Part shown: piece by piece, positions 1 through 38,082 of the stretch
Layout: the number at the start of each line of letters is the position of its first letter
How positions within the stretch are numbered: the first letter of the stretch is position 1
Source of the DNA: a virus
Reading direction: 5' to 3' (one strand)
IMG/VR virus record: IMGVR_UViG_3300027693_000002
Length of the DNA: 38,082 nt
Notes under the pieces: generated by a model
What the model was told of the DNA's origin: nothing
What the model saw: only the letters and a program-made list of their open reading frames with translations
The model's database searches: none
Made by a program: the position numbers and the translations under genes

Positions 1-1064
1 GTCGGGGCTTTTGACTCAAGAGCGTGAGCTAAAGCCCGATAACAAAAACGTTTCTGACCTCGACATCCAGAGAGATCAAGGTCTTCAAGAACGAAGACCG
101 ATTCTGGATAAGCTAGAAGAAGCTCATTTGATACTCGTCCTGTGATACTCTTAGTAAGCCCAGAAAGCTTGGACTCTAGGCGGTCAAGCCTGGGTGAGTT
201 GTCCTTAAGATTCTGTCTCTGGCGGTTCGAGCGAACCGCCCTGACCTTGTTGTAGAGCTGGTTGAACTTTGGTTGAAGGTCAGCCCCAAACGTGTGTCCA
301 CTCGAAGTAGCCGCTACTACGTTCAGCCCAACGTCGACTCCTACTCGAGGTAACTCTGGCTCAGCTTCCAGAACGAGCCACTCCTTGATATCAACCGCTT
401 CAAAACGCCAACGGCCCTTTCGGTCTTTCCTCGCATGGATTCCCTTGGAAACATCGGAAGCTTTCCTCACATAAGGGTTACCAACCAATGGTAACCAGGC
501 AAGCTTACGCGAAACCAAGGTTGAGATCTTGAGCCAAAAATCAGCGTGGACAGTTTCTTCTGGATCTTCCAATGAGCAAGTGTTTTCCGACATCCTCATT
601 GGAATCCGATTGGACACGCTTGGGAAATTTCCCACTACTTCTGGGTCTGAGAGCCAAGTCCAATACAGATCGATAGCTTCTTGGGAGACAGTGTCCCTTG
701 GCTCATGAACCAGATACTTCTCTACTGTGTAGAGTTGCTTTCGGAAGTCCTCGGTGATTTCACCCCTCTTGAAAGCCAATCGAATGTGGGTCTTGAGCTT
801 CCGGACGTAGACTGATTTAGCTCAAGTACTCACGATCTGAATAGCGTGGTCTCGGGCGTTCTTCTCAATCTGAGATGTGAGCTTCTCAGCTCGTGGAAAG
901 AACTCTTGCTTCTTGGAACGAGGTAAAGTCAGCCTACGAGCTTCAAGCATCGTCTGGACGCAGATCCGAACGTAAGAGACGTATTCGACATGGAGGGCTT
1001 CAAGGGAGGCTAGTTTCCCTGGGTTACACTCGGGGTGCAGCATGAAGAACCGACTCTTCTTCAT
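1..1064 (-). mobile_element. tnpB: IS200/IS605-family TnpB-like (OrfB) RNA-guided nuclease gene. The 5' part is in the window and the 3' end runs off the window start. It is interrupted by a single in-frame TGA at 822-824.
   Basis: The minus-strand frame is open from 821 down to position 1; I checked every in-frame triplet and found no stop. It is in the same frame as the 80-aa ORF 822..1064 that ends with TGA. The translation contains the RuvC-I-like motif GVDVGLNVVAATSSGHTFGADL. It also contains the RuvC-II-like stretch ESVFVLEDLDLSG followed by ...YRALAHALESKAP, which is typical of TnpB/OrfB. No TnpA is adjacent. Confidence 0.7.
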
Positions 1065-1219
1065 CTAATTACATACACCGGAATAATTAGCGGCCTTGAT
1101 CAACTTTGTAAGTTTGAAGTCAACTGCTCGAACCCTCAGATACCTGCTCACCACCTGTCGAACTATTGGGTCAGTCATCAACTGCCAAGACCAATCAATA
1201 GTTTACCAAAAACTCATCC

Positions 1220-1624
1220 TTATTCGTGAGTACTGAACCACCAATTGAGAAGTTCCATAAGCTCTCGTGCCCAACGCTGCTTGAGTACCTCCTCGAAATT
1301 CACCGGTTTGGGGTAATGTACGAGAGTAGCCTGAATATCATGCCCTGAATCAACAAGTTGATGGGCCAACCGCTGGAGCTTAACAGCTAATTCCATTCGA
1401 CTAGGATTGGGCTGCTGACACACATCCTGAAGTCGCTGCAACTCTCTCGACAAGTCTTGGGCATTAGTGATTCTACTCATACTAAAACCTGGTATGAGTA
1501 GATCATTCGAGGATGATCTTACCAGAGCCCCCCGAACAACCATCGGGTCTAAAGCCGAATCTCGGAAGCGCCTGACTTGGTTATCAACCGAACTTTTCCT
1601 GAAAAGTGGTTGACCTTCAACCAC
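1220..1624 (-). CDS. hypothetical protein (134 aa)
   Basis: Six-frame ORF of ordinary composition; no recognisable motif. Confidence 0.35.
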   Translation of the reverse strand: MVEGQPLFRKSSVDNQVRRFRDSALDPMVVRGALVRSSSNDLLIPGFSMSRITNAQDLSRELQRLQDVCQQPNPSRMELAVKLQRLAHQLVDSGHDIQATLVHYPKPVNFEEVLKQRWARELMELLNWWFSTHE

Positions 1625-1836
1625 TCTTCTGCATATCCTCGCCGGGTCTCGACAGAAAATACGACTCCCTTGTACTCGTTTGGCTGTTGAGCTGCTAGCT
1701 CAGGATAGGGGCTAGCAGCTCCTTCGAAGAAAACCTGAATAGTATCTGTGCCCTCGATTCGAAGTATCGTAATCGAGGTCGCAGATCTGAGAAATTCCTT
1801 GAGCATAGGTTGATTTTGGCACCTTACTCGCTCCAA
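1549..1836 (-). CDS. hypothetical protein (95 aa)
   Basis: ORF that overlaps the previous one in another frame; weak support. Confidence 0.3.
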   Translation of the reverse strand: MERVRCQNQPMLKEFLRSATSITILRIEGTDTIQVFFEGAASPYPELAAQQPNEYKGVVFSVETRRGYAEEWLKVNHFSGKVRLITKSGASEIRL

Positions 1837-2181
1837 GTCAAAGACAGCCGTTCGAAGTTACCACCGGATTGTACAAGCCTTGACGACGAGCCCACAACAA
1901 ACGGTACCCGTCACCCGTGGCAGCCCTGCTGGGTTGGTTGCTTCGAACTCCGTAGCTGACCAGTCCATACAGGTAAAAAAGCTATGCCCCTTGGTCCGTA
2001 CATCAGTGAACCCATTGTACTTCAAGGCCCTTTGGGTGCCTGCCTCGTTCGTCCAAGGGAGCAGCCAAGCCACGATGATGAGGATAGAGATCACATGGGG
2101 TATGGTTTTCATGCCAAGTCGATACCCCGGGAGTTGAGTTTTTGAATCCTCGGGTCCCTCCCCGGTGTAACTACCACTCCG

Positions 2182-2868
2182 ATGTCCAACAAAGACCTGC
2201 GTGAACGAAGTGGTAGTGTCAATATTCGAAGCCGGCTTACGAGTTTTCTCTACGATCTCATGCGAGATCACCTAACGCCAGGGGTTGTTGAGGAGCTGGT
2301 TCAGGAGTCCATAGCCATCGAGGTATCCTACACGAATGGGTACCTCGCCCAATACGCCTTCGATATGGCCAAGCGACTAGAGCCCTATCCGTTCTCTCAA
2401 GGGGGGGTCATCAAGGACGTACTCCGAACCTACTTCATGAGGGTCAAAGATGGTCGCATACCTCCTCTCGTGGCGGCCGAAAAGGTCTATGCAGCCATCA
2501 CCGAGAACGATCCTTTGCTTACTGGTAAGGATCGTCACAAGAACGAGACCGTGGACCCACCCAAGGTCAAAGAGTTTGAAAAAGGCTACCTAAAGCAGAG
2601 CATCCGCGAAGCTGAGGATGAGCGTGTCATTCAAGCCATCACCGAGGCCGTGAACCCGCAACCACCAACCCCCGATCCCAATTGGACCCTAATGGTAGGG
2701 AATCGACCAGAAGGCCTCTACGGGGTCTTCTGCGAGCCCATCGGACACAAGGGGAACCCACGCTTCATCGCATCTGATCCCAAGCCCTATGAGGATGCTG
2801 TGAAGGAAGCTGACTTCATGAACCACTCGAACCACGCTTGGCACTACTATGCCAAGCCTCTCCGGTGA
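2182..2868 (+). CDS. hypothetical protein (228 aa)
   Basis: Long ORF with balanced composition. Confidence 0.5.
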   Translation: MSNKDLRERSGSVNIRSRLTSFLYDLMRDHLTPGVVEELVQESIAIEVSYTNGYLAQYAFDMAKRLEPYPFSQGGVIKDVLRTYFMRVKDGRIPPLVAAEKVYAAITENDPLLTGKDRHKNETVDPPKVKEFEKGYLKQSIREAEDERVIQAITEAVNPQPPTPDPNWTLMVGNRPEGLYGVFCEPIGHKGNPRFIASDPKPYEDAVKEADFMNHSNHAWHYYAKPLR

Positions 2869-2942
2869 GACCTTAAACTACTCGCACTCTATTGCAACAT
2901 TTCAACAGCTTCCTGGAAGAGATCGAAATCGACAGGGAGCTG

Positions 2943-2977
2943 TTGAGGTTCCCCTACCTTCGAACGTATAATAGAAC
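2943..2977 (+). promoter_or_regulatory. leaderless promoter variant (TTGAGG-N18-TATAAT-agaac-ATG)
   Basis: TTGAGG at 2943-2948 and TATAAT at 2967-2972, 5 nt before the ATG at 2978. Confidence 0.5.
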
Positions 2978-3310
2978 ATGTCAATTGCAATCAAAAGCCT
3001 GAAGACTGGGGATGTTCTCTACGACTGCCACAAGGAGAGGGCTGGAAATACCACCATGTCTGTAATGAGGGTCTGGAAGATCCAAGTCCTCGAGGTGAAT
3101 CTTGAAGAGGGTAAAGCGCTCATCTCTTGGAACGGAAACTCGCCTGTTTGGAAAACCGAACAGTACTTCCAGGACGCAAGGATCCGTCGGACTCCCCCCG
3201 AGTGGTCCACGATAGGGATCTTCGAAGGCAGAACCTGCTACTTCTGCCGCGCTAAGGAGGTCGACGGTCACACACCTACTTGCACCCACCCCAAGGCCAA
3301 GAAACGTTGA
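2978..3310 (+). CDS. hypothetical Cys/His-containing small protein (110 aa)
   Basis: ORF placed directly after the promoter-like motif. The antisense 290-aa ORF over the same region looks like a shadow ORF. Confidence 0.55.
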   Translation: MSIAIKSLKTGDVLYDCHKERAGNTTMSVMRVWKIQVLEVNLEEGKALISWNGNSPVWKTEQYFQDARIRRTPPEWSTIGIFEGRTCYFCRAKEVDGHTPTCTHPKAKKR

Positions 3311-3327
3311 GTCCAAGCCCCCTACAA

Positions 3328-3420
3328 GGTGCAAAACCAGTACCACCCAAACCCCTTCGAGGCTTCTCCACCTGGGGTTGAAACGGCCCCAAACCCAAAA
3401 ACTAATACTCAGGTTGCACT
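3328..3420 (+). repeat. conserved ~95-nt 3'-UTR/intergenic element, copy 1
   Basis: It shares GCAAAACCAGTACCA, a stem AACCCC/GGGGTT, TTGAA, a CA-rich tract and ATACT...TTGCA with 30286-30380. The stem shows a compensatory change (CCCC/GGGG here, CCCCC/GGGGG in copy 2). Confidence 0.6.
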
Positions 3421-3442
3421 GGCAATACCACTTTTTTGTTGT

Positions 3443-3475
3443 TGAGTTCTCACCCCATCGTGCGTAGTACTTAGC
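3443..3475 (+). promoter_or_regulatory. consensus leaderless promoter (TTGAGT-N14-GCGTAGTA-N6-ATG)
   Basis: TTGAGT at 3443-3448 and GCGTAGTA at 3462-3469, with the ATG at 3476. Confidence 0.6.
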
Positions 3476-3835
3476 ATGTACGACCCAGCAGAGAAGATTG
3501 ACGAAGCTGTTCGAACCACATTGGCCGAGGCATTTCGTTGCGTAGGTTTGGAGCCCTACGCCGTGGTTGCCAGCGAATTCGTTGGGTCTGCATGTACCCT
3601 CCCCAACCACTACAGGACGGTGCCCGAGTTCGTGAATTGGCTTACCATCGGAGCAATCCGGAAGCTTGGGAGGGGGTTGGATCTCCCATGCGAGATGTTG
3701 CGCGAGATAGCACTCAGAATCGAGCACGCTTGCTTCGCTGCGAGTGAGCATGACGTCGATTCGGAGAGTGACGTGGAAACCGAACTCAACGTCGCCAAGC
3801 AAGCCCTCGAAGCCCTTCGGAAGAAGGCTCGCTAA
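3476..3835 (+). CDS. hypothetical protein (119 aa)
   Basis: ORF at the canonical distance from the promoter motif. Confidence 0.6.
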   Translation: MYDPAEKIDEAVRTTLAEAFRCVGLEPYAVVASEFVGSACTLPNHYRTVPEFVNWLTIGAIRKLGRGLDLPCEMLREIALRIEHACFAASEHDVDSESDVETELNVAKQALEALRKKAR

Positions 3836-3840
3836 CCGAT

Positions 3841-3870
3841 AAGAACGGGTCAAGTGGTTGACCCGTTCTT
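3841..3870. terminator. bidirectional hairpin terminator candidate between convergent genes
   Basis: A perfect 13-bp stem, AAGAACGGGTCAA / TTGACCCGTTCTT, with a GTGG loop. It sits between the stop of 3476..3835 (+) and the end of 3882..4172 (-). Confidence 0.5.
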
Positions 3871-3881
3871 CATCTCGTGAC

Positions 3882-4172
3882 TCATGGTTTCCTCAATCGT
3901 CCTACTACGCCGTTGCCACTGACCGTCTTATGCATCACCGTGTGGTCACGTGGCATCTCCGGTAGCCTAGGCTCTTCGTCAAACGGCGAGGTCGCGAACG
4001 GGTACTCCTCATCGAAGGTCAAAGCATTAACCTCGACCGGCTTCCCTTGTTCGTTCTCGGTGATGGTCTTCATCATGTCATCTTGGTTCTCGAACGTGGA
4101 CGTGGGCATTGGAGTGGACTTTAGACCTGGGGGTGGGTTAGGGTCGTAGCAGTTGACTCCAAACCTGATCAA
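3882..4172 (-). CDS. hypothetical acidic protein (96 aa; TTG or an internal ATG start)
   Basis: The minus-strand ORF has a more protein-like composition than the overlapping plus-strand ORF. The start codon is uncertain. Confidence 0.3.
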   Translation of the reverse strand: MIRFGVNCYDPNPPPGLKSTPMPTSTFENQDDMMKTITENEQGKPVEVNALTFDEEYPFATSPFDEEPRLPEMPRDHTVMHKTVSGNGVVGRLRKP

Positions 4173-4526
4173 AGTTACCCGATCATTTTCAACTTGACAA
4201 GAATTCCAATCGGATTTAGCATACCGGCCTCAGGTCATAATTCCGTAAAGTGGTAGATCTGATGGGTCCTTGAAAAGCAAGTCTATCGGGTTCACGGCAC
4301 GAAACAGCGCGTTCCGCGCACTTCCTTGCTGTGGTAAAAGACTTGAGGAAAATCAAGTTGACCAAACACCAAGAGGACTTGATCCTTTCGGGGAAAGTAG
4401 TTCCTAGATCACCTGGACGTTCCAGGACAAAATGGTCGAGGAATGTCGATATTCCTCGAAATTGGTGAATCGATGGATCGAAGGCTATGCCTAAGTTTAC
4501 TTAGGAAGTGTCCCGATCGTCGAATG

Positions 4527-4552
4527 ATGCAGTGCCCGAAGGGGCACTGCAT
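4527..4552 (+). other. GC-rich hairpin (11-bp stem) in the 4150-4650 non-coding region
   Basis: ATGCAGTGCCC-gaag-GGGCACTGCAT. Confidence 0.4.
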
Positions 4553-4651
4553 TCGCGCTATTACCGTACTAGCCGGAGGCTTACTGTGAAGGTAAGATCA
4601 CAAAATCTGGTTCGCATAGCTTCAAACTGAGAGTTCTACTCTAACGTAAGT

Positions 4652-4930
4652 TTGAACACGTTCTCAGATACGGTACTGAGCATGCCAGGACCAATATCCG
4701 ATGTGTATGATCCAGAGTTCTCGACGGTGGCGAATGCTGACCTAGTCCGTTCCGCCATAGAGATCCAACGGGACAAGGTAACCGCCCTACTTGGACCTCA
4801 GTTGCCCAACATCCTTGACGTTGTTGTTAACATGGATAGCAACGAGGGAAAAGAATTCACCATGAAGCTAACGGAGCGAGATCTACGAGTGATTCGCTTT
4901 GCGCTCAATCGAGCACTTGAGACGATCTAG
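4652..4930 (+). CDS. hypothetical protein (92 aa)
   Basis: ORF that follows the structured non-coding region. Confidence 0.45.
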   Translation: MNTFSDTVLSMPGPISDVYDPEFSTVANADLVRSAIEIQRDKVTALLGPQLPNILDVVVNMDSNEGKEFTMKLTERDLRVIRFALNRALETI

Positions 4931-5202
4931 ATCACTGGCACCCGGTGATACCTTGATGGGTACATCGTCTTTGTTGTTTTTGGTACGGGTGGTTCAGTGA
5001 AGAACGGGAGGAGTTGTTCCAACTCTTGTTCGCTTATGTGCAGGGTCACTAAGGCTCCATTAGGAGCCTTGAAGTCTACCGTTGTTATTGTACTGTGGAT
5101 GCTAGGTTCAAATCTTTGAGGACTCTCGTCTCCTACGTTGCGAAGTACTGGGACGAGGGTTCTTGTTTGGCTGAAAGAGCGTTCTAGCTGAAATCCAACT
5201 GT

Positions 5203-5949
5203 TCATAACCCACCTACCCGTAGCACGAGGTTAACGTACTCCAAACCCCGTGGTAGATCCCGGTTCACCAAAACCTTCCGACGAGTGCACGTCGTGGGTG
5301 CCTTGGTCTTGGGGTTGAACCCAGTCCTCTCGAAGTCCTCCCAATAGAGACCGACACCATGCTTTTGCCAGGTAGCGAGCTTGTTGAAATTGATCCCATG
5401 CTGAAAGAGTAGTTCGTTCTTGGCCGAGAAACTCCGACCTTCAAGGACCTCCGTCGCCTGCTTGGCGTTCTTCCCAGCCTTTCTCAACGTCCAGTAACAC
5501 CAGGAGTTCAGACAACAGCGAAAGGCATCCGACTGCCTCCATCGGAAGTAATCGACCACGTCGTTCTCCAAGATCCCCACCCAGACCCGACCGTCAAAGT
5601 GACCAGGCTTGCCCAGCTCCAACGAAAAGGTCGACGACGCTATCCCCGCAGAGACCGACACAAGCTTCTCCACTTCGCGACCGAATAGATCCGTATCACG
5701 AGGCAGTAGAACCGAAATTTCGTCACTCTCCGTGAATGCATAGAGTCCACCTAACTCAATCAACAAAGCCTTCGCCGTCGCCACCATGCACTCGTGAAAC
5801 TTCACATCGAATGGATGCTCCATTCCTCGGGTCAGCTTCGTGAAGCTCCGCCCATCAACACGAACAATGGGATAGGCACCAGGTAAGACTTCCAGCGCAT
5901 GATAGCACTCAAGCCGTCGCATCCGAACATCAAGGTTGTCACTTTTCAT
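5203..5949 (-). CDS. Thg1-like protein (tRNA-His guanylyltransferase / 3'-5' nucleotide polymerase family)
   Basis: 248 aa. The motifs IVRVDGRSF, TESDEISVLL, FDGRVWV, RWRQSDAFRCCLNSWCYWTL and SAKNELLFQHGINFNK align, from memory, with conserved Thg1 blocks ([55 protein letters not shown]). Confidence 0.8.
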   Translation of the reverse strand: MKSDNLDVRMRRLECYHALEVLPGAYPIVRVDGRSFTKLTRGMEHPFDVKFHECMVATAKALLIELGGLYAFTESDEISVLLPRDTDLFGREVEKLVSVSAGIASSTFSLELGKPGHFDGRVWVGILENDVVDYFRWRQSDAFRCCLNSWCYWTLRKAGKNAKQATEVLEGRSFSAKNELLFQHGINFNKLATWQKHGVGLYWEDFERTGFNPKTKAPTTCTRRKVLVNRDLPRGLEYVNLVLRVGGL

Positions 5950-6131
5950 ACTTTGAGGTCACTTCTGTGCTCGAGTAGCTAACCATCCTACGTGATTTCC
6001 TCTAGAAGTCAAAACCTATGTCGCTAGCTACGGAAACCTACCAGGCTTAGGATTAGTATAAGTATATCAAGGGTTTAGACCAGGTAACCCTAGGTCAGAT
6101 AACTCTCTGATGAGATTACATCTGGGGTTTC

Positions 6132-6569
6132 ATGAAAGTCACGAATCTCACCAATGCTCCGATCTACCTGAAGGACTTAAGACTCATTCGGCAGGGTCAA
6201 TCCGAGGCCCGGAGAGCTGAGGACCAGTACATTGGGGCGGGACGTAGTGTTTACCTGCCCGACACTTCAGAAGTCATTCGATCCGCTCAAAAAGGTGATC
6301 TCTATCAGTTCGAGAAGGTGGGTAAGCTAAGGCTCAACGAGATCCTCTCTCTAGCGGCCTTCCCGGGCCCAGGGAACTCAGCAACGATACACCATGACCT
6401 AGGGTATTACCCCAACGCAGCAGCTCTCAAAAAGGTTGTTACGGGTTCGGTAGTCACGTGGTTAACCTCTATAGGTGCCGTAGACATCATCCACAACGCT
6501 ACCTTCACAGAGACCACCTTCATCAATACAGTGGCCTTGCCTTTAGAGTTCTTAGTAAGGGTTGGATAA
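6132..6569 (+). CDS. hypothetical protein (145 aa), translationally coupled to the downstream tailspike-like gene
   Basis: Its 8-nt overlap with 6562..8526 suggests a two-gene structural module. Confidence 0.5.
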   Translation: MKVTNLTNAPIYLKDLRLIRQGQSEARRAEDQYIGAGRSVYLPDTSEVIRSAQKGDLYQFEKVGKLRLNEILSLAAFPGPGNSATIHHDLGYYPNAAALKKVVTGSVVTWLTSIGAVDIIHNATFTETTFINTVALPLEFLVRVG

Positions 6570-8526
6570 TATGACAGTTACACCACAAGAACTCGCTCGT
6601 GATGACTTCGGGACTATCATCCGAAAGCTCAACGTCCCCGGGGGACCCAACTCCTTTAGCCTTGGTGACGTCATCATCATCGATGACGTCAACGGGAATG
6701 ACTCAACGGGAGTGATCAACGGATTACCCTTCAAAACAGTTGAAGCCGCCATCGCCTACATCAATACGTATGGCTTCACGGAAGTGACTATGTGGCTCTT
6801 ACCGGGGCGGTATACTATCGCTGCCGGGTTCGTAATGCCCGCCACCTGCTCAATGCGTGGATTCAGCTTGCAAGTGTGCAGCATCACACTCACTACCTCT
6901 GTAAGCGCTACAATGATCACGATGGGGGAGAATTCTCGTATAGAGGATCTGACCCTGAACTTAACGTCAACATCAGATACGGCTAACCTAGTACTACTTG
7001 AGCTCCCGGGTACGACGTCAATCACATCGAAGATCAGAACTTGCGTTCTCAATATAGATAACGCCACAGTCTCGACGGGCAGTACCACCAACGTGTATGG
7101 CCTCTACGTGACAGGTACCGGTATCCTTGGGCCAGCAACGTTCAGCTTCAATCAAACTCGAAGTAGCACAATGAATCTCCGTTCCAACGGGAATGGCCAC
7201 AAGTACGGGATCTACTTGCCCCCGACAGGCTCCGGGTGTCAGATCTCCTGGAGAGACTCAAACATTTACGTTGCCGCCCCACGAGACTTGGCCTCAGCGG
7301 GTAACTACACTGGGGTTTGCTGTGAGAATAACAACAGCCAAATCCAGCTAAGAACAACCTCCATATCTGGAGTACCCTATCAATCACCAACTACTAACCC
7401 CTCGGTACGCCTGTTCTCACTTGTGAACACGACTCTATCAGGGATCCAAACCATTCAAGGAGTCACACTGGTCGCTGGTGACCGAATCCTCCTCGGAAGT
7501 CAAAACACAGAAACCCAGAACTCTGTTTGGATAGTTGCTAGTGAGGCTTGGACCCGTGCGGCAGATATGCCCCTTGGCAGCAATGCCAGTGGATCTTGGA
7601 TAGAGGTGCAAGAAGGAAGCTTCGCGTCCCAAAAGTGGCTCTGTGTTAGTTACCCAGCCACAGTTGGCACAGATCCTCTAACCTGGAGACACACCTATAG
7701 CGGGGTAGATCTCAAGTTGCCCGTGATGGCCAGGTATACAGGGGGATCCCCTACAGGATCTAGAGCAGCTCAAGGCTCCTACACGCCCGCCGAAGGAGAT
7801 CGCCTATTCTTGGATCAGGCCACAAGTGCAGTAAACAATGGTACTTGGACCTACAATTCGACTGGAGCCTGGACTCGGGCTGGGGATATGCCCGCAGGAA
7901 CAACTTCCTTCAATGCCTACATAACTGTGGAGGGTGGTACAGATGAAGGACACGCATTCATCTGCACTACCGTGGGTACTGTGGATACAGATGATCTAAC
8001 GTTTGTGCCCAAGTACAACGGATCGGATATCCTTCAACTCCTACCGCTCTCGGGTAACGTGCCCAATGGCATCAACGTCGGGCCTGGTGTTGACTTGGTT
8101 ACGAAAAGTACCAATGGCAAGCCTTTCTCAACATACACGAGACCAAATACTTTCGTGTATGGCTATCGAGGTAACCTGCCTAATGGTATCAGGTACCTAT
8201 GGCAAGGACTGCAGACCGCGTTGGACAGTACCCAGGTATTCTACCGCTTCCAGCAAGATACCATCGTGCAAGGGATCTCCATCGTAGTTAGGAACACAGA
8301 TTTAGGCACCACTGTGGTTAAGGCAACGGCACTCAAGTCCTTGAGTGGTATCGCCGGACAGGGGATCCACACTCCAGTGAGTGTGAGCATCACTAACGGG
8401 ATCACTATGGCAGAGAATTACAAATCTTCTATACTGTTCGAACGAGCCTCATTCCTCGCAGTACAACTAGAATCTAACTCACCCGTTAGCCCCGGAGACT
8501 TCACTGTCGAGATTGATGCCTACTGA
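6562..8526 (+). CDS. tailspike / tail-fiber-like receptor-binding protein, with an N-terminal pectate-lyase-type beta-helix signature and two ~60-aa C-terminal tandem repeats
   Basis: 654 aa, Ser/Thr/Gly/Asn-rich. The N-terminal pattern GDVIIIDD...PFKTVEAAIAYIN...GRYTI resembles the starts of beta-helix depolymerases. Internal repeats GDRxxL...AWTRAxDMPxG...GTDxLTW/F occur twice. Confidence 0.55.
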   Translation: MDNMTVTPQELARDDFGTIIRKLNVPGGPNSFSLGDVIIIDDVNGNDSTGVINGLPFKTVEAAIAYINTYGFTEVTMWLLPGRYTIAAGFVMPATCSMRGFSLQVCSITLTTSVSATMITMGENSRIEDLTLNLTSTSDTANLVLLELPGTTSITSKIRTCVLNIDNATVSTGSTTNVYGLYVTGTGILGPATFSFNQTRSSTMNLRSNGNGHKYGIYLPPTGSGCQISWRDSNIYVAAPRDLASAGNYTGVCCENNNSQIQLRTTSISGVPYQSPTTNPSVRLFSLVNTTLSGIQTIQGVTLVAGDRILLGSQNTETQNSVWIVASEAWTRAADMPLGSNASGSWIEVQEGSFASQKWLCVSYPATVGTDPLTWRHTYSGVDLKLPVMARYTGGSPTGSRAAQGSYTPAEGDRLFLDQATSAVNNGTWTYNSTGAWTRAGDMPAGTTSFNAYITVEGGTDEGHAFICTTVGTVDTDDLTFVPKYNGSDILQLLPLSGNVPNGINVGPGVDLVTKSTNGKPFSTYTRPNTFVYGYRGNLPNGIRYLWQGLQTALDSTQVFYRFQQDTIVQGISIVVRNTDLGTTVVKATALKSLSGIAGQGIHTPVSVSITNGITMAENYKSSILFERASFLAVQLESNSPVSPGDFTVEIDAY

Positions 8527-8684
8527 GTCAAAGGTCCTTCGAGCCCAATCGAACTAGGATCACTCGAAGACCACCTTCTTTCAACACGCTCGATAAAGCA
8601 TACGACAGAGATAGACTTCGCAGACCCACAGTCCGATGAAGATGCAGATCCGTAATAGGTCGGCCATGCCCTGAAAGTATCCTT

Positions 8685-8963
8685 TCAGTCCATCCCTTTA
8701 CGTTGCGTCTGGACTGGTTGCTCTTGCTGAATTTCACGAGAGATCATAGAAAAGTGAAGCTTCAAATCGCCCTTCTGCCACATCACGTCGGAACCATCGG
8801 GCGAGATTGACCAAAAGCCACGCCGTCGACGAATGCGATTCGCCTGCCAATCGATCACCGCAATCGTCAGCAAAGCCAGGGAGTACCCACCCAGCCCAAC
8901 TGCTAAATACCTTAGAACTTCAGAGTACATTGTACCAAGTAACCTTTCGAGACTAACCTGCAA
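8685..8963 (-). CDS. small membrane protein candidate (92 aa, one predicted transmembrane helix)
   Basis: Hydrophobic stretch YLAVGLGGYSLALLTIAVIDW. Convergent with the tailspike-like gene. A holin-like role is only a guess. Confidence 0.3.
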   Translation of the reverse strand: MQVSLERLLGTMYSEVLRYLAVGLGGYSLALLTIAVIDWQANRIRRRRGFWSISPDGSDVMWQKGDLKLHFSMISREIQQEQPVQTQRKGMD

Positions 8964-9049
8964 TCCTTGTCAACTCTCGAACGTCCTTTAAGCTTCTTAG
9001 GTTTCTTTAGGGCGGAATGTACCCTTGGACTTGAATCCTCATTTAGGTG

Positions 9050-9085
9050 TTGAGTCATACTTAGCATGGAGTAATAGGTGCATTA
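9050..9085 (+). promoter_or_regulatory. orphan promoter-like motif (TTGAGT-N15-gaGTAATAGG) with no ORF downstream, inside a minus-strand operon region
   Basis: TTGAGT at 9050-9055 and GTAATA at 9071-9076. There is no ATG at the canonical position. Confidence 0.3.
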
Positions 9086-9143
9086 GTCACTGGGTAACCA
9101 CCTCTCTTATTTCTGTACAACTATGTCCACAGAGACCTTTGTG

Positions 9144-9362
9144 TTAAGATTGGGAGTGGGTCTTGGGTTCTGGGAAACTGCTGTTTAGTGGGATTTCTTC
9201 GACAGATTCACACGTCATGACCACCTTCCCATCCTCACTCACATACTCCGAAGGATGATGGACAGAGGTGAGTATGATCTGTCCATCATCCAGCACCCCT
9301 TGATAGATGACTTGGTTCGGCACTGCTTTCGAGTTAGTCATGAGTGCACTTAACACCGTCAT
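9144..9362 (-). CDS. hypothetical protein (72 aa)
   Basis: Member of a minus-strand operon; overlaps the upstream gene by 4 nt. Confidence 0.4.
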   Translation of the reverse strand: MTVLSALMTNSKAVPNQVIYQGVLDDGQIILTSVHHPSEYVSEDGKVVMTCESVEEIPLNSSFPEPKTHSQS

Positions 9363-9865
9363 GACGGTTTCACTAAGAGGTAGTACTTCGCCCCTGCGGG
9401 ATCCAATCCGAGGTCAGTGAAGAGCAGAACCGCCTTCTCTAAGCCCTCGATTCGATCCGGATGCCAAAACGGGTAGAACTCCGTGCAAGTGTTCGCCCCT
9501 CCATCCACGACCGTAACCCCAAATAGCCAGTCTTCACTATCGTTCGGATCAAACCACTGCTGAGGTACTTGATGCTGACAGTTGAGAAGAGTAGATAGCG
9601 CCACGTCAATGGACATCCCATACTGAGTAGCATACTCGACTACGATTGGCGAAGGCACCATCCGATCCCGCTTTTTCACCGTTGAACCACACTGGGGACA
9701 GTAGAGCCCGCCCGGTACAACTACATGGGAAGAGTTTGACTGGCACACGGGCTCCATCCCATCAACTACTTGAAGTAGTTGATGATCGAACCGATATCCG
9801 TAAATGACTTTCCCATTGGCTTTGAACTCATAGACCATCGTAATAGCCAATTCTATACCACCCAT
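9359..9865 (-). CDS. hypothetical protein with a CxxC pair (168 aa)
   Basis: ORF; 4-nt overlap with its neighbour. Confidence 0.5.
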   Translation of the reverse strand: MGGIELAITMVYEFKANGKVIYGYRFDHQLLQVVDGMEPVCQSNSSHVVVPGGLYCPQCGSTVKKRDRMVPSPIVVEYATQYGMSIDVALSTLLNCQHQVPQQWFDPNDSEDWLFGVTVVDGGANTCTEFYPFWHPDRIEGLEKAVLLFTDLGLDPAGAKYYLLVKPS

Positions 9866-10209
9866 GGCCGCTTGTATCGACTTAAAACAGGAACTTTTGA
9901 GGGCTCTGTAGGCCGAGGGTCGTCAAGCTCCCAGTTCAGGTAGGCCGTCAGCCGCTCCCGTACGTCCCGCCTCTGAACCACACCCGTCAGAGGTGTGCCC
10001 ATAAGTCGTGCCTCGTCCAGCTCCCGAAGCGCCAGTAACCCACACGTCCAAAACACCTCGCAGGTCGGACACATGTACCCAAGCATCTGCCTCATTGGGT
10101 CGTCCGCCGGCTGAACTCGATGCCCATGCTCATGGACGTGAGCCCGGATGTCCCGTACCATCCGCACTGGATCCCTGTAGTTTGCCACCATGACACTCGA
10201 TAACCTCAT
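9853..10209 (-). CDS. hypothetical His-rich protein (118 aa). The start may be an internal ATG.
   Basis: ORF in the operon. It overlaps 10130..10426 (-), so one of the two starts is probably wrong. Confidence 0.35.
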   Translation of the reverse strand: MRLSSVMVANYRDPVRMVRDIRAHVHEHGHRVQPADDPMRQMLGYMCPTCEVFWTCGLLALRELDEARLMGTPLTGVVQRRDVRERLTAYLNWELDDPRPTEPSKVPVLSRYKRPWVV

Positions 10210-10426
10210 CCAAAGACTTCAAACCATACGAGAATCCAACCCAGGTGACCTGGAGGTCTTCTACCTCGTCCACATAGACGCTCCGCCCTTCATCATAGAC
10301 AAGGTTGAACCAACCAAGGCCGACATTACTGGCGAAGACTTCGGCTACGAAGAAGGTCAGCCCTATATCCTGATCTCCAATGACGAAGTATGACCACGTT
10401 CTTCCGCTTCCAGGCCTCCCCATCAA
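10130..10426 (-). CDS. hypothetical protein (98 aa)
   Basis: ORF in the minus-strand operon. It competes with the plus-strand ORF 10190..10393. Confidence 0.3.
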   Translation of the reverse strand: MMGRPGSGRTWSYFVIGDQDIGLTFFVAEVFASNVGLGWFNLVYDEGRSVYVDEVEDLQVTWVGFSYGLKSLDEVIECHGGKLQGSSADGTGHPGSRP

Positions 10427-10514
10427 AGAAGTCAGACGTTGATCCCCCTAACAGGGGAAGCCTTCGAGTACTTCCCCTGAGACTCCCAACCTTCCCTCGG
10501 TGCTCGCCCCCTTG

Positions 10515-10799
10515 TCAAACGTGACTTGGTTGAAGGTCAACCTCAGTTACCTCAAGCTCAGGGTAATCGTCAAGGAACCGCTGAACCAAGACTATCAGGT
10601 TCGCCTTGGCCTCCTCCCGAGTATCACCCTCAGCTCGAAAAGGTTCTTCGCCCTGAAGCCCAAACGGAACAGTCATCGCTAAGTAGCGCTTCTTACTTGT
10701 TGAAGGGTAACAACACAGCCTTTGAGCCTGGTTGTAGGTTACGATTTGAAACTTCACGGCTACCTCGCTTCTTTTGTACAAACAAACTCCAAGGGGCAT
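10515..10799 (-). CDS. hypothetical protein (94 aa)
   Basis: ORF in the minus-strand operon. Confidence 0.4.
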   Translation of the reverse strand: MPLGVCLYKRSEVAVKFQIVTYNQAQRLCCYPSTSKKRYLAMTVPFGLQGEEPFRAEGDTREEAKANLIVLVQRFLDDYPELEVTEVDLQPSHV

Positions 10800-10815
10800 G
10801 AGAAAGGTCCAAACT

Positions 10816-11289
10816 TCACGACTTCCCCTTGCGAACTAAGCTCAGATCCGGCCTGCTGAAGAGAGAACGAAGATCATCTGCCCGAGCCCTCAGCTCTGCA
10901 AACCACTCGGGCGAGCGCCCCTTACCCAAACGGTCCCACACAAGTGAAAGGCTCGCTTGCCAAGCTGCATCCTTCGACCACGTTATCGAAGACTCCAACT
11001 CCAAAGGTGTTGCCACTTGACACCAGACTTCCTTGTCCCGGACAACTTGGACAAGAACAGAGTCACCGCCGGCTACCTCGATTGCCCGATTCGCTACCCT
11101 GAGTATGAACTGGTGGTAAGCCGCACTCTTAGGGTAGACTCGAACAAGTAACCAAAGAAGCCATGACCCATTCTCACATCGCTCCCACGCCTCTTGAAGT
11201 GTCGTCCCCAAAGGTAACCCGCTCAACCAATCAAGAGATGAATCACAAGCCCCACGTTTCTCCAGTAGCTCAATCACTTCGTCCATCAT
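10816..11289 (-). CDS. hypothetical protein (157 aa)
   Basis: ORF; 4-nt overlap with the downstream gene. Confidence 0.5.
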   Translation of the reverse strand: MMDEVIELLEKRGACDSSLDWLSGLPLGTTLQEAWERCENGSWLLWLLVRVYPKSAAYHQFILRVANRAIEVAGGDSVLVQVVRDKEVWCQVATPLELESSITWSKDAAWQASLSLVWDRLGKGRSPEWFAELRARADDLRSLFSRPDLSLVRKGKS

Positions 11290-11504
11290 AGCCTCTCAAC
11301 AGATACAGGCGGTCCAAGAGATTCACCACCACCTACGACAAACTTCTCAACCAACAAGTTGGACGCCTCCCCATAGGCTACGTCATTGACATCCTCCCCA
11401 CCCTCGACCGAGACCTCAACAATGACCTGGCTACCCGTAACCCGCTCACCAGAAGAGGATAGAAAGACGTTGTACGTTACTCGGTACATCATTACGACCA
11501 CCAC
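11286..11504 (-). CDS. hypothetical protein (72 aa)
   Basis: Coupled by an overlap. Confidence 0.4.
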   Translation of the reverse strand: MVVVMMYRVTYNVFLSSSGERVTGSQVIVEVSVEGGEDVNDVAYGEASNLLVEKFVVGGGESLGPPVSVERL

Positions 11505-11914
11505 CCCCGATTATTCAGCGCTACAATGTCCGAGTAGAGAGCTTTCACGTTCTCAACCGAGATCCCATACTTGGCCGACAGTGCAGCCATTCGAGCACGG
11601 TATCTCTCGGTCCGCTCCATACCCTCGGCAAAGCTCTGTGCAGCGTTCGCGTCCCGAATCTCTTTGGCTCGCCTCCAATGAGAGCGGGTCTCGTGCTCAA
11701 GACAGTCCAGTAGAACAGCCCCGCACCCCGACATCGAACCGTCAAGCTTCAAACACGTAATCGATGCATGGGTAGAGGTCAAGGATTCAATGACTCCTAC
11801 CTCGCCAACAATGTGAACCATCATATCCTTCGGTTGACGTGCTACGAGAACGATGTCTCCAAGGGCAAATGCTGTCATACGCCTATGTGTACTAAAACGC
11901 GTAGGCAAACGCAA
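11492..11914 (-). CDS. hypothetical protein (140 aa)
   Basis: ORF. Confidence 0.5.
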   Translation of the reverse strand: MRLPTRFSTHRRMTAFALGDIVLVARQPKDMMVHIVGEVGVIESLTSTHASITCLKLDGSMSGCGAVLLDCLEHETRSHWRRAKEIRDANAAQSFAEGMERTERYRARMAALSAKYGISVENVKALYSDIVALNNRGWWS

Positions 11915-12253
11915 GCTTTTGGTTTACTGTCCCGCCATCGAAGGACAAAGACTCGGCCAGAATAGCACAGTCGGTTTCTACTTCGCCTACGGACACGCCC
12001 TAGGCCAACCCTCAAGATAGAACACCTCCCCATAAGCCACCACCAAGCCTAGAGAGTCTTGGAACACCAATACCAACCGCAGCACTGTCGTTGGTATAGA
12101 CGATGACCTGTGGCACCTCAACCCTAAGCAATACCCCTCAAGCTCGGTACCCTTCAGTTCCCCGATGCCTTCAAGTGGCAACCCACCAAGAAGACCCCCT
12201 CGACCGTAATGGAGCCACATGACATCTCAGCCAGCTAGAACATCGTCAGTAGC

Positions 12254-12622
12254 TCAACCCCTACCCAACACGTCATCAAGTATCACCCGCATCTCGTCAT
12301 CCGTAATGAGAGAGGCTCCAACCCCAACAGGTGAACCTTGAGTGCCCTCGTCAACTGGTCGCTCAGACTCTGAAGTTGACTCCCCTACTTCAGGCTCGAT
12401 AACTGGTTCAGGTCCCACCTCAGGCTCAGGTGAGATGGACTCAGATGACAACCCATCAGGCTTGTACCCAGCCCTCTCATTGAGTGACTCCCGTATCCAA
12501 GTCGATAGGCGCTTCCCACTCTCACTGGCGCGAAGCGCCCATGACCGTGCTTTCCCATCCCTTGCCCGAATGAGTATAGTTTTCGTGTAGTTCTTGACGG
12601 CCATGCTCGAATAAGCCGTCAT
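12254..12622 (-). CDS. ribbon-helix-helix (CopG/Arc/ParG-like) DNA-binding protein candidate with an acidic PE-rich tail
   Basis: The N-terminal KNYTKTILIRARDGKARSWALRASESGKRLSTWIRESLNERA fits the RHH beta-alpha-alpha pattern. It is the first gene of the minus-strand operon and sits directly beside the iteron array. Confidence 0.45.
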   Translation of the reverse strand: MTAYSSMAVKNYTKTILIRARDGKARSWALRASESGKRLSTWIRESLNERAGYKPDGLSSESISPEPEVGPEPVIEPEVGESTSESERPVDEGTQGSPVGVGASLITDDEMRVILDDVLGRG

Positions 12623-12639
12623 ACACCGCAGCTTTGAAC

Positions 12640-12835
12640 TTGTATATCACTTTCCTTTCCGGCTCTTGGGTCAGTGATATACAAATTATCCCGGCTCTTG
12701 GGTCAGTGATATACAAGCCCATTGGCCTGCGAAGCCTGCCCGTGGGCTTGTATATCACTTTGGTTCTTGGTTCGGTTTTGTATATCACTCGGCCTACGGG
12801 CTCGTATAGCACCGACCGACCGTTTTGTATATCAC
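12640..12835. repeat. iteron array: 7 copies of TTGTATATCAC (4-5 direct, 2 inverted, 1 degenerate) spaced 23-42 bp
   Basis: Copies at 12640-12650 (direct), 12674-12684 (inverted), 12706-12716 (inverted), 12748-12758, 12778-12788, 12802-12812 (degenerate) and 12825-12835. The array overlaps the likely promoter region of the RHH gene. Confidence 0.8.
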
Positions 12836-12968
12836 CAGACCTCCCGAATATCAAACCCACCTGATCTAAAATTCCAAATAAACGCGACAAACGGCAAAAC
12901 ACTATACAAATCACGGCACTTTCGTGCAATTGACTTGTGCAGTGTTTTTACTACACATTTGAAAACAG

Positions 12969-13065
12969 CACACAGTTTCCCTGCAGAACTGTGTGTTTTA
13001 CACAACCCCCAGTTGTGTTGTGAGGTTTCCTACACACATCCGACGATGCGCCTTCGGCGCATCGT
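12969..13065. other. cluster of inverted repeats and GC hairpins
   Basis: CACACAGTT...AACTGTGTG at 12969-12995 and ACACAAC...GTTGTGT at 13000-13018. A 10-bp stem hairpin with a tight loop at 13043-13065 has the core TGCGCCTTCGGCGCA. The same 15-mer recurs near 31366. Confidence 0.6.
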
Positions 13066-13224
13066 GATTTACTGTGAAAGTAGTAGGTGTCGGATAACCA
13101 CACCAGAACAGGCGCTTCGCGCAAGTGTAGGTAGGGTAGTCCTATAAGATATGAGGTAGTGTTTGTCATACGTCTATACCTATGTAGGCGAGGGTATGAT
13201 TAGCTATGGTAGGTACGAAAGATA

Positions 13225-13300
13225 AGGTAGCCTACACGTAAGTGACGAGCGCGCTCGAATCAATAGTAACGAGCGTGGTTCTTGCCTACGTGTAGTTGTA
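13225..13300. repeat. R1 inverted-repeat element, copy 1 (GCCTACACGTAAGT ... CGAATCAATAGTAACGA ... CTACGTGTAGT)
   Basis: 10-bp terminal inverted repeats, CTACACGTAG / CTACGTGTAG. Homologous copies lie at 18103-18178 and 27825-27900. Confidence 0.65.
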
Positions 13301-13365
13301 AGAACCGTAGGAACCCGTACCCTCATGGGGTAGTCCTCTACTTACATAGATAGAGTAGAAAGAAG

Positions 13366-13399
13366 TTGAGAGTTCGGGTGCTCGTGCGTAATAGAGGGC
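13366..13399 (+). promoter_or_regulatory. consensus leaderless promoter
   Basis: TTGAGA, a 14-nt spacer, GCGTAATA (13386-13393), gagggc, then ATG at 13400. Confidence 0.65.
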
Positions 13400-13954
13400 A
13401 TGAGCCAAACCGAACGAAATGGGGTCGTTCTTACGAGTGGACTTCTTGAGGGGTGGGAGGTTTCCAACCTCATCCCGAGTGAACAACTTCCAATGGAGGC
13501 GCTGAAGGTGTTCGAAGCCCCGATTTCCTCTGAGAACAAGATAGGGCTTCTCCTACGTGAAGAGATTCTTGGGGGAAGGGGGATGGTCTACGTGGCGGCT
13601 AGGGCTGCGCGCCGAGCCTGCACAGAGACAGGTTGGGACCATCCTGCTACCCTTCGAGCTCTCGACCTATGCGACCGTTACGCTGAGGGGGAAGAGATCT
13701 CAGCTAAAGCGCTAGGGGCAGCTGCTTTGGCTGTTTCTGAGGCTCCTTCAATGGCTGATGATGCCCCTTCAATGGATGCTTGGGAGGCTGCTCATGGGGC
13801 TGCTCGAGTTGCTTGGGCTGTTGCCGTTGATACTAGTGCCCGGACTAGGGCACTAACAGTTATTCGAACGGCTGTTAGTGCTGTCCCTAGTGAGAAGGAA
13901 GAGAGAAAAGCCCAACTCGCCGATTGTCGGGAGTGGCTTACGAGACGGGCCTAA
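13400..13954 (+). CDS. family A small protein (184 aa), paralogous to 17189..17803
   Basis: Promoter motif. The paralogue shares ...REEILGGRGMVYVAARAARRACTETGWDHPATLRALDLCDRY... Confidence 0.7.
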   Translation: MSQTERNGVVLTSGLLEGWEVSNLIPSEQLPMEALKVFEAPISSENKIGLLLREEILGGRGMVYVAARAARRACTETGWDHPATLRALDLCDRYAEGEEISAKALGAAALAVSEAPSMADDAPSMDAWEAAHGAARVAWAVAVDTSARTRALTVIRTAVSAVPSEKEERKAQLADCREWLTRRA

Positions 13955-13963
13955 GGAATTTGG

Positions 13964-13999
13964 TTGAGTTCTCTAGGCGCCCATGCGTAATAGGGTGGC
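13964..13999 (+). promoter_or_regulatory. consensus leaderless promoter
   Basis: TTGAGT (13964-13969), 15-nt spacer, GCGTAATA (13985-13992), then ATG at 14000. Confidence 0.65.
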
Positions 14000-14356
14000 A
14001 TGAGCAAAGTCGAACGAGAAGCTGTCATCCTGAACACGGTTCCTGGTTCGAAGTGGTATCAGTGCGTGAATAGCAAGTGGGTAGTGGGCTTGGTCGAGAG
14101 GGTAACCAAGACTACGATCTACCTCGAAGGGGGGACTCGCATCTCGAAGAGGAACTGTCGTGACCAAGATGGTTGGGCTTGGTATCCACCCACTCAGAAC
14201 ATCGTCAAGCAGTTCGAGGACTTTGAGGTCGCCAGGGTTGCTTACGAGGCGGCCGTAGAGAAGCTTCGAGAGGCAGCTCAGCGTGCTACGCCTGCTCAAC
14301 TTCTCAAGCTAGCCACTCAGCTAGAGAGCCTCATTGACCTGTCGGAGATTCACTGA
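14000..14356 (+). CDS. family B small protein (118 aa), with paralogues at 15380 and 16333
   Basis: Shared ...NTVPGSKWYQC...W...VTKTT...GG..ISK..CRD..G..W.PPTQ...; promoter motif upstream. Confidence 0.75.
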   Translation: MSKVEREAVILNTVPGSKWYQCVNSKWVVGLVERVTKTTIYLEGGTRISKRNCRDQDGWAWYPPTQNIVKQFEDFEVARVAYEAAVEKLREAAQRATPAQLLKLATQLESLIDLSEIH

Positions 14357-14401
14357 CCGCTCGTACTAGGAGGCCCGAGAAATTGACCTCGGGTATGGGA
14401 C

Positions 14402-15196
14402 ATGAAAAAGCCAATTGAATTGATCGTTCGGGGTTCTGTTGAGATTTCATCCTTCCAATTCAGCCTTGAGGCCACAGAAAATGTGGTGTGGCTGTCACGT
14501 ACGATGCGTGGCGTAGTCTCCGGGCTACTAGGCGTGTCGACGGGCGACATTGACGTCGTTGTCGTTGACGATTTCTTTTCTGGTCGAGGCCGATGGGGCC
14601 AGGTTTTGGAGATCTCAAACAAGACTGGTAAGTTCGACGGGACTCGGCGGATTCGGATGCTATTTCGCCTGCTCCCAGAAGAGCAAGCTCGCGATTTGAG
14701 GCCAATTAGCCTTGAGGTATCGGCTGATGAGACAGTTCCCTGTACGGTCATGGTGAGTGACCGGTTCGCCGGCAAGGAATTGCTATGGTCGCAGTCTTTT
14801 GTTCGCTACTCACATCGATTGTCTGACCCGGTACGGGCCGCAGATATCCTGACATGGCACTGGACGCGCTACTACCGTTTCCTACCGTGGTGTGATGTCG
14901 AGGATTTGGCACGCGACTTCGGGACTGCGGCGATTGGACTCACTCTGAGTGAGGCGAATCGCCTTGCTTCAAGGCAGCTCTACCAGAGGGCTAGAGAACA
15001 GGGTTGGAGGAAGTTGACTCTACGAGAGCAATCCCGGTGGCAGCTCCGTGGTCAGTGGCATCGCGACGAGGATTGCGTCACAGCTCGCGCCAAGCTTGGT
15101 GCACCCAACGGGGCGTCCGAAGCCTCGAATAGGGCCTCGCGTGCCAATGGTAAGCTTGACGACTACGAGTACTTGGCCGAGCAAATGGAGATCTAG
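14402..15196 (+). CDS. hypothetical protein (264 aa)
   Basis: Long ORF. The upstream signal is non-consensus (TTGACC ... TATGGGAC). Confidence 0.55.
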   Translation: MKKPIELIVRGSVEISSFQFSLEATENVVWLSRTMRGVVSGLLGVSTGDIDVVVVDDFFSGRGRWGQVLEISNKTGKFDGTRRIRMLFRLLPEEQARDLRPISLEVSADETVPCTVMVSDRFAGKELLWSQSFVRYSHRLSDPVRAADILTWHWTRYYRFLPWCDVEDLARDFGTAAIGLTLSEANRLASRQLYQRAREQGWRKLTLREQSRWQLRGQWHRDEDCVTARAKLGAPNGASEASNRASRANGKLDDYEYLAEQMEI

Positions 15197-15343
15197 AAGT
15201 TGACTCCAAACCCAGCTTAAGTTTCATAGAATGGGGAGCCAAGCACTGGGTTCCGGATGGGGTACTTGATGTTGGCCGACTTCCCAGTACCCCAGCCAAA
15301 GCTAGTTTCTTGGGGGTACCACAGGCGAACGCTATAGATTTTG

Positions 15344-15379
15344 GTTATGGGTTCGCAGGGGGCAAGCGTAATAGAGAAC
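15344..15379 (+). promoter_or_regulatory. consensus leaderless promoter (weak -35, GTTATG)
   Basis: GCGTAATA at 15366-15373, gagaac, then ATG at 15380. Confidence 0.55.
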
Positions 15380-15751
15380 ATGAACGCAGTTGATCGCGAA
15401 GAGGCCATTCGAAATACGGTACCTGGTTCAAAGTGGTATCAGTGCATCCATGGTAAGTGGCATGCGGTTGAGGTCAAGAAGGTAACCAAGACTACGGTTG
15501 TGCTTCTGGGGGGCACTTGCATCTCGAAGGCAACCTGTCGTGATCATGCTGGGCGGATCTGGTTTCCACCCACTCAGGACCTAGTTCTGGAGGTCATGGC
15601 GAAGAAGGACGCGATGACCTCTTACCTGGCAGCTCTAGAGAAGCTTCGAGCTATTGCTCAGTGGACTACAGCTGACCAGCTCCGGCAACTAGTCACCCAG
15701 ATGGAGAGCCTCATTGACCTCGTCACCGTCAATAGGGGCATAGGCCGGTGA
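15380..15751 (+). CDS. family B small protein (123 aa). The start is placed at the internal ATG defined by the promoter geometry and the paralogue N-termini.
   Basis: MNAVDREEAIRNTVPGSKWYQC... aligns with the family B N-termini. The track ORF begins 39 nt upstream, inside the promoter. Confidence 0.7.
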   Translation: MNAVDREEAIRNTVPGSKWYQCIHGKWHAVEVKKVTKTTVVLLGGTCISKATCRDHAGRIWFPPTQDLVLEVMAKKDAMTSYLAALEKLRAIAQWTTADQLRQLVTQMESLIDLVTVNRGIGR

Positions 15752-16201
15752 AGGTGGTAGGGGACTTTTGAGCTCCCTGCGTTTGAGTTCTGGGCCGGGG
15801 GCGTAGGTGATCATTCCGCGATACTGGGTAATGACAACGACGTCTTCGAGCTGGAATCCGGCGGACTTGACGTTACGTTGGATTCCGCCGTTGAGGACTC
15901 CGGTGAACCAGTTTGGTTTCTGCTTGAACTGGTCAGCGATCATCCTAGCGGAGAGACCATTTGGGGGGCCGGTCTTGATGAACTGGAGGACCTTCTTGGG
16001 GTTCGGCTTCAAGGCGGAGAGGAGTTTCATCCACGCCGTATCCCGGTCGAGGCGTGCCACTACCGGGATACGTGCTACGGGCTTTGGTTCATCCGCGACT
16101 GCCTGAAGGGTTGGGTTGAAGCCGTTCTCCTGAAGGAAGACGAGGGCCTTGATGAGGGCTTGATCGTCCTCGGTCTCGAATTGTACGAGAAATCTCGTCA
16201 T
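15689..16201 (-). CDS. hypothetical protein (170 aa) on the minus strand between plus-strand genes
   Basis: ATG start with AAGG about 9 nt upstream; natural-looking composition. It overlaps the 3' end of the 15380 gene by 63 nt. A competing plus-strand ORF 15878..16309 has a TTG start. Confidence 0.45.
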   Translation of the reverse strand: MTRFLVQFETEDDQALIKALVFLQENGFNPTLQAVADEPKPVARIPVVARLDRDTAWMKLLSALKPNPKKVLQFIKTGPPNGLSARMIADQFKQKPNWFTGVLNGGIQRNVKSAGFQLEDVVVITQYRGMITYAPGPELKRRELKSPLPPSPAYAPIDGDEVNEALHLGD

Positions 16202-16297
16202 AGGGGGCGCCTTAGTGGTACTGTAGTCAAGGCGTCATGCAAGAGGTTTTTGAGTAGGGGGACTTTTGAGTCAGAGGTTGAGTCTGCCTCAAAAGTC

Positions 16298-16332
16298 TCT
16301 CAGGACTAGGGCACAGGTGGTGTGTAGTAGGT
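16298..16332 (+). promoter_or_regulatory. degenerate promoter variant (…GTGTAGTAggtATG)
   Basis: A GTAGTA box ends 3 nt before the ATG at 16333. The -35 is unclear. Confidence 0.3.
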
Positions 16333-16701
16333 ATGAGCAACGCTATTCTTGAGGAAGCCGTTCGAAATACGGTCGCTGGGTCGAAGTGGTACCACCAAGT
16401 GGGTCGTAGTTGGCGTGAGGTCACTGTTGAGCGGGTAACCAAGACAATGGTCATTCTTACCAGTGGGGTACGAATCCCGAAGAAAACTCGTTGGGCTGAC
16501 GGGCACATATGGTTCCCACCCACCCCTGAGATGGTGGCGCTCTATGAGGCCCAGGATGCTCAAGAGATGGCTCATATCTTATACGTAGTAGCCTTAGAGA
16601 GGCTCCAGGCGTTGGCTCGGAAGTTTACGACCAACCAACTACGTCAGTTGGCCACTCAGATGGAGAGAGCCATCAAAGAGGTGGGAGACTCGCAGGGGTA
16701 A
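16333..16701 (+). CDS. family B small protein (122 aa)
   Basis: Paralogue of 14000 and 15380. Confidence 0.7.
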   Translation: MSNAILEEAVRNTVAGSKWYHQVGRSWREVTVERVTKTMVILTSGVRIPKKTRWADGHIWFPPTPEMVALYEAQDAQEMAHILYVVALERLQALARKFTTNQLRQLATQMERAIKEVGDSQG

Positions 16702-16856
16702 TCGAACCACTTCGGCCTGCTGTAAAAAGGTTGACTACCGGGGTGGGGGTGGAGTACTTTCCCGTTTGGCCTGAGCGTGGTTCTCCAATCATCTTCCACG
16801 TACGGGCTAGGCCGGGCCAGTTCTCCTTGTGTGCGGAGGATTGGCTCGGTCTTCTT

Positions 16857-17147
16857 TTATGGGGACCTCAAAGAGCCGGGTGGCTCGGGCAAATACATCC
16901 AATGGGTCACTAGCTCGGACTTGGAAAAGCGTACCCAATAGCCAGCATCCGATTCCACTAACCAATGAGACGTGCGATCGTACTTTGCAACGAGGAGTGC
17001 GTCCCAGCTATGCACTTCGCCGCTCGGGTATCGATCTACACGATGGTAGACGAGTAGTGGTTCATCGACTGGGGGATGGCATTCAGTGACCGGTACCCAG
17101 CCTTTCCTTTCGGGTTCAGGCTTCTCTTTCATGGGGCAAAAGTACAC
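16857..17147 (-). CDS. hypothetical protein (96 aa), minus strand
   Basis: ATG-start ORF with reasonable composition, sitting between plus-strand genes. Confidence 0.35.
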   Translation of the reverse strand: MYFCPMKEKPEPERKGWVPVTECHPPVDEPLLVYHRVDRYPSGEVHSWDALLVAKYDRTSHWLVESDAGYWVRFSKSELVTHWMYLPEPPGSLRSP

Positions 17148-17150
17148 CAG

Positions 17151-17188
17151 TTGACTTTTGGAGGTGATCCACGGATAATGAGGGTGGT
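17151..17188 (+). promoter_or_regulatory. promoter variant (TTGACT-N16-GGATAATG-N8-ATG)
   Basis: TTGACT at 17151-17156 and GGATAATG at 17173-17180. Confidence 0.45.
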
Positions 17189-17803
17189 ATGATCACCATT
17201 ACGAAAGAACTCCTTGAGAGTTGGGAGCCTTCCGACCTTATCCCAGACGAACTACTCCCGATGGGAGTGATGGAGTTGTTTGAAGCATCGATTCCGTCTA
17301 ATGCTAAAGTAGGGGTACTCCTACATGAAGAGATTCTTGGGCGGAGGGGAATGGTCTATGTAGTGGCTCGGGTTGCACGCCGAGGCTGTACGAAGACAGG
17401 TTGGTTCCATCCTGATACCCTTCGAGCTTTAGATCTGTGTGACCGATTTGTTAACGGGGAAGCGGTCTCAAAGGAAGAACTAGAAAGGGCTGCTAAGGCT
17501 GCTTGGGAGGTTCTGTCTGAGGATGCTCCTTCAATGCCTGCTTGGAGGACTGCTCATAGAGCTGCTCGGGTTGCTCAGGCTGCTGCTTGGGCTGCTTCTG
17601 TTATGACTACTTTGGCTAATGCTCAGGCTGCTGCTAGGGCTGCTACGACTTGGGCTGCTCGAGCAGCCACTTCTAGTGCTAAAAGTGCTAAAGAGAGAAG
17701 AGCTCAACTTACTGATTGCCAAGATTGGCTTCTAAGGAATTCCCCACAAGAAAGGGCTCCCGTACTTACTCGGTACCAGCGGATAATGAGGTCGTTGTGC
17801 TAA
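17189..17803 (+). CDS. family A small protein (204 aa) with an Ala-rich repetitive C-terminus
   Basis: Paralogue of 13400..13954. Confidence 0.7.
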   Translation: MITITKELLESWEPSDLIPDELLPMGVMELFEASIPSNAKVGVLLHEEILGRRGMVYVVARVARRGCTKTGWFHPDTLRALDLCDRFVNGEAVSKEELERAAKAAWEVLSEDAPSMPAWRTAHRAARVAQAAAWAASVMTTLANAQAAARAATTWAARAATSSAKSAKERRAQLTDCQDWLLRNSPQERAPVLTRYQRIMRSLC

Positions 17804-18102
17804 CCCTGGGGGAGGGTTAATGCGCCGTAGGGGGGAATGCCTTGGTCCAGTTCCGGATTTTGAGTTTGACGCTGACCTGTAAGATAGGTTGCCGGTAAGG
17901 TTACGAGCAGTGCATCAAGACTCGAGGGTGGTGGGGAGCCAGGGTCACTCTCGTTTATGACCAGAACAATGGGGGTGGCCTGGATAGTTAGTAGATTGCT
18001 TACAGGTAGGTAAGCTCTTGGCTCATTCCTATAGTTACCAGCGTATTGAGTAACTACATGTAAGCTAGTCCCTTGTTCGAGCTTATAAGCTCGAGCCTCT
18101 TG

Positions 18103-18178
18103 ATTGCCTACACGTAGTTTTAGAGCATGTTCGTAGCAATAGTAATGAGCCAATCATAAAACTACGTGTAGTTACATA
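18103..18178. repeat. R1 inverted-repeat element, copy 2
   Basis: GCCTACACGTAGT...CGTAGCAATAGTAATGAG...CTACGTGTAGT. Confidence 0.6.
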
Positions 18179-18404
18179 CTTTCTGGTTGAGAGTCCGCTT
18201 TTTGGTACATACTACGACTCATGTCATCAGTTGAGGGGAAAGTCGCACACTTTTTGAGAGCCGTAAGGCTCGGTTTGGTGAAAGACGTTCCACCGGATGC
18301 TGTCACATGTGAGTTCCATACAAAACTCACATGTGACAGCATCCGGGCTGCCACGTGTGGGGATAGGATTCTCGTAGAAAGGCAGGAACGCCGTCGAAGT
18401 TTGG

Positions 18405-18439
18405 TTGAGTTTGGCAAGACTGGCACGTAATACTAGGGC
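18405..18439 (+). promoter_or_regulatory. consensus leaderless promoter (TTGAGT-N14-CACGTAATA-N7-ATG)
   Basis: TTGAGT at 18405-18410, then ATG at 18440. Confidence 0.6.
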
Positions 18440-18670
18440 ATGACCCTCAAACATACGGCTGACATGCTTGCCTCGCTCAACGAACTGACTGCCAAGGTGA
18501 CGGCATTCAAGTCGTTTGCTGAGCTAGCAGCTCGCATGCTTGATGGGTACGTTCCCACTCTACGTGGAGACGATGCGGACTCAAAGGCCCTCGCCCTAGG
18601 GATCACCAGGGCGGGATTCAAGGCTTGGAACCCGGCAACGGGACGGAATTGGGTCGACGAAACCGGTTGA
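18440..18670 (+). CDS. family C small protein (76 aa)
   Basis: Its C-terminal 45 aa are nearly identical to 18936..19169. Its stop codon lies inside the next -35 box (ACCGGTTGAGG). Confidence 0.7.
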   Translation: MTLKHTADMLASLNELTAKVTAFKSFAELAARMLDGYVPTLRGDDADSKALALGITRAGFKAWNPATGRNWVDETG

Positions 18671-18700
18671 GGTTCTCGAAGCTCGCGCGTAATAAGAGGC
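18667..18700 (+). promoter_or_regulatory. consensus leaderless promoter
   Basis: TTGAGG (18667-18672), 14-nt spacer, GCGTAATA (18687-18694), then ATG at 18701. Confidence 0.65.
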
Positions 18701-18919
18701 ATGCCCAAGACGAAAAAGCTAACCCCCACCCAGGTTAAAACTCTCCAAGAGATCATCAAGATTACGGGTGTGGGGTTTCCTTGGAGTTGTGTCCCGGAAT
18801 ACAAGCCGGCTCTTAAGCTGCTCGAGCTCGGGTACGTGTCGAAGACTAAAAGTTTAGGTGGGTCTCTAATCATCTTGGTTCCGACCGAGCTAGGTCGATC
18901 AGTGGCTTCGAGCTTGTAA
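18701..18919 (+). CDS. family D small protein (72 aa)
   Basis: Paralogue of 21236..21475, with the shared block WSC.PEYKPALKLLEL.YVSK...LVPTELGRSVAS. Confidence 0.7.
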   Translation: MPKTKKLTPTQVKTLQEIIKITGVGFPWSCVPEYKPALKLLELGYVSKTKSLGGSLIILVPTELGRSVASSL

Positions 18920-18935
18920 GAGGGGGATTTTCTAC

Positions 18936-19169
18936 ATGAAAAGCGAAGTTCAAGTTGCTGCCCAGATCGACAAACTCAACCAGCTAACGGCTTCGGCCAC
19001 GGCCTTTAGGTCGTTCGCGGAGTTAGCTGCCAAGATGCTCGATGGGTACGTTCCCACCCTACGAGGGGACGATGCTGACTCGAAGGCGTTGGCTCTCGAG
19101 ATCACCAAGGCAGGATTCAAGGCTTGGAACCCGGCGACTGGGCGGAACTGGGTCGACGAAACCGGTTGA
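18936..19169 (+). CDS. family C small protein (77 aa), SD-led
   Basis: AGAGGGGGA lies about 10 nt upstream. Paralogue of 18440. Confidence 0.7.
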   Translation: MKSEVQVAAQIDKLNQLTASATAFRSFAELAAKMLDGYVPTLRGDDADSKALALEITKAGFKAWNPATGRNWVDETG

Positions 19170-19200
19170 GGTTCTTGGGGGTCGTGCGTAATAGGATGGC
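19166..19200 (+). promoter_or_regulatory. consensus leaderless promoter
   Basis: TTGAGG (19166-19171), 14-nt spacer, GCGTAATA (19186-19193), then ATG at 19201. The stop codon of the previous gene is inside the -35. Confidence 0.65.
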
Positions 19201-19641
19201 ATGGCACGATACCTCATCACCGTAGCGGCAGTTCTCCTAGTCGACCTGAGTGGATGTGCCCCTTTAGAGGACCACTTCCAGGTGACAGGGGACGCTACGG
19301 AGGAAGAGATTGCGATCATGCAGGAGGCCTCGGACGCTTGGTGTGAAGCGACGAGTGGTGCTTGGTGCGCCCAGATGAACCGGGAAGAGGGCGCCAACAA
19401 GATTCGCATCGTGCCGGTAGGGGTATTGCCGGGGAAGGATCACGCCATCTACACCCACCACAAGGGGTTGTATGAGTGGCACGAGATCCGGATTACGGAC
19501 CGTCGGGATAGAGACACGTGGGAGTTTGACTTGTATTACACAGTACTCCACGAGATGGGGCACGCCTACAACCTGCACCATCAGGATGGTACGGTGATGC
19601 AAGTTGGTTATGATCGTACACTGTTCGAAGAGAAGCCATGA
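19201..19641 (+). CDS. putative lipoprotein zinc metallopeptidase (metzincin-like HEMGHAYNLHH)
   Basis: Signal peptide plus lipobox (LVDLSGC). An HExxH motif with a third His is spaced as in metzincins (HExxHxxxxxH, with Asn in place of the usual Gly). Confidence 0.6.
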   Translation: MARYLITVAAVLLVDLSGCAPLEDHFQVTGDATEEEIAIMQEASDAWCEATSGAWCAQMNREEGANKIRIVPVGVLPGKDHAIYTHHKGLYEWHEIRITDRRDRDTWEFDLYYTVLHEMGHAYNLHHQDGTVMQVGYDRTLFEEKP

Positions 19642-19815
19642 AAGAAAAACTGATTCGTTGGTTGGTCGGGACCCCCACTCATGAGACGGGGAGTAAGCGT
19701 ATTAGGACCGTATGCGACGCCATCAAGTGGCGCTTAGGGGGACTCCCCTGGTTGGACGCGTCGGTACGGTACGATGGTTCAGTATCCCTCTACTATTACA
19801 GGTAATCTTTCCCAA

Positions 19816-19850
19816 TTGAGTTCAGGATAGGCTCAAGCGTAATAGACGTG
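19816..19850 (+). promoter_or_regulatory. consensus promoter followed by a 22-nt SD-containing leader
   Basis: TTGAGT at 19816-19821 and GCGTAATA at 19837-19844. There is no ATG at the canonical spot. AGGAGA sits 8 nt before the ATG at 19865. Confidence 0.55.
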
Positions 19851-19864
19851 CAGGAGAAGAAACC

Positions 19865-20563
19865 ATGATACAGTATGTACGTCCAGGGAAGAAACTAACA
19901 CTATACTGCCAGTGTTACAGTTACTTTGGGTCGGGGATTGGGATCGTCCGGTTGACGTTGACCGGCGGGGCCACACGGGGGCCTTCTGTGGAGTCCGGAG
20001 ACAACGGGTTCTGCCGCTGGAAGTCCTGCGAGGTGACCCTGCAGGCAGGGTCTACTGCGCGCGCGGAAGAGTCGTACTATCCCGGTGGGGACAGCGACAT
20101 CACTTACGTCGCGGACCTGGAGAAGTGGCGGGAGAAGAGGCGGGCCCATTTGGCTCGACTGTTTCAAGATCGGAAGATCGAGAGGGCGTACGCCGAGCTT
20201 CATTCGGCTCGTAAGCTGGAGATTGAGACTCGCTTACGAGCTGCGATCCAGGCTGCCATCGAGCTGGAGGGGCAGGCCCGGGCGCGAGCTTCAGGGCGTA
20301 GTGGCGGTCGAGCCCGAAGGGGAGCCGTGGTTCTTCGAGCCCAAGCGGCAGACCAACGTCGACTTGCGGCGGCCCTAGCATCAACCTACTACGTGGAAGT
20401 GCTCGAGTGCTGTAACCGAGCGTGGTCGGTCGACCAAGGGCTAGCGTCCCGAGAGGTTCGATGGGAAGCTCGGAACAGTTTCCGACAAAGCCGAGGCGGG
20501 CTAGCATCCGCCAAAATGCCAGCGGGTTGTGAAGTGGCACTCAAGTGGGCGTTAGCTGAGTAA
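19865..20563 (+). CDS. hypothetical Arg/Ala-rich protein (232 aa)
   Basis: ORF with an SD. Confidence 0.5.
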   Translation: MIQYVRPGKKLTLYCQCYSYFGSGIGIVRLTLTGGATRGPSVESGDNGFCRWKSCEVTLQAGSTARAEESYYPGGDSDITYVADLEKWREKRRAHLARLFQDRKIERAYAELHSARKLEIETRLRAAIQAAIELEGQARARASGRSGGRARRGAVVLRAQAADQRRLAAALASTYYVEVLECCNRAWSVDQGLASREVRWEARNSFRQSRGGLASAKMPAGCEVALKWALAE

Positions 20564-20851
20564 GCCACACACTTTCGAGTTCAAAATTTGGACATTGACT
20601 TAGAACTGGGCTATTCGGGGTGGGTATGGACGAATTCAGTCACAGAATCCGGCAAATAGCCCATCTCGTGCTTCACAAGCAGGACACATCATCTTTTGAC
20701 CCGCTCGAGGTAGAGGCGGCCAAGATCTACCTCAAAGACCAGGGGCCCGAGGAACCCGAGACTGAACGGCCACCAAGCTCTCCAAGTTCTCCAAAGCGCT
20801 CTTAGAGGAACTTGGTCTCGAAGGGGGGGTGGGATTTCCTCGAAAGAGAGG

Positions 20852-20885
20852 TTGAGCCCGGGCTCCCTCGCGCGTAATAGAGAGC
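20852..20885 (+). promoter_or_regulatory. consensus leaderless promoter
   Basis: TTGAGC, 14-nt spacer, GCGTAATA (20872-20879), then ATG at 20886. Confidence 0.6.
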
Positions 20886-21062
20886 ATGTCTACCGAAACC
20901 CGCCTAGAAGTTATGGCTCATGCTGCCCGTTGGGCAAACAACATGCTCAATGAGGTTCAGGCGAATCATGGGGTCCTGTTAGGACCCCATGCGAGACAAG
21001 CTCTGAAAACGGCAGTCCTGGCCCTAGGGGACTTTCTACTACACGTGAGCGTCAACGAATGA
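20886..21062 (+). CDS. hypothetical 58-aa protein (below the 60-aa cutoff of the ORF track)
   Basis: An ATG at the canonical distance from the promoter; translates to MSTETRLEVMAHAARW...VNE. Confidence 0.5.
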   Translation: MSTETRLEVMAHAARWANNMLNEVQANHGVLLGPHARQALKTAVLALGDFLLHVSVNE

Positions 21063-21205
21063 AGCTCAGCGAGAAACAACAAGATCTGTTCGACGAGATC
21101 AAGGATTTGACCTCCAATGGGGGTCGATTATCGATCGACCCCCATGAGGTTCCAACGGCGAAGGTCCTCGTGCTCTCCTTCAAAGAACCGCCCAGCAAAG
21201 GTTGA
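21059..21205 (+). CDS. hypothetical 48-aa protein, coupled by an ATGA overlap
   Basis: Its start overlaps the upstream stop (gaATGAag). Its stop lies within the next -35 box (GGTTGATC). Confidence 0.4.
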   Translation: MKLSEKQQDLFDEIKDLTSNGGRLSIDPHEVPTAKVLVLSFKEPPSKG

Positions 21206-21235
21206 TCTCTTTAGAGCCCAGGCGTAATAGAGTGC
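21202..21235 (+). promoter_or_regulatory. consensus leaderless promoter (TTGATC-N14-GCGTAATA)
   Basis: GCGTAATA at 21222-21229, then ATG at 21236. Confidence 0.6.
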
Positions 21236-21475
21236 ATGAGCAAGAAGCTATCCCCAGCCCAAGCCCGGGTCCTTCAGGAAGTCATCAAGGTTACTGACGA
21301 TGGATATCGAGCTTGGAGTTGTTTCCCGGAATACAAGCCTGCTCTCAAGCTCCTCGAGCTTGAGTATGTGTCCAAAAGTGAGACCTTGGGTAGCTACCGA
21401 ATCACTTTGGTCCCAACCGAGCTAGGTAGATCAGTGGCTTCTAAGTTAGCCACATCTAAATCCTTGACCACTTGA
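21236..21475 (+). CDS. family D small protein (79 aa)
   Basis: Paralogue of 18701. Its last codons run into the 380-nt repeat. Confidence 0.7.
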   Translation: MSKKLSPAQARVLQEVIKVTDDGYRAWSCFPEYKPALKLLELEYVSKSETLGSYRITLVPTELGRSVASKLATSKSLTT

Positions 21476-21897
21476 CCGTCCTGGGGTATCCTCCGGGGGT
21501 CGTAAGTTCTTCTTGCCCAGCGCCCGAATAGGCTTAGCGCCTTCCTTCTGGGGTCAGCCAGGTAAGAAACCTGAGGCCGCCTACTTCGGTGGGTCGTAAC
21601 AGGTGAACCGATAGACACCAGATGTAGATCCTATAGATGTAGATTCTATCCGATGTAGATACCATGCCTCAGCTAGGCCGAACCGGCCCTGCTAGGTCAA
21701 AGTAAGCTGACGATCTCTGTTCCCTGGAATGAGCCAATCCTTCCTCTTAGTAGGTAAACACAGGCTACGAGGGACGCCCGAGTCCGAAGCTAAACCGGCC
21801 CGCAGGAACGAAGTAGGACAAATAGCTCTCATTCTCAGCCTGAATCCCTTTGCTTTAGAGCAATTGTCTGGAAACGGGCTAAAGGTGTATTTGGGGG
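21461..21897. repeat. R2 large intergenic repeat, copy A (~437 nt)
   Basis: It aligns with 27946-28325. The blocks are near-identical (about 130 nt identical: GATACCATGCCTCAGCTAGGCCGAACCGGCCC...GAGTCCGA). Copy A carries an extra insert with 3 tandem copies of a GATGTAGAT-containing ~15-mer (21620-21665). No ORF is conserved between the two copies. Confidence 0.75.
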
Positions 21898-21898
21898 G

Positions 21899-21933
21899 TT
21901 GAGTTCGGGGAAAGCTCGTGCGTAGTAGAGATC
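21899..21933 (+). promoter_or_regulatory. consensus leaderless promoter (GCGTAGTA variant)
   Basis: TTGAGT (21899-21904), 15-nt spacer, GCGTAGTA (21920-21927), then ATG at 21934. It is preceded by GGAAACGGGCTAAAGGTGTATTTGGGGGG. Confidence 0.6.
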
Positions 21934-22569
21934 ATGGCATTGACAATCGGTTACGAGGTTCATTGGGCGGGGGCTAACAGGGCGGATGAGTTGTCGGCGC
22001 TCCGCCATGGTGCAAAGAGGCATGCTACCTATGAAGCCGCTCTGGTAGAGTCCAGAGAGATCACCCCTCCTGAGCCCGATCTGGTGACCATAGTGGTGGA
22101 AGTTCGAACTAAGGTTCAAACCAACTGCTCACAACCCCTACGTGGAGACCCCATGCCGAAGCTCGAAGAACGAATCGAGAAGAAACGAATTCACCTCCGT
22201 ACGCTGGACGAACAGATCGGGGCCCTAATGGCCCTGCGTGCTGATGTAGGAGAGGAGCTTGCGGACCTCTTACTCGAGTCGCGGGTTGGCATTCCGGAGG
22301 TGGTCGAGGGCGGGCAGCCCTTCAGGAGCGACCAGAAGGTGATCTTGGAGAAGCGGGCCCCCGACGGCAAAGCTCGACTTCACCCAAACCAGCCTCCGGT
22401 GGGTGCCATGACCTTTGACGCCCTCTACGCTCTCTACTTCTGGGAGTCGACTCACGACAAGCTCGATGCACTCTTCTTTCGGGAGGGGGCGATCGAAGAG
22501 GAAACTTGGAAGGACCTCCGTGAGTGGCTCGACTCAAAAGGTTGGGTCGTACGGGTTGAGACCTGGTGA
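21934..22569 (+). CDS. hypothetical protein (211 aa)
   Basis: ORF at the promoter. Confidence 0.6.
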   Translation: MALTIGYEVHWAGANRADELSALRHGAKRHATYEAALVESREITPPEPDLVTIVVEVRTKVQTNCSQPLRGDPMPKLEERIEKKRIHLRTLDEQIGALMALRADVGEELADLLLESRVGIPEVVEGGQPFRSDQKVILEKRAPDGKARLHPNQPPVGAMTFDALYALYFWESTHDKLDALFFREGAIEEETWKDLREWLDSKGWVVRVETW

Positions 22570-22575
22570 ATCTGG

Positions 22576-22610
22576 TTGAGTTCGGGGTAGGCTCATGCGT
22601 AATAGGGAGC
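22576..22610 (+). promoter_or_regulatory. consensus leaderless promoter
   Basis: TTGAGT (22576-22581), GCGTAATA (22597-22604), gggagc, then ATG at 22611. Confidence 0.6.
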
Positions 22611-22817
22611 ATGGGCGACTTGACCACAATCTGGATGGTTCGAACGATGGGTTTCGACTTCATTGGGCTGGCTCCAAAGACGGATGAACATCCGGCAATG
22701 CAGTGCCGATTCGTCGAACAGACGAACCAGATCATCTTTGAGGAGTTTCAGGATGGCAACTGGAGTGTGATCCCCCCATGTCTTCGTGGGGATTGGCAGC
22801 TCTTCAAGGTCCGGTAG
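22611..22817 (+). CDS. hypothetical 68-aa protein. The start is reassigned to the promoter-defined ATG.
   Basis: The track ORF 22566..22817 starts inside the promoter, but the canonical geometry points to 22611. Confidence 0.5.
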   Translation: MGDLTTIWMVRTMGFDFIGLAPKTDEHPAMQCRFVEQTNQIIFEEFQDGNWSVIPPCLRGDWQLFKVR

Positions 22818-22831
22818 AACGCGAATGTTAT

Positions 22832-22859
22832 GGGGCGGGCTTAAGGCGTCAGGAGGGAT
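22832..22859 (+). promoter_or_regulatory. family G leader module, copy 1 (GGGGCGGGCTTAAGGCGTCAGGAGGGAT-ATG; SD-containing)
   Basis: A 28-nt block repeated 3 times (also at 23195-23222 and 23540-23567), each ending 0-1 nt before an ATG. It contains AGGAGGG. Confidence 0.6.
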
Positions 22860-23135
22860 ATGGCAAGACTACAATACACGTACAAGTACCCACGGACTTC
22901 CTGGACGGACGTGCGCGAGACCCTCAGCGCTCGAAAGCGACGGTACTGGTACTCGCTCGAGGCCGCGGTTCGAGACATCGAGCGCATGATGCGCCCGGGC
23001 TGCACGAAAGAACCGTTCGTGCAGTTGATCGAGGTTCCTCCAGACGGTCCTATGCGCGTCCTAGCCGAGCGTACCCAAGACGAGTGGCTAGGTACTCTTG
23101 AAGCGGCTGGGTTCATCGCTCGCAGAGTCTCATAA
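22860..23135 (+). CDS. family G small protein (91 aa)
   Basis: MARLQYTYKY...; it shares its leader and its first residues with 23223. Confidence 0.5.
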   Translation: MARLQYTYKYPRTSWTDVRETLSARKRRYWYSLEAAVRDIERMMRPGCTKEPFVQLIEVPPDGPMRVLAERTQDEWLGTLEAAGFIARRVS

Positions 23136-23194
23136 GGTGAACCAACCTACATCGTTCCGCCTCGCTAGATAGTTCCGCCCGAACCCATTCAGTT

Positions 23195-23222
23195 GGGGCG
23201 GGCTTGAGGCGTCAGGAGGGAT
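23195..23222 (+). promoter_or_regulatory. family G leader module, copy 2
   Basis: GGGGCGGGCTTGAGGCGTCAGGAGGGAT, preceded by the hairpin CCGCCC...GGGCGG. Confidence 0.55.
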
Positions 23223-23480
23223 ATGACAAGACTACAATACACGAAGTTATGCGCATGGTTTGCGTTTTGGTATGTCGCATTGACAGCGTTACGGGCACTG
23301 CGCAACAGTGACACACTGATGTGTAAGTGGGCCTCGGTTGCGGCCAGGTGGCATCCGTGCGCCAAATCCGAGCCGGAGCTGCCAGATTATCCAGGTCGAG
23401 GGCCAGGAGGAGAGTCGCTGGTACGAGCGATCCATCTCGACGTTTTGCACGGCACGGACCGTGCATTTTCAAGTATGTGA
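23223..23480 (+). CDS. family G small protein (85 aa); diverged after the N-terminus
   Basis: MTRLQYT... Confidence 0.4.
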   Translation: MTRLQYTKLCAWFAFWYVALTALRALRNSDTLMCKWASVAARWHPCAKSEPELPDYPGRGPGGESLVRAIHLDVLHGTDRAFSSM

Positions 23481-23514
23481 GGAGGAAGTGATGAATATCA
23501 CATGCATACTATAC

Positions 23515-23567
23515 GCCTTAAGCCCGAACCCATTCAGTTGGGGCGGGCTTAAGGCATCAGGAGGGAT
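23515..23567 (+). promoter_or_regulatory. family G leader module, copy 3, with a 12-bp stem hairpin (GCCTTAAGCCCG / CGGGCTTAAGGC)
   Basis: The 3' arm of the hairpin is part of the conserved leader block just upstream of the SD. Confidence 0.55.
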
Positions 23568-23951
23568 ATGCCTACATTCAATTTAGAGGCACTGGAAAGT
23601 CTACCAGCTGGTACTATCCCAGATGGCTGGTACCCTATTAGGCGGGTTGATCTCGACGGCGTGCAACTGGTCGAGACCGATACAGGAGCTTACCGGCTTA
23701 CGGCCGGGGAACACGGGAAGAACCCCCATTTTGGGCGTGTGCAGAATATCCCCGGGCGTGGGCCCGCGTGGATGCGTTTGATTTTCCGCGAATGTGCCTA
23801 TGGCGCGGAGTCGGATTCTGCCCAGCAAGCGATTGCTGAGGCCATAGAGGCCGAGAACGCTGAGAGTCAAGTCCGACCCCCTTCTTCGATTGAGCGCGCA
23901 AACGAACTTCAGGGGGTAAGCGCCAAAGCGGGCCCCTCCAAAACCGGTTGA
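23568..23951 (+). CDS. hypothetical protein (127 aa)
   Basis: ORF that follows a module-type leader. It ends ...AAAACCGGTTGA, inside the next -35 box. Confidence 0.5.
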   Translation: MPTFNLEALESLPAGTIPDGWYPIRRVDLDGVQLVETDTGAYRLTAGEHGKNPHFGRVQNIPGRGPAWMRLIFRECAYGAESDSAQQAIAEAIEAENAESQVRPPSSIERANELQGVSAKAGPSKTG

Positions 23952-23981
23952 GCTTCGTGTTGCCCGCGCGTAATACTGGGC
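23948..23981 (+). promoter_or_regulatory. consensus leaderless promoter
   Basis: TTGAGC (23948-23953), 14-nt spacer, GCGTAATA (23968-23975), then ATG at 23982. Confidence 0.6.
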
Positions 23982-24245
23982 ATGGCACATAGAACTCACC
24001 GCAAGTTGGCAAAGCGACTGATCAGCCCTTGTTGGATGATCCGGACCGGGATTGCTTGCGAGCAGATCTCCCCCGTGTATCCGACCCTTGAGAAGGGATT
24101 CGAGGAGGTGGTCTCCGCCGTTTGCGGGTTTGACCCACTGTCAAGTCCGGACACCATCGAGCTCGTCCGCCACAGTCGGCGGAATCCAAAGCTTCTCGTC
24201 CGGTACTACTGTACGGATGAGGGGAAGATCGTCCAGGTTCAGTAG
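23982..24245 (+). CDS. hypothetical protein (87 aa)
   Basis: ORF at the promoter. Confidence 0.55.
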   Translation: MAHRTHRKLAKRLISPCWMIRTGIACEQISPVYPTLEKGFEEVVSAVCGFDPLSSPDTIELVRHSRRNPKLLVRYYCTDEGKIVQVQ

Positions 24246-24258
24246 GCGCGCTTTCTGG

Positions 24259-24293
24259 TTAATTTCGTCACGGGTTTCCGCGTAATAATGGGC
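24259..24293 (+). promoter_or_regulatory. consensus leaderless promoter (TTAATT -35)
   Basis: GCGTAATA at 24280-24287. The canonical ATG is at 24294; an extra ATG at 24288 directly abuts the box. Confidence 0.55.
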
Positions 24294-24677
24294 ATGTCGA
24301 ACAACGTTCATCTCCTGGATTTTATTCACACTGGGACTCAACAGCAGTTGGTTGCATTCGCCTGCAAGGTAGCTAAGCGAGCCAGCCCCGGGCCTGCTGG
24401 ACTTCATGCGATCGAGATTGCGGAGCGATGGCTCCGGGGTGAAGCTATTTCGAAGGAAGAACTCATCGTCGCGGGAGATGCGGCCTCTGATGCAGACGAT
24501 GACCTGGCAGGCTACGCTACCATCGCGGCGGCCTTTCCAGGAGATGCCGTCGAAGCGGCTTACATAACGGCGATCCACGCTTTGGATGATCTTGACGACC
24601 ACGCTCAGGAGGCTGAGGTGGCTCAACAAGTCCAGGACTTTCTTGATATCTTGGGTGGAAACCCAGCAAAGGAGTGA
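24288..24677 (+). CDS. hypothetical acidic protein (129 aa from 24288, or 127 aa from 24294)
   Basis: First gene of an operon whose downstream genes are SD-led. Confidence 0.6.
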   Translation: MGMSNNVHLLDFIHTGTQQQLVAFACKVAKRASPGPAGLHAIEIAERWLRGEAISKEELIVAGDAASDADDDLAGYATIAAAFPGDAVEAAYITAIHALDDLDDHAQEAEVAQQVQDFLDILGGNPAKE

Positions 24678-25177
24678 ATATGGGAGAGTTTTCGGAACAA
24701 TTGATGTCTGGGGGGCCGGAGCTCTTAGCGCTACCCGCAGATCCGGTTATAGGCGAGGCGTTGACCTCGATGCAGGCCTACCCGGAGGAATGGTGGTGTG
24801 AGCTTCAAGAGCTTCAACCAAAGCTTCGTATGGCGATTCTGGAGACGGCAGTGGCTGGAGATCGGGCTGCCCAGGATGCTGATTGGCTCCTGAGTGATTA
24901 TGATACCTTCAACTATGCGTTGAATACCCGAACGTTTGACGAGGGCTTCTTGCGGTTTGTCATGGGATTGCTCGAGTGTGGGCCGGGTTTACACTTCAGT
25001 GGACCACGGTTCCGGTTAGCTTTCCGACTTGGAGTACTGAACGCGGCTTCCTTCCAGGATAAGCATCGGAAGGACATGGTTATTTGCCGCTCACAGGATG
25101 CTGCCCCTTGGGAAGCTCGACCAATGCAGCTCTTACGGAGGCTGGCCGCCGTAAAGGTAAAGCCCGAACCCAAGTAG
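24674..25177 (+). CDS. hypothetical protein (167 aa), SD-led, with a 4-nt overlap
   Basis: AAGGAG lies 9 nt upstream of the start. Confidence 0.55.
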   Translation: MNMGEFSEQLMSGGPELLALPADPVIGEALTSMQAYPEEWWCELQELQPKLRMAILETAVAGDRAAQDADWLLSDYDTFNYALNTRTFDEGFLRFVMGLLECGPGLHFSGPRFRLAFRLGVLNAASFQDKHRKDMVICRSQDAAPWEARPMQLLRRLAAVKVKPEPK

Positions 25178-25198
25178 AACAGTGGGTGAGGGCGGCCC

Positions 25199-25606
25199 AT
25201 GAAACTCGAGGAAGTGACCGCTGGAAGGCGATTGAAACTGAGCAATCTCGCTCAGTTAGAAGGGGTATACCAAATGCTAGGTAGAAGGGGCATTCCATCT
25301 ATTTCGTTGAAACAATTGGTAGATGATGCGGTTTTTGCACTCTCACGGTTCCAACACGAGAAAGGGACTGTCAGCGAGCTACGTTCCCTGGCAAGTCCGA
25401 ATCACATCATGGACTTGATCTTCTTTGCCAACGCGAAGTCGGTCACTTTTCGTGATCGTGGCGTGGAGTGCGCGGTCGAAGCGGACAAGCGAGACTGTCA
25501 GCTCGCTGCTCTCGCGTTGGTCAAGATAGCCCAGCGAGCTGAACACATTGTGGAGGTCCTTCGAGGAAGGAGAATACCAGATGTGGTACGACATTGTGAA
25601 CGGTAA
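25199..25606 (+). CDS. hypothetical protein (135 aa)
   Basis: ORF in the operon. Confidence 0.5.
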   Translation: MKLEEVTAGRRLKLSNLAQLEGVYQMLGRRGIPSISLKQLVDDAVFALSRFQHEKGTVSELRSLASPNHIMDLIFFANAKSVTFRDRGVECAVEADKRDCQLAALALVKIAQRAEHIVEVLRGRRIPDVVRHCER

Positions 25607-25946
25607 CGGGGACTTTCTCGGACGTGCTAATGGGGATACGCCGGAGGGGGCCGTCGAAGGAGTCCAAAAGTACTGGCCATGTCCCGAAGACCGTTGGCTT
25701 CGAGACCCAAGTAACAAGGAGTCCCAGGACCTTCTCATTCCTGGGGCCAAGAAGGAACAGGAACTGGTCCGAAAGGATGTTTGGGCCTTCTGCAAACCCC
25801 ACATTAAGGGAATGCTGGGTGTGCAGACCAAACCGTTGAATAAGCCCCCGCAATTCTTAGATGGGGAGTACTACTACGAGGTTCTTGGTAAGACCTACTG
25901 CGTCAAGATCGTGCTTGATGCAGTCTTCATCACCCGCATCAAATAG
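25548..25946 (+). CDS. family F protein (132 aa), with its C-terminal 57 aa shared with 25999..26541
   Basis: AAGGAG SD. The C-terminal block KDVWAFC.PHIKGM....KPLNKPPQFLDGEY.YEVLGKTYCVKIVLDAVFITR.K is duplicated. Confidence 0.6.
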   Translation: MWRSFEEGEYQMWYDIVNGNGDFLGRANGDTPEGAVEGVQKYWPCPEDRWLRDPSNKESQDLLIPGAKKEQELVRKDVWAFCKPHIKGMLGVQTKPLNKPPQFLDGEYYYEVLGKTYCVKIVLDAVFITRIK

Positions 25947-25963
25947 AACTGACTCAAAGAGAG

Positions 25964-25998
25964 TTGAGTTCTTGGACCCTCGCGCGTAATAGAGGGGT
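25964..25998 (+). promoter_or_regulatory. consensus leaderless promoter
   Basis: TTGAGT (25964-25969), 14-nt spacer, GCGTAATA (25984-25991), then ATG at 25999. Confidence 0.65.
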
Positions 25999-26541
25999 AT
26001 GCAAGACCAAGACGATATCAAGGAAGAGCTCAAGCACATTGTCTGGGGTCTCGCCATCGAAGGGGCCACGGCTCATCTCCACGAGACCAGCGTTACCTTC
26101 AAGGCCGAGGGGGTGGATTGCTCCATCTATACGGAGGTGCTTGCGATCCCGAACCAAGTGACCAAGGACGCCGAGGGGAATGAATACGTTCCCTTGGAGG
26201 TCAGAGTCACCCTAGTTGAGCCAATTTTTGCTTTAGACACGCCCAAGGAAATCATCGCCCGACTCCAATTCGGGCTCAAGGTTGCCCAGCTCGCGCAGAG
26301 CATTGTTGATCACTTCGCAGGCCGAGACCTTCGGTGCCTCCTCTGTAGCGCAGGTGAGAGGGCCGAGAAGGATGTTTGGGCCTTCTGCACACCCCACATT
26401 AAGGGAATGCGGGTAGACAAGACCAAGCCGTTGAATAAGCCCCCGCAATTCTTAGATGGGGAGTACCACTACGAGGTTCTTGGTAAGACCTACTGCGTCA
26501 AGATCGTGCTTGATGCAGTCTTCATCACGCGCACCAAATAG
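25999..26541 (+). CDS. family F protein (180 aa)
   Basis: Its C-terminal domain is duplicated from the previous gene, and the promoter is duplicated with it (a 40-nt identical upstream block). Confidence 0.65.
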   Translation: MQDQDDIKEELKHIVWGLAIEGATAHLHETSVTFKAEGVDCSIYTEVLAIPNQVTKDAEGNEYVPLEVRVTLVEPIFALDTPKEIIARLQFGLKVAQLAQSIVDHFAGRDLRCLLCSAGERAEKDVWAFCTPHIKGMRVDKTKPLNKPPQFLDGEYHYEVLGKTYCVKIVLDAVFITRTK

Positions 26542-26557
26542 AACGGACCCAAAAAAG

Positions 26558-26591
26558 TTGAGTTCTTGGACCCTCGCGCGTAATAGAGGGC
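26558..26591 (+). promoter_or_regulatory. consensus leaderless promoter
   Basis: Identical to the 25964 promoter over about 35 nt (TTGAGTTCTTGGACCCTCGCGCGTAATAGAGGGC). Confidence 0.65.
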
Positions 26592-26795
26592 ATGAAGACG
26601 GAACTCATGGTTGGCTCAGAACTCGTAAAACGCCGCCGTAGCCTCTCGTACCCTTCTGGAACTGTCAAGGTTCCTGGAACCTTGGTCACGATTGTCGGAT
26701 CGACTCCCAAGTTTTGGGAGTTGAGCGATGACACTCTCGTGTCAAAAACCACTCTCGAAGCAAAAGGTTCGCTATTCACTTACAGTGTGAGCTGA
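26592..26795 (+). CDS. hypothetical protein (67 aa)
   Basis: ORF at the promoter. Confidence 0.5.
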   Translation: MKTELMVGSELVKRRRSLSYPSGTVKVPGTLVTIVGSTPKFWELSDDTLVSKTTLEAKGSLFTYSVS

Positions 26796-26800
26796 TAGCC

Positions 26801-27106
26801 ATGAACCAACGAGATATGCCACCAGGGACCAAGGTGGCTTACACAGGTAAGTTCCTACGTTCGGCGGGCCTCTACACGGGTTCAGCGGGCCTTGACCAGT
26901 TCGTAGTCCAAGAGTGCCACTGCCCTCACTGCAAGGGCAAGACTCGGGTAGCCGTCAACCGGCTCGCTTCTTGGACCGATCCCCATGAGCCTGGGTACGA
27001 CCCCGAGTACGCTCGTGATCTCAAGGCTGAGGTGGGGAACACCTGGCTGCACATAAGTCCGACGGCCCTCTACGTGGTAGGGGAGTTGGACCCAAGGAAC
27101 GTCTGA
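26801..27106 (+). CDS. hypothetical protein with a CHCPHC motif (101 aa)
   Basis: ORF. Confidence 0.45.
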   Translation: MNQRDMPPGTKVAYTGKFLRSAGLYTGSAGLDQFVVQECHCPHCKGKTRVAVNRLASWTDPHEPGYDPEYARDLKAEVGNTWLHISPTALYVVGELDPRNV

Positions 27107-27149
27107 CTTCGTTGGACTGTCTCGCCCCGAGACGGGGTATTAGGTCCCC

Positions 27150-27422
27150 ATGGACCTAAAAAGGTACGAGAGCAAGGTGACGGCCCTTCTAAACCTACTT
27201 AGGGAGCACGAAGTCCTGTCCTCTCAGCTACCAATTGGGTTCTCAGAAGCTTGCTTCGTTGCTGAGGAGTTCGGCCTGGCCTACGCCAGAAAAGACCTCA
27301 CCTTAACGTCAAGGGACAAGGCTATCTGGGTATGGAGGATCACCGACGCTGGTCGCCGTTGGCTCAAAGAGCGAGAGCATCCTGAAGTCCCTCCGACAGA
27401 AGTTCTCCCCACGAAGGATTGA
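27150..27422 (+). CDS. family E small protein (90 aa)
   Basis: Paralogue of 28412..28666 (MDL.KYESK..ALL..LR.H..LS..LP.G..EAC..AEE.GLAYARKD..L.S..KAIW.WRIT..G..WLK.RE.PEVPPT). A GTATTAGG box precedes the ATG. Confidence 0.6.
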   Translation: MDLKRYESKVTALLNLLREHEVLSSQLPIGFSEACFVAEEFGLAYARKDLTLTSRDKAIWVWRITDAGRRWLKEREHPEVPPTEVLPTKD

Positions 27423-27452
27423 GTTTCTGAGCCCTTATGCGTAATACTGGGC
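27419..27452 (+). promoter_or_regulatory. consensus leaderless promoter
   Basis: TTGAGT (27419-27424) overlaps the stop of the previous gene; GCGTAATA (27439-27446); then ATG at 27453. Confidence 0.6.
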
Positions 27453-27671
27453 ATGCCGAATGAAGACCATCAGGTGGTGCTTGGAATCCAAGTAAAGAAG
27501 AACGCAAAGGGGATGCGAGTGGGAGCCTCGAAAGAGGTTTTCCACATGACGATTGGGCTGAGCCAGAAGGCCATGATCCTTCCGGGTCGTCACTTGGTGG
27601 TGCTCGGGACCCGACGTTACCGGGTAGAGGTCGACCAGAACAAGAACCTCAAGATTACTCGTACGGTTTGA
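27453..27671 (+). CDS. hypothetical basic protein (72 aa)
   Basis: A frameshifted remnant of its 5' end, with its own promoter, recurs at 31651. Confidence 0.6.
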   Translation: MPNEDHQVVLGIQVKKNAKGMRVGASKEVFHMTIGLSQKAMILPGRHLVVLGTRRYRVEVDQNKNLKITRTV

Positions 27672-27724
27672 CCTAAGTTCAAGAGATAGGGGGAGTGATC
27701 CACAGACTTGGGTCACTCCCTCGT

Positions 27725-27900
27725 TATCCATGTAAGCAAATACGTGGTTCGTTACTATTGATACGAACAGTGCACTCGCTTACATGTAGTTTTTGCTCAC
27801 GTTCGTTACTATTGATACGAAAGCTAAGGTTGCCTACACGTAAGTATCAAGCACGTTCGAATCTATAGTAATGAACACGATTTTGGTCTACGTGTAGTAT
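27725..27900. repeat. R1 inverted-repeat element, copy 3, plus two extra direct copies of the 19-21-mer GTTCGTTACTATTGATACGAA
   Basis: 19-21-mers at 27748-27768 and 27802-27822 in one orientation, and CGAATCTATAGTAATGAAC at 27858-27875 inverted. Termini are GCCTACACGTAAGT / CTACGTGTAGT. CATGTAAGC...GCTTACATG flanks the first 19-21-mer. Confidence 0.65.
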
Positions 27901-27945
27901 GAGGAGACCACTTGACCGCCCTGAAGGTCAGCCAACAAGTATCTC

Positions 27946-28325
27946 CTCTTGACCACTTGACCGCCCTGAGGTATCCTCCGGGGGTCGTAAGTTCATCTTG
28001 CCCAGCACCCGAACAGGCCCAGAGCCTTCCTTCTGGGGTTAGCGAGGCAGAGTGAACCTCCTACGACACTCATCCTAGATGAAGATACCATGCCTCAGCT
28101 AGGCCGAACCGGCCCTGCTAGGTCAAAGTAAGCTGACGATCTCTGTTCCCTGGAATGAGCCAATCCTTCCTCTTAGTAGGTAAACACAGGCTACGAGGGA
28201 CGCCCGAGTCCGAGTGCTGAAACGACCTAAACGGAACCGAAGTAGGACAAGTAGCTCAAATCTCAGCCTGAATCCCTTTGCTTTCGGAGCAATTGATTGG
28301 AAACGGGCTAAAAGTGCATTTACTT
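27946..28325. repeat. R2 large intergenic repeat, copy B (~380 nt)
   Basis: See copy A. It is preceded by two tandem copies of ACCACTTGACCGCCCTGA(A)GG (27905-27965). Confidence 0.75.
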
Positions 28326-28411
28326 GATTAACTACATCTCCTAGGACTAGCTGGACACCCTCACCCACCCCAGTTAGAATACATCCCAGAACGGGGTGAG
28401 CCGTATTCACG

Positions 28412-28666
28412 ATGGACCTAACCAAGTACGAAAGTAAGATAGCGGCCCTCCTAATCGTACTCAGAGGTCACGACATCCTGTCCCCCAACCTACCTAGCGG
28501 GTCCGCAGAGGCTTGTTCCATCGCCGAAGAGCTCGGCCTGGCCTACGCCAGAAAAGACGTCCACCTGTCATCCAGCATGAAAGCTATCTGGATTTGGAGG
28601 ATCACCGCCTCCGGTTGCCAATGGCTCAAAGATCGGGAGCGTCCTGAAGTACCCCCGACAGATTGA
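28412..28666 (+). CDS. family E small protein (84 aa)
   Basis: Paralogue of 27150. Confidence 0.6.
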   Translation: MDLTKYESKIAALLIVLRGHDILSPNLPSGSAEACSIAEELGLAYARKDVHLSSSMKAIWIWRITASGCQWLKDRERPEVPPTD

Positions 28667-28702
28667 GTTTGGAAACGGGCTAAAGGTGTATTTGGGGGTA
28701 CG

Positions 28703-28900
28703 ATGTCACCGATATCTCGTCAGGAGAAGAGCCTATTGGAGAGGGAGAGTCCTGGGGATCCTGCTGGGGATCTTCGGGAGAGGGACCGGCTCAGGAAGCA
28801 GCATGAGCGGGCACAGGATCCGGACAACATGAGGCTAATCCAAGCGTTACGTGAGTTTCTAGGGCTACAACCGCTACCTGGGATCCCAGAAAGAAAGTGA
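28703..28900 (+). CDS. hypothetical charged protein (65 aa)
   Basis: It is preceded by TTGAGT plus the GGAAACGGGCTAAAGGTGTATTTGGGGG element, but has no GCGTAATA box. Confidence 0.4.
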   Translation: MSPISRQEKSLLERESPGDPAGDLRERDRLRKQHERAQDPDNMRLIQALREFLGLQPLPGIPERK

Positions 28901-28909
28901 AGAACCTGG

Positions 28910-28943
28910 TTGAGGGTCCACCTCCTCGCGCGTAATAATAGGC
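28910..28943 (+). promoter_or_regulatory. consensus promoter with no ORF at the canonical position (ACG replaces ATG); it feeds a long hairpin
   Basis: TTGAGG (28910-28915), 14-nt spacer, GCGTAATA (28930-28937), ataggc, then ACG. Confidence 0.55.
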
Positions 28944-28944
28944 A

Positions 28945-29039
28945 CGAAGGTCAGAAGCTAAACCCCTCCTTGACTAGCTGTAGTGGGGTCCTTGACTAGC
29001 TGTAGTGGTTAGTGGGAGGGGTTTAGTTCCTGACCTTCG
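28945..29039 (+). ncRNA. 95-nt hairpin leader / ncRNA candidate. The ~25-bp stem has a 4-nt internal mismatch. The 45-nt loop holds two tandem copies of CCTTGACTAGCTGTAGTGG.
   Basis: The 5' arm CGAAGGTCAGAAGCTAAACCCCTCC (28945-28969) pairs with GGAGGGGTTTAGTTCCTGACCTTCG (29015-29039). The predicted transcription start of the upstream promoter is at about 28944. Confidence 0.45.
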
Positions 29040-29050
29040 TAGTCGGAACC

Positions 29051-29407
29051 GTGGGAGACATCGAAGTGAAGTTCATCGAGAAAACGACGTTACGGAATTG
29101 CGGCCCCGTTGATCAAGAGGAGGATTCGCCGGTGCACGGATCCCTTCTCGTGGGAGAAGAGTGTGTCGGAACCTACGAAGACCGACGGTCTTCGTGCGGG
29201 TATGACTTCGTTGAGGTTTTCCCCGCGTACCATCGTGGGGCGAAAGCGTGGCTGCTCACGGCTACGTGGTCCCCTGCTCGGGGGTACTCGGCAAGCGGGG
29301 TCCAGGATGCGGTGGTCCCCTTCGAGGAGGGGGTTCGAATTCTGCTCACTCATGGGGCATACGCGCATCTTTGGAAGTCAACTGGATTGGAGTACTTGGT
29401 GAAGTGA
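29051..29407 (+). CDS. hypothetical protein (118 aa), GTG start, 11 nt after the hairpin
   Basis: ORF. Its TGA stop overlaps the GTG start of the next gene (GTGA). Confidence 0.4.
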   Translation: MGDIEVKFIEKTTLRNCGPVDQEEDSPVHGSLLVGEECVGTYEDRRSSCGYDFVEVFPAYHRGAKAWLLTATWSPARGYSASGVQDAVVPFEEGVRILLTHGAYAHLWKSTGLEYLVK

Positions 29408-29802
29408 CCAAGCTCACCAACTCGCAAAAGTCCTTACTGAGATCTATCCAGGCTCTCTCATCTGAGGGTAACAGGTCAGTAGAGGTCTTACCTTCCGAGA
29501 TTACGACAGCCAAGGCCCTCGAGCGAAAGGGGCTCGTCACCCTTCACTCCACCCAGGTAGGGGGCAGGGAGTCCTACGAGGCCACCCTGGTAGTGATCGA
29601 CTCCCGGCGTGAGGTCATTGGGGTCATCGAGGAGTTCATGGTTCAGCTCCAATCCGCCTGCCGAGCCCTCGAAACGGAATCCGACTCAAGTACTCTCTTC
29701 GAGCACATGAGTACCGTTATGAGCCACGGGAGAATCGAATCGCTCCGCATAGCTCTTCGCAATCGGGCCCTCGAGCTCTACGAGGAAAAGAAGGGCTCGT
29801 AG
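29404..29802 (+). CDS. winged-helix-like small protein candidate (133 aa from a GTG start)
   Basis: The frame matches the track ORF 29248..29802, but its N-terminal 52 aa look non-coding (Gly-rich). A GTG at 29404 is coupled to the upstream stop. The stretch KSLLRSIQALSSEGNRSVEVLPSEITTAKALERKGLVTL resembles MarR/wHTH helices. Confidence 0.4.
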   Translation: MTKLTNSQKSLLRSIQALSSEGNRSVEVLPSEITTAKALERKGLVTLHSTQVGGRESYEATLVVIDSRREVIGVIEEFMVQLQSACRALETESDSSTLFEHMSTVMSHGRIESLRIALRNRALELYEEKKGS

Positions 29803-29814
29803 ACCGCTCCCCGG

Positions 29815-29849
29815 TTGAGTTTCACCCGCCCTCAGGCGTAATAAGGTTC
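29815..29849 (+). promoter_or_regulatory. consensus leaderless promoter
   Basis: TTGAGT (29815-29820), 15-nt spacer, GCGTAATA (29836-29843), then ATG at 29850. Confidence 0.6.
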
Positions 29850-30284
29850 ATGTCACTTCAACACTTGTTAGCCGAGGCCCTCTGCGCAACCTTCACCAGC
29901 ATGTGTGGGAAGTGGCAAGCCAAGAAGCCTTCCCCCAAGGCCTTCGTGGTGAGCTTCAAGACCTCCATTAACTCCGACAAGGAAGAGGGTCACCGTTACG
30001 TCGACCTAGCCCTCTACGCTTCCCACAACTACGTCAACGTCTACTCACGAGAGCGCTGGAATACAATCCCACTCGAGGATATGGAGTGGGACGAGGAAGC
30101 CCAAGAGATGATGCCCTCGAAGGGCAAGGGCTATACCAAGGGTGAGACCCCTTGGAAGCTCCTAGTCTCCCATGACACGGGCTGGTCGGAGGCGGTGGAG
30201 GACTTCCTCCAGGCGAACGCCTCCAAGGTGAACGCCTTCGAGGGCAACTTTTACAAGCTCGTGGACGCTACCGAGTTCGAGTGA
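29850..30284 (+). CDS. hypothetical protein (144 aa)
   Basis: ORF at the promoter. Confidence 0.6.
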   Translation: MSLQHLLAEALCATFTSMCGKWQAKKPSPKAFVVSFKTSINSDKEEGHRYVDLALYASHNYVNVYSRERWNTIPLEDMEWDEEAQEMMPSKGKGYTKGETPWKLLVSHDTGWSEAVEDFLQANASKVNAFEGNFYKLVDATEFE

Positions 30285-30285
30285 A

Positions 30286-30380
30286 GGTTGCAAAACCAGT
30301 ACCAGCCAACCCCCTCCGGAGCCACTCCACAGGGGGTTGAAGTGCCCTCCAACCTCCAACCCTGATACTTTGATTGCAGA
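30286..30380 (+). repeat. conserved ~95-nt 3'-UTR element, copy 2
   Basis: See 3328-3420. It starts 2 nt after the stop of 29850..30284, just as copy 1 starts after the stop of 2978..3310. Confidence 0.6.
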
Positions 30381-30673
30381 GAACCTACATGCCAACGCCT
30401 CGCAAGAAGCCCACCAAGAAAGTCCACGAGCTCAACCGGAACCTCTTCATCGAATGGTCCAAGGGGACACTCCTGAAGAGGGATCGGAAGGGACGCTGCC
30501 TGGTATTGGACGGCTCGGACTTCGCTCGTAAGTGTGAGGCAGCCGAGGCCGATCTGGAACTGGGGGCTACGCTCTACCTCACTGACGACGCTGGCAAGCG
30601 GATCACTAAGATCACTTCCGATGGGAAGGGTTACGAGGAAGTTCTGGTGACCCGCTACCGGAAGCTATCCTAG
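30374..30673 (+). CDS. hypothetical basic protein (99 aa)
   Basis: ORF that begins inside the tail of the 95-nt element. Confidence 0.45.
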   Translation: MQRTYMPTPRKKPTKKVHELNRNLFIEWSKGTLLKRDRKGRCLVLDGSDFARKCEAAEADLELGATLYLTDDAGKRITKITSDGKGYEEVLVTRYRKLS

Positions 30674-30840
30674 AGAGACATCCTACGCTGGCACGACGAG
30701 TATCTTACGGCCTCAGGCTCATGGCTCCCTGTCTATAGCAAGGCCTCAGGCTCATGGCATACAGTGGGAAGGCATCCCTACCCCGGAACCGAGTATCGAA
30801 GGCCCCTACCCAAGCGTAAGAACTCCTCTTAAAGCCCACC

Positions 30841-31155
30841 ATGCACCTGGTAGTGAACCTCGATGACTACGCCTGGCTCATCCTACCAAGGCGTAGTGTG
30901 GCCCATGCGTTCGCCAGAGGTGCCTCAAGAGGCCTCTGTGGAATGACAAAGTCCTACCCCCTAGAACACTTGACTGCATCTACACCTACGACACGTAGGT
31001 GCGAAGCTTGCCTTATGTCACTTGTATCAGGGGTAAGCTCTGCTGAATACAAGTTCTTCCTAGGATTTGTCCCAGAGAAGGCCAGGCTGCGACGCCGGTC
31101 CGCCTGGAAGGCTTTCCTACGTGAACACCGTTCTGTGAAACTTACTCAAAGTTAG
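30841..31155 (+). CDS. hypothetical protein (104 aa), weak
   Basis: ORF only. Confidence 0.25.
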   Translation: MHLVVNLDDYAWLILPRRSVAHAFARGASRGLCGMTKSYPLEHLTASTPTTRRCEACLMSLVSGVSSAEYKFFLGFVPEKARLRRRSAWKAFLREHRSVKLTQS

Positions 31156-31616
31156 CTTTGATGTTCACTTCCTGCTTCAACGAATCATAACTCGTAGTCC
31201 GAAGTTTCCCTCGTTCCGCCGTTAGAGGGTTCTCCACAGGCTTTCAGAGATCATAGATCTCCACGTTTCCCCTAAACTATGGGTACGTTAAACCTACGTA
31301 AAGTTGGTTCTTTTCTTGATTCCTCAAGTCTTTTACCGCAACAAGGACAACGACATTGCGCCTTCGGCGCAAGTCTTTCGTGTTGCGAACCACTTAGACT
31401 TGCTTTTCAAGGATCATCTCAGGTCTTCCCTTGGTTTTCGGGTTTAGTTGCCTGAGTCCACGAACCTTGATTCAGTCCTGAGAAAATGTCAAGCTAATCT
31501 GGTTTGATCAACTTTGATCAACTTTTCTTTCAGCTGCTCCAACCCCCAATACGGTCCGCCCTCTTGGAGGGACCGCTCCATTGGAGCAGGAAAGTGACCC
31601 GGCACTAAGAAAGACG

Positions 31617-31650
31617 TTGAGTCCATCCAAGCTCATGCGTAATACTGGCC
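31617..31650 (+). promoter_or_regulatory. consensus promoter driving a decayed gene copy
   Basis: TTGAGT (31617-31622), 14-nt spacer, GCGTAATA (31637-31644), then ATG at 31651. Confidence 0.55.
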
Positions 31651-31662
31651 ATGACCGAATGA
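31651..31662 (+). pseudogene. remnant of the 27453 gene's 5' end (ATGaCCGAATGAgg versus ATGCCGAATGAAG), frameshifted by a 1-nt insertion so that a stop follows after 3 codons
   Basis: Direct comparison of the two promoter-plus-start regions. Confidence 0.45.
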
Positions 31663-31744
31663 GGCTCCTGTAACGTAAGAGGTATATTCCTCAGAGGGAG
31701 CGTACCCGACCAGCGGACGATGTCTCAGATGCAATGTCGGGTGA

Positions 31745-31769
31745 TAGGGTTCGATTCCCTAGGGGAGTC
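31745..31769 (+). other. tRNA-like T-arm plus 3' acceptor fragment (TAGGG-TTCGATT-CCCTA-GGGGAGT-C)
   Basis: A canonical T-loop (TTCGATT) with a 5-bp stem. A possible 5' acceptor partner, ATTCCTC, lies at 31686-31692. I could not fold a convincing D arm or anticodon arm, so this is not called a tRNA. Confidence 0.2.
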
Positions 31770-31833
31770 TCAAATGGTCTACTGGTCAGGACTTCTAACC
31801 TAAGTACCACAACAACAAACCTGACTAGTGCAC

Positions 31834-31875
31834 CGACAAGGGCGACAAGGCTACTTCCAGCCCTGTCGCCCTTGT
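31834..31875 (+). terminator. 13-bp stem hairpin (GACAAGGGCGACA / TGTCGCCCTTGTC), terminator-like
   Basis: Strong GC hairpin followed by CTATTCC. Confidence 0.35.
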
Positions 31876-32025
31876 CCTATTCCATCCTCAGCTCTACGCC
31901 CCCACCTTAGCCTGGTGCTTCGCAACCCTGCTGTAGGTATGGCCAGCTAGCCTACTACTCTGCCTAGTATTTCGGCCCTCGGTGCTACCAACCTCTCGTT
32001 GGCATGCTATTTTCCTATACTCTAT

Positions 32026-32060
32026 GTGTAAGGCAGGGCACATTGTGCCCTGCCTTACAC
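32026..32060. other. perfect palindrome GTGTAAGGCAGGGCACA-T-TGTGCCCTGCCTTACAC in the non-coding region
   Basis: Read directly from the sequence. ACACA/TGTGTG-rich repeats that follow (32061-32130) resemble those at 12969-13018. Confidence 0.6.
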
Positions 32061-32738
32061 ACAATCAAACAAGAGCAACACACAATCAACACAATGCATA
32101 TGAGTTGTGTGTGAACTGTGTGTCAATAATGGCACGAAACACGCGCGAAGCGCAGGTTGTGTGTTGAACTTTTAGTAGAAATTCGATTGATTATCCCCTG
32201 GCCGCCCGGCCCAGAGGGTTTCGGGGCGTATTCAGTTAACGAGATCTACTGGTGCGGTAGAAGAATTATCCTGTCCGACCGGTCAAGGCGCCTACGGCGC
32301 GGTGAAAGGTAAGAACTCGAGTTCGTGATATTGCTCGAGTTTATGAGAAAACTTGAATTTCAAGGGAGTGTTTGGGTTCGGACGAGGCCTCAAGTCAAGG
32401 CGCCTACGGCGCGGTGAGGGGTTGGGGAATCCAGGATAATTCCGATTGTAAGCATGGGGTTGGGGTCAAAAGGGGACCCGTGGAAGACAGGGTGGGACCT
32501 TCAAAAAGTGGCCCGGCGGCTAAAAATTCGGTGTCCGGGGAAGGTGCGCGGATCGCGAAATGTAGTATGGTGGCTTAAAATTTGGAAACTCGATAATTAT
32601 CGGCCAAGTAACCAACGATGTCTAGGCGGGCGGAACGAGTGGTTCCGGCCGCTATTGCTCATGAGTCCTTGGAGAGAACGTGATACCTGAGCTGACTCGC
32701 CATGGTGTGCTGCCACCAAGCCCGGTGTATGTTGTTAG

Positions 32739-33056
32739 ATGATCGAAAAGGGATCTTGCAAGTGCATGTGGGACCTGACGAGTGAGGGGATCGAGCTTGT
32801 TAAGAGCGAGTATCGGAGCAACCACAAGAAGCTCTTTGAGCTGAGCCTCTCCCATCAGGAAGGGGGTCTTTTTTCTGAAGAGCATCTTCGAGTGGCACGA
32901 TACTTTGGTGACTTCTTCAATCTTGAAGGCCCAGAGGAGTGGTTGCCGGGTTTCTGCCAGGCCCTTAAGCACGAGTCTTCGAGTAGTGACCACAATGGGG
33001 ACACGTTCCAGGTTTTGGAAACCGACCTTCAAGGACGTGTTCGACAGGAACCTTAG
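32739..33056 (+). CDS. hypothetical protein (105 aa)
   Basis: More protein-like than the overlapping Pro-rich 246-aa minus-strand ORF. TATGTT lies 5 nt before the ATG. Confidence 0.4.
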   Translation: MIEKGSCKCMWDLTSEGIELVKSEYRSNHKKLFELSLSHQEGGLFSEEHLRVARYFGDFFNLEGPEEWLPGFCQALKHESSSSDHNGDTFQVLETDLQGRVRQEP

Positions 33057-33058
33057 CC

Positions 33059-33421
33059 ATGACTCTACCGAAGATTTACGCACACATAGCGCCTGACGGA
33101 CGACTTTTGGAAGCTCGAACGGAGCCACCGGTATCGGTGATGACGATAGGAGGGCGGGTCTATGAGTACACTCCTGTGGGGGTGCCGGTTGATCTAGCTG
33201 CCCCTGACCAAGTAGAAGCATTACTGACCAAGCTGGCCCTTTTGGTACGTTCTGGGTGCAAGGAGATTCTTGGACGGGACTTTTCCGAAGATGAGAAGGC
33301 GCATCTCTCACGGGGGTACGAGGCCCTGGAGGGGATAGTTCAAGATATTGTCCTTGGGGAGCCGGTAGCTTTTGTTGCGACCGAGGGGTCAAGTACGGCG
33401 GACAAAGAATGTTTATCTTAG
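33059..33421 (+). CDS. hypothetical protein (120 aa)
   Basis: Adjacent to the previous ORF, 2 nt after its stop. Confidence 0.45.
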   Translation: MTLPKIYAHIAPDGRLLEARTEPPVSVMTIGGRVYEYTPVGVPVDLAAPDQVEALLTKLALLVRSGCKEILGRDFSEDEKAHLSRGYEALEGIVQDIVLGEPVAFVATEGSSTADKECLS

Positions 33422-33459
33422 ACCTTTAGACGTAATAGGATGGTACTTTGGCAACCAGA

Positions 33460-33982
33460 TCAACGAACGGCACGGTGTCCTTTTGGGAGCAACCTACCGC
33501 AAGATGAGCATTCGGATCCGGCACTGAACTTGACTCCACACTCGCAGTATCCGGCTTCATTCAAAACATCGGAAGCTAGGATCACTAGCTTGTTCAGATC
33601 TCCCAGGACACCGGAGGCCGTGGCATAAGCAGCCAGATCACTGGCATCTCTTGTGTAACCTTTTGCGAGGTTCACCCGTAGGTGCTCCCGCATGATGTCA
33701 GTTACGTCCATTTCAAGCTCCACAGGCAGCGTAGTAGCCGTCAGCAACTACGCGGTAGTTGTTACCCTCGCGGGTGATGGTGGCTTTCGAACCTGTGACG
33801 AACTCAACCGCGTCAGCCAAGTCCTGCTTGGAGGCATTGAGCTCAGTCAGGTCCATAGGGTTCACCATCGTGTTGATGGCAGTCTTCCAGTTATCCTTTG
33901 GGGCACACAAGTCGAAAAGCGGCAGGTATTTCTTCTGCTCTGGGGTTTGGCAGTAGGGGATCTCGCGGGACTGGGTCGTCAT
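33460..33982 (-). CDS. two overlapping minus-strand ORFs (33713..33982 and 33460..33747). They may be one gene with a frameshift or two overlapping genes.
   Basis: Both translations look protein-like. There is a 35-nt overlap in different frames. Confidence 0.35.
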
Positions 33983-34101
33983 GCAGACTATTTACGCACG
34001 AGCCTCCCGAGTTCTCAACAAGATTCTACGAGGGCTCGAGGGGGTTGGGTGTGCTCCTTACGGGGGGCTGAAAGGTTCGGCTTTTTGGTGTACTCACAGT
34101 C

Positions 34102-34413
34102 ATGAAAGATCTGATAGGGCAAACGATCCGGGTAGGGGACAAGGTGGCGTACTCGGTGAGGTCGATTTGTGGGTACCTGGGCATAGGGGTAGTCGTGGAG
34201 GTGGTCCCGGAGAGGGAAGACTCGTCGAAGCCGGCTGGGGTGGTTCCATCGAAGCTGAAGGTTGAGGTTCAGGCGTCGTCCAAGTACGTGGGGGCGAAGC
34301 GTGGGAAGGTCATCACGCTGGGGAACGATAGTCTACGGGTAACACATCCTAAGGGGCGATTGGACACCGTGTTCGTATATGAAAGAGCAGCTGGCCGAGC
34401 CAAGAGTTGTTGA
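34102..34413 (+). CDS. hypothetical protein (103 aa)
   Basis: ORF. Confidence 0.5.
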   Translation: MKDLIGQTIRVGDKVAYSVRSICGYLGIGVVVEVVPEREDSSKPAGVVPSKLKVEVQASSKYVGAKRGKVITLGNDSLRVTHPKGRLDTVFVYERAAGRAKSC

Positions 34414-34469
34414 GGGAAATGCTCGGAAGCAGAGTGGCTTATCCGGATCACTCAAGTTGAAAGGAATTC

Positions 34470-34733
34470 ATGAAACGTATTGCAAAGGTATCAAACCGCA
34501 GAGCTAGTCAAGTCGCAGATACAACATTTACCGTTGGTGATTTGCAGTGGGCATTTAATGAATGGATGCGGCGATATATTGCCAATCCCGAGGAATTCGA
34601 ACGAGAGTTTCGGAGTGTTCAGGTGTTTTTGCGGCAAAAAGGTGAGCCTAATTACGGCAAAGATTGCACGGCCTACGTCTGCAAACTTCTCAGAGAGAGT
34701 CATGAAAAGCGAACGAAACGTTCCAGCCGATGA
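34470..34733 (+). CDS. hypothetical basic protein (87 aa), SD-led and locally lower in GC
   Basis: AAGGAA lies 5 nt upstream of the ATG. The region is AT-richer than its surroundings. Confidence 0.5.
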   Translation: MKRIAKVSNRRASQVADTTFTVGDLQWAFNEWMRRYIANPEEFEREFRSVQVFLRQKGEPNYGKDCTAYVCKLLRESHEKRTKRSSR

Positions 34734-34976
34734 GGGTGGGAGCTAACCGGATTTTTTGGAGTTGGTCAGTAAAATCTAGTTGCATGGCAGCCGAAATGGA
34801 GGGAGAGTCTTTGAGACGCAATCCTTCCAGATTGACGTTGACGAGTCTGAGGTCGGGTTTGGCAATTTGGTCTCAGATCCGGTGTGGGAACCCCCGAAAG
34901 GGGGTTCTTCTGCTTTTGGGGACTGGAGTCGCCGAGTGGACAGCAACCGTCCGCCGGGAGTGCAAGAAGGAGCGAA

Positions 34977-35013
34977 CCCCCTCATCAACTGGTTTCACCA
35001 GTTGATGAGGGGG
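34977..35013. promoter_or_regulatory. perfect 17-bp palindrome (CCCCCTCATCAACTGGT-ttc-ACCAGTTGATGAGGGGG), 27 nt upstream of the ATG at 35040
   Basis: Read directly. Candidate operator or terminator. Confidence 0.5.
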
Positions 35014-35039
35014 TTGCCGAGGTGGTGTCAAGTTCATTC

Positions 35040-35606
35040 ATGTCCGAATCCTCTTTGAGACCAAGGCACAGCTCGTTGTCTGCATCTGAATCACTTGGTG
35101 AAACTGCATCACACGTCGGTGAACCACTCAATGGAATGCCAACCCTGCCTCGTAGGCTTTCTGCATTTGTGGAAGGATACACCGAAGCAAAGCATGAGAA
35201 TCTTTTTGTCCAAACCCACCAAGTGATGACCCAACGTGAGCCTTCTGATCACCTAGTCCTACGAGTAGCGGCTCGATATGCAGCCAAGCAGGTTGGAACC
35301 GTCGGTGTTGACTCCGGGACCCTGCTGGTGATTGACCCTGCCTACTTGAGGCATTGGGGGACAGGGGAGCATCCTGATTTGACTGATGACGGGTATCGCC
35401 GGGCCTGTAAGGCTGGACGTCACCAGCTCTACTTTACCAACGGGGTACCAGCAGCCGTGTTCATCAAGGGGTTTGGTGGTGACGGGAACTATCCGGTCAC
35501 CATTGATGAAGACCCCGAAAGTCGGCCTCCTGTTGCGAGTTTCAAGGTGGACTTCCAGGGGCTCGTCGCGAAAGTAGCAGCCAAGTACCGTGCATTGACA
35601 CGTTGA
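35040..35606 (+). CDS. hypothetical protein (188 aa). The start is reassigned to the ATG after the palindrome.
   Basis: The N-terminal 52 aa of the track ORF (34884..) span the palindrome and are low-complexity. Confidence 0.45.
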   Translation: MSESSLRPRHSSLSASESLGETASHVGEPLNGMPTLPRRLSAFVEGYTEAKHENLFVQTHQVMTQREPSDHLVLRVAARYAAKQVGTVGVDSGTLLVIDPAYLRHWGTGEHPDLTDDGYRRACKAGRHQLYFTNGVPAAVFIKGFGGDGNYPVTIDEDPESRPPVASFKVDFQGLVAKVAAKYRALTR

Positions 35607-35707
35607 ATACGAGCTTACCGTCCGCCTACGGGGTACGATATTCCCACATAGGCCCCATATGGGGCCTTGACGACAAGGATTTGTAGTGCTTTATAGTCCT
35701 CCCTACC

Positions 35708-36169
35708 ATGGCAATTCGAATCCTACTCGATGGAACTATAGAGGTTGACACTGCAACGGAGATGGTCGCCTATGAACAGGCTCTCCAGGCGGGTCGGCTT
35801 ACTCAGTTGCAACGCACTCTGGCCGTCAGGCGGACACCGGAAACTTCGATTGATGGGGCGTGGGACACCTTCCATTCAGCCTTGGTGGGTCGGAATGACT
35901 TTCGAGCTATTAGGATGAAGACCGTCTTGGGCTTGGTGAGGAATAACGGTCAAGAGGGGATCTCTTGGAAGGATTTGTCCGATGCCCTTGGCGATACAAA
36001 CCTAAGTAAAACCTCTGGAACAGTGTCCGGGATGGCGAAAAGCGCCCGCAGTTCTGGACTAAATCCCAAGGATGTCTTGGTAGTAGGGAAAGACAAGAGA
36101 GTGCGACCTGGACCGCTCCTCCAGCGTAACGAACCACCACGATCCTATCCAGAGAAAAAGGCACATTGA
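35708..36169 (+). CDS. hypothetical protein (153 aa)
   Basis: ORF. Confidence 0.5.
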   Translation: MAIRILLDGTIEVDTATEMVAYEQALQAGRLTQLQRTLAVRRTPETSIDGAWDTFHSALVGRNDFRAIRMKTVLGLVRNNGQEGISWKDLSDALGDTNLSKTSGTVSGMAKSARSSGLNPKDVLVVGKDKRVRPGPLLQRNEPPRSYPEKKAH

Positions 36170-36194
36170 GCAGCAAGTGGCCCGTCAACAACCA

Positions 36195-36707
36195 CTAGTG
36201 AAGTGGATCGATGCTTAGATGTCGCTCCACTTCGTCGCTCACGCAAGTTCTTTCTTCGGGGCCGCTCCTCTCGAGACAGGGAGCGACACCTCGAGCAACG
36301 GTCCAACTGCCATCCTCCGCCTCTTGCAGTTCACCTCGCTTGGTGAGGTAGTTACGAGTGGCGTTTCTCTTTTGGGCAGCCGGATCATCGCGCCCATTTT
36401 CGAGCTCCCGAGTTGCCTCGGCTATTGTCAGTCGGGGGTTTCGTTCATAGAGGCGTTTCAACCGTGCCGCCTTGGTGCCCGAGGTGTCATGTTTCGGAAC
36501 TACAGGGACTTCGACCCAGTCTTCGGTATAGTGCTCCACTAGCCGGTCAGATAGCTCTGTTATCTGACTCTGCAACTCCCGGAACTGTTGAGTGCGGGTC
36601 TGCTGTTCGAGCTTGAACCGCTCCTCAGCTTGCTTGAGTTCTTGAGCTTTCTCGACCATCTTGGCCGAGAGGATCTGAATCTCGTCTGCTGGGGAAAGTC
36701 TGACCAC
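36195..36707 (-). CDS. hypothetical coiled-coil protein (170 aa)
   Basis: Heptad-like EQ-rich N-terminal half. Confidence 0.5.
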   Translation of the reverse strand: MVRLSPADEIQILSAKMVEKAQELKQAEERFKLEQQTRTQQFRELQSQITELSDRLVEHYTEDWVEVPVVPKHDTSGTKAARLKRLYERNPRLTIAEATRELENGRDDPAAQKRNATRNYLTKRGELQEAEDGSWTVARGVAPCLERSGPEERTCVSDEVERHLSIDPLH

Positions 36708-36922
36708 GTTGGTATCGCGTATCTAGCACATGCAAAGAGATCGACAACACGAGGCTGTCGGATTTGACTTGGAAGCTAGCTTAGTGTTGACCTAACCAGC
36801 GGGTATCTTTAACTATTGTTCCTTGTGTAGAAGGGATGGCAGCATGGTGCTATGTGCCCGTTGTGCTGGAGATCGCCTAGGTGGTGTCCATGATCGTAGG
36901 GACCGATGAAGCCCTAAAGATG

Positions 36923-37201
36923 CTAATGCGCGTCTTCTTGGTCAGGCCCTCTTCCATCCTCTTCCAGTAATCTTTGATCGAACTCTTTCAGTATTCGCTC
37001 GTACCTCGTTTGCTGAGCTGGTGAGATTACTTGCAGTACTTCCTCACTGGTTAGTTCGATGCCTCGCTCTCTTGCAAGTCGCAGGATCTCCTCCAGGGGT
37101 TTATCCTTGTGGTAGATGATGTGGACAATCTTCTGCATACTACCATTCAGAGGTTCGCTCTTCACGAGCCCAATTGTCAAGAGACTAGGCCAACACTGCA
37201 C
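36923..37201 (-). CDS. small protein immediately downstream of the sigma factor gene (92 aa, or ~71 aa from the internal ATG at ~37138)
   Basis: Same strand as the sigma gene. An anti-sigma or regulator role is only a guess. Confidence 0.35.
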   Translation of the reverse strand: MQCWPSLLTIGLVKSEPLNGSMQKIVHIIYHKDKPLEEILRLARERGIELTSEEVLQVISPAQQTRYERILKEFDQRLLEEDGRGPDQEDAH

Positions 37202-37824
37202 AAGTCTGTTCCAAGCGCCCTCTTGATCTTTGTGATGACTCGAGTTTTGATTTGGCTGACTCGGGGTTCAGTGGTACCCCAAGCAAGGGCGATGTCTAGG
37301 AGGCGGTCGCCGAGGGCGATGGCTTCGAGGACTTGGCGTTCTCGGTCACGGAGGGGGACGGAGTCGACCTGTTGGAAGACTTCTCGGAAGTAAACGACGT
37401 CATCTGGGGAAGAGCGGTGGGAAGCGAGTAGGACCTCGTCGAGGTCATTGAACCGGGGTTTGTTTTTGGCCTTGAGCATTCTACGTGGTAGGGCGGCTTC
37501 ACCTCGAATCTCGTCCCAGATTTGGCCTCGGATACGGAGACGGGCGTATAAGGGGAAGGTGGCCTCGTCGCCAATGAAGCGCGTGCAGGCGTTCCACAGG
37601 CCGATAGATCCGAAGTGCTCTAAGGTTTTGAGGTCATAGATGAGGGACATTTTCCGGAGGGCGAACTTGGCTTCCAGGGTGACCAGGTGCAGGTGGTTCT
37701 TGAAGCGGTCCTGGATAGGATCCTTTTTGATGGGGAGTGGGTCACCGATGGGGTTAGCTATCTGGCGCAGGCTAATCCCTCTTGCGGCTTCTTCGATCTT
37801 TTTGGAGTCAGCGAAGTTAGCCAC
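37177..37824 (-). CDS. sigma-70-family RNA polymerase sigma factor (215 aa; regions 2 and 4 only)
   Basis: The C-terminal stretch RDRERQVLEAIALGDRLLDIALAWGTTEPRVSQIKTRVITKIKRAL is a typical region-4 HTH. The central part resembles region 2. The start is GTG. Confidence 0.75.
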   Translation of the reverse strand: MANFADSKKIEEAARGISLRQIANPIGDPLPIKKDPIQDRFKNHLHLVTLEAKFALRKMSLIYDLKTLEHFGSIGLWNACTRFIGDEATFPLYARLRIRGQIWDEIRGEAALPRRMLKAKNKPRFNDLDEVLLASHRSSPDDVVYFREVFQQVDSVPLRDRERQVLEAIALGDRLLDIALAWGTTEPRVSQIKTRVITKIKRALGTDLCSVGLVS

Positions 37825-37878
37825 ACTTAGTTACCCTGGGACAGAAGGAATACCGATTTAGAGAGAGTTCAAGGTCAC

Positions 37879-38079
37879 CTAACCAGTCGAGACATGCACT
37901 GTGGTAGACGGGTCTGCAACTGGGCGATCCAATAACTCACTAGGATCCATGCTAAAGAACTTAGCGACAAGAACTGCCTTCTGATAGATTTCCGGCGGGG
38001 CGTCCCCCTCGATTTTTCGGTTACGGTACCACCTGCCCACGTCATCAAGCGAAGACATAACCTTACGAACGTTTTCCAC
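37879..38079 (-). CDS. hypothetical protein (66 aa or longer; its start is near the window edge)
   Basis: ORF upstream of the sigma gene on the same strand. Confidence 0.3.
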   Translation of the reverse strand: MENVRKVMSSLDDVGRWYRNRKIEGDAPPEIYQKAVLVAKFFSMDPSELLDRPVADPSTTVHVSTG

Positions 38080-38082
38080 TAC

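Follow-up and report, generated by a model that had tools for sequence, protein, structure and literature searches.

The tnpB gene at the start of the viral DNA analyzed here (38,082 nt of IMG/VR record IMGVR_UViG_3300027693_000002, referred to as the window) is very probably an ordinary, recent pseudogene: a solo IS607-type copy carried by a large phage, in which a TGG-to-TGA change at Trp81 interrupts the reading frame under the standard genetic code and the ωRNA remains intact. In the sequence of events that we propose, the ancestor would have been an IS607-family element, composed of a tnpA serine recombinase gene, tnpB and an ωRNA and resident in large or huge-phage genomes. The window copy, from which tnpA and the left end are absent, would have lost self-transposition, and a single G-to-A transition would have turned the codon of the conserved Trp81 from TGG into TGA, such that translation would stop after 80 residues and well before the RuvC nuclease domain. 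As a stop in this position under the standard code leaves no functional TnpB, the locus is best described as a pseudogene whose nuclease function appears to have been lost.

Translation of the minus strand from position 1064 to position 3 yields 354 codons with a sole stop, the TGA of codon 81 at 822-824 (plus-strand letters 'tca'), and the remaining two minus-strand frames over the same interval are stop-rich. A preliminary description of the window, made from its letters and open reading frames, had reported a TnpB-type RNA-guided nuclease gene with a lone TGA at 822-824 that splits an 80-aa ORF from the RuvC-containing body, and this interruption is confirmed to the base. The 80-aa ORF is the sole product expected from the locus under the standard code. 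The gene runs off the start of the window and continues in L039 (JGI contig Ga0105098_10001804, 7,682 nt), which is 100% identical to window positions 1-7235 and reaches 447 nt past the window start. The features of the locus are as follows.

1 to 1064, minus strand: tnpB codons 1-354 of 475, truncated by the window start, with the rest in L039 7236-7633
L039 7236-7633: the rest of tnpB (121 codons and the stop) and the right end, placed by contig overlap
822 to 824, minus strand: in-frame TGA at codon 81, Trp (TGG) in relatives, third-base G-to-A
822 to 1064, minus strand: 80-aa N-terminal ORF from the ORF list, with no RuvC domain
333 to 335, minus strand: codon of the RuvC-I aspartate D244 (GVDVGLN), an invariant column in alignments A1 and A4
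84 to 86, minus strand: codon of the RuvC-II glutamate E327 (VLEDLDL), an invariant column in alignments A1 and A4
720 to 722, minus strand: G115E substitution, in a column otherwise invariant across 70 homologues
273 to 275, minus strand: K264Q substitution, in a column otherwise invariant across 70 homologues
1065 to 1086, minus strand: 22-nt segment 5' of the ATG, TTATTCCGGTGTATGTAATTAG, delimited by blastn boundaries and junctions and common only to the solo copy L021
L039 7404-7633: ωRNA scaffold, wholly outside the window, supported by covariation
L039 from 7634: presumed guide, CTTATGCATACCTCATAATG, in the flank past the right end

L039 was traced via P0122, which clusters at 90% with match P0084, and holds the complete gene of 475 codons with the same single TGA. 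It adds the CPSC…CRQC zinc finger, the RuvC-III motif HADVVG with D395, the TGA terminator and then 83 nt of flank; the zinc finger, ωRNA and right end, which the preliminary description had placed beyond the window start, were thus all located in this extension. Gene calls begin 3' of the internal TGA on at least three public contigs (7.7, 99 and 102 kb), with called products of 380 and 320 aa and protein 100% identical to the window translation. A sequencing or assembly error masking a true TGG would need to affect one base only, but the same base recurs in the independently assembled L039, with 100% identity over 7,235 nt, and the gene calls of the 99-kb and 102-kb contigs likewise begin after the stop, leaving very little probability for such an error. 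The shared TGA therefore represents a real allele and no one-off read error, and its recurrence in several assemblies demonstrates persistence at the population level. A megablast search of window positions 1-6000 against GenBank phages gave no match.

The identity of the lost residue is well defined by comparison with relatives. A database search returned 338 homologues, most of about 475 aa and covering the query end to end, the best being 88% identical. More than 110 full-length homologues have Trp at the position of the TGA: this residue, the Trp of the motif IVSTWAKSVY, is nearly invariant among the 21 sequences of alignment A1 and invariant across the 70 homologues of alignment A4, down to 52% identity. 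At the nucleotide level codon 81 reads TGG at nine related loci with a motif match and in all seven of the relatives aligned as DNA, from which the window copy differs at this codon by the third base alone, G to A. Since Trp and TGG are found throughout the relatives, the interruption amounts to a single TGG-to-TGA transition. An alignment of homologues at this column had been suggested in the preliminary description as a check, and the conserved Trp it returns, encoded as TGG in intact homologues, is the outcome for which a simple pseudogene had been foreseen there; of the other options offered, selenocysteine and recoding of TGA are not supported by the evidence that follows.

The window is phage-like, with a Thg1 tRNA-His guanylyltransferase, a 654-aa protein with virion and Ig-like PHROG matches, and a sigma factor. 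Were TGA reassigned to Trp phage-wide or in the late genes, in the manner of genetic code 4, its alignment with Trp in tnpB would follow naturally, and such reassignment is known in phages. However, in a crude self-trained prediction of 64 genes TGA is the terminator in about 35 of 63 predicted stops, including those of Thg1, the sigma factor and the virion structural protein, and the TGA-terminated Thg1 matches the Pfam and PHROG profiles almost to their ends. ATGA start/stop overlaps likewise occur among the window genes. After the sigma-gene TGA the next in-frame stop lies four codons on, with two further TGAs before the first TAA or TAG, in agreement with the run of in-frame stops pointed out previously. 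Several TGA stops, moreover, lie within the TTGA of a repeated, conserved intergenic promoter-like motif 5' of the next gene, TTGAGt-N17-GCGTAATA-N6-7-ATG, the core of which (GCGTAATA-N4-8-ATG) occurs 15 times vs. 0.05 expected. When the in-frame continuations of TGA-terminated genes were scored, a long coding-like one was found only at tnpB (273 codons, score +21), and four shorter positive continuations each proved to be the next gene in the same frame, with its own promoter and ATG. The earlier judgment that global TGA recoding is unlikely thus stands, given the roughly 35 of 63 genes that end in TGA and the single long continuation at tnpB.

The search for a decoding apparatus leads in the same direction. 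No tRNA gene was detected in the 38-kb window, and tRNA(UCA) is absent from the large tRNA arrays beside related copies, one of which includes tRNA-Trp(CCA); a suppressor tRNA was accordingly found in neither place, and the G+C content of about 53% further argues against reassignment. Stop recoding, either phage-wide or in late genes, has been described for some phage lineages (bioRxiv 10.1101/2021.08.26.457843), and predicts a pattern opposite to that of the window. Taken with the observations on TGA usage above, these results render reassignment of TGA very unlikely. The selenocysteine option has in its favor the presence of an in-frame UGA and nothing more: the homologous residue is Trp, neither Cys nor Sec, the sequence 3' of the TGA matches that of TGG-bearing relatives, and the 76 nt that begin at the TGA are no more stably folded than shuffled sequence (z = -0.07), leaving no SECIS-like hairpin beyond chance. 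Insertion of selenocysteine at UGA81 therefore has a negligible probability, and a bacterial selenoprotein gene was rejected as a candidate in view of the missing SECIS-like fold and of the missing Cys or Sec at the homologous column. In short, the use of TGA as a stop together with the lack of tRNA(UCA) and of a fold leaves both recoding and selenocysteine unsupported. Two further candidate signals were also set aside. Four gene pairs considered for read-through (18440/18701, 23568/23982, 27150/27453 and 28412/28703) have the promoter motif and a separate ATG in their gaps, and the same motif also separates genes lying in different frames. Dropping TGA from the set of stops as a test of recoding proved uninformative: TGA is the most frequent stop trinucleotide, and its removal extends the ORFs of every frame.

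By domain content, catalytic residues, fold and ωRNA, the gene is a member of the TnpB/Cas12 superfamily, which bears out its initial assignment as a TnpB-type RNA-guided nuclease: the full-length sequence scores 50.4 bits against the zinc-finger (TNB) model PF07282, above the cutoff of 26.3, with CPSC...CRQC present, and its predicted fold matches Cas12f and TnpB. The RuvC triad of D244, E327 and D395, the last encoded in L039, is invariant across the 70 homologues. Other models remain below threshold (guided_TnpB, 82 bits vs. a cutoff of 100; OrfB_IS605, 18 vs. 30.5; IS607_TnpB, NF038280, 33 vs. 350; and IS200_TnpB, NF038281, 22 vs. 425), a shortfall at the curated whole-protein cutoffs that reflects the divergence of the lineage, and none of the models recognizes the N-terminal ~200 residues. 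An AlphaFold2 model built on the intact P0001, an 88% identical homologue, has a pLDDT of 80.9 and gives 51 Foldseek matches in the PDB at E<=1e-3, the best 50 of which are all Cas12, TnpB, Fanzor or TranC. AsCas12f ranks first (E 6.6e-14), and the matches include ISFba1 TnpB (8iaz, 9.7e-12), ISDra2 TnpB (8h1j, 1.4e-11; 8exa, 4.2e-6) and Fanzor2 (1.3e-8); TM-scores are low, at about 0.3, as expected for a multidomain protein modeled without its RNA. In the model residues 1-80 comprise strand E6-9, helices H15-41 and H49-55 and the start of H64-99, a long, confidently modeled helix within which W81 lies, so that the 80-aa product stops before most of the REC and the entire RuvC domain. The best match to a PDB sequence is the TNB/RuvC-III segment of CasΦ-3 (7odf, E 4.8e-9), local and of about 48 residues. 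Neither the window nor L039 contains CRISPR-array-like repeats, and with no adjacent array in either of them a type V CRISPR-Cas effector was discarded as a candidate.

The relatives place the gene in an IS607-type element of huge phages. They are found in IMG/VR contigs of 125-620 kb, often in two to three copies each that are mutually 75-87% identical, and a published huge-phage genome of 485 kb (LR745208.1), deposited without annotation, has three family copies. Matches in genome collections are few and fall on short MAG contigs of unrelated phyla, which probably represent misbinned phage DNA. The lineage of ~475-aa TnpBs appears confined to huge-phage contigs, often in multiple copies and beside tRNA arrays. 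An IS607 serine-recombinase tnpA lies directly upstream of tnpB in about half of the loci, with TnpA present in 12 loci; in L029 (8916-9539) its product combines a MerR-type HTH with a resolvase domain and reaches 191.8 bits on NF033518 (cutoff 110), and the gene shares 4 nt (ATGA) with the start of tnpB. No tnpA is found beside the window tnpB, as noted initially, or anywhere in the 38-kb window. The preliminary description had accordingly classed the gene as an IS1341-like solo tnpB, of which the solo status holds and the IS1341-like assignment does not, the relatives being IS607-type with a serine-recombinase TnpA: an IS200/IS605 (IS1341-type) origin was rejected as they carry this recombinase and not a Y1 HUH enzyme, and as the IS200_TnpB model gives only 22 bits vs. 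its cutoff of 425.

From a comparison of copies the complete element measures about 2.3 kb: it begins with CAAGGGTTGCC at a left end ~240 nt upstream of tnpA, and its right end stops ~35 nt past the tnpB stop, at …GAGTACGGT. The window copy retains the right end (L039 to 7633) and lacks the ~240-nt left end; in blastn comparisons its homology to all copies except the solo L021 ends at the ATG, and other solo copies (L002, L004 and L005) keep short remnants of the tnpA C terminus. Without tnpA and a left end the window copy cannot transpose on its own, and is a nonautonomous IS607-type derivative, neither a complete IS607 element nor IS1341-like. A search for a TAM at the left junctions gave no convincing motif, and GGT recurs near both junctions. 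A possible hybrid promoter over the right end (TTGAGT-18-CATAAT) was attributed to chance, such sites being no commoner than in shuffled sequence and absent in relatives.

The 3' end of the gene presents a different picture from its interrupted 5' part. All copies end with a hairpin, followed by TTTyNrGGAACGGT or GAGTACGGT and then by unrelated sequence, with a sharp boundary in at least 20 copies. The structure of the ωRNA was derived from the aligned last 230 nt of 20 copies and yields a consensus of 37 pairs in seven helices, 23 of the 37 pairs showing compensatory changes. Paired cells amount to 93.5%, vs. 77% when columns are shuffled (0 of 500 shuffles as high as the alignment itself) and 27-55% with slid partners, and the covariation score is 0.556, vs. 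0.25 for shuffles and 0.06-0.14 for slid controls. Rfam searches of the window and L039 gave no family, which sets this ωRNA apart from described ones such as RAGATH-18. Of the 37 pairs, 33 are preserved in the window copy, its four exceptions being the same as those of the intact L027, and this equal pairing indicates that its guide-RNA scaffold is undamaged; over the last 60 nt of the scaffold, one base differs from L027, which is linked to a TnpA. In TnpB-ωRNA systems it is established that TnpB takes up the RNA, which then directs cleavage. By analogy, the 3' RNA probably serves as a guide RNA here, with a guide drawn from the flank starting CTTATGCATACC.

The coding sequence bears few other marks of decay. 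The other 474 codons are without further stops or frameshifts, the D/E/D catalytic residues and the zinc finger are intact, and the 394 codons after the stop are still open. At conserved columns the window copy deviates four times, vs. a family median of two: W81*, G115E and K264Q affect positions invariant in 70 homologues, and P450S a nearly invariant one. Lineage-specific nonsynonymous and synonymous changes number 21/21, a ratio that falls inside the 0.52-1.03 spanned by four intact relatives; the neutral ratio is about 2.5-3, as estimated from codon-table composition rather than computed, and the observed one is far below it. Such near-absence of decay is what a recent nonsense mutation would leave, continued selection, for instance through low-level read-through, being a less likely cause of it. 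The majority of related copies are open, and the frameshifts in L021 and L023 mean that damaged copies are no rarity within the family.

The intact look of the gene also bears on a different possibility, namely that UGA81 is subject to leaky or programmed read-through, whereby tRNA-Trp would occasionally read the stop to give a little wild-type TnpB and the stop would act as an attenuator of a phage-damaging nuclease. Of the stop codons UGA leaks most, and its near-cognate reader is tRNA-Trp; with the stop situated exactly at a Trp codon, read-through would consequently restore the wild-type protein. The intact remainder of the ORF and ωRNA, a lineage N/S ratio that is not raised and the occurrence of the allele in several assemblies would be in keeping with such a role. 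Yet a recent nonsense mutation predicts the same intact look, and wherever codon 81 was read in related copies it was not TGA, which means that the stop is not a conserved feature. Nor does the local context speak for read-through: with G as its fourth base (UGAG) the stop does not lie in the weakest context for termination, and no stimulatory structure follows it (z = -0.07). We therefore regard read-through as unlikely and recent pseudogenization as the preferred reading.

Preservation of the 3' RNA raises the further question of whether a dead nuclease gene could accompany a living guide, in that the intact ωRNA would be loaded in trans by an intact paralogous TnpB of the same phage. Related phage contigs do hold two to three diverged copies each, the scaffold is within one base of that of the intact, TnpA-linked L027 over its last 60 nt, and sample 3300027956, which contains an identical L026, also gave L037, carrying the exact Thg1 of this phage. 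On the other hand, no second copy is present in the 38-kb window, and recency together with the overlap of the RNA with coding sequence would also explain the 3' conservation; use of the guide in trans is hence improbable. Equally doubtful is a reading in which UGA81 would function as a leaky gate, letting through a trickle of wild-type, self-targeting TnpB beside an intact ωRNA that is perhaps used in trans by paralogues. Huge phages of this group can encode tRNA-Trp themselves, and were the gate real, the phage would be keeping a self-targeting nuclease at a very low dose.

If the locus is the recent pseudogene that we favor, the TGA itself is of minor importance, one more nonsense-mutated transposon gene, and serves as a caution that a single in-frame stop is not to be taken for recoding. 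The by-products are modestly useful: a divergent huge-phage TnpB lineage, a mapped right end and an ωRNA backed by covariation, the latter offering a ready scaffold and guide junction for testing a phage-borne IS607-type TnpB.

Among characterized systems, the ISFba1-type IS607 TnpB shares with the present lineage the RuvC D/E/D triad, the C4 zinc-finger TNB domain and, in the relatives, the adjoining IS607 TnpA. IS607-family TnpB loci similarly feature a structured RNA that overlaps the 3' end of the ORF and a sharp right end followed by unrelated flank. In contrast, the ISFba1 protein is shorter, with 384 residues in the solved chain vs. 475 aa here, the lineage is far off the curated IS607_TnpB model in sequence (33 vs. 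350 bits), and the window copy departs from IS607-family loci in having a premature stop and neither tnpA nor left end. ISDra2 TnpB of the IS200/IS605 family is likewise a compact RNA-guided RuvC nuclease, with an ωRNA derived from the 3' part of its gene plus the right end, but it is shorter, at about 340-360 aa vs. 475, and its partner is a Y1 HUH transposase, whereas the relatives here carry a serine recombinase. Solo tnpB copies without tnpA are common in the IS200/IS605 family. A survey of TnpB diversity includes viral TnpB branches and serine-recombinase associations (PMC10691335), and array-less Cas12-like proteins of huge phages have been found to cluster with TnpB and Cas12f (PMC11748809); the accessible portions of these two sources contain no description of the ωRNA, ends or nonsense allele of this lineage. 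CasΦ (Cas12j) also occurs in huge phages but is much larger, at about 700-800 aa, and its similarity to the 475-aa TnpB is restricted to the local stretch of ~48 residues, AsCas12f providing the best structural match (E 6.6e-14). Both Cas12f and CasΦ differ from the TnpB described here, which has no CRISPR array nearby and the guide of which would come from the transposon-end ωRNA, and the lineage should be useful for relating phage-resident TnpBs to these two effectors.

Identity between the tnpB gene and its relatives is uneven along its length: when the copy on L039 (6172-7633), the contig that supplies the portion beyond the start of the window, is compared with the solo copy on L021, identity reaches 94-98% over the final ~400 nt of the gene, against 81-93% over the remainder. 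The same 3' bias is seen between L039 and the TnpA-linked copy on L027. Such mosaicism suggests that copies have recombined or undergone gene conversion with one another, or that the overlapping putative ωRNA adds constraint.

The family also varies in how its recombinase gene is disposed. In L027 and L029 tnpA and tnpB overlap, unlike in L007 (5241-6001), where the two are set apart by ~760 nt of unrelated sequence. In a more distant subfamily (L017, L019, L022 and L003, each at about 5920-6000) the place of tnpA just 5' of the tnpB ATG is taken by two conserved elements: a sigma-70 promoter close to consensus, CTTGACAG-N-TAAAAT, and a short hairpin with the sequence CCTGCTTGAAACAAGAAGCAGG. 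A 249-kb contig assigned to a 'Nanoarchaeota' MAG (L006, 6001-6300) carries just the first ~100 codons of a family member, at 65% identity and in AT-rich surroundings, and so represents an N-terminal fragment standing alone.

Copies on seven contigs (L027, L029, L007, L009, L011, L039 and L021) have a recurring GGT at, or close to, their left and right junctions. The left end reads AGGGT or GGGGT and the right end ACGGT; in the solo copies C(C/T)GGT stands ahead of the 22-nt segment. The GGT may represent the core used by the serine recombinase or part of the TAM. Just beyond the window start, the right end and its flank together form a promoter-like arrangement directed outward from the element (L039 7623-7652), in which the right-end TTGAGT is followed by an 18-nt spacer, CATAAT in the flank, and then an ATG. 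This site is probably a chance occurrence, because promoter-like sites were no commoner in our scan than in shuffled sequence and this one is not common to the relatives.

In related huge-phage contigs, family copies lie within or adjoin large tRNA arrays, as follows.

tRNA-array loci with tnpB-family copies
L029, 1118-12836 and 19486-19832
L009, 9307-12742
L013, 3191-6828
L024, 11971-12490

In L029 the tnpA-tnpB pair is flanked by 22 tRNAs, accompanied by a tmRNA whose tag is ANDNAIAAAA. The arrays of these four contigs showed no suppressor tRNA.

Within the window itself, a repeated motif and two further genes were recorded.

Other features of the window
13386-31653, plus strand: promoter-like repeated motif (e.g. 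13985-14002, 18687-18703, 23968-23984, 27439-27455)
5203-5949, minus strand: tRNA-His guanylyltransferase of the Thg1 type, encoded by the phage (Pfam Thg1, Thg1C; PHROG 4717)
37177-37824, minus strand: sigma-factor-like gene (weak Sigma70 region 4 match; PHROG 351)

The motif, GCGTAATA-N6-7-ATG, occurs 15 times in the window against 0.05 expected, in most instances with TTGAG(T/G)T ~17 nt upstream, and the stop of the preceding gene is often the TGA within its TTGA. Because only 6-7 nt separate TAATA from the ATG, the arrangement suggests that each small gene has its own promoter and that the mRNAs would be leaderless or nearly so. The genes behind the repeated motif may constitute the regulon of the phage sigma factor. 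The sigma-factor-like gene ends in TGA, followed by further in-frame stops, and a protein identical to the Thg1 homolog is encoded on contigs of at least two other JGI samples. Elsewhere, our crude gene model placed zero genes in a ~2-kb stretch (30673-32739), and a perfect 22-nt tandem duplication, TCCTTGACTAGCTGTAGTGGGG, is present in 1.9 copies at 28967-29008.

Follow-up and report, generated by a model that had tools for sequence, protein, structure and literature searches.

A conserved non-coding element behind stop codons in a small clade of uncultivated phages, and its possible role as a gene-boundary control cassette

Introduction

The stoperators of Cluster A mycobacteriophages are asymmetric repressor sites of 13-14 bp that lie in short intergenic gaps at 20-30 copies per genome, and the RNase III sites of the T7 early region are paralogous conserved hairpins between cistrons. 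T4-type phages carry PeSL (promoter-early stem-loop) terminator/promoter cassettes in ORFan settings (Arbiol et al. 2010, PMC2839356; Comeau et al. 2014, PMC4122927), and the parts of the lambda tR1 terminator are arranged in the order RutA-BoxB-RutB (PMC4344519).

Here we describe an element of an uncultivated phage that resembles the PeSL cassettes in occupying about 100 bp, filling the gap from stop codon to ATG, and lying in an ORFan-rich, highly mosaic region. The source is IMG/VR record IMGVR_UViG_3300027693_000002, and "the window" refers to this whole stretch of 38,082 nucleotides. In the clade to which the phage belongs, most early ORFans each have a promoter of their own and are expressed as leaderless mRNAs. 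A rarer second class of boundary element would show how genes devoid of the canonical promoter, and read-through from upstream, are handled; it would also reveal how these genomes trade ORFan genes.

Results

A sequence-only reading of the window had proposed that two related copies of an element follow unrelated stop codons. We found two co-oriented, non-coding copies of about 95 bases, copy A at 3328-3421 and copy B at 30287-30381, which are 79% identical over 66 nt and 75.8% identical over 95 nt (blastn E = 6e-11). A covariance model, R1, scored copy A at 96 bits (E = 1e-20) and copy B at 114 bits. The identical core, given as 15 nt in the earlier reading, is a 16-mer, TGCAAAACCAGTACCA, and its exact string occurs nowhere else in the window. 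When up to 3 mismatches were allowed, this 16-mer had 3 matches compared with 0.24 expected, and 3 or more matches arose in 0 of 100 shuffles. The distance from stop codon to element had been put at 2-15 nt but is actually 1-4 nt for copy B and 17-19 nt for copy A. The parts of both copies and their immediate surroundings are as follows.

3308-3310, plus strand: stop codon of the upstream 110-aa gene (2978-3310), which has a leaderless sigma70-like promoter at 2943-2972
3330-3345, plus strand: core of copy A, TGCAAAACCAGTACCA
3350-3390, plus strand: C-run/G-run/C-run segment of copy A, with two alternative pairings
3380-3402, plus strand: C/A-rich, G-poor tail of copy A
3402-3417, plus strand: 3' module of copy A, CTAATACTCAGGTTGC, with the -10-like TAATACT inside
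3442-3478, plus strand: canonical leaderless promoter (TTGAG-N17-GCGTAGTA) and ATG of a 119-aa gene, starting 20 nt past copy A
30282-30284, plus strand: stop codon of the upstream 144-aa gene (29850-30284), which has a promoter at 29815-29843
30289-30304, plus strand: 16-nt core of copy B
30307-30339, plus strand: hairpin of copy B, CAACCCCCT..GGAG-CCA-CTCC..AGGGGGTTG (-22 kcal/mol, z = -2.65)
30340-30362, plus strand: C/A-rich, G-poor tail of copy B, in which CCAACC is repeated
30362-30377, plus strand: 3' module of copy B, CTGATACTTTGATTGC
30378-30391, plus strand: short purine-containing leader GAGAACCTAC and ATG of a 94-aa gene, without a canonical promoter

The CA-rich, G-poor tail leading to ATACT...TTGCA, noticed in the sequence-only reading, is recognizable as the C/A-rich tail followed by CTRATACYNNGRTTGC. 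The 3' module of copy A is an inverted repeat of the core (TGCAA..AGTA / TACT..TTGCA), the inverted ends being only 5+4 nt long.

Three more versions are present in related metagenomic phages (L135, 9755-9849; L186, 6836-6931; L205, about 3995-4126). All five are intergenic and co-oriented with transcription, and the element starts 1-25 nt past stop codons. The 16-nt core is invariant in copies A and B, L135 and L186, and carries 4 changes in L205, a variant that is 42 nt longer and whose extra nucleotides are likewise C/A-rich. The distance from the core to the 3' module is 73, 74, 74 and 75 nt in four versions and 116 nt in L205, which corresponds to about 7 and 11 helical turns, respectively; the insertions in L205, of 10 and 32 nt, are themselves near whole helical turns. 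When IMG/VR, JGI metagenomes and GTDB genomes were scanned for the pattern, chance matches alone turned up, with no copies beyond the clade. The Rfam search suggested in the sequence-only reading returned 0 matches at gathering thresholds over the whole window, permissive E-value scans of both copies gave nothing overlapping the element, and the element fits no Rfam family.

Copy B and the L135 version are 84.2% identical in an ungapped alignment, compared with 60-65% for third codon positions in the two flanking genes, and 77 of the 88 aligned columns are identical between copy A and L205. The coding test detected an excess of synonymous changes in no frame, and stop codons interrupt five of the six frames. 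The element is non-coding and under purifying selection. Being untranslated, located 1-25 nt past stops and devoid of a coding substitution pattern, it offers the ribosome-free RNA expected of a Rho-dependent terminator. C outnumbers G by 32 to 17 in copy A and by 34 to 20 in copy B, which places both in the top ~1% of 78-nt windows. This ranking, together with the insertions in L205, bears out the earlier description of the element as C-rich and G-poor; that character is real and is kept in L205 even where the sequence is not. The G-run hairpin sits in the middle of the element, and the unpaired C-rich stretches are just ~20-30 nt each.

ORFans, each with a promoter of its own, make up the region around the element. 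This phage's abundant, leaderless promoter, TTGAG-N17-GCGTAATA, is a motif separate from the element and occurs about 18 times in the window, compared with two copies of the element. The promoter scan of both copies flagged no sigma70-type site within them. The -35-like TTGAAG and the -10-like TRATAC of the element are 19-21 nt apart, not 17, the TTGAA is gone in L205, and the -10-like motif lacks the GCG that is invariant in the canonical -10. In three of the five contexts, no canonical TTGAG-N17-GCGTAATA promoter serves the downstream genes, and transcription must, therefore, either cross the element or restart inside it. Copy B and the L135 and L186 versions each come after the opening gene of a unit of several genes, the distal members of which have no canonical promoter. 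Beyond copy A there is a single gene, the 119-aa gene supported by homologues P0018 and P0019, then a hairpin at 3844-3867 and a convergent gene. The 94-aa protein encoded behind copy B begins with the basic stretch MPTPRKKPTKK and has no Pfam match and only non-significant PDB matches (E about 0.16). Searches of Pfam and PHROG with the neighbouring ORFs gave no matches, save for one sigma-like ORF at a distance of 7 kb. A TnpB-like gene overlaps the start of the window.

Comparison of the flanking proteins confirmed that the genes around the two copies are unrelated, and duplication of a gene block is not the origin of the repeat, as the sequence-only reading had argued, because the five versions sit between different gene pairs. 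Copy A and L205 have the promoter and the 119-aa gene in common and differ in their upstream genes; copy B and L135 share both flanking genes; and L186 has other genes on either side, with the ATG-CC(N) / MPT start retained. The element travels with the downstream gene while the upstream genes are exchanged. The exchanges have left scars, namely, a duplicated stretch of ~23 nt (leader, ATG and first codons) on the far side of the element in L135, and a remnant in L205 that abuts the element and contains GTTGAAGTGCCCT, identical to the post-hairpin sequence of copy B. Breakpoints coincide with the element edges in L186 and L205. Equivalent junctions of the 94-aa family without the element have a canonical leaderless promoter in L183 and an overlap with the upstream gene in L180 and L184.

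The strings AACCCC/GGGGTT (3350-3355 / 3374-3379) and AACCCCC/GGGGGTT (within 30307-30339) are present as described earlier, and the sequence-only reading had taken the difference between them for a compensatory base pair. In register, however, that place in copy A is occupied by mismatches, A.G and C.T, and the "compensatory" change is a register shift that lengthens and moves the stem, not covariation. The GGGGTT of copy A can pair with AACCCC, or GGGGTTG (3374-3380) can pair with CGGCCCC (3384-3390), and the predicted minimum-energy fold of copy A is the latter, without the AACCCC/GGGGTT stem. The hairpin, with a stem of 6-11 bp plus an inner stem, is strong only in copy B, L135 and L186, and another pairing is preferred in copy A and its orthologue in L205. 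Folding of the whole element gave z = -2.1 for copy B and z = +0.35 / -0.6 for copy A, the latter no better than shuffled sequence. In the consensus fold, an outer pairing (TGCAA..AGTA / TACT..TTGCA) encloses the inner hairpin, and the core changes in L205, which are uncompensated on the opposite arm, weaken this outer helix. No pair changed on both sides, either among 22 pairs in 4 sequences or among the 7 pairs of the alternative hairpin in 5 sequences; the shuffle controls were uninformative for this test. An argument from RNA structure is, therefore, not supported, given that covariation is absent, the L205 changes are uncompensated and the copies differ in their preferred hairpin.

We also considered an intrinsic terminator and rejected it: the hairpin is followed by GAAACGG in copy A and GAAGTGC in copy B, with no U-tract, and the terminator scan was blank inside both copies.

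Discussion

The element most likely controls transcription at gene boundaries. As to how, our best reading, to which we assign a probability of only about 0.3, is that this small clade of uncultivated phages carries it as a portable control cassette for gene boundaries, one that resembles the T4 PeSLs and combines a factor-dependent attenuator with signals that restart expression. RNA polymerase leaving the upstream gene would enter the untranslated 16-nt box, the C-run/G-run hairpin and the C/A-rich, G-poor tract, and transcription would be attenuated inside the element. Because no U-tract lies past the hairpin, attenuation would need a factor, for which Rho is the obvious candidate. In copy B, L135 and L186, the next gene would be expressed through the 3' module, that is, a -10-like TRATACT with putative promoter activity, the short leader and the ATG, and in copy A and L205 it would be expressed from the canonical leaderless promoter beyond the element. 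We also propose that the ~90 conserved nucleotides allow the cassette to double as a recombination joint for the exchange of ORFans.

Parts of the data sit uneasily with this reading. A pure Rho terminator is an awkward explanation in that a rut site would need neither the invariant 16-nt core nor the conserved 3' module, and a hairpin likewise leaves both unexplained. The cassette itself is weakened by the irregular spacing of its -35-like and -10-like motifs, the loss of TTGAAG in L205 and the absent GCG, as well as by the restriction of the strong hairpin to three versions and the small number of copies relative to canonical promoters. Furthermore, the spacing in helical turns and the inverted ends suit a DNA-level site at least equally.

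This DNA-level alternative, the foremost of the rivals and one that we nevertheless consider unlikely, is that the core and the 3' module are inverted protein-binding sites (TGCAA-N4-AGTA), with an imperfect palindrome between them as maybe another, and that a phage regulator bound on one helix face acts by looping or as a roadblock in the manner of stoperators, its target being the 3' module or the canonical promoter that follows. It would account for a sequence that is kept without covariation, for a predicted RNA fold that differs among copies, for core changes in L205 that have no counterpart on the other arm, and for insertions close to whole helical turns. On the other hand, the phasing depends on the one divergent sequence, the searches with the neighbouring ORFs, sigma-like ORF included, gave no candidate DNA-binding protein, and neither the strand-specific C/A-rich composition, which persists in the insertions, nor the co-orientation of all five copies with transcription is explained.

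One could also envision, more doubtfully, a clade-specific control point for elongation that gates the promoter-less distal genes of units otherwise organized as leaderless genes with one promoter each. It could act as RNA, with a nut- or put-like box plus hairpin that reprogrammes polymerase where Rho enters, or on the DNA level, with inverted operators 7 turns apart that form a roadblock or a loop. The RNA version in its strict form, a processive antitermination site analogous to lambda nutR/tR1 or HK022 put, is less probable still. The box and hairpin in the nascent RNA would modify polymerase, possibly together with a phage factor, and override Rho entry at the C-rich tracts. An invariant linear box followed by a hairpin, both set in C-rich, G-poor RNA, is consistent with such a site, as are the two co-oriented copies per 38 kb, each close past a stop in an unrelated context, the location of copy B and of the L135 and L186 versions behind the opening gene of a multi-gene unit, and the basic N-terminus of the 94-aa protein. 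Against it, the element resembles neither boxA nor boxB and has no Rfam match, homologues of the 94-aa gene exist without the element, and the hairpin is not the preferred fold in copy A or L205. Nor would antitermination have an obvious purpose at copy A, where one gene is followed by a hairpin and a convergent gene.

An RNA processing or stability element comparable to the T7 early RNase III sites seems very improbable. Cleavage of the long irregular hairpin would protect the upstream mRNA with a 3' stem and create a new 5' end near the next start codon, as would suit a position between cistrons, the outer pairing around an inner hairpin in the consensus fold, and the z-score of copy B. The outer helix, however, is weakened in L205 by uncompensated changes, the fold of copy A is no better than that of shuffled sequence, covariation is absent, and a one-sided loop of 26 nt departs from what is known of RNase III substrates. 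Least credible of all is a selfish MITE-like element or mere recombination scar with no regulatory role, for, although the short inverted ends, the variable presence at otherwise related junctions, the flanking duplication in L135 and the TnpB-like gene are in its favour, the inverted ends are merely 5+4 nt, the two copies of the window are the only ones there and are 79% alike, A, B, L186 and L205 have no consistent target-site duplication, orientation always follows the genes, conservation exceeds that of third codon positions at orthologous loci, and the scans gave no copies beyond the clade.

Should the element turn out to attenuate transcription with the help of a factor, or to be an antitermination site, PeSL- or nut-type control would extend to an uncultivated lineage that is unrelated to T4 or lambda. 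At present it is a well-defined candidate cis-element of a few metagenomic phages, and its reach is modest.

Among the known systems, the T7 RNase III sites resemble the element as paralogous conserved elements between cistrons, but the element has no stable conserved helix of about two turns, and its structure varies among copies without covariation. It resembles stoperators in having an asymmetric, invariant intergenic box in a single orientation, conserved as sequence rather than structure, and differs from them as a composite of ~95 nt present in two copies. Like lambda nutR/tR1, it lies close past a stop codon, joins a linear box to a hairpin between C-rich, G-poor flanks, and occurs in two co-oriented copies per genome in unrelated contexts; unlike nutR/tR1, it is larger and has a conserved 3' module, and its core, TGCAAAACCAGTACCA, and its stem of 6-11 bp with an inner stem match neither boxA nor the 5-bp-stem pentaloop boxB in sequence or geometry. 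The PeSLs, to which it has no sequence similarity and which belong to an unrelated phage lineage, have a sigma70-consensus promoter with 17-bp spacing and an AT-rich UP region, both absent from the element, the TTGAG-N17-GCGTAATA leaderless promoter being a separate motif in this phage; conversely, the invariant 16-nt box has no equivalent in PeSLs, and there are just two copies in 38 kb. What the element shares with the PeSLs, besides filling the intergenic gap, is a stem-loop made of C and G runs and the swapping of flanking genes at the element, with chimeric or partial copies remaining.

Two related intergenic elements between unrelated genes

Two versions of an intergenic element of about 95 nt, designated copy A and copy B, are present in the window, and three further versions were recovered from related metagenomic phages (L135, L186 and L205) by searching with the flanking proteins.

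3328-3421, + strand: copy A, between genes of 110 aa (upstream) and 119 aa (downstream)
30287-30381, + strand: copy B, between genes of 144 aa (upstream) and 94 aa (downstream)
L135:9755-9849: orthologue of copy B, both neighbouring genes conserved
L186:6836-6931: a version with a different gene on either side
L205:~3995-4126: orthologue of copy A, with the downstream promoter and gene shared and the upstream gene unrelated

The repeat recognized in the sequence-only reading is real: the two stretches are clearly related by blastn (75.8% identity over 95 nt, E = 6e-11) and by repeat finder (79% over 66 nt), and a MAFFT alignment identified a core 16-mer common to both, TGCAAAACCAGTACCA. Within the window this 16-mer occurs exactly only at 3330 and 30289, with three matches at up to three mismatches against 0.24 expected, and no third copy of the element was found there. 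The proteins encoded upstream of copies A and B have no similarity to each other, nor do those encoded downstream, so that the earlier view of unrelated neighbours stands, but the spacing of 2-15 nt after the stop codon does not; copy B starts 1-4 nt past the stop codon at 30282-30284, and copy A 17-19 nt past that at 3308-3310. The 119-aa gene is driven by a canonical leaderless promoter that begins 20 nt past copy A, and copy B runs into a short leader and an ATG at 30389 without such a promoter.

The element travels with its downstream unit: copy A and L205 share promoter and gene, copy B and L135 have both genes in common, and the genes upstream of the element are replaced between relatives. 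In L186 the ATG-CC (MPT) start is kept and is fused to a truncated, unrelated gene. In L135 a stretch of about 23 nt, from the leader through the ATG into the first codons, is present a second time at the opposite end of the element, and in L205 a remnant adjoining the element matches the post-hairpin sequence of copy B over 13 nt. Other phages with a homologue of the 94-aa gene have at this junction either a canonical leaderless promoter (L183) or an overlap of that gene with its upstream neighbour (L180 and L184). The 94-aa gene itself stops at a TAG; its homologues in L184, L185 and L186 run about 45 residues further, and DNA homology extends to 30809 (30671-30809). Truncation or splitting of the gene, or read-through of its stop codon, may account for this.

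Among related loci totalling about 0.5 Mb, a covariance model derived from four of the versions matched those already known and nothing further. Every hit from pattern scans of IMG/VR, JGI metagenomes and GTDB genomes was a chance match, as judged by blastn and the covariance model, and INPHARED phages contained neither relatives nor element matches. The Rfam search that had been called for gave no family matching the element, and no tRNA or tmRNA was detected in it. Because the wider scans, Rfam and the related loci gave no other versions, the element is taken as restricted to one narrow clade.

The element is non-coding and constrained

Copy B and L135 align without a gap over 95 nt at 84.2% identity, compared with 60-65% at third codon positions in the genes on either side, and copy A and L205 agree at 77 of 88 aligned columns, L205 having 45 extra nt. 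No synonymous excess was found in any frame on either strand, and stop codons interrupt five of the six. On this comparative evidence the element is non-coding and under constraint. Three coding interpretations were rejected. A small ORF within the element (QNQY...) is disfavoured because, by hand, the B/L135 differences in its frame all change amino acids, and the computed count has no synonymous excess. An extension of the upstream gene by stop-codon read-through conflicts with the frame of the element relative to the upstream ORF, which is the same in copies A and B and another in L135, L186 and L205. The 290-aa ORF across copy A (2981-3853, - strand) is a shadow ORF, given that both + strand genes have leaderless promoters and that the 119-aa gene has called homologues.

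RNA structure, composition and spacing

The stem difference between the copies had been interpreted as compensatory, which the alignment does not bear out. In a common register, the C-G pairs of copy B correspond to A.G and C.T mismatches in copy A, and none of the 22 pairs changes on both sides among four sequences. L205 also has uncompensated changes that weaken the outer pairing (TGCAA..AGTA with TACT..TTGCA). A strong C-run/G-run hairpin is predicted in copy B, L135 and L186 (-22, -15 and -27 kcal/mol, respectively; z -1.8 to -3.1); in copy A and L205 the same G-run pairs with a downstream C-run instead, with energies no better than those of shuffled sequence. This alternative hairpin is 94% paired across the five sequences, its changes being one-sided only (G-C to G-U, U-G to U-A), and by shuffle control the pattern has no statistical weight. 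RNA structure in the element is possible on the folding predictions. A hammerhead or other self-cleaving ribozyme was discarded, as inspection revealed no conserved ribozyme core and Rfam no match, and so was a template-strand G-quadruplex, the G-tracts being irregular and not kept across the five versions.

In excess of C over G, copies A and B both fall within the highest 1% of windows; the insertions in L205 are C/A-rich as well, one of them forming a hairpin by itself. The core and the 3' module, the latter being the conserved end with the -10-like TRATACT, lie 73, 74, 74 and 75 nt apart in four of the versions and 116 nt apart in L205, spacings near 7 and 11 helical turns. A canonical sigma70 or leaderless promoter within the element was rejected because the -35/-10 spacing is wrong. 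A sigma54 promoter was likewise rejected: the spacing in the 3' module is that of TGGCAC-N5-TTGCA, yet the defining GG is absent, as is even the TG in copy A and L205. In neither copy does a U-tract follow the hairpin.

Genomic setting

The window belongs to an uncultivated phage. Products encoded in it include a Thg1-like protein and one of 654 aa with virion-protein domains, nearly all other genes being ORFan.

1-779, - strand: TnpB/Cas12f-like gene, 380 aa, overlapping the window start (PF07282; seen on the related locus L208:84-1226)
3844-3867: hairpin AACGGGTCAA-GTGG-TTGACCCGTT, between convergent genes 3476-3835 (+) and 3882-4172 (-)
4267-4350 (-) and 31320-31413 (+): second repeat of about 90 nt, a GCGC...GCGC hairpin then TGTTTCGTG, terminator-like in look
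5203-5949, - strand: Thg1-like tRNA-His guanylyltransferase homologue (Pfam Thg1 1.2e-26, Thg1C 4e-15)
13214-13296, 18090-18172 and 27816-27898: intergenic family of 83-nt repeats having long inverted arms, CCTACACGTA...TACGTGTAG
13366-31644, also 3442-3469, + strand: near-identical promoters TTGAG-N17-GCGTAATA, ATG 5-6 nt on
13431-13730/17199-17498, 27145-27400/28407-28662, 18476-18697/18975-19196, 25773-25958/26368-26553 and 21652-21787/28078-28213: duplications of ORFan genes with promoters, 73-99% identical
37177-37824, - strand: 215-aa sigma-factor-like ORF (phrog_351, E = 2e-8; FliA/WhiG-like by PDB sequence search, E ~3e-5)

The window yielded no tRNA genes. About 18 + strand genes are leaderless, each with the promoter TTGAG-N17-GCGTAATA-N5/6-ATG, and the same class occurs roughly once per kb in L135, L186, L205, L184 and L183. 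The GCG preceding TAATA is invariant in these promoters and unusual for a sigma70 -10 element. The -10 consensus of sigma28 is GCCGATAA. The 215-aa protein is a candidate for the factor recognizing the abundant GCGTAATA promoters.

U-tract terminators show no excess over shuffled sequence in the window, and the hairpin at 3844-3867, which has no clear U-tract, probably terminates transcription in both directions. One copy of the 90-nt repeat lies about 1 kb downstream of each element copy, in opposite orientations; a functional link was dropped because no such repeat lies beside the L135 copy. Related hairpins occur at 13043-13065 (+) and 32142-32154 (-). The many internal duplications indicate a region that is actively shuffling. 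A mostly non-coding 535-bp segment (4140-4674) is 98% identical to L184:2407-1874, from a close relative, and is inverted relative to the neighbouring homologous segments.

Discussion

We conclude that this is a real, selected and clade-restricted intergenic element. Its function has to suit two contexts, one before a promoter (copy A and L205) and one between cistrons without a canonical promoter (copy B, L135 and L186). The simplest function for both would be control of transcription arriving from upstream. As no U-tract follows the hairpin, such control would need a factor, and Rho-dependent action, as suggested earlier, is therefore a reasonable proposal at the sequence level; it leaves the invariant core and the conserved 3' module unexplained. 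The interpretation to which we give most weight, tentatively and with a probability of roughly 0.3, is a boundary cassette joining an attenuator with a restart. Expression of the distal genes at copy B, L135 and L186 is still required, and could come about by leakage, by antitermination, or from the -10-like TRATACT of the 3' module.

Alternatively, the element might be a pair of DNA operators. The near-helical-turn spacing and the inverted-repeat ends keep this DNA-level explanation open, and we regard it as unlikely, if credible. That the element acts as a nut- or put-like RNA is more doubtful still, and a processing site or a selfish element is less probable than any of these.

The overall arrangement resembles the promoter-early stem-loop (PeSL) cassettes of T4-type phages in its stop codon, C/G-run stem-loop, promoter-like motif, leader and ATG, and in gene swapping at the motif (PMC2839356, PMC4122927), but it lacks the consensus sigma70 promoter that defines a PeSL. 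It also resembles lambda nutR/tR1, with its RutA-BoxB-RutB arrangement (PMC4344519), in layout but without a sequence match. The element adds a variant to the known kinds of phage boundary elements.

What the first reader, a model, noticed from the sequence alone, without database searches (positions are those of the whole stretch)
5203..5949. Thg1-like 3'-5' polymerase encoded on a mobile element; possible tRNA-repair counter-defence
The 248-aa protein retains the conserved Thg1/TLP blocks. Bacterial Thg1-like proteins (TLPs) repair 5'-truncated tRNAs by templated 3'-5' addition. A phage copy, which I have rarely if ever seen described in phage or prophage-like contexts, suggests the element repairs tRNAs damaged at the 5' end or acceptor stem, or remodels tRNA-His. 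This would be analogous to the T4 Pnk/Rnl repair of PrrC-cleaved tRNA. It is a single minus-strand gene inserted between plus-strand modules, which is typical of accessory cargo.
Basis: partly seen in the sequence, partly recalled or inferred. Interest (0 to 1): 0.7.

Follow-up and report, generated by a model that had tools for sequence, protein, structure and literature searches.

The report
Thg1-like tRNA-end polymerase on phage-like DNA
The gene really does encode an intact Thg1-like "reverse" (3'-5') RNA polymerase on what looks like a fragment of a very large phage, but such phage copies and the tRNA-repair idea are already published, so this is a new member of a known kind.

Summary
The ORF at 5203-5949 (-) is real. 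It encodes a 248-aa Thg1-like protein (TLP) that matches Pfam Thg1 (E=1.2e-26) and Thg1C (E=4.3e-15). All three catalytic carboxylates (D32, D76, E77) and the nucleotidyl-transfer residues are present. The predicted structure is confident (pLDDT 92.9), and its top 32 PDB matches are all Thg1/TLP. It is the bacterial/archaeal TLP type, because the eukaryotic HINNLYN motif is absent.

The claim that phage copies are rarely described is wrong. PHROG 4717 is this family, 159 GenBank phage records carry a homologue, and papers from 2010, 2013 and 2021 discuss phage Thg1, including as 5'-end tRNA repair against host attack.

New here: the window protein belongs to a monophyletic clade (65-100% identity) under purifying selection (dN/dS about 0.16-0.20). 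The clade sits on ORFan-rich contigs of up to 465 kb, is nested within cellular TLPs, and is far from cultured-phage Thg1 (27-34%). In cellular relatives a polynucleotide-kinase-like gene lies directly upstream (55 of 80 loci). In deeper viral relatives it lies directly downstream. The window has no kinase, RNA ligase or tRNA gene.

The function remains inferred. The most likely role is templated 5'-end tRNA repair.

The parts
5203..5949 (-). Complete gene for a 248-aa Thg1-like protein (TLP), a 3'-5' nucleotidyltransferase
   Evidence: ORF. Pfam Thg1 + Thg1C, PHROG 4717, PDB sequence matches. Model and fold search. dN/dS 0.155-0.203 against four relatives.
5584..5925 (-). Thg1 catalytic (palm) domain, residues 9-122
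   Evidence: Pfam PF04446, E=1.2e-26. Coordinates checked by translation.
5299..5562 (-). Thg1 C-terminal domain, residues 130-217. It carries 'WRQSDAFRCCLNSW' where eukaryotic Thg1 has '[13 protein letters not shown]'.
   Evidence: Pfam PF14413, E=4.3e-15. Alignment to human THG1. HINNLYN is described as a eukaryote-specific anticodon-reading motif in PMC6471195.
5854..5862 (-). Codons for R30-V31-D32 (triphosphate-binding Arg and the first metal-binding Asp; equivalent to hTHG1 R27 and D29)
   Evidence: Residue roles from PMC3701042. Invariant in 120 of 120 homologues.
5719..5727 (-). Codons for S75-D76-E77 (activation-site Ser plus the second and third carboxylates)
   Evidence: Invariant in 120 of 120 homologues.
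5815..5817 (-). Codon for H45, where characterised Thg1/TLPs have the ATP-positioning Lys (ScThg1 K44 / BtTLP K43). His is the signature of the virus-borne clade.
   Evidence: His in all 20 closest homologues, Arg in the sister clade, Lys in the rest and in the three solved enzymes. The position varies in cellular TLPs (A 38, K 26, R 5, H 3 and others among 80 loci). Role of the Lys from PMC3701042.
5985..6012 (-). Sigma-70-like promoter candidate (TTGACT-16-TAGGAT), about 36 nt upstream of the TLP start codon in the 182-bp divergent intergenic region
   Evidence: Consensus scan only (6 sites found against 2.2 expected in the region). Sequence read. Weak evidence.

Best explanation
The gene encodes a catalytically intact, bacterial-type Thg1-like protein (TLP). 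It is carried on a fragment of a very large, ORFan-rich, phage-like genome.

By homology with characterised TLPs, the enzyme should first activate the 5'-phosphate of an RNA with ATP or GTP. It should then add nucleotides in the 3'-5' direction, templated by the opposite strand. On tRNA this rebuilds missing 5' acceptor-stem nucleotides.

The lineage appears to have captured the TLP together with its usual bacterial partner, a polynucleotide-kinase-like P-loop kinase that makes the 5'-phosphate. Together they form a two-step 'heal then refill' 5'-end repair module. In the sub-lineage that includes this window, the two genes have drifted apart, and the kinase is not within the 38 kb.

The most likely role is to keep host or phage tRNAs (or similar structured RNAs) usable during infection. 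That could be quality control or a counter to 5'-end damage.

Shown: homology, active-site integrity, fold, purifying selection, the kinase linkage in relatives, and the viral-type context of the clade. Inferred: the substrate, the activity, and any counter-defence role.
For: Family membership and active site.

TLP type rather than eukaryotic Thg1: the best PDB match is the M. acetivorans TLP, and HINNLYN is absent.

TLP chemistry: templated repair of 5'-truncated tRNA, with ATP/GTP activation followed by transfer (abstract of PMC4820378; PMC3701042).

Functional constraint: dN/dS 0.155-0.203 across five clade members.

Kinase linkage: an AAA_33 kinase (Pfam 6.6e-17; PHROG 505 'polynucleotide kinase' 2.6e-10) lies directly upstream on the same strand in 55 of 80 cellular loci. 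It overlaps the TLP start in the cellular sister clade. It lies directly downstream in viral relatives L008, L009 and L094, 2.6 kb away in L003/L004 and about 8.6 kb away on the P0007 contig. This association and its RNA-repair reading were published in 2010.

Viral-type context: relatives L008 and L009 are IMG/VR contigs. Clade members sit on 435-465 kb contigs of small genes, most with no Pfam hit. Of 40 window ORFs other than the TLP that were scanned, only two had a named PHROG match (a virion-protein domain and a sigma-factor-like protein); three more matched PHROGs of unknown function and three had sub-threshold Pfam matches. A shared promoter-like motif occurs in the window and the viral relatives but in none of the 84 other fetched loci: 81 cellular and the three cultured-phage loci.
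Against: The window has no tRNA gene, RNA family, kinase, RNA ligase or CCA-adding enzyme. The 18-21 kb fetched around each of five relatives has no tRNA either.

No defence system that truncates tRNA 5' ends turned up in the one search made and the one paper read.

The in vivo role of bacterial TLPs is itself unknown (PMC3701042, PMC6471195).

H45 replaces the Lys that positions the activating ATP in BtTLP, so the activation chemistry may differ.

No phage hallmark gene (terminase, portal, capsid) was found in the window, so viral identity rests on indirect evidence.
Confidence: 0.5

Rival explanations
1. tRNA-His maturation. The TLP adds G-1 (templated by C73) to a phage-encoded or host tRNA-His that loses or lacks G-1, so that HisRS can charge it. 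This is the reading implied by the usual database name 'tRNA-His guanylyltransferase'.
For: The family name and PHROG annotation. Most phages with a homologue are large, and those described in the papers found (Bc431v3, XacN1) encode many tRNAs. Archaeal enzymes add G-1 opposite C73 (abstract of PMC9508852).
Against: The anticodon-reading HINNLYN motif is absent. TLPs tested so far do not depend on the GUG anticodon and prefer repair substrates. No tRNA-His, or any other tRNA, is in the window or in the fetched flanks of relatives. The linkage to a 5'-kinase in relatives points to damaged 5'-OH ends rather than RNase P products.
Confidence: 0.2
2. A non-tRNA substrate. The enzyme repairs, extends or caps the 5' ends of other structured RNAs, host or phage, possibly on 5'-triphosphate ends that need no ATP activation.
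For: TLPs recognise RNA more broadly than Thg1, and DdiTLP4 is suspected to act on non-tRNA substrates. The clade-specific H45 sits at the ATP-positioning site. The gene is uncoupled from the kinase in this sub-lineage.
Against: No candidate RNA is conserved next to the gene. The repeated non-coding element at 4267-4350 is absent from relatives, and Rfam finds nothing. Position 45 varies widely in ordinary cellular TLPs, so H45 is weak evidence.
Confidence: 0.15
3. The contig is not viral. It belongs to a cellular genome, plasmid or other giant extrachromosomal element, and the TLP is ordinary cellular housekeeping with no infection-related role.
For: No terminase, portal or capsid gene was detected in 38 kb. 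Relatives carry ABC-transporter genes beside the TLP. The closest outgroup is clearly cellular.
Against: The window has very short genes, of which very few match any family. One protein has a domain shared with phage head-decoration and tail-fibre proteins. Relatives were classified as viral by IMG/VR. A dense, strand-specific promoter-like motif abuts start codons. No species-representative genome carries a copy above 58% identity.
Confidence: 0.1
4. A decaying or neutral passenger gene with no function in the element.
For: It lacks the partner kinase here and stands alone on its strand locally.
Against: The reading frame is intact and every catalytic residue is conserved. dN/dS is about 0.16-0.20 at dS up to 1.6. 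The gene is retained in at least 20 clusters of the clade.
Confidence: 0.03

Closest known systems
Bacterial Thg1-like proteins in kinase-TLP operons (Anantharaman, Iyer & Aravind 2010, PMC2904730)
   Same: Same subfamily: 54-58% identity to TLPs of Cyanobacteria, Chloroflexota, Planctomycetota and Myxococcota. It shares the subfamily motif RC(A/C)xN(G/S)W with C145. Relatives keep the polynucleotide-kinase-like neighbour.
   Different: It is carried on a phage-like element. It has His instead of Lys/Arg at position 45 and a one-residue deletion just before it. In the viral clade the gene order is TLP then kinase, not kinase then TLP. In this window the kinase is missing altogether.
Methanosarcina acetivorans TLP (PDB 5AXK-5AXN; PMC4820378)
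   Same: Best solved relative by sequence (E=1.3e-31, residues 13-234) and by fold (TM 0.82). All catalytic residues align. This enzyme performs templated 3'-5' addition on 5'-truncated tRNA.
   Different: Only about 32-38% identical. It has Lys at the position of H45 and Asn at the position of C145.
Bacillus thuringiensis TLP (PDB 4KGK/4KGM; PMC3701042)
   Same: Same fold and the same carboxylates (D30/D75/E76 correspond to D32/D76/E77). It is the biochemical reference for 5'-end repair preference and ATP/GTP activation.
   Different: About 32% identity. BtTLP K43 hydrogen-bonds the activating ATP, and K43A lowers adenylylation about 10-fold while leaving GTP activation unchanged. The window protein has His there.
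Thg1 homologues of cultured phages (PHROG 4717; e.g. Bacillus phage Bc431v3 gp143, phage G gp378, BcepSauron gp334, Brevundimonas phage Kikimora)
   Same: A stand-alone Thg1/TLP gene embedded among small hypothetical genes of large phages, with no annotated kinase or ligase beside it. The proposed role is the same.
   Different: Only 27-34% identical and a distant outgroup in the tree. The window clade is therefore a separate acquisition from bacteria.
Phage T4 Pnk/Rnl1 repair of PrrC-cleaved tRNA-Lys
   Same: The same logic: a phage enzyme restores host tRNA damaged by a defence nuclease, and a 5'-kinase prepares the end.
   Different: The chemistry differs (ligation of an anticodon-loop break versus templated refilling of a 5' end). 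No ligase or kinase is in this window, and no cognate 5'-end-cutting defence is known. The resemblance is by analogy only.

Membership tests
Thg1/TLP superfamily (3'-5' nucleotidyltransferases) | N-terminal Thg1 palm domain (PF04446) above the curated threshold | tested here: met
   93.6 bits against a cut-off of 29.2, E=1.2e-26, residues 9-122.
Thg1/TLP superfamily (3'-5' nucleotidyltransferases) | Thg1 C-terminal domain (PF14413) above the curated threshold | tested here: met
   56.4 bits against a cut-off of 26.3, E=4.3e-15, residues 130-217.
Thg1/TLP superfamily (3'-5' nucleotidyltransferases) | Three conserved carboxylates (hTHG1 D29, D76, E77; BtTLP D30, D75, E76) | tested here: met
   D32, D76 and E77 align. 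Codons verified. Residue definition from PMC3701042.
Thg1/TLP superfamily (3'-5' nucleotidyltransferases) | Nucleotidyl-transfer residues (hTHG1 R27, K95, R130) and the structural Glu (BtTLP E12) | tested here: met
   R30, K95, R121 and E14 are present. R30, K95 and R121 are invariant in 120 of 120 homologues; E14 is present in 119 of 120, the other sequence having a gap there (roles).
Thg1/TLP superfamily (3'-5' nucleotidyltransferases) | Activation-site residues: the Ser before the DE pair, and the Lys of the xKPxD motif (conserved in all characterised enzymes) | tested here: inconclusive
   S75 is present. The Lys is His (H45) in the whole viral clade. This position is Ala, Arg, His, Ser or other residues in 54 of 80 cellular TLP loci, so the Lys does not define the family. 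The consequence for ATP versus GTP activation is untested.
Thg1/TLP superfamily (3'-5' nucleotidyltransferases) | Thg1 fold (RRM-like palm plus C-terminal extension) | tested here: met
   AlphaFold2 pLDDT 92.9 and pTM 0.87. Foldseek PDB ranks 1-32 are all Thg1/TLP, with TM up to 0.82. The next hits are nucleotide cyclases, GGDEF and Cas10 at E>=7.5e-3.
Thg1/TLP superfamily (3'-5' nucleotidyltransferases) | 3'-5' nucleotide addition activity | not testable with these tools
   Needs a biochemical assay.
Eukaryotic-type Thg1 (tRNA-His G-1 specific) | HINNLYN motif, whose His stacks on anticodon base G36 | tested here: not met
   The aligned segment reads AFRCCLNS. The motif is described as eukaryote-specific in PMC6471195. 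The protein is not filed here.
Bacterial/archaeal TLP clade | Groups with prokaryotic TLPs rather than with eukaryotic Thg1 | tested here: met
   The best solved relative is MaTLP. Identity to bacterial TLPs is 54-58%. The protein is nested in the cellular TLP clade in the NJ tree.
Bacterial kinase-TLP RNA 5'-end repair operon | A polynucleotide-kinase-family P-loop kinase adjacent to the TLP | tested here: not met
   tblastn with the kinase of relatives finds nothing in the window at E<=1e-3, and no AAA_33 hit appears among 41 scanned ORFs. The feature is met in relatives. Only 5.2 kb lies downstream of the gene before the window edge, so a kinase elsewhere in the genome is not excluded.
T4-type Pnk/RNA-ligase tRNA repair system | RNA ligase (Rnl1, Rnl2 or RtcB) plus a kinase-phosphatase encoded by the element | tested here: not met
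   All eleven window ORFs of 200 aa or more, and 30 smaller ones, were scanned. None matches a ligase or Pnk. The rest of the genome is not available.
Tailed (huge) phage genome | Hallmark genes (terminase, portal, major capsid, tail) | tested here: inconclusive
   None in the 38 kb. There is only a roughly 100-aa domain, present twice in the 654-aa protein, that is shared with head-decoration and tail-fibre proteins, plus a sigma-factor-like ORF. Indirect support comes from the IMG/VR relatives, the 435-465 kb ORFan-rich contigs and the shared promoter-like motif.

The most novel reading that the evidence does not exclude
The His45 clade is a virus-specific TLP lineage, maintained by a family of huge phages, that counters a host defence not yet described. 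That defence would trim or damage the 5' end of tRNAs. The phage would rebuild the acceptor stem by templated 3'-5' synthesis. The ancestral form would work with its co-captured polynucleotide kinase. In this sub-lineage the enzyme would act without an adjacent kinase, possibly using GTP rather than ATP for activation.
Probability: 0.15. Interest if true: 0.7.

Novelty: new member of a known kind. Interest (0 to 1): 0.3.

Why it matters
No phage-encoded Thg1-like protein appeared with experimental characterisation in the literature searched, and the in vivo role of bacterial TLPs is also open. If phage TLPs do rebuild tRNA 5' ends during infection, that would add a third repair chemistry to the phage-host contest over tRNAs, alongside ligation and CCA addition. 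It would also predict a host nuclease class that attacks tRNA 5' ends. This window adds a well-conserved, independently acquired viral clade, with a traceable history of capture together with a kinase partner. That makes it a reasonable candidate for such tests. It does not change what is already known or proposed.

Tried and rejected
1. K45H as a functional flag. The His is perfectly clade-specific and sits where BtTLP K43 contacts ATP. However, 54 of 80 cellular TLP loci also lack Lys there, and 38 of them have Ala. It is kept only as a clade signature.

2. C145 replacing an Asn conserved in the human, Bt and Ma enzymes. It is shared by 118 of 120 homologues, including cellular ones, so it is a subfamily trait.

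3. A co-functional RNA next to the gene. The non-coding stretch 4173-4651 has a promoter-like site and a partial inverted copy at 31315-31413. It is absent from relatives' TLP neighbourhoods and unknown to Rfam and ARAGORN.

4. Extending the contig through exact-protein look-ups of genes at the window edges failed. The 435 kb relative has no retrievable DNA.

5. Nucleotide similarity to known phages: none. NCBIfam: no hit.

6. tRNA genes in the flanks of relatives: none.

7. A search for defence systems that cut tRNA 5' ends. The titles and abstracts returned named a 3'-tail cutter (Cas12a3) and an anticodon-arm cutter (OLD), and the one paper read maps bacterial Schlafen cuts to the anticodon arm. 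Others gave no cleavage site, and none named the 5' end.

It was redone with alignment A3.

Full report
**Observation.**
- It matches Pfam Thg1 (PF04446, E=1.2e-26, 93.6 bits against a cut-off of 29.2, residues 9-122).
- It matches Thg1C (PF14413, E=4.3e-15, residues 130-217).
- It matches PHROG 4717 'tRNA-His guanylyltransferase' (E=1.6e-35).
- NCBIfam has no model that matches.
- Against solved structures by sequence, the best match is the Methanosarcina acetivorans Thg1-like protein 5AXK (E=1.3e-31, residues 13-234). Next come the Bacillus thuringiensis TLP 4KGK (6.3e-20) and human THG1 3OTB (9.6e-18).

**Active site and fold.** The BtTLP structure paper defines the key residues (PMC3701042). 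The metal-binding carboxylates are hTHG1 D29/D76/E77. The nucleotidyl-transfer residues are R27/K95/R130. The activation residues are K44/S75, and there is a structural Glu (BtTLP E12).
- In the window protein these are D32, D76, E77, R30, K95, R121, S75 and E14 (codons verified).
- All are invariant in 120 homologues, except E14, which one homologue lacks through a gap.
- An AlphaFold2 model built on a 41-sequence alignment is confident (pLDDT 92.9, pTM 0.87).
- The first 32 Foldseek hits in the PDB are all Thg1/TLP chains, the best being 5axk_B at TM 0.82. Nucleotide cyclases, GGDEF and Cas10 follow only at E>=7.5e-3.

**Which kind of Thg1.** The eukaryote-specific HINNLYN motif, whose His stacks on anticodon base G36 (PMC6471195), is replaced by AFRCCLNS. 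The protein is closest to prokaryotic TLPs. It is a TLP, the branch whose characterised members add Watson-Crick-templated nucleotides to 5'-truncated tRNAs after ATP or GTP activation (abstract of PMC4820378; PMC3701042).

**Is a phage copy unusual? No.**
- PHROGs holds a family for it.
- tblastn finds a homologue in 159 GenBank phage records, from phages of Bacillus, Prevotella, Caulobacter, Mycobacterium, Brevundimonas, Erwinia, Burkholderia, Xanthomonas, Ralstonia and others. Most are annotated as tRNA-His guanylyltransferase.
- Anantharaman et al. 2010 already noted Thg1 in 'certain large DNA viruses' and inferred an RNA-repair role (PMC2904730).
- The Bc431v3 genome paper flagged gp143 in 2013 (PMC3601020).
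- Iyer et al. [quoted passage not shown]

I found no paper that tests it experimentally.

**What the window is.**
- It has no nucleotide match to known phages, no tRNA and no Rfam family.
- Genes are short, roughly 87 ORFs in 38 kb. Beyond the TLP itself, 40 ORFs were scanned: 30 against both Pfam and PHROGs and 10 against Pfam only. Only two had a named PHROG match.
- One is a roughly 100-aa domain, present twice in the 654-aa protein at 6562-8526, that is shared with phage head-decoration, virion and tail-fibre proteins.
- The other is a sigma-factor-like protein at 37177-37824.
- The remainder were three matches to PHROGs of unknown function and three sub-threshold Pfam matches.
- The exact TLP protein recurs on JGI metagenome contigs.
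- Proteins 72-77% identical lie on contigs of 435 and 465 kb made of small genes, most with no Pfam hit. One at 70% lies on a similar 442 kb contig.
- Two relatives at 70-72% are IMG/VR viral contigs.
- Several neighbouring ORFans are shared between the window and these relatives.
- A striking promoter-like motif, GTTGAG-N15/16-GCGTAATA, ends about 6 nt before ATG start codons. It has 12 exact copies in the window where none is expected.
- The motif recurs in the viral relatives but in none of the 84 other fetched loci: 81 cellular and the three cultured-phage loci.

No terminase, portal or capsid gene is in the window. 'Fragment of a huge phage' is thus the best reading, but it is indirect.

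**Origin of the gene.**
- The 20 closest protein clusters (65-100% identity) form a monophyletic clade in an NJ tree.
- Its sister clade, with Arg at position 45, includes P0022. That protein sits in an unmistakably cellular neighbourhood (SmpB, PdxA, transporters, sugar epimerases).
- Both clades are nested in cellular TLPs of Cyanobacteria, Chloroflexota, Planctomycetota and Myxococcota at 54-58% identity.
- The Thg1 genes of cultured phages are only 27-34% identical and form a distant outgroup.

This is therefore an independent capture from bacteria. Within the clade the gene is under purifying selection (dN/dS 0.155-0.203 at dS 0.6-1.6). Its G+C (53.7%) equals that of the window (53.1%). 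It is a long-standing gene of the lineage, not a recent insertion.

**The partner gene.**
- In relatives, a 150-190 aa P-loop kinase accompanies the TLP (Pfam AAA_33 6.6e-17; PHROG 505 'polynucleotide kinase' 2.6e-10).
- It lies directly upstream on the same strand in 55 of 80 cellular loci, at a median gap of 44 nt. It abuts the TLP start in P0022.
- In the deeper branches of the viral clade it lies directly downstream (L008, L009, L094).
- It lies 2.6 kb downstream in L003/L004 and about 8.6 kb downstream on the P0007 contig.
- It is absent from the flanks of the 87%-identical relatives and from the window.

This reproduces the 2010 finding that the 'most persistent association' of bacterial Thg1 is with a polynucleotide kinase that supplies the 5'-phosphate substrate. 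It suggests that the pair was captured together and later came apart. Only 5.2 kb of the window lies downstream of the TLP, so a distal kinase cannot be excluded.

**Mechanism.**
- Shown: homology, intact catalytic and transfer sites, fold, selection, and the kinase linkage in relatives.
- Inferred: the enzyme activates a 5'-monophosphate end with ATP or GTP and refills missing 5' nucleotides, using the 3' strand of the acceptor stem as template. This would keep tRNAs usable during infection.
- Against a specific counter-defence role: no repair partner or tRNA is in the window. The anti-phage tRNases seen in the one search made and the one paper read cut the anticodon arm or the 3' tail rather than the 5' end.
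- Rivals: G-1 addition to a tRNA-His; action on non-tRNA RNAs; a non-viral replicon; a neutral passenger gene. The last is effectively excluded.

**A detail that did not hold up.** The viral clade has His where all characterised enzymes have the Lys that hydrogen-bonds N3 of the activating ATP. BtTLP K43A lowers adenylylation about 10-fold and leaves guanylylation unchanged. The swap is perfectly clade-specific. However, the same position is Ala in 38 of 80 cellular TLP loci and Lys in only 26. It is therefore a clade marker and at most a hint about nucleotide preference.

**Gene arrangement.** The two immediate neighbours are on the plus strand (4652-4930 and 6132-8526). The wider surroundings are largely on the minus strand (2981-4172 and 8528-12622). 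In relatives the TLP is co-directional with its neighbours and often overlaps them. The gene has its own sigma-70-like promoter candidate (6012-5985) and lacks the GTTGAG...GCGTAATA motif.

**Verdict.** This is a new member of a known kind. The modest additions are an independently acquired, virus-borne TLP clade and the history of its kinase partner.

Noticed in passing
window 13365-31644, + strand (for example 13365-13393, 18666-18694, 25963-25991, 31616-31644): The promoter-like motif GTTGAG-N15/16-GCGTAATA ends about 6 nt before ATG start codons. There are 12 exact copies where 0 are expected, and 17 copies of GCGTAATA where 0.37 are expected, all on the + strand. The position implies leaderless or near-leaderless mRNAs. 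The motif is also present in viral relatives L003, L005/L006, L008 and L009, and absent from all 84 other fetched loci (81 cellular, 3 cultured-phage).
   Followed up: partly
window 13214-13296, 18090-18172, 27816-27898: An 83-nt repeat in three copies (60-81% identity). Each copy is bounded by the palindrome CCTACACGTA...TACGTGTAG. It may be a terminator or a regulatory hairpin element.
   Followed up: no
window 4173-4651 and 31315-31413: A 480-bp stretch without convincing ORFs. It contains a strong sigma-70-like site (TTGACA-17-TAGCAT at 4194-4222), followed by about 130 nt that recur, inverted, at 31315-31413 (blocks of 38 nt at 84% and 28 nt at 93%). It may be a small RNA or regulatory element. 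It is not found near the TLP in relatives and is unknown to Rfam.
   Followed up: partly
window 13431-13730 / 17199-17498; 27145-27400 / 28407-28662; 18476-18697 / 18975-19196; 25773-25958 / 26368-26553; 21652-21787 / 28078-28213; 21463-21562 / 27948-28047: Several local duplications at 73-99% identity. They create paralogous small genes (for example 13400-13954 and 17189-17803) and duplicated intergenic segments, pointing to active gene-family expansion in this region.
   Followed up: no
window 6562-8526 (+): A 654-aa protein with no Pfam hit. It contains a roughly 100-aa domain at residues about 278-382, repeated at about 406-482. The domain matches phage head-decoration, virion structural and tail-fibre PHROGs and proteins of Gordonia, Rhodococcus, Ralstonia and cyanophages. 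It is the only virion-like signal in the window.
   Followed up: partly
window 37177-37824 (-): A 215-aa ORF with a weak sigma-70 region 4 match (Pfam E=0.0022) and a match to PHROG 351 'RNA polymerase sigma factor' (E=2.1e-8). It could be the factor that reads the repeated promoter-like motif.
   Followed up: no
L005 2382-6252, L007, and the P0007 contig: Close relatives of the element carry a three-gene ABC-transporter set just upstream of the TLP: an NMT1/OmpA-domain substrate-binding protein, a BPD_transp_1 permease and an ABC_tran ATPase. The set lies among ORFans and is absent from the window.
   Followed up: no
L093 7540-8798; L094 10001-11220; L008 10001-11180; L003 7667-11599: The order of the kinase-TLP pair is inverted between the cellular loci (kinase then TLP) and the viral clade (TLP then kinase). 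Within the viral clade the pair separates progressively: overlapping, then 2.6 kb, then about 8.6 kb, then not found.
   Followed up: yes
window 5815-5817 (H45) and homologues P0001-P0036: Position 45 sorts the family cleanly. It is His in all 20 virus-borne clusters, Arg in the cellular sister clade, Lys in the next shell, and mostly Ala in a more distant cellular clade. That distant clade also has Asn instead of Cys at position 145.
   Followed up: yes

Follow-up and report, generated by a model that had tools for sequence, protein, structure and literature searches.

Whether a cluster of short repeats beside the gene of a small DNA-binding protein serves gene control, plasmid partition or replication is the question raised by positions 12254–13065 of a viral DNA of 38,082 nucleotides (the whole stretch analysed, hereafter the window). 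A sequence-only reading had described seven repeats next to a gene for a ribbon-helix-helix (RHH) protein, here called the RHH gene, and had named all three functions as candidates. RHH proteins that bind six to ten short bidirectional repeats and repress their own promoters are established, as with omega (PMC4627068) and ParR/ParG (PMC5016525).

The site array

The 11-mer TTGTATATCAC is present in six exact copies where 0.32 would be expected; not one of 100 shuffles reached six. Elsewhere in the 38 kb no further copy was found at up to one mismatch, and at up to three mismatches the count outside the array is that of chance. The copies span 196 bp and lie on both strands, in agreement with the two-way arrangement over about 200 bp reported earlier. 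The proximal site S1 (cTTGTATATCACt; 12640–12650, plus strand) is followed by S2 (12674–12684, minus strand), inverted relative to S1 at 34 bp centre to centre, and then by S3 (12706–12716, minus strand) and S4 (12748–12758, plus strand), which form the left and right arms of a central palindrome with 22-nt arms (12705–12726 and 12738–12759; −20.3 kcal/mol, z −6.7). The remaining exact copies, S5 (12778–12788) and S7 (12825–12835, the distal end of the array), are on the plus strand. The repeats are real, but the seventh copy of the sequence-only reading is a decayed one, S6 (12802–12812, plus strand; TCGTATAGCAC), with two mismatches; the aligned position holds an exact copy in one related lineage (L009) and TTGTATAGCAC in another (L005). 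The real repeat unit is 13 bp long, Y-TTGTATATCAC-T. Centres of sites are 19–43 bp apart, with one distance of 79 bp in L009, and orientations are mixed. A literature search for the motif returned only unrelated primers and shRNAs.

The position of the array depends on the start of the RHH gene. A minus-strand open reading frame is present at 12254–12622, but translation from its in-frame ATG at 12622 is not conserved: every homologue begins with MAVKNYTK, and so do further assemblies of this phage, which corresponds to ATG 12604 and gives a minus-strand gene for a 116-aa protein at 12254–12604. With this conserved start the nearest site, S1, ends 36 nt upstream of the start codon and the sites as a whole lie 36–232 nt upstream of it, so that the repeats are indeed directly upstream of the gene, as had been stated. 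The gene heads a tightly packed string of minus-strand genes running from 12604 to 9359, which bears out its earlier description as the first of a minus-strand operon.

The RHH protein

The small protein is probably a DNA-binding protein with an N-terminal RHH domain, as judged from a model of medium confidence. AF2 of residues 1–52 (pLDDT 78) gives an extended segment at 1–17 and helices at 18–29 and 33–45, that is, the beta-alpha-alpha domain of about 45 residues that defines the RHH (MetJ/Arc) superfamily; among the best 50 Foldseek matches of the domain nearly all are RHH proteins, at TM 0.6–0.7 and weak E-values of 0.7–4, with Arc among the top structural matches. Structure prediction, the check that the sequence-only reading had proposed, thus returned the fold, while sequence families did not: neither the protein nor its profile matched a curated family (Pfam, PHROGs, NCBIfam, phmmer/hmmsearch of PDB). 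The marginal relatives P0010, P0011 and P0013 gave sub-threshold matches to NikA-like, TacA1, DUF6290, RelB and MobA families.

The RHH domain comprises residues ~7–46 (12467–12586) and is followed by an acidic linker rich in Pro, Glu and Ser (residues ~47–100) and by a conserved C-terminal amphipathic helix (LITDDEMRVILDDVL, residues ~101–114), in which T101, D103 and L109 are invariant among homologues. A full-length AF2 model built on six sequences is poor (pLDDT 57, a single long helix); it has helix at 102–114 and disorder at 71–97.

Conservation and co-variation

Eight related metagenomic phage lineages retain only the RHH gene and the adjoining gap of ~780 bp; the flanking genes are not kept, and those downstream of the RHH gene are different in each lineage. 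All eight carry 5–12 copies of the 11-mer, only upstream of the homologous RHH gene, so that the array is present in related genomes, one of the observations on which the sequence-only reading had made its case depend. The proximal site starts 46–47 nt before the ATG across the lineages, and the position of S1 is invariant in 8/8. Identity across lineages is 98.9% in site columns vs 70.7% in the spacers within the array. This pattern supports the view that the repeats are a selected, functional site array tied to the RHH gene.

The protein and its sites also appear to change together, in a co-variation that is that of a single lineage. In L022, which has the most divergent protein, the strand region YTKTILIRAR has become YPRTIVIRAK and six to seven of eight sites have switched together to TTGTATAGCAC; in L023 the strand region is unchanged and the sites remain TTGTATATCAC. 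The candidate specificity variant combines T to G at position 8 of the site with the protein changes T7P/K8R/L11V/R15K.

Other searches brought no further relatives. Positions 9500–17000 had no blastn match among 50,697 phage records, protein patterns found no relative in GTDB genomes and IMG/VR, a 42-aa fragment gave no homologue candidates, and outward look-ups for hallmark genes from the sigma protein and the left end yielded no sigma record and nothing new. L002 was rejected as a relative on account of a spurious C-terminal match and a lack of sites. An IMG/VR scan for tandem TTGTATATCAC gave seven loci (L013–L019), of which L013 and L018 are unrelated low-GC tandem repeats of 22 or 33 bp and the others hold merely 2–4 regularly spaced copies.

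A proposed autoregulator and its operators

The best explanation, which might well be correct but is put forward tentatively, is that the locus is an RHH autoregulator with an operator array controlling the leftward operon, its dispersed sites being bridged through the linker/C-terminal helix. It would be a self-contained regulator-plus-operator module of an uncultivated phage of ~100–120 kb. The 116-aa protein, its fold modelled, would dimerize through the N-terminal RHH domain (members of this superfamily are intertwined dimers that place a two-stranded beta-ribbon in the major groove), and co-location, co-conservation and the one case of co-variation suggest that one dimer binds each asymmetric 13-bp site. 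The site 36 nt upstream of the start codon and its neighbour 32–37 bp away would cover the stretch that must contain either the promoter of the leftward operon or its 5′ end, and proximal occupancy would feed back on the RHH gene and on the variable accessory genes behind it. Since the sites are 19–43 bp apart in either orientation, the RHH bodies of neighbouring dimers cannot come into contact. The disordered acidic linker of ~55 residues and the C-terminal amphipathic helix might instead link one dimer to another, or to a partner, forming a single higher-order complex over ~200–350 bp that would tolerate changes in copy number, spacing and orientation.

Promoter searches fit a separate mode of control. 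In the RHH sense, in which the sequence-only reading had presumed a promoter overlapping the repeats, a sigma-70 consensus scan found none, and a PWM made from the phage's own 17 promoters was likewise negative in every lineage. A rightward promoter of that class, TTGAGA-N17-TAATAG (13366–13402, plus strand), lies ~530 bp away from the array and 5 nt before ATG 13400, which implies a leaderless mRNA. As this abundant class is absent in the RHH sense, the leftward operon does not share the control of the rightward genes.

Seen in this way, the locus couples an RHH family that had not been classified before to its probable 13-bp code, with a natural specificity variant. The module is the one conserved anchor in a fast-changing accessory/anti-defence gene region of uncultivated large phages, and could be used to find and compare such hypervariable regions and to engineer their expression. 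Several points speak against the autoregulator: 5–12 sites over 200–350 bp exceed what a simple autorepressor needs, no promoter of the leftward operon was found, the co-variation is that of one lineage, the protein itself reaches the threshold of no curated RHH HMM and its full-length model is poor, and the GC-skew switch, A-rich tract and palindromes beside the array suit an origin equally well.

The gap beside the array and the case for an origin

Beyond the array GC content drops to 37–43% over 12820–12999. A tract of 37% GC at 12850–12909, A+C-rich on the plus strand and containing the conserved block GAAATTCCnAAATAA, could be a DNA-unwinding element or a promoter region. It is followed by a conserved nested hairpin H1 (12896–12948; z −2.7), whose inner stem GCAC-TTTC-GTGC has a covarying counterpart, GCGC...GCGC, in relatives. 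The CACACA/TGTGTG inverted repeats noticed earlier correspond to hairpin H2 (12968–12996, CACACAGTT/AACTGTGTG; −8.4 kcal/mol, z −3.4), both arms of which have changed jointly in L003, to CTACTCA/TGAGTAG, and the stable downstream hairpin of the same reading is the GC-rich H3 (13043–13065, plus strand, ACGATGCGCC-TTC-GGCGCATCGT; −12.7 kcal/mol, z −5.2), which is weakly terminator-like rightward; H2 and H3 are conserved with some compensatory changes. Array, tract and hairpins are bracketed by two palindromes, GGCGC-GAA-GCGCC at 12527–12539, inside the RHH open reading frame (codons W22–A26), and GGCGC-NNN-GCGC(C) at 13111–13123. An invertible segment between them was considered and rejected, because one boundary is within the RHH open reading frame and the gene would not survive inversion. 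The right half of the gap (13160–13300) holds a two-hairpin element on CTACRYGTAG palindromes that recurs at ~18030–18180 and ~27700–27905 and is therefore not specific to the RHH locus. Rfam (gathering threshold over the whole window; E ≤ 1 in the gap) and tRNA scans gave no match.

This layout of array, A-rich tract and hairpins would also suit an origin, a reading which is unlikely but merits serious weight. In it the repeats would be iterons, the A-rich low-GC tract the unwinding element and the RHH protein the origin-binding protein, helped by the palindromes; the acidic C-terminal helix would recruit a helicase, primase or loader, and autoregulation through the proximal site would arise as a side effect, much as it does for plasmid Rep proteins. 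The cumulative GC skew is lowest at ~13 kb, within the 38 kb covered of a genome of at least 100 kb, and transcription alone does not account for the sign change: left of the locus, plus-strand genes (2182–2868, 6132–8526) are still slightly negative in skew, and right of it minus-strand genes (15689–16201, 18433–18873, 37177–37824) are still positive. Distal sites are ~23–24 bp apart, about two helical turns, and the number of copies, 5–12, varies as iteron numbers do. The loop of the palindrome at 12527–12539 flips to its reverse complement between lineages, and such flips suggest hairpin extrusion in single-stranded DNA. The sequence d(GCGAAGC), known as a mini-hairpin from the origins of phiX174 and G4, stands at the centre of the array palindrome (12729–12735). 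Against an origin, a gene for an initiator, a helicase or a primase could not be recognized beside the RHH gene in any lineage (the neighbours of the RHH gene, which are not conserved, gave no match to Rep/O/DnaA-like initiator families), the AT-rich tract is modest, and the strict register of proximal site and ATG speaks for gene control. To our knowledge no RHH protein is a replication initiator. The fuller form of this proposal, in which the module is the origin of a new group of environmental phages of ~100–120 kb, with an RHH initiator coating dispersed 13-bp iterons and its C-terminal helix recruiting the replisome, is quite improbable. On that account the two GGCGC-N3-GCGCC palindromes with flipping loops would mark hairpin extrusion at the origin, and the protein would be a new type of initiator and, as far as we know, the first of RHH type.

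Partition and other binding factors

A partition role, which the sequence-only reading had coupled to a phage-plasmid lifestyle, is improbable, and neither found support. The protein would then be a ParR- or omega-like segrosome component of a plasmid prophage and the array its centromere, with the C-terminal tail capturing a ParM-, ParA- or TubZ-like motor encoded elsewhere. Type II ParR likewise has an N-terminal RHH domain and, behind it, a conserved C-terminal tail (PMC5016525), the sites parC, parH and omega are characterized by about ten short upstream repeats that also serve as operators (PMC4627068, PMC5016525), and TATCACT within the site fits the omega heptad WATCACW (PMC4627068). 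Type II partition, however, has contiguous tandem iterons, whereas the sites here are non-contiguous, with 19–43 bp spacing and mixed orientations; in type Ib a flexible N-terminal tail precedes a C-terminal RHH domain (PMC5016525) and a ParA gene lies beside the RHH gene, whereas here the RHH domain begins at residue ~7, the tail is C-terminal and no such gene is adjacent. The search for a partner that had been proposed found none: among open reading frames of at least 80 aa in the window and seven related loci (L003, L005, L009, L012, L020, L022, L023), a Walker-A motif ([AG]xxxxGK[ST]) occurred only in one 90-aa frame that is not ParA; neither an actin-like ParM gene nor a Pfam match to one was present among the window frames tested; and the ±10 kb (20-kb) contexts of the eight lineages had no Pfam match to ParA, ParM or TubZ. 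The variation of the downstream genes from lineage to lineage also counts against partition, and neither an integrase nor a plasmid Rep nor any further marker of temperate life was seen. One relative is on a 435-kb contig next to bacterial-type transporter genes, which if anything suggests integration. The sigma factor gene (37177–37824, minus strand), cited earlier in favour of a plasmid lifestyle, is uninformative about it.

It is very unlikely that another factor, from the host or encoded elsewhere in the phage, binds the predicted sites and that the RHH gene is merely adjacent. Such a reading gains from the fact that the RHH assignment comes from a medium-confidence model and site binding is a prediction, but gene and array are the sole jointly conserved features in eight otherwise rearranged contexts, the sites shift in concert in the lineage with the most changed protein, and the motif is missing from the rest of the 38 kb; DnaA boxes (TTATCCACA) and IHF sites were rejected by inspection, the motif fitting neither consensus. 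Scarcely credible is a promoter cluster for the FliA/ECF-like sigma factor that the gene at 37177–37824 encodes, or for host RNA polymerase: the sigma gene is present and the repeat contains GTGATAT, which resembles the sigma-28 −10 element (C)CGATAT, but copies face both ways within 200 bp, no other gene in the 38 kb or in related loci is preceded by one, no −35/−10 pair was found, and the promoter class that the phage really has is well defined and unlike the repeats. Extended −10 promoters were likewise rejected by inspection, as TGATATACA lacks the −7 T and copies face each other.

Comparison with known systems

Iteron origins such as lambda ori/O have short repeats, an AT-rich tract and a palindrome at a GC-skew switch, a layout that this locus may mirror, and the ori/crr of P4 has dispersed octamers in both orientations, much as the sites here are dispersed and bidirectional. 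The locus differs from them in that it has no recognizable initiator, the binder would be a 116-aa RHH protein, and the array keeps strict register with a start codon. Comparable with the proposed autoregulator is the Arc/Mnt pair of P22 immI, in which a phage RHH repressor is the first gene of the operon that is shut off; in control of this type the operator overlaps the promoter of that operon. Mnt carries a C-terminal oligomerization helix. Arc and Mnt, however, use a single operator of 21 or 17 bp, compared with 5–12 dispersed sites here. The RHH gene is followed in several relatives by one with the N-terminal domain of the P22 antirepressor (PF10547); this neighbour, absent in the window and found together with T5orf172/MUG113 domains, has probably been inserted as a mobile element.

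ParR/parC of R1 and pSK41 has about ten repeats of the 11-bp class upstream of the operon, which also act as operator (PMC5016525), but these are tandem and contiguous and parM is in the same operon; the present protein has a disordered acidic linker instead of the helical cap domain of ParR. Omega of pSM19035 is likewise a small RHH dimer with 6–10 short non-palindromic sites, direct and inverted, upstream of its own gene, and the core ATCAC is common to both (PMC4627068). Its heptads are unspaced and bound with cooperativity between adjacent dimers, its flexible tail is N-terminal and its RHH domain C-terminal, the reverse of the order here, and it has a delta/ParA partner, none of which was found at this locus; the two proteins have no detectable sequence homology. 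In omega, CopG, Arc and ParR adjacent dimers touch through their RHH bodies, which the present array cannot allow. Known RHH arrays consist of contiguous sites, and this one would represent a different design, in which sites are dispersed and free in orientation and the protein has a long disordered tether. Regulator and array are a variant of a well-known device rather than a system of a novel type.

The RHH gene and its product

The ORF that the sequence-only reading placed at the head of a minus-strand operon is present (12254-12622, minus strand) and heads a tightly packed string of minus-strand genes to the left of the gap, a non-coding stretch of 777-795 bp (12605/12623 to 13399). Because every homologue, and the protein of other assemblies of the same phage, begins with MAVKNYTK, the start was placed at the ATG at 12604, which gives a protein of 116 residues and puts the end of the nearest array site 36 nt upstream of this ATG. 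No sequence match was found among curated families or solved structures, and when 1.84 billion representatives were searched with a profile, only a tiny family emerged, of five clear and three marginal members, the latter with sub-threshold hits in the RHH clan (NikA-like, 5.5e-5; TacA1; DUF6290; RelB; MobA). The ribbon-helix-helix (RHH) fold, for which a check had been suggested, is supported by the structural model, which would place the protein in the RHH superfamily, but not by curated sequence models. The domain is followed by an acidic segment of about 55 residues, rich in Pro, Glu and Ser, poorly conserved and predicted to be disordered, and then by a conserved amphipathic helix, (L/V)TDDEMxxLLDxxF (T101, D103 and L109 invariant; helix predicted at 102-114). 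The proteins form a new and very small RHH family; its array of dispersed sites is unusual, and its C-terminal helix is carried on a tether. The top Foldseek match of the model is the N-terminal portion of AcrIF25, an anti-CRISPR (PDB 8jdi/8jdh), and this portion is also the best PDB sequence match of one marginal relative, P0010, at a non-significant E of 1.5.

The repeat array

A repeat scan delimits an array at the left end of the gap (12640-12835), with exact copies of TTGTATATCAC at 12640, 12748, 12778 and 12825 on the plus strand and at 12674 and 12706 on the minus strand. Both orientations are thus used, as had been claimed, and six of the seven copies then counted are exact; the seventh, at 12802-12812, is a relic, TCGTATAGCAC, with two mismatches to TTGTATATCAC, and the aligned position holds an exact TTGTATATCAC in L009 and TTGTATAGCAC in L005. 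Across all 38,082 bases, no further TTGTATATCAC with one mismatch or fewer was found beyond these six, a number never reached in dinucleotide shuffles (mean 0.32 matches); with up to three mismatches, the 60 matches outside the array are at chance level (58.7 expected). Flank statistics on 38 exact copies from five lineages extend the full unit to 13 bp, Y-TTGTATATCAC-T. The middle of the array is a palindrome with 22-nt arms, in which the third and fourth sites (12706-12716, minus; 12748-12758, plus) flank GCGAAGC (-20.3 kcal/mol, z -6.7). GCGAAGC, at 12729-12735, is a mini-hairpin sequence and the exact centre of this palindrome.

Conservation across lineages

Metagenomic contigs of sediment, groundwater and soil origin carry homologues (loci L003/4, L005-8, L009, L010-12, L022, L023-25 and L028/29), and near-identical copies lie on contigs of 99-120 kb. 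A tblastn comparison of every window ORF from 8.5 to 17.5 kb with six of these loci showed nothing shared except the RHH gene and the gap, and the genes flanking them differ in each lineage; the accessory region of these uncultivated large phages is hypervariable, and the RHH module is its single conserved module. Every lineage has the array, whose lack from relatives was to count against the sequence-only reading: the 11-mer occurs in 5-12 copies per lineage, only upstream of the RHH gene, and its proximal copy begins 46-47 nt before the ATG in all of them. Identity in the array is 98.9% for site columns against 70.7% for spacer columns; copy number, orientation and spacing (19-43 bp centre to centre) vary among lineages. 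In the most divergent protein, P0008 (from L022), YPRTIVIRAK replaces YTKTILIRAR, and the L022 array has shifted in concert to TTGTATAGCAC (six copies; of the other two, one reads CTGTATAGCAC and one is unchanged); in P0007 (from L023) the strand is unchanged and TTGTATATCAC is kept. This co-variation, a single event, matches what would be expected of a protein-site pair.

Other genes are found close to the module in relatives. Anti-defence genes include Apyc1 (anti-Pycsar) in L003 and a Tad2-like gene in L023, and a T5orf172/MUG113 gene, at times with a P22 antirepressor N-terminal domain, stands directly behind the RHH gene in several lineages; genes of these kinds lie at 13235-13873 in L003, 2249-2524 in L023, 6313-6957 in L005 and 9176-9673 in L028. 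The T5orf172/MUG113 gene, missing from the window, is probably a mobile insertion. Three rightward paralogues in the window (14000-14356, 15341-15751 and 16333-16701, plus strand) all match one 123-aa L005 gene, one of them with a weak phage ProQ-C-like Pfam match (E 0.006), and a 118-aa leftward gene (9853-10209, minus strand) has two to four paralogues in L003 and L009. The window also carries a Thg1-like tRNA-His guanylyltransferase gene (5203-5949, minus strand; Pfam 1.2e-26) and no tRNA genes.

Hairpins and palindromes

The tract to the right of the array (37-43% GC, A+C-rich on the plus strand) carries the conserved block GAAATTCCnAAATAA. Three conserved hairpins lie right of the array, at 12896-12948, 12968-12996 (z -3.4) and 13043-13065 (z -5.2), and the last two confirm the downstream hairpins noticed earlier. 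The palindrome GGCGC-NNN-GCGCC has just two good positions in the window, one inside the RHH ORF (12527-12539) and one in the gap beyond the last hairpin (13111-13123, GGCGC-TTC-GCGC), which bracket the array and hairpins; both are kept in L003, L005, L009, L012, L022, L023 and L028. Lineages differ in the 3-nt loop, which occurs in one orientation or as the reverse complement (TTC/GAA, TCC/GGA), and in the ORF copy the flip turns ALRAS into ARSAS. The stem Ala codons GCG...GCC of that copy are invariant beside neighbouring codons that vary synonymously, which points to a constraint on these palindromes at the DNA or RNA level. Another small palindrome-centre inversion is seen in the array of L010, where the central 15 nt or so of the palindrome are inverted (GGCTTCGCAGG; aligned position in L010/L012).

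An element of about 130 nt, with two nested hairpins on CTACRYGTAG palindromes, lies at 13160-13300. It is not specific to the RHH locus, since copies recur at about 18.0-18.2 kb (18030-18180) and 27.7-27.9 kb (27700-27905). Its inner stem covaries among copies (GCTCG/CGAGC versus GTTCG/TGAAC). Each of the three copies precedes a rightward promoter, within a large non-coding gap; the element may serve as a cluster of protein sites, as an insulator or in RNA processing. The non-coding gap at 17.8-18.4 kb also holds a long inverted repeat that looks perfect, ccggatgctgtcacatgtgagtt...aactcacatgtgacagcatccgg (18293-18347), with arms of about 23 nt.

Promoters

To the right of the gap lies a long plus-strand gene block, whose first gene has a promoter of a sharply conserved class at the gap's right end: gGTTGAGtt, 13-14 nt, GCGTAATA, 5-7 nt, ATG. 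The window holds 17 copies (9050-31644), all on the plus strand and 16 of them within 13366-31644, with 0.27 expected by chance; examples are 13366-13402, 18405-18442 and 27419-27455. As every copy ends at the start codon, leaderless mRNAs are implied, and the pattern suggests a phage-specific promoter class. Its CGTA-type -10 is reminiscent of ECF sigma promoters, and the window carries a FliA/WhiG/ECF-like sigma gene (37177-37824, minus strand; TIGR02479 4.4e-16, below cutoff). Upstream of the RHH gene, in its sense, the weight matrix of this class had no match in any of eight lineages and a generic sigma-70 scan found nothing, so the leftward operon is controlled differently.

Possible functions of the locus

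RHH dimers quite probably bind the 13-bp sites, on a rough estimate. Tentatively, and with slightly less than even confidence, the RHH protein is read as an autoregulator whose operator array steers the leftward operon, with dimers bridged through the linker and C-terminal helix. Dimers would occupy the sites, the fixed proximal sites would provide feedback control of the operon, and the flexible acidic linker and helix would bridge dimers or recruit a partner. Bridging is proposed because the site spacing is too large for the body-to-body contacts of omega, CopG, Arc or ParR, and it would explain the drift of copy number, spacing and orientation around a frozen 11-mer. The array and its conservation, the modelled fold and the co-variation are observations; that dimers bind, repress and bridge is inferred.

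A replication origin bound by the RHH protein is unlikely, and an RHH-type initiator acting there is more doubtful still. The minimum of the cumulative GC skew falls at about 13 kb; for individual genes, skew stays slightly negative in those on the plus strand to the left of the locus and positive in three of four minus-strand genes to its right. Skew thus partly ignores gene orientation, so the switch is not purely transcriptional and the origin reading stays alive. A ParR/omega-like centromere is very unlikely: the partition function and the ParA/ParM-type partner envisaged earlier find no counterpart, as there is no Walker-A ORF of at least 80 aa in the window or seven related loci and no ParA, ParM or TubZ family in precomputed Pfam lists within 10 kb of the gene in eight lineages, and membership of a partition family fails on defining features that were tested. 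Neither origin nor centromere would preclude autoregulation from the proximal site. Binding of the sites by another factor is highly improbable, and a promoter cluster formed by the repeats is scarcely credible.

None of the window ORFs tested looked like an integrase or a plasmid Rep. The homologue P0005 lies on a 435-kb contig (JGI 3300075153, 435,302 bp) with bacterial-type genes 7-10 kb away (NMT1/OmpA, ABC-transporter-type permease, trypsin-like); this homologue could belong to an integrated copy or a remnant, and its contig is the sole hint about lifestyle or host.

Comparison with known systems

A module of this kind is not surprising in principle. The omega/parS system has small RHH dimers and non-palindromic sites in both orientations, in 6-10 copies with an ATCAC core (PMC4627068), features that the window locus shares, its protein being presumed to dimerise; on the other hand, omega heptads are unspaced, the domain order is reversed and omega is partnered with ParA. 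ParR/parC likewise combines an N-terminal RHH domain and a conserved C-terminal tail with upstream repeats, which there double as operator (PMC5016525), but its iterons must be contiguous and its operon must include parM. Iteron origins resemble the locus in repeats, AT-rich tract and palindrome layout, but have recognisable initiators. Arc and Mnt share the phage setting and the first-gene-of-operon logic, whereas they use single operators.

Follow-up and report, generated by a model that had tools for sequence, protein, structure and literature searches.

Phased arrays of a self-palindromic decamer in a phage genome and its relatives as candidate sites for a dimeric protein

In the F-plasmid sopC, every 43-bp unit contains a 7-bp inverted repeat, and phage N15 has dispersed sopC-like sites. 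In the CRP-CytR-CRP complex of E. coli deoP2, two CRP sites approximately 53 bp apart flank a CytR operator. The BIME/REP elements of enterobacteria, with hundreds of copies on the host chromosome, bind IHF and gyrase, fold in RNA and depend on RAYT transposases. Intergenic RNA hairpins of phages include the RNase III sites of T7 and the T4-type promoter-stem-loop cassettes (PeSL), and ribbon-helix-helix proteins (Arc, Mnt, omega, ParG) have operators built of short repeats, arrayed either in tandem or as inverted copies. Stoperators, to which an HTH repressor binds, are asymmetric and 13 bp long; a genome has 24-34 of them, in a single orientation relative to transcription (PMC3029335).

We analysed a window of 38,082 nt of DNA from an uncultivated phage, the whole stretch being called W in the following. 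A preliminary description had reported three intergenic loci with single elements of ~75 nt, bounded by 10-bp terminal inverted repeats and carrying an asymmetric 19-mer core. All of the sequence features described are present where they had been placed, and the inverted pairs are real; the loci, however, are arrays phased at 54 bp with shared sites, and the terminal repeats are copies of a self-palindromic decamer, CTACRYGTAG (CTAC-RY-GTAG), which is the recurrent site of all three loci. Precisely, the start-to-start distance between decamers is exactly 54 bp in 5 site pairs of W (an interval of 44 bp between the two sites), and no pairs were found in W at any other period from 40 to 69. The sequence CTACACGTA occurs six times in W, as three inverted pairs (13232/13287, 18108/18163 and 27834/27889), against 0.15 in shuffles. 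The unit is 64 bp long and adjoining units have one decamer in common, so that each locus is an array of 2-3 units with up to 4 sites. The three arrays, each of 172 bp and in a gene-free spot, are listed here with their surroundings.

13178..13349, no strand: array 1, 4 sites, inside a 780-nt gene-free divergent region
13178-13187 (degenerate, ACCTATGTAG), 13232-13241 (CTACACGTAA), 13286-13295 (CTACGTGTAG), 13340-13349 (degenerate, ACTTACATAG): sites of array 1
13253..13274, + strand: array 1, central unit, inner hairpin (GCTCG, AATCAATAGTAA, CGAGC), the core described previously
13365..13402, + strand: promoter-like motif, leaderless (GTTGAG, N16, GCGTAATA, N6, ATG)
18000..18171, no strand: array 2, 4 sites and 3 units, the whole array an imperfect palindrome
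18000-18009 (TTACAGGTAG), 18054-18063 (CTACATGTAA), 18108-18117 (CTACACGTAG), 18162-18171 (CTACGTGTAG): sites of array 2
18021..18042, - strand: array 2, left unit, core in degenerate form (GCTGG, TAACTATAGGAA, TGAGC on the - strand)
18075..18096, no strand: centre of the middle unit of array 2, with the core replaced by a perfect small palindrome (GTTCGAGCT-TATA-AGCTCGAGC)
18129..18150, + strand: array 2, right unit, inner hairpin (GTTCG, TAGCAATAGTAA, TGAGC)
18185..18223, + strand: promoter-like motif variant (GGTTGAGAG...GGTACATAC...ATG), score 11.8, only the -35 block good
27726..27897, no strand: array 3, 4 sites, core orientations -, -, +
27726-27735 (degenerate, ATCCATGTAA), 27780-27789 (TTACATGTAG), 27834-27843 (CTACACGTAA), 27888-27897 (CTACGTGTAG): sites of array 3
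27747..27768, - strand: array 3, left unit, inner hairpin (GTTCG, TATCAATAGTAA, CGAAC, read on the - strand)
27801..27822, - strand: array 3, middle unit, inner hairpin (TTTCG, TATCAATAGTAA, CGAAC, read on the - strand)
27855..27876, + strand: array 3, right unit, inner hairpin (GTTCG, AATCTATAGTAA, TGAAC)
27912..27977, + strand: TTGACC-type promoter-like motifs, with a TTGACC-N17-TATCCT match at 27949-27977

We tentatively prefer to read the arrays as phased double-stranded DNA sites for a dimeric protein, which may form a nucleoprotein complex where transcription units meet, a short way upstream of promoters. A dimeric sequence-specific protein would occupy up to four sites per array, with CTACR as the half-site and CTACRYGTAG as the full site, the site centres being a fixed 54 bp apart in this lineage, or 56 bp in a sister one. 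The quasi-symmetric centre of the interval could be the site of a second protein, or a bendable TATA step that would let adjacent bound dimers touch. The assembled complex, of ~170 bp at the borders of transcription units, could regulate from upstream, or could separate neighbouring units as an insulator or a protein roadblock. Like deoP2, the arrays have palindromic sites suited to dimers about 5 helical turns apart, a quasi-symmetric element midway and a promoter downstream; unlike deoP2, they have up to four sites at a clade-specific 54 or 56 bp, and sequences and proteins are unrelated. The resemblance may concern a possible working mode, not membership. The earlier idea of operator-like, protein-bound sites is in general the one favoured here, with the decamer and not the 19-mer as the putative site.

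The same plan is kept in five related metagenomic phages. A single ungapped register accommodates all 17 units, and the 13 well-preserved ones, in which both sites can be recognised, have TAC and GTA without exception in their 26 sites. Considering W, L048, L160, L109 and L126 together, the strong site pairs with a period between 40 and 69 number 14, and every one of them has period 54. This exact phasing argues for DNA sites, as does the self-palindromic nature of each arm, which a hairpin does not need. Sites, spacing and a central CTATAG are kept without indels while the linkers diverge. In L048, the orthologue of array 2 (5407-5578) has no indels inside the 172-bp array, again in favour of DNA sites, and three indels (13, 9 and 14 nt) lie outside it, at most 40 nt away. 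In the sister lineage L162, the period is 56 (46-nt intervals) in every unit of both arrays, although these units have little sequence in common with one another and three of them are orthologues of 54-bp units of L109. This concerted shift from 54 to 56 across all L162 units implies selection on spacing and supports the preferred reading. Both 54 and 56 bp correspond to a non-integer number of helical turns.

The same comparisons bear on the possibility that these are selfish or neutral palindromic repeats without a function of their own, either MITE-like, as had been proposed, or amplified by template switching at the self-complementary decamer. The terminal inverted repeats, the copies in both orientations and a TnpB gene in the relative L049 would suit such an origin, and template switching at a palindrome would yield shared sites and alternating orientation. 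Moreover, array 3 is in part a diverged duplicate of array 1 (27816-27898 against 13214-13296, 81% identity over 83 nt, family D9), it sits among other segmental duplications (families D3, D8, D9 and D15), and it has no counterpart in L048 or L126. As to the earlier proviso about a motif that does not recur and stems from mere segmental duplication, the motif recurs in related genomes and locus 3 partly duplicates locus 1. We consider this explanation improbable, since the three W loci lack a target-site duplication and their neighbouring units overlap by a full 10-bp site, two grounds on which the MITE proposal fails; no transposase gene was found in the window; the arrays are syntenic and retained where neighbouring proteins share only ~50% identity; sites, spacing and CTATAG are conserved beside diverging linkers; and the spacing shift of L162 implies selection. 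Like BIME/REP, these are extragenic arrays of palindromic units with alternating orientation and conserved linkers; unlike them, they are few phage arrays without such a transposase, and REP units have no shared arms.

The supposedly asymmetric 19-mer is the stem and loop of a small inner hairpin (GTTCG, 12 nt, YGARC), whose palindromic centre C(T/A)ATAG coincides with the dyad of each unit, the interval centre being quasi-symmetric (GTTCG-N3-C(T/A)ATAG-N3-CGAAC). With at most 3 mismatches, the core TTCGWANCNATAGTAAYGA is found six times in W versus 0.13 expected, on the + strand at 13254, 18130 and 27856 and on the - strand at 27749 and 27803, the two opposite copies correctly noted before at locus 3, plus a degenerate one at 18023. 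These counts bear on strict stoperators, that is, asymmetric 19-mers bound by a repressor and halting elongating RNA polymerase in a lysogen. The sites are, as in Cluster A mycobacteriophages (L5, Bxb1), short, conserved, dispersed and intergenic, and a roadblock would suit their position between transcription units; unlike stoperators, single and in one orientation, those of W are 10-bp palindromes in four-site arrays phased at 54 bp. The cores are only 5-6, confined to three clusters in 38 kb, in both orientations within one array and on the dyad of a larger symmetric unit, and the search of the window gave no HTH, repressor or integrase gene. Copy number and orientation both contradict strict stoperators, the analogy breaks down for each of the features tested, and we regard the proposal as barely credible.

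The hairpins raise a further explanation, namely that the 64-nt units, or the whole 172-nt array as a single long hairpin, function in transcripts. They could be processing sites of the RNase III type, terminators lacking a classical U-tract or stabilisers of 3′ ends, or could be recognised through the conserved 12-nt loop by an RNA-binding protein. Folded as RNA, as had been suggested, single units and whole arrays fold well (U5 -28 kcal/mol, z -6.5; U2 -31, z -3.4; whole array 3, z -6.7), and the right unit of array 2 has an outer stem of 15 bp. The inner-stem pair 23:42 is UA in 5, UG in 5 and CG in 3 cases with no mismatches, the core strand has 12 G.T cells versus 1 A.C cell, and the inner stem, covarying through G.U intermediates on that strand, is 91.8% paired versus 89.3% in shuffles (6 of 500 shuffles attain this value). 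The extensions of the stem likewise covary: their sequences vary and complementarity is kept. Runs of T4-5 come after the internal sites W 18108, W 27780, L048 5515 and L126 58, in arrays downstream of co-directional genes, and one window ORF weakly matches a phage ProQ C-terminal-like domain (E 0.006). The folds, the RNA-like covariation and the terminator-like T4-5 runs weigh against the DNA-site reading and suit an RNA role. As in T7 RNase III sites and PeSL, there are related structured elements of ~60 nt between genes, beside promoters and at mosaic junctions; the arms of those hairpins, unlike those of W, are not self-palindromic, phased or shared.

We nevertheless consider an RNA role unlikely. 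It needs neither self-palindromic arms nor a constant interval of 44 nt (46 nt in one lineage), and arms common to adjacent units make neighbouring hairpins mutually exclusive. The strand of L160 whose inner stem pairs best has a mismatched outer pair. The inner stem is lost with site and spacing kept in L160a, L126a, L126b, W_U1 and the L162 unit 9276, the last of which forms no hairpin when folded as DNA (z -1.3); this persistence, which some L162 units show, argues for DNA sites. Rfam gave no match to the arrays, even at E up to 5, and the terminator scan gave no more hits than in shuffled sequence. Finally, array 1 and array 2 of L162 lie between divergent genes, with no upstream promoter, so that no transcript is expected to cross them and there is nothing to terminate; bidirectional terminators, proposed previously, would fit the T4-5 runs of the co-directional regions but not these two arrays.

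Position relative to promoters is consistent with the DNA-site reading. A promoter-like motif lies within about 25-80 nt downstream in 8 of 8 arrays (those whose downstream flank was covered by the retrieved sequences), and this, with the two arrays between divergent genes, is a further argument for it. In W, the motif begins 25 nt past the start of the last site at array 1 and 24 nt at array 2 (its GTTGAG) and at array 3 (the first TTGACC, in motifs leading into a conserved non-coding region). Start to start, the proximal site and the promoter are 24-26 nt apart in some arrays and 32-35 nt in others, and the centre of this site is ~55-57 bp upstream of the promoter start in 3 of the 6 arrays measured and ~62-66 bp in the other 3. 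From their position, we infer that a complex at the arrays acts on transcription; the variable distance argues against a strictly phased activator and, together with a period that is not of whole helical turns, counts against the DNA-site reading.

Array 1 is 100% identical in L048, with an adjacent gene at ~75% at the DNA level, and an equivalent array is carried by L160. Over the 500-nt non-coding block that surrounds array 1, conservation between W and L048 is 98-99%. Array 1 adjoins six TGTATATCAC iterons and an AT-rich stretch, at a strand switch and the minimum of the cumulative GC skew. Such a context could indicate genome maintenance at the DNA level, either replication origins (with an initiator bound to palindromes that surround an AT-rich centre, or with single-strand initiation signals of the hairpin type on opposite strands) or dispersed centromere-like partition sites. 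The nested palindromes with their AT-rich centre and the opposite-strand cores, which point outward from the array centre, would fit, and the fixed-period tandem units with one palindromic site each, dispersed along a phage genome, recall sopC and the N15 centromere sites. Differently from these, the arrays have only 3 units, shared sites, alternating orientation and a second element per interval. We judge a maintenance role quite unlikely, as three arrays in 15 kb would be unusual for origins, iterons are absent from arrays 2 and 3, the search of the window gave no gene for an initiator, primase, ParA or ParB, and the skew switch coincides with the switch of transcription direction and is thus not independent evidence.

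Among the 150 ORFs of the window, we found no HTH, ribbon-helix-helix or recombinase matches, hence neither the nearby repressor or HTH gene suggested before nor any protein linked to the CTACRYGTAG arrays, which argues against the preferred DNA-site reading; binding of a protein to the decamers remains putative. In the syntenic relative L176, six direct tandem repeats of 25 bp are made with this decamer, and directly downstream of them lies a small gene whose NikA-like (ribbon-helix-helix) match is weak (Pfam E 0.015). This is an operator or iteron arrangement, similar to ribbon-helix-helix operators, from which the window arrays differ in having no linked protein; its decamers have no 54-bp hairpin partner, which favours DNA sites. 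In W, a syntenic gene faces the six TGTATATCAC repeats.

The preliminary description reported three intergenic loci with ~75-nt inverted-repeat elements around a 19-mer core, and the sequence reads so at each of them. The arm CTACACGTA occurs six times in the window, as three inverted pairs (0.15 expected), and the core, with up to three mismatches, also occurs six times in 38 kb, always inside the three clusters (0.13 expected), with three copies on the + strand, two on the - strand at locus 3 and one degenerate copy on the - strand at 18023. A scan of the arms allowing one mismatch showed that each arm is itself a 10-bp palindrome, CTAC-RY-GTAG (hereafter, decamer or site), in which TAC and GTA are invariant, and that extra copies of it adjoin the three elements. 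The sites are arranged as follows (window coordinates):

Array 1, 13178-13349: sites at 13232 and 13286, degenerate sites at 13178 and 13340; successive spacing exactly 54 bp
Array 2, 18000-18171: sites at 18000, 18054, 18108 and 18162; successive spacing exactly 54 bp
Array 3, 27726-27897: sites at 27780, 27834 and 27888, degenerate site at 27726; successive spacing exactly 54 bp

Exact decamers were four in the window against 0.18 in shuffles, and all five strong site pairs with a period between 40 and 69 were at 54. We considered as a unit the 64 bp between and including two decamers; since successive decamers are 54 bp apart, adjacent units have one site in common. The loci are consequently arrays, 172 bp long, with up to four sites and three units that overlap by 10 bp.

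Metagenomic relatives (contigs with L-numbers) were found through homologues of a neighbouring 184-aa protein and through exact-pattern scans. The scan of metagenomes returned 81 stretches, among which L069, L109 and L126 are true relatives; the scan of genomes gave unrelated matches only, and the scans of IMG/VR gave chance or unrelated matches except for L176, picked up by its direct repeats. L051-L053 and L069 do not differ from the window (100% identity) and therefore carry no microdiversity information, and a covariance model of the unit found no more copies in the distant relatives L049, L135 and L158-L161. A Bacteroidales MAG, CAMQYL01 (L142, L145-L147, L151, L152, L154, L156), and about 13 human-gut contigs carry an unrelated repeat family, TAGGGTCG-CTACATGTAG-CGACCG...(32 nt variable)...CGGTCG-CTACATGTAG-CGACCCTA, in many copies per genome, which has the decamer and the 54-bp spacing in common with the arrays by coincidence.

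The period is 54 in L048 (~87% DNA identity; array 1 unchanged and an orthologue of array 2), L160 (array-1 equivalent), L126 (array-2 equivalent) and L109 (a three-unit array). L162 has two arrays in which every unit shows a 46-nt interval, corresponding to period 56, and one of them is orthologous to the L109 array, with 2 nt more in each of three units, the first of which has its indel at the centre. Site pairs at exactly 54 bp were 14 (five genomes) and those at exactly 56 bp were three (L162), and no site pairs were present at the other periods from 40 to 69 in these six genomes. Between the window and L048, identity is 98-99% over the 500 nt around array 1 (next gene ~75%), and array 2 shows no indels within its 172 bp against three indels within 40 nt outside. 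The shared middle site of array 2 is tuned in the window to its right neighbour (15-bp stem) and in L048 to its left neighbour (14-bp stem). The units of L162 have little sequence in common, several are without inner stem and the one at 9276 gives no hairpin fold. L176 is syntenic, because a non-coding block of it aligns to window 13048-13115, L160 and L162. Here CTACATGTAG-TTTTTCGTGGTCCCC is repeated six times in tandem, in direct orientation and with period 25, and the repeats lie immediately upstream of a small divergent gene, for whose product Pfam gives a weak match of NikA-like (ribbon-helix-helix) type (E 0.015). L176 also has a degenerate array whose promoter-proximal site is 26 nt before GTTGAG.

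One ungapped register fits 17/17 units of the window and four relatives, namely site (10), linker (11), stem (5), loop (12), stem (5), linker (11) and site (10). C(T/A)ATAG sits on the unit dyad, and the 19-mer core corresponds to the stem and loop of the inner hairpin, centred on the same dyad. Precisely, the core orientation is -, -, + in array 3 and -, symmetric, + in array 2; with left-unit cores on the - strand and right-unit cores on the + strand, the array itself is loosely palindromic. When the left arm was compared with the reverse complement of the right one, 23-25 of 44 positions agreed in array 2, array 3 and the array of L048, and 11/44 in array 1 and 10/44 in L160; the whole array, folded as RNA, gives one long hairpin. 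We consider unusual both this three-level nested palindrome (site, unit and array) and a spacing that is constant in a lineage and shifts in concert between lineages.

This re-reading corrects a tempting mis-annotation of the loci as MITEs, terminators or stoperators, the classes proposed in the preliminary description. Stoperators are 13-bp asymmetric binding sites of Cluster A mycobacteriophages, present as some 24-34 single copies dispersed in the genome, with uniform orientation relative to transcription, and bound by the phage's HTH immunity repressor (PMC3029335). Here, instead, the recurrent element is the 10-bp palindrome CTACRYGTAG, the cores are six in the 38 kb covered, out of a genome of roughly 99 kb, and gathered in three clusters, and both core orientations occur within one array. 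The search for a nearby repressor or HTH gene gave no such family among 150 ORFs. Asymmetry, copy number and single orientation all fail, and stoperators in the strict sense are a hardly tenable reading.

We also regard as very improbable that the arrays are selfish repeats. CTACACGTA and TACGTGTAG do flank each central unit as terminal inverted repeats, with a likeness to transposon ends that is superficial because each arm alone is already palindromic. MITEs are not supported by the flanks (..GC before the first site and TT.. after the last), which show no target-site duplication, or by the 10-bp overlap of adjacent units; the window yielded no transposase, and only an unlinked TnpB was seen, in L049. 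Arrays 1 and 2 keep a syntenic position in L048, L160 and L126, and array 3, surrounded by duplications, has no counterpart in L048 or L126.

As for bidirectional terminators, the arrays fit in part only. Arrays 2 and 3 and the first array of L162 do follow a gene, but array 1, likewise in L048 and L160, and the second array of L162 lie between divergent genes. Runs of four or five T are present after internal sites in four co-directional arrays, not after the central units first described, and the terminator scan flagged only the small palindrome 18075-18096, with terminator-like hits not commoner than in shuffles. What was found at the loci is a short conserved palindromic site at constant distance, as in a fixed-period array.

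In favour of RNA hairpins, single units fold well. In the given structure 91.8% of cells are paired vs 89.3% in shuffles, a value reached by 6/500 shuffles in a control that, by the tool's own warning, is inflated by the relatedness of the units; moreover, the inner pair 23:42 is found as UA, UG and CG, mismatch-free, the core strand has 12 G.T cells vs one A.C cell, and the stem extensions covary. A hairpin arm, however, need not be self-complementary, yet every arm is palindromic, its TAC and GTA never changing, and neighbouring hairpins, having arms in common, exclude each other. The interval keeps its length where the sequence has diverged heavily, and it shifts in concert from one lineage to another; sites and spacing persist where inner stems are gone. 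In L160, the strand with the best-paired inner stem carries a C.A mismatch in the outer pair, two arrays lie between divergent genes, and in L176 the decamer occurs as direct repeats, without a 54-bp partner. We gave the evidence for DNA sites more weight than that for hairpins, in view of the modest covariation and of the common descent of the units, and we consider an RNA hairpin role unlikely.

At gathering score Rfam 15 gave no match, and with the threshold relaxed to E 5 the arrays still had none; the search for tRNA and tmRNA in the window was negative too. A tRNA-like or Y-RNA-like RNA, an idea prompted by the roughly tRNA-sized units, GTTCGAATC in one core, a Thg1-like gene and Ro60 in a relative, was discarded on the ARAGORN (none) and Rfam results; also, the T-loop-like motif of one core is not preserved in other copies. 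As standard phage promoters the cores scored <8 bits on the PWM, inside the shuffle range, and sigma-70-type promoters were found inside the units neither by scan nor on reading. An IHF site in the core was discarded on reading, only the WATCAA half of the consensus being present.

From ~13.4 to 31.7 kb, GTTGAG-N16-GCGTAATA-N6-ATG precedes nearly every + strand gene. The extended -10 block of this motif recalls sigma-28-type promoters, and most small genes, with few exceptions, carry a copy of their own. Using a PWM built from 18 instances, about 21 copies of the leaderless promoter-like motif were found in window 3440-31653, all on the + strand, for example:

13365-13402, + strand: promoter-like motif
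25963-26001, + strand: promoter-like motif
26557-26594, + strand: promoter-like motif

The analysis thereby exposes the transcription layout of the phage, with ~21 leaderless promoters. The motif is probably read by the 215-aa product of 37177-37824 (- strand), a candidate FliA-like sigma factor of the phage itself. It matches sigma factors of FliA/WhiG and ECF type; the NCBIfam match, TIGR02479 (E 4e-16), falls short of the family cut-off, and the Pfam Sigma70_r4 match is weak. A promoter-like motif follows each array of the window, at 13365 for array 1 and, as a variant, at 18185 for array 2; array 3 is followed by TTGACC-type motifs at 27912-27977.

Reasoning from sequence, we tentatively read the loci as phased arrays of double-stranded DNA sites for a dimeric protein. 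From the observed architecture we infer that a protein binds, what it may be and that transcription is affected, in the following way. A dimer would occupy each decamer, adjacent dimers would be in contact across the 44-bp (or 46-bp) interval, and the flexible quasi-symmetric centre of the interval might be bent, or occupied by a second factor. The resulting four-site complex, upstream of a promoter and at a transcription-unit border, might either have a regulatory role from that position or form a roadblock or insulator. The centre of the promoter-proximal site is at about -54 to -66 from the start codon or start site, depending on the array, and this varying distance argues against a rigidly phased activator and slightly for an architectural or insulating role.

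In plan the loci come closest to protein-site arrays of fixed period, such as sopC-type centromeres and iteron or operator arrays, and to CRP-CytR-CRP, from which they differ in their shared sites, alternating unit orientation, conserved central element and lineage-specific spacing; a role in origin or partition function is, in our opinion, quite unlikely. Improbable too, and more speculative, is an undescribed "molecular ruler", in which a phage protein oligomer would read four decamers, at 54 or 56 bp depending on the lineage, across a nested palindrome, and a duplex/cruciform switch of this palindrome, driven by negative supercoiling from adjacent, partly divergent promoters, would couple borders or local replication initiation to topology.

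If protein-bound, the arrays would be a control element of a large uncultivated phage clade, with genomes of ~95-120 kb, sampled in wetlands and freshwater sediment, in which nearly all genes are of unknown function. The concerted shift predicts a different binding protein in the 54-bp and 56-bp lineages, and it predicts that 2-bp spacing mutants or cross-lineage swaps would break function.

Searches of Pfam, PHROGs and NCBIfam with ~150 window ORFs gave no DNA-binding family besides the one sigma factor. Six exact copies of TGTATATCAC, in both orientations, are present at 12641-12835 and nowhere else in the window. They face the small gene 12254-12622 (- strand, 122 aa), syntenic with the small gene of L176, and lie with array 1 in the same 780-nt gene-free divergent region. 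On reading, the N-terminus of the 122-aa product resembles a ribbon-helix-helix, an assignment not confirmed by Pfam, NCBIfam, PDB sequence search, AF2 (pLDDT 59) or Foldseek. Both the TGTATATCAC repeats and the small gene are kept in L162; in L176 the same place has a different small gene and CTACATGTAG repeats. The neighbourhood also includes paralogous helical proteins (~160-210 aa) with conserved ends and a hypervariable Ala/Trp-rich middle, in up to five tandem copies in a relative:

Window 13400-13954: helical paralogue after array 1
Window 17189-17803: helical paralogue before array 2
L135 8996-11238: helical paralogues

The 184/204-aa paralogues adjoining arrays 1 and 2 were rejected as binders, as nothing linked them to DNA binding.

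By megablast the window matched none of 50,697 phage records; it is phage-like but new. It encodes a 654-aa protein with a domain common to virion and tail-fibre proteins, and almost all its other ORFs were assigned to no family. Other features of the window and its relatives are the following:

5203-5949, - strand: gene of a Thg1-like protein (tRNA-His guanylyltransferase family)
L135 3619-5205: gene of a Ro60/TROVE protein with vWA domain, on a contig also encoding dCTP deaminase, peptide deformylase and NUDIX
L162 6092-6709 and 13235-13873: a protein with a Cas_VVA1548 domain hit and an Apyc1-like (anti-Pycsar) protein
18293-18346: perfect 23-bp inverted repeat with 8-nt spacer, within the small Cys-rich gene 18221-18430, which follows array 2 in the window and L126 and is absent in L048
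21463-21900 and 27948-28330: two copies of a non-coding region of ~250-400 nt, 90-99% identical over long stretches, preceded by TTGACC-N17-TATCCT and kept in L048 10374-10627 and L126 1638-2038
21621-21660: three copies of GATGTAGAT, 15-16 nt period, at the start of the conserved core of that region; one degenerate copy at 28078
28908-29040: standard promoter motif, then ACG in place of ATG
28944-28969 and 29015-29040: hairpin with 26-nt arms, 92% complementary, coinciding with the predicted start; a 22-nt tandem repeat in its loop (28967-29008)
31127-31548 and 4136-4357: inverted copies of one non-coding sequence

The Thg1-like and Ro60/TROVE genes suggest RNA repair as a theme; the window showed no Y-RNA-like RNA. 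The duplicated region at 21463-21900 and 27948-28330 is a candidate structured RNA. In the consensus structure predicted by RNAalifold, 17/85 pairs are retained via two-sided changes in at least one sequence; Rfam gave no match. The stretch 28908-29040 is a possible small RNA gene. The inverted sequence at 31127-31548 and 4136-4357 is 84-88% identical to L049 1273-1406, 8151-8581 and 17207-17333, in a contig otherwise diverged, and one of these copies abuts the 3' end of a TnpB (IS605 OrfB) gene. A weak RAGATH-18 match (E 0.3) lies at 31169-31240 on the - strand. The inverted repeat may represent the end of a transposon or what is left of a TnpB guide RNA.

Follow-up and report, generated by a model that had tools for sequence, protein, structure and literature searches.

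A two-part element repeated before many small genes of a large uncultivated phage appears, on balance, to be a class-specific promoter that would place the first transcribed base on the ATG and be read by a non-housekeeping sigma factor, most likely the phage's own. The element lies in a 38,082-nt phage fragment (IMG/VR virus record IMGVR_UViG_3300027693_000002), hereafter the window, and its consensus, termed class-1, is GTTGAG(T/A)-N14/15-(CTCGC)GCGTAATA-N6/7-ATG.

Geometry of the class-1 element

Between 13386 and 31644 the octamer GCGTAATA is present 17 times without mismatch, each time on the plus strand, whereas dinucleotide-preserving shuffles contain 0.37 copies on average and never more than 3. 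One-mismatch octamers with the same upstream box are found at 18425 (ACGTAATA) and 21920 (GCGTAGTA) and, outside 13366-31651, at 3462 (GCGTAGTA). With variants, the class numbers 19 copies in 13366-31651 and 3 elsewhere, 22 in the window, in agreement with the 'about 22' of an earlier sequence-only reading of this DNA. A scan of the minus strand, proposed in that reading, returned one insertion variant (34018-33980) and no exact copy. Gene duplication does not account for the copy number, since shared flanks are seen in only 3 of 190 site pairs. The class-1 copies, a hybrid promoter and the sigma factor gene are as follows.

2943-2980, plus: hybrid promoter TTGAGG-N18-TATAAT-agaac-ATG; ORF 2978-3310
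3442-3478, plus: class-1 outside the range, TTGAGT-N14-GCGTAGTA-cttagc-ATG; ORF 3476-3835, 119 aa
13366-13402, plus: class-1 TTGAGA-N14-GCGTAATA-gagggc-ATG; ORF 13400-13954, 184 aa
13964-14002, plus: class-1 TTGAGT-N15-GCGTAATA-gggtggc-ATG; ORF 14000-14356, 118 aa
15345-15382, plus: class-1 with degenerate −35 box, TTATGG-N15-GCGTAATA-gagaac-ATG; ORF 15380-15751, paralogue of the 14000 gene
18405-18442, plus: class-1 TTGAGT-N14-ACGTAATA-ctagggc-ATG; ORF 18440-18670, 76 aa
18667-18703, plus: class-1 TTGAGG-N14-GCGTAATA-agaggc-ATG; ORF 18701-18919; upstream TGA (18668-18670) in −35 box
19166-19203, plus: class-1 TTGAGG-N14-GCGTAATA-ggatggc-ATG; ORF 19201-19641, 146 aa, putative lipoprotein metallopeptidase; upstream stop in −35 box
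19816-19867, plus: class-1 TTGAGT-N15-GCGTAATA, 20-nt AGGAG leader, ATG at 19865; ORF 19865-20563, 232 aa; not leaderless
20852-20888, plus: class-1 TTGAGC-N14-GCGTAATA-gagagc-ATG; ORF 20886-21062, 58 aa
21202-21238, plus: class-1 TTGATC-N14-GCGTAATA-gagtgc-ATG; ORF 21236-21475, 79 aa
21899-21936, plus: class-1 TTGAGT-N15-GCGTAGTA-gagatc-ATG; ORF 21934-22569, 211 aa
22576-22613, plus: class-1 TTGAGT-N15-GCGTAATA-gggagc-ATG; ORF 22611-22817, 68 aa
23948-23984, plus: class-1 TTGAGC-N14-GCGTAATA-ctgggc-ATG; ORF 23982-24245, 87 aa; upstream stop (23949-23951) in −35 box
24259-24296, plus: class-1 with degenerate −35 box, TTAATT-N15-GCGTAATA-atgggc-ATG; ORF 24294-24677
25964-26001, plus: class-1 TTGAGT-N14-GCGTAATA-gaggggt-ATG; ORF 25999-26541, 180 aa
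26558-26594, plus: class-1 TTGAGT-N14-GCGTAATA-gagggc-ATG; ORF 26592-26795, 67 aa
27419-27455, plus: class-1 TTGAGT-N14-GCGTAATA-ctgggc-ATG; ORF 27453-27671, 72 aa
28910-29040, plus: class-1 TTGAGG-N14-GCGTAATA-ataggc, no ATG; hairpin 28944-29040, then a GTG ORF at 29051
29815-29852, plus: class-1 TTGAGT-N15-GCGTAATA-aggttc-ATG; ORF 29850-30284, 144 aa
31617-31775, plus: class-1 TTGAGT-N14-GCGTAATA-ctggcc, 3-codon ATG ORF, then structured RNA with a tRNA-like T-arm
33980-34018, minus: class-1 variant with one-base insertion, TTGAGA-N15-GCGTAAATA-gtctgc-ATG; ORF 33982-33713, 89 aa
37177-37824, minus: gene of a two-domain sigma-70-family protein, 215 aa; sigma-2 and sigma-4, no sigma-3

The element is oriented strictly with its downstream gene. 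Of the 19 in-range copies, 12 have 14 nt between TTGAGN and the octamer and the other 7 have 15 nt, as the N14/15 notation of the earlier reading implied; the ratio of 14 to 15 is 13:5 among 18 window copies scored and 43:16 among 60 unique sites in relatives. Three in-range copies have a degenerate −35 box (TTATGG, TTAATT and TTGATC). In 16 of the 19, an ATG lies 6–7 nt past the octamer (6 nt in 12, 7 nt in 4; the distance had previously been given as 5–6 nt) and opens a reading frame of 58–211 residues. Overlap of upstream stop codons with the next −35 box, also noted earlier, is seen at 18668-18670, 19167-19169 and 23949-23951, but not at 29802.

The same spacing recurs in 866 kb of related DNA, in which 206 octamers are followed by ATG at 6 nt in 153 cases and at 7 nt in 24, each other distance accounting for at most 5; TATAAT and GGGTAT in the same DNA give no ATG-distance peak. 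Loci anchored on sigma genes, and hence not picked by the motif, show an ATG 6–7 nt downstream in approximately 22 of 28 copies. Across the family, 122 unique proteins are encoded downstream of the motif, with a median length of 90 residues.

Bacterial RNA polymerase prefers a Y(−1)R(+1) context at its start site. The base preceding the ATG is a pyrimidine in all 16 in-range copies with an ATG at 6–7 nt and in each of 59 cases where the gap is 6 nt, which fits this context, and no Shine–Dalgarno sequence was found in the 6 nt between octamer and ATG. The sequence-level tests (two-part build, co-orientation, fixed ATG distance, pyrimidine before the ATG, no Shine–Dalgarno) all favour the original proposal of transcription starting at or next to the start codon, and the motif is very probably a promoter of this kind, with its start site predicted from this geometry.

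Copies without a predicted leaderless frame and other initiation modes

The three in-range copies that lack a 58–211-residue reading frame at 6–7 nt precede, respectively, the 20-nt AGGAG leader at 19837, the hairpin and the structured non-coding RNA. The 97-nt hairpin (28944-29040; −61 kcal/mol, z = −6.2) begins exactly at the predicted +1, A28944, and the copy at 31617 probably drives a non-coding RNA. These three copies argue that the motif is a promoter rather than a translation signal.

Genes lacking the motif had been described as using AGGAG leaders or 4-nt overlaps. Such leaders (22860, 23568) and overlaps (19638, 21059) are present, but some of these genes use a second promoter-like class, GGTGTA-N9-12-ATG, which has no −35 element. 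Two hybrid promoters carry canonical −10 boxes, at 2943 and 17151; in that at 2943 the canonical hexamer occupies the place of the class-1 TAATAG. A sigma-70 consensus scan of the window gave no enrichment over shuffles and picked up a single in-range class-1 copy (28910), which, with the absence of T at −7, upholds the earlier view that the −10 box is not housekeeping-like.

The phage sigma factor and the distribution of the motif

The sigma factor mentioned in the sequence-only reading is a genuine sigma-70-family protein. Its homologues pass the NCBIfam sigma-70 superfamily model with FliA/WhiG as the best subfamily, although the subfamily score of 59 bits falls far below the cut-off of 189.6. 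The sigma-2 domain is nearest to FliA/WhiG, and a PDB profile search matches FliA (E = 4e-13); in the AlphaFold model a disordered linker connects the sigma-2 helices to the sigma-4 helices, and the model's best structural matches are sigma factors. A search of 1.84 billion proteins returned only six cluster representatives at E <= 1e-30, and no match was found among 50,697 deposited phage genomes. The window protein lacks approximately 45 N-terminal residues found in its relatives, a point against its being the reader of class-1. In five lineages the class-1 motif is absent upstream of the sigma gene, where a separate conserved element of its own is found, an arrangement that the opening step of a cascade would be expected to show.

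Many phage contigs of 95–512 kb from several metagenomes carry the motif with its distance from ATG unchanged, and sigma homologues and motif are found together on contigs of 95, 98.5, 225, 443 and 512 kb. This co-occurrence lies within one related phage family and is confounded by shared ancestry. The motif is kept before one gene family across lineages (the window gene at 14000, L009:5319-5711 and L056:8017). TTGAG and GCGTAATA are invariant, leaving no variation to match with the sigma recognition helices. The 512-kb contig carries two sigma genes, and the approximately 40 kb surrounding them holds few motif copies, which also weighs against a phage sigma as reader. A scan of genomes of 185,579 species found none with multiple copies, only chance-like single matches and one mis-binned phage fragment; no host regulon using the motif was thus seen.

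Candidate readers of the promoter

Group-1 sigma factors require A at −11 and T at −7. No class-1 copy has T at −7 and the GCG of the −10 box is invariant, which makes a housekeeping sigma an unlikely reader. In the mechanism that we favour, the two-domain, sigma-28-like phage sigma (37177-37824, minus strand) would bind the host core polymerase and read class-1 through the −35 box GTTGAGW and an extended −10 element, CTCGC-GCGTAATA, the 14–15 nt between them equalling a spacer of 17–18 nt if TAATAN is taken as the −10 hexamer. Polymerase would start 6–7 nt past the octamer, at a purine following a pyrimidine, and in roughly four copies out of five this purine would coincide with the A of the ATG; the transcript would then open with AUG and undergo leaderless translation without Shine–Dalgarno pairing. 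In this way the phage sigma would activate a regulon made up of numerous small, uncharacterised proteins. The specific pairing of class-1 with the phage sigma, drawn from co-occurrence, is about as probable as its opposite.

A host sigma, either an unusual primary or an alternative one, might instead read this leaderless-mRNA promoter while the phage sigma serves another class, such as GGTGTA or late genes. Many small genes with their own strong promoters resemble the early, host-polymerase class of well-studied phages, and the many small unknown proteins here, each with its own strong promoter, accord with early host dependence and weigh against a phage sigma. The TTGA-type −35 box with a 17–18-nt spacer also fits a primary sigma, the hybrids at 2943 and 17151 carry canonical hexamers at equivalent positions, and the motif is common to phages from several metagenomes. 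Set against these points are the −10 box itself, the failure of the sigma-70 scan to score class-1 sites other than 28910 and the absence of a multi-copy genome among the species scanned, and we consider a host reader rather unlikely.

Recognition by a phage-encoded polymerase, single-subunit or non-canonical multisubunit as in phiKZ and AR9, rather than by a sigma holoenzyme, is improbable. The relatives include huge phages (225–512 kb), a size class in which some members encode their own polymerases (PMC7598289), and the conserved block CTCGCGCGTAATA runs unbroken up to the start region; phiKZ and AR9 are likewise large phages with highly stereotyped, phage-specific promoter motifs before many genes. 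However, a separate −35 block and a variable 14/15-nt spacer are a sigma-2/sigma-4 signature, unlike a contiguous T7-type promoter. The window has no polymerase gene (its largest ORF encodes a 654-aa structural-type protein), and in the three sigma-anchored loci that had precomputed Pfam matches no Pfam-annotated gene was a polymerase gene. Moreover, phiKZ has no leaderless transcripts and AR9 leaders span 26–491 nt, in contrast to the sigma-type two-part promoter and predicted mostly leaderless transcripts of the present family.

Least probable of all is that the motif is mainly a site bound by a phage regulator, like the stoperators known from mycobacteriophages L5 and Bxb1, or a 'start-associated sequence' linked to translation, rather than a promoter: many co-oriented copies do sit in short intergenic gaps, some over stop codons, directly before starts, but the two-part build, fixed 6–7 nt to ATG and Y/R context are unexpected for a stoperator, the 6 nt before ATG are variable and too near for a Shine–Dalgarno role, the ATG-less copies still precede structured RNAs, and the motif forms no inverted repeat or hairpin (mean −4.4 kcal/mol versus −4.8 for shuffles).

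A phage sigma as reader would have precedents. SPO1 (gp28, gp33/34) and T4 (gp55) use phage sigma factors with conserved non-host-like promoters. Phages phiEco32 and 7-11 (consensus TAATGTATA) similarly combine their own sigma-70-family protein with such promoters before a set of phage genes, and these promoters 'appear in low copy numbers' (PMC4331800). Class-1 reaches approximately 20 copies in 18 kb. The phiEco32 and T4 late promoters consist of a −10 box only, whereas class-1 also has a −35 box, and class-1 differs from the phiEco32, SPO1 and T4 promoters in its predicted start on the ATG. The sigma-28 (FliA/WhiG) consensus is TAAA-N15-GCCGATAA. It shares with class-1 a −10 element of 8 bp that begins with GC, a separation of about 15 nt between the boxes and no need for T at −7, in line with the FliA/WhiG-like region 2 of the phage sigma; the boxes themselves differ (GTTGAG and GCGTAATA versus TAAA and GCCGATAA), and the phage protein lacks sigma-3.

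Among leaderless systems, transcripts of the Thermus phage phiYS40 are reportedly leaderless. In Deinococcus-Thermus and Actinobacteria, the −10 box lies at a fixed short distance from the start codon, transcripts start at or beside the AUG and Shine–Dalgarno-led genes coexist (PMC12340547, which cites the phiYS40 transcription study of Sevostyanova et al. 2007). Class-1 resembles these in its fixed short −10-to-start distance alongside Shine–Dalgarno genes, but they use a housekeeping TANNNT box, whereas class-1 combines GCGTAATA, which has no T at −7, with a strict −35 box, and TATAAT in this phage family has no positional tie to ATG. If the promoter assignment is correct, most small genes in this phage fragment would be made as leaderless mRNAs.

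Copies and spacing of the class 1 motif

The octamer GCGTAATA occurs in 17 exact copies in the window, from 13386 to 31644, compared with a mean of 0.37 and a maximum of 3 in dinucleotide-preserving shuffles. It forms the downstream part of a two-part motif (class 1) with the consensus (G)GTTGAG(T)-N14/15-(gCTCG.)GCGTAATA-(g.GgGC)-ATG, and the full string TTGAGT-N13-16-GCGTAAT has eight exact matches against zero expected. One-mismatch octamers, ACGTAATA at 18425 and GCGTAGTA at 21920 and 3462, have the same upstream box in each case. Two variant forms are also present:

34018-33980, minus strand: class 1 variant with a one-base insertion (GCGTAAATA)
2943-2980, plus strand: hybrid with a canonical -10 box, TTGAGG-N18-TATAAT-N5-ATG

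The total is 22 copies in the whole window, 19 of them within 13366-31650, in agreement with the figure of about 22 proposed in the sequence-only reading. Strand exclusivity holds for the exact octamers, all 17 of which lie on the plus strand, and fails for the inserted variant at 34018-33980 (-). TTGAGN and GCGTAATA are separated by 14 or 15 nt, in a ratio of 13:5 among the 18 window copies scored and 43:16 among 60 sites in relatives. Between octamer and ATG, the in-range copies have 6 nt (12 copies) or 7 nt (4 copies), so that, of the 5-6 nt originally suggested, the 6-nt value stands and the 5-nt value gives way to 7 nt. Open reading frames (ORFs) of 58-211 aa are opened by 16 of the 19 in-range copies, and the motif is co-oriented with the downstream ORF in all cases. 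For three genes, ending at 18670, 19169 and 23951, the stop codon lies inside the next -35 box, as the same reading had noted.

The small-gene region at 13400-30300 (+) is rich in paralogues, and the product of 19201-19641 carries a lipoprotein signal (LSGC) and a weak metallopeptidase motif. The paralogue families, all on the plus strand, start at:

13400 and 17189
14000, 15380 and 16333
18440 and 18936
18701 and 21236
25548 and 25999 (C-termini)
27150 and 28412

A duplication artefact as the source of the motif count was ruled out, because only 3 of 190 pairs of class 1 sites share flanking sequence.

Distribution in related phages

A megablast search with 20 kb of the window found no near match among 50,697 phage records. 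Scanning with the motif pattern returned 16 stretches from IMG/VR, on at least 7 contigs of 12-512 kb, and more than 112 stretches from the JGI and ENA metagenomes, with two or more copies in 28 among the matches listed. The 866 kb of related phage DNA, most loci of which were fetched with the motif itself so that one site per locus was selected for, contains 206 distinct octamers, followed by an ATG at exactly 6 nt in 153 and at 7 nt in 24; every other distance from 0 to 20 nt accounts for at most 5. Profiles of TATAAT and GGGTAT against the distance to ATG in the same DNA were flat, with no peak. Four loci fetched with the sigma gene, and hence not selected for the motif (L048, L053, L055 and L056), contain 5-9 copies per 20 kb, with an ATG 6-7 nt downstream in about 22 of 28. 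The base preceding the ATG at 59 sites with a 6-nt gap is C in 48, T in 11 and never a purine.

The proteins starting at class 1 sites (122 distinct, median 90 aa) have a known domain in almost no case, an HD_4 hydrolase being one of them. The motif is conserved between distant lineages in at least one gene family, namely the paralogues at 14000, 15380 and 16333 in the window and their counterparts on two other contigs (L009:5319-5711 and L056:8017).

The motif scan of the genomes of 185,579 species gave 29 single matches that look like chance, an internal duplicate (L035) and one real relative (L026). The latter (JBAYMG010000051.1, 5.3 kb), binned into a Candidatus Omnitrophota genome, has one class 1 copy and encodes a 314-aa protein with a homologue on the 512-kb phage contig (L016); either this is phage DNA placed in the wrong bin or it hints weakly at the host. 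A 571-kb 'delta proteobacterium' contig (L039), with a look-alike copy beside a sigma-2 gene, was dropped because its sigma is unrelated to the phage family and the proteins encoded nearby lack homologues here.

Of the genes in the window, only 6562-8526 (+) is clearly of structural type; its 654-aa product has an Ig-like domain of the head-decoration or tail-fibre kind (PHROG matches around 1e-18) and domain-level similarity to Gordonia, Rhodococcus, Curtobacterium, Ralstonia and cyanobacterial phage proteins. At 5203-5949 (-) lies a gene for a Thg1-like tRNA-His guanylyltransferase (Pfam Thg1 and Thg1C, E = 1e-26), whose closest phage homologues are only ~34% identical and which has an identical copy on contigs of JGI metagenomes 3300027956 and 3300027675. 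Searches by tblastn with these two proteins gave distant or domain-level matches only. A TnpB/OrfB_IS605-like ORF with a weak Pfam match occupies the left end of the window, 3-779 (-). In two relatives (L008:977-2209 (-) and L053:17701-18939 (-)), a transposase of ~410 aa with SWIM and DDE_Tnp_1 domains starts directly after a class 1 or class 1-like motif, so that a mobile element apparently relies on the same type of promoter as the phage.

The kind of signal

Class 1 is very likely a promoter that yields predicted leaderless mRNAs, as the sequence-only reading had it: the observation is correct, and the interpretation is well supported by the excess of exact octamers over shuffles and by an ATG at 6-7 nt in 177 of the 206 family octamers, the 6-nt gaps being variable and devoid of a Shine-Dalgarno sequence. 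Two blocks, a spacer tolerating a 1-nt change, co-orientation with the ORF and a pyrimidine/purine start step at a fixed distance are the hallmarks of a promoter of the sigma-70 family. Across the environmental phage family, the +1 is predicted to fall on the ATG in ~80% of more than 150 class 1 copies.

Copies without a start codon at the usual place bear on the same question. Downstream of the 19837 copy come a 20-nt leader with AGGAG and the ATG of a 232-aa ORF. No ATG follows the copy at 28930; A28944, in the position otherwise taken by the A of a start codon, is the 5'-terminal base of a hairpin, with a GTG ORF downstream at 29051. At 31637 the motif leads into ATG-ACC-GAA-TGA and, beyond it, a structured RNA. 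The two RNA features are:

28944-29040, plus strand: near-perfect 97-nt hairpin (-61.4 kcal/mol, z = -6.2) starting at the predicted +1 of the 28910 copy; its upper part contains CCTTGACTAGCTGTAGTGG twice in tandem, the copies folding onto each other
31651-31775, plus strand: predicted transcript of the class 1 copy at 31617, a structured RNA and not an ORF, with a T-arm-like hairpin (UAGGG-UUCGAUU-CCCUA), an acceptor-like stem and a 7-nt loop, CUCAGAU

In relatives, copies without an ATG have either Shine-Dalgarno-like leaders downstream or a pyrimidine-purine step at the same position. Because such copies run into leaders or structured RNAs, the motif appears to act independently of the start codon, which fits a promoter and not a translation element.

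Standard ARAGORN and Rfam searches of the non-coding stretch found nothing at threshold, and relaxed ARAGORN settings gave poor tRNA-like models only. The structured RNA at 31651-31775 and the Thg1-like tRNA-repair enzyme are encoded in the same window. About 2 kb at 30700-32700 have little convincing coding capacity and contain a strong hairpin at 32024-32063 and the repeated TCAAGGCGCCTACGGCGCGGTGA at about 32283 and 32393. A sub-threshold RAGATH-18 match lies at 31169-31240 (-) (27.8 bits, gathering score 44.9, E = 0.017).

Reading the -10 hexamer as TAATAN gives a spacer of 17-18 nt to TTGAGN and a discriminator of 5-6 nt, a register supported by the hybrid at 2943, which has TATAAT in exactly that position. 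The hexamer is TAATA followed by G, C or A, with T at the last position in no copy, and the preceding GCG is invariant. A sigma-70 consensus scan of the window found canonical promoters not to be in excess (16 versus 12.1 expected and 9 versus 8.3), and the sole in-range copy that it scored was 28910, in a shifted register. The description of the -10 box as other than a canonical TATAAT is thus upheld. Recognition by group 1 sigmas relies on A at -11 and T at -7, and class 1 lacks the corresponding TANNNT box; given also the invariant GCG and the absence of enrichment in the consensus scan, a housekeeping sigma is unlikely to be the reader of the motif.

Other promoter types resemble class 1 to differing degrees. 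The closest geometry is that of sigma-28 (FliA/WhiG) promoters, which have a -35 box TAAA, an 8-bp -10 box starting with GC (GCCGATAA) and a gap of about 15 nt; both box sequences differ from those of class 1. Promoters of ECF (group 4) sigmas are characterized by AAC at -35 and CGT at -10; CGT is found inside GCGTAATA, but the -35 sequence GTTGAG has no AAC. Start-associated sequences of Cluster K mycobacteriophages and stoperators are single 13-bp blocks, Shine-Dalgarno-like or repressor-bound, with inverted repeats in the extended form, whereas class 1 is two-part and has no Shine-Dalgarno-like core, inverted repeat or excess folding. Promoters of T7-type single-subunit polymerases are contiguous conserved stretches of ~18-23 bp without a variable spacer and go with a phage polymerase gene; the class 1 spacer is variable, the window ORFs do not exceed 654 aa and the loci examined yielded no polymerase domain. 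A hairpin or terminator, suggested by the partly palindromic TTGAG...CTC, was rejected, since the 35-nt segments are no more stably folded than shuffles (-4.4 versus -4.8 kcal/mol); GAG/CTC complementarity rarely exceeds 3-4 bp. An archaeal promoter is ruled out by the lack of a TATA box near -26 and by the bacterial type of the associated sigma factor.

A putative phage sigma factor and its candidate promoter

The 'encoded sigma factor' of the sequence-only reading can be assigned to one ORF, in which sigma-2 and sigma-4 regions are both recognized:

37177-37824, minus strand: divergent sigma-70-family protein of 215 aa

Pfam gives a weak region 4 match only. Against the sigma-70 superfamily model of NCBIfam (TIGR02937, cut-off 42.9 bits), four homologues score 45-52 bits and the window copy 38.6. 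The best NCBIfam subfamily for region 2 is FliA/WhiG (TIGR02479, E = 4e-16), with 59 bits, well short of the 189.6-bit cut-off, and an alignment confined to region 2, so that the protein falls outside this subfamily, defined over the full length including sigma-3. A profile of 14 family members matches solved FliA structures in the PDB at E = 4e-13, and also WhiG. The AlphaFold model (pLDDT 71) has a confident sigma-2 bundle at residues 36-109, a disordered linker at 111-135 and sigma-4 at 140-204, and Foldseek ranks only sigma factors at the top (E ≤ 0.001). By these profile matches and the predicted fold, the protein is a two-domain sigma without sigma-3, a kind that can read a -10 and a -35 box. 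Relatives have a further ~45 residues at the N-terminus, a helix-turn-helix-like segment (RLRSQGxSLRQISKLTGLHRETI...), which the window copy lacks.

The sigma family is small and isolated, comprising 15 proteins by word-indexed search and, at E ≤ 1e-30, 6 cluster representatives among 1.84 billion proteins; tblastn with a homologue found no match in deposited phage genomes. Homologues are encoded on contigs of 95, 98.5, 225, 443 and 512 kb, and the same contigs carry the class 1 motif.

A second promoter-like class (class 2) consists of (c)GGTGTA followed by ATG at 9-12 nt, without a conserved -35 box. It has many sites in L053, L055 and L056 and the following in the window:

1062-1079, minus strand: class 2 site
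32724-32741, plus strand: class 2 site
34087-34104, plus strand: class 2 site
2164-2184, plus strand: class 2 site

Exact GGTGTA-N9-ATG occurs 3 times in the window versus 0.10 expected, and in the family DNA GGTGTA precedes ATG by 9, 10, 11 and 12 nt in 29, 36, 14 and 20 cases, versus a background of about 5. The base before the class 2 ATG is usually a pyrimidine. GTA lies ~9-10 nt before the ATG in both classes alike, and on this shared position leaderless or near-leaderless starts seem to be a general property of the phage family, not of one motif.

In five lineages the sigma gene has no class 1 motif upstream (for the window gene, the region up to 37930 was considered) and instead a conserved element of its own, GTATTCCTYCTSTC...GGGTA. 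Class 2 precedes the two genes that lie upstream of the sigma gene in L053, a close relative. This layout fits, without proving, a cascade in which the sigma would be made first and class 1 then turned on. That class 1 is read by the phage's own sigma is plausible, with the balance about even, on the strength of their co-occurrence and the exclusion of the housekeeping sigma. The main rival, a host sigma as the reader, is rather improbable. The putative pairing of class 1 with the phage sigma would work like the sigma-28 type without being a member of it, since neither box matches in sequence and the protein scores too low for the FliA/WhiG subfamily.

Both phage-specific promoters and leaderless mRNAs are well documented, and phage-encoded sigmas with private promoters are familiar from SPO1 and T4. 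The phages phiEco32 and 7-11 encode a sigma with the private promoter TAATGTATA (PMC4331800). In Deinococcus-Thermus, a -10 box next to the ORF makes leaderless mRNAs (PMC12340547, which also cites a phiYS40 transcription study); those cases have a housekeeping TANNNT box, unlike class 1. The class 1 reading also differs from phiKZ, which has no leaderless transcript, and from AR9, with leaders of 26-491 nt. Literature searches found no relevant paper on the octamer among those listed and nothing on leaderless transcripts in 'huge phages', and the family-wide combination of a non-housekeeping, sigma-specific promoter with +1 on the ATG was not found described.

Class 1 appears to be not of the housekeeping type and to be sigma-specific. 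It provides a clean, widespread, precise and testable regulatory grammar for a phage family without a cultured representative, a sequence tag of ~30 nt that can pull family members out of metagenomes, and a candidate orthogonal sigma/promoter pair with predicted built-in leaderless translation. If the link between sigma and promoter is true, it would be a clean system in which to study leaderless translation as a strategy, not an exception. The broadest reading is a tentative one: a widespread uncultivated family of large-to-huge phages (95-512 kb) may possess a self-contained module in which a sigma-28-like, two-domain sigma of its own recognizes a two-part promoter, likewise private, with its +1 hard-wired to the A of the start codon, one signal serving transcription and translation, and the early programme, with class 2, would be nearly all Shine-Dalgarno-independent. 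If so, a single DNA signal would set both initiations for many small, probably host-directed proteins, and phage gene expression might continue while the host's usual initiation is changed or stopped.
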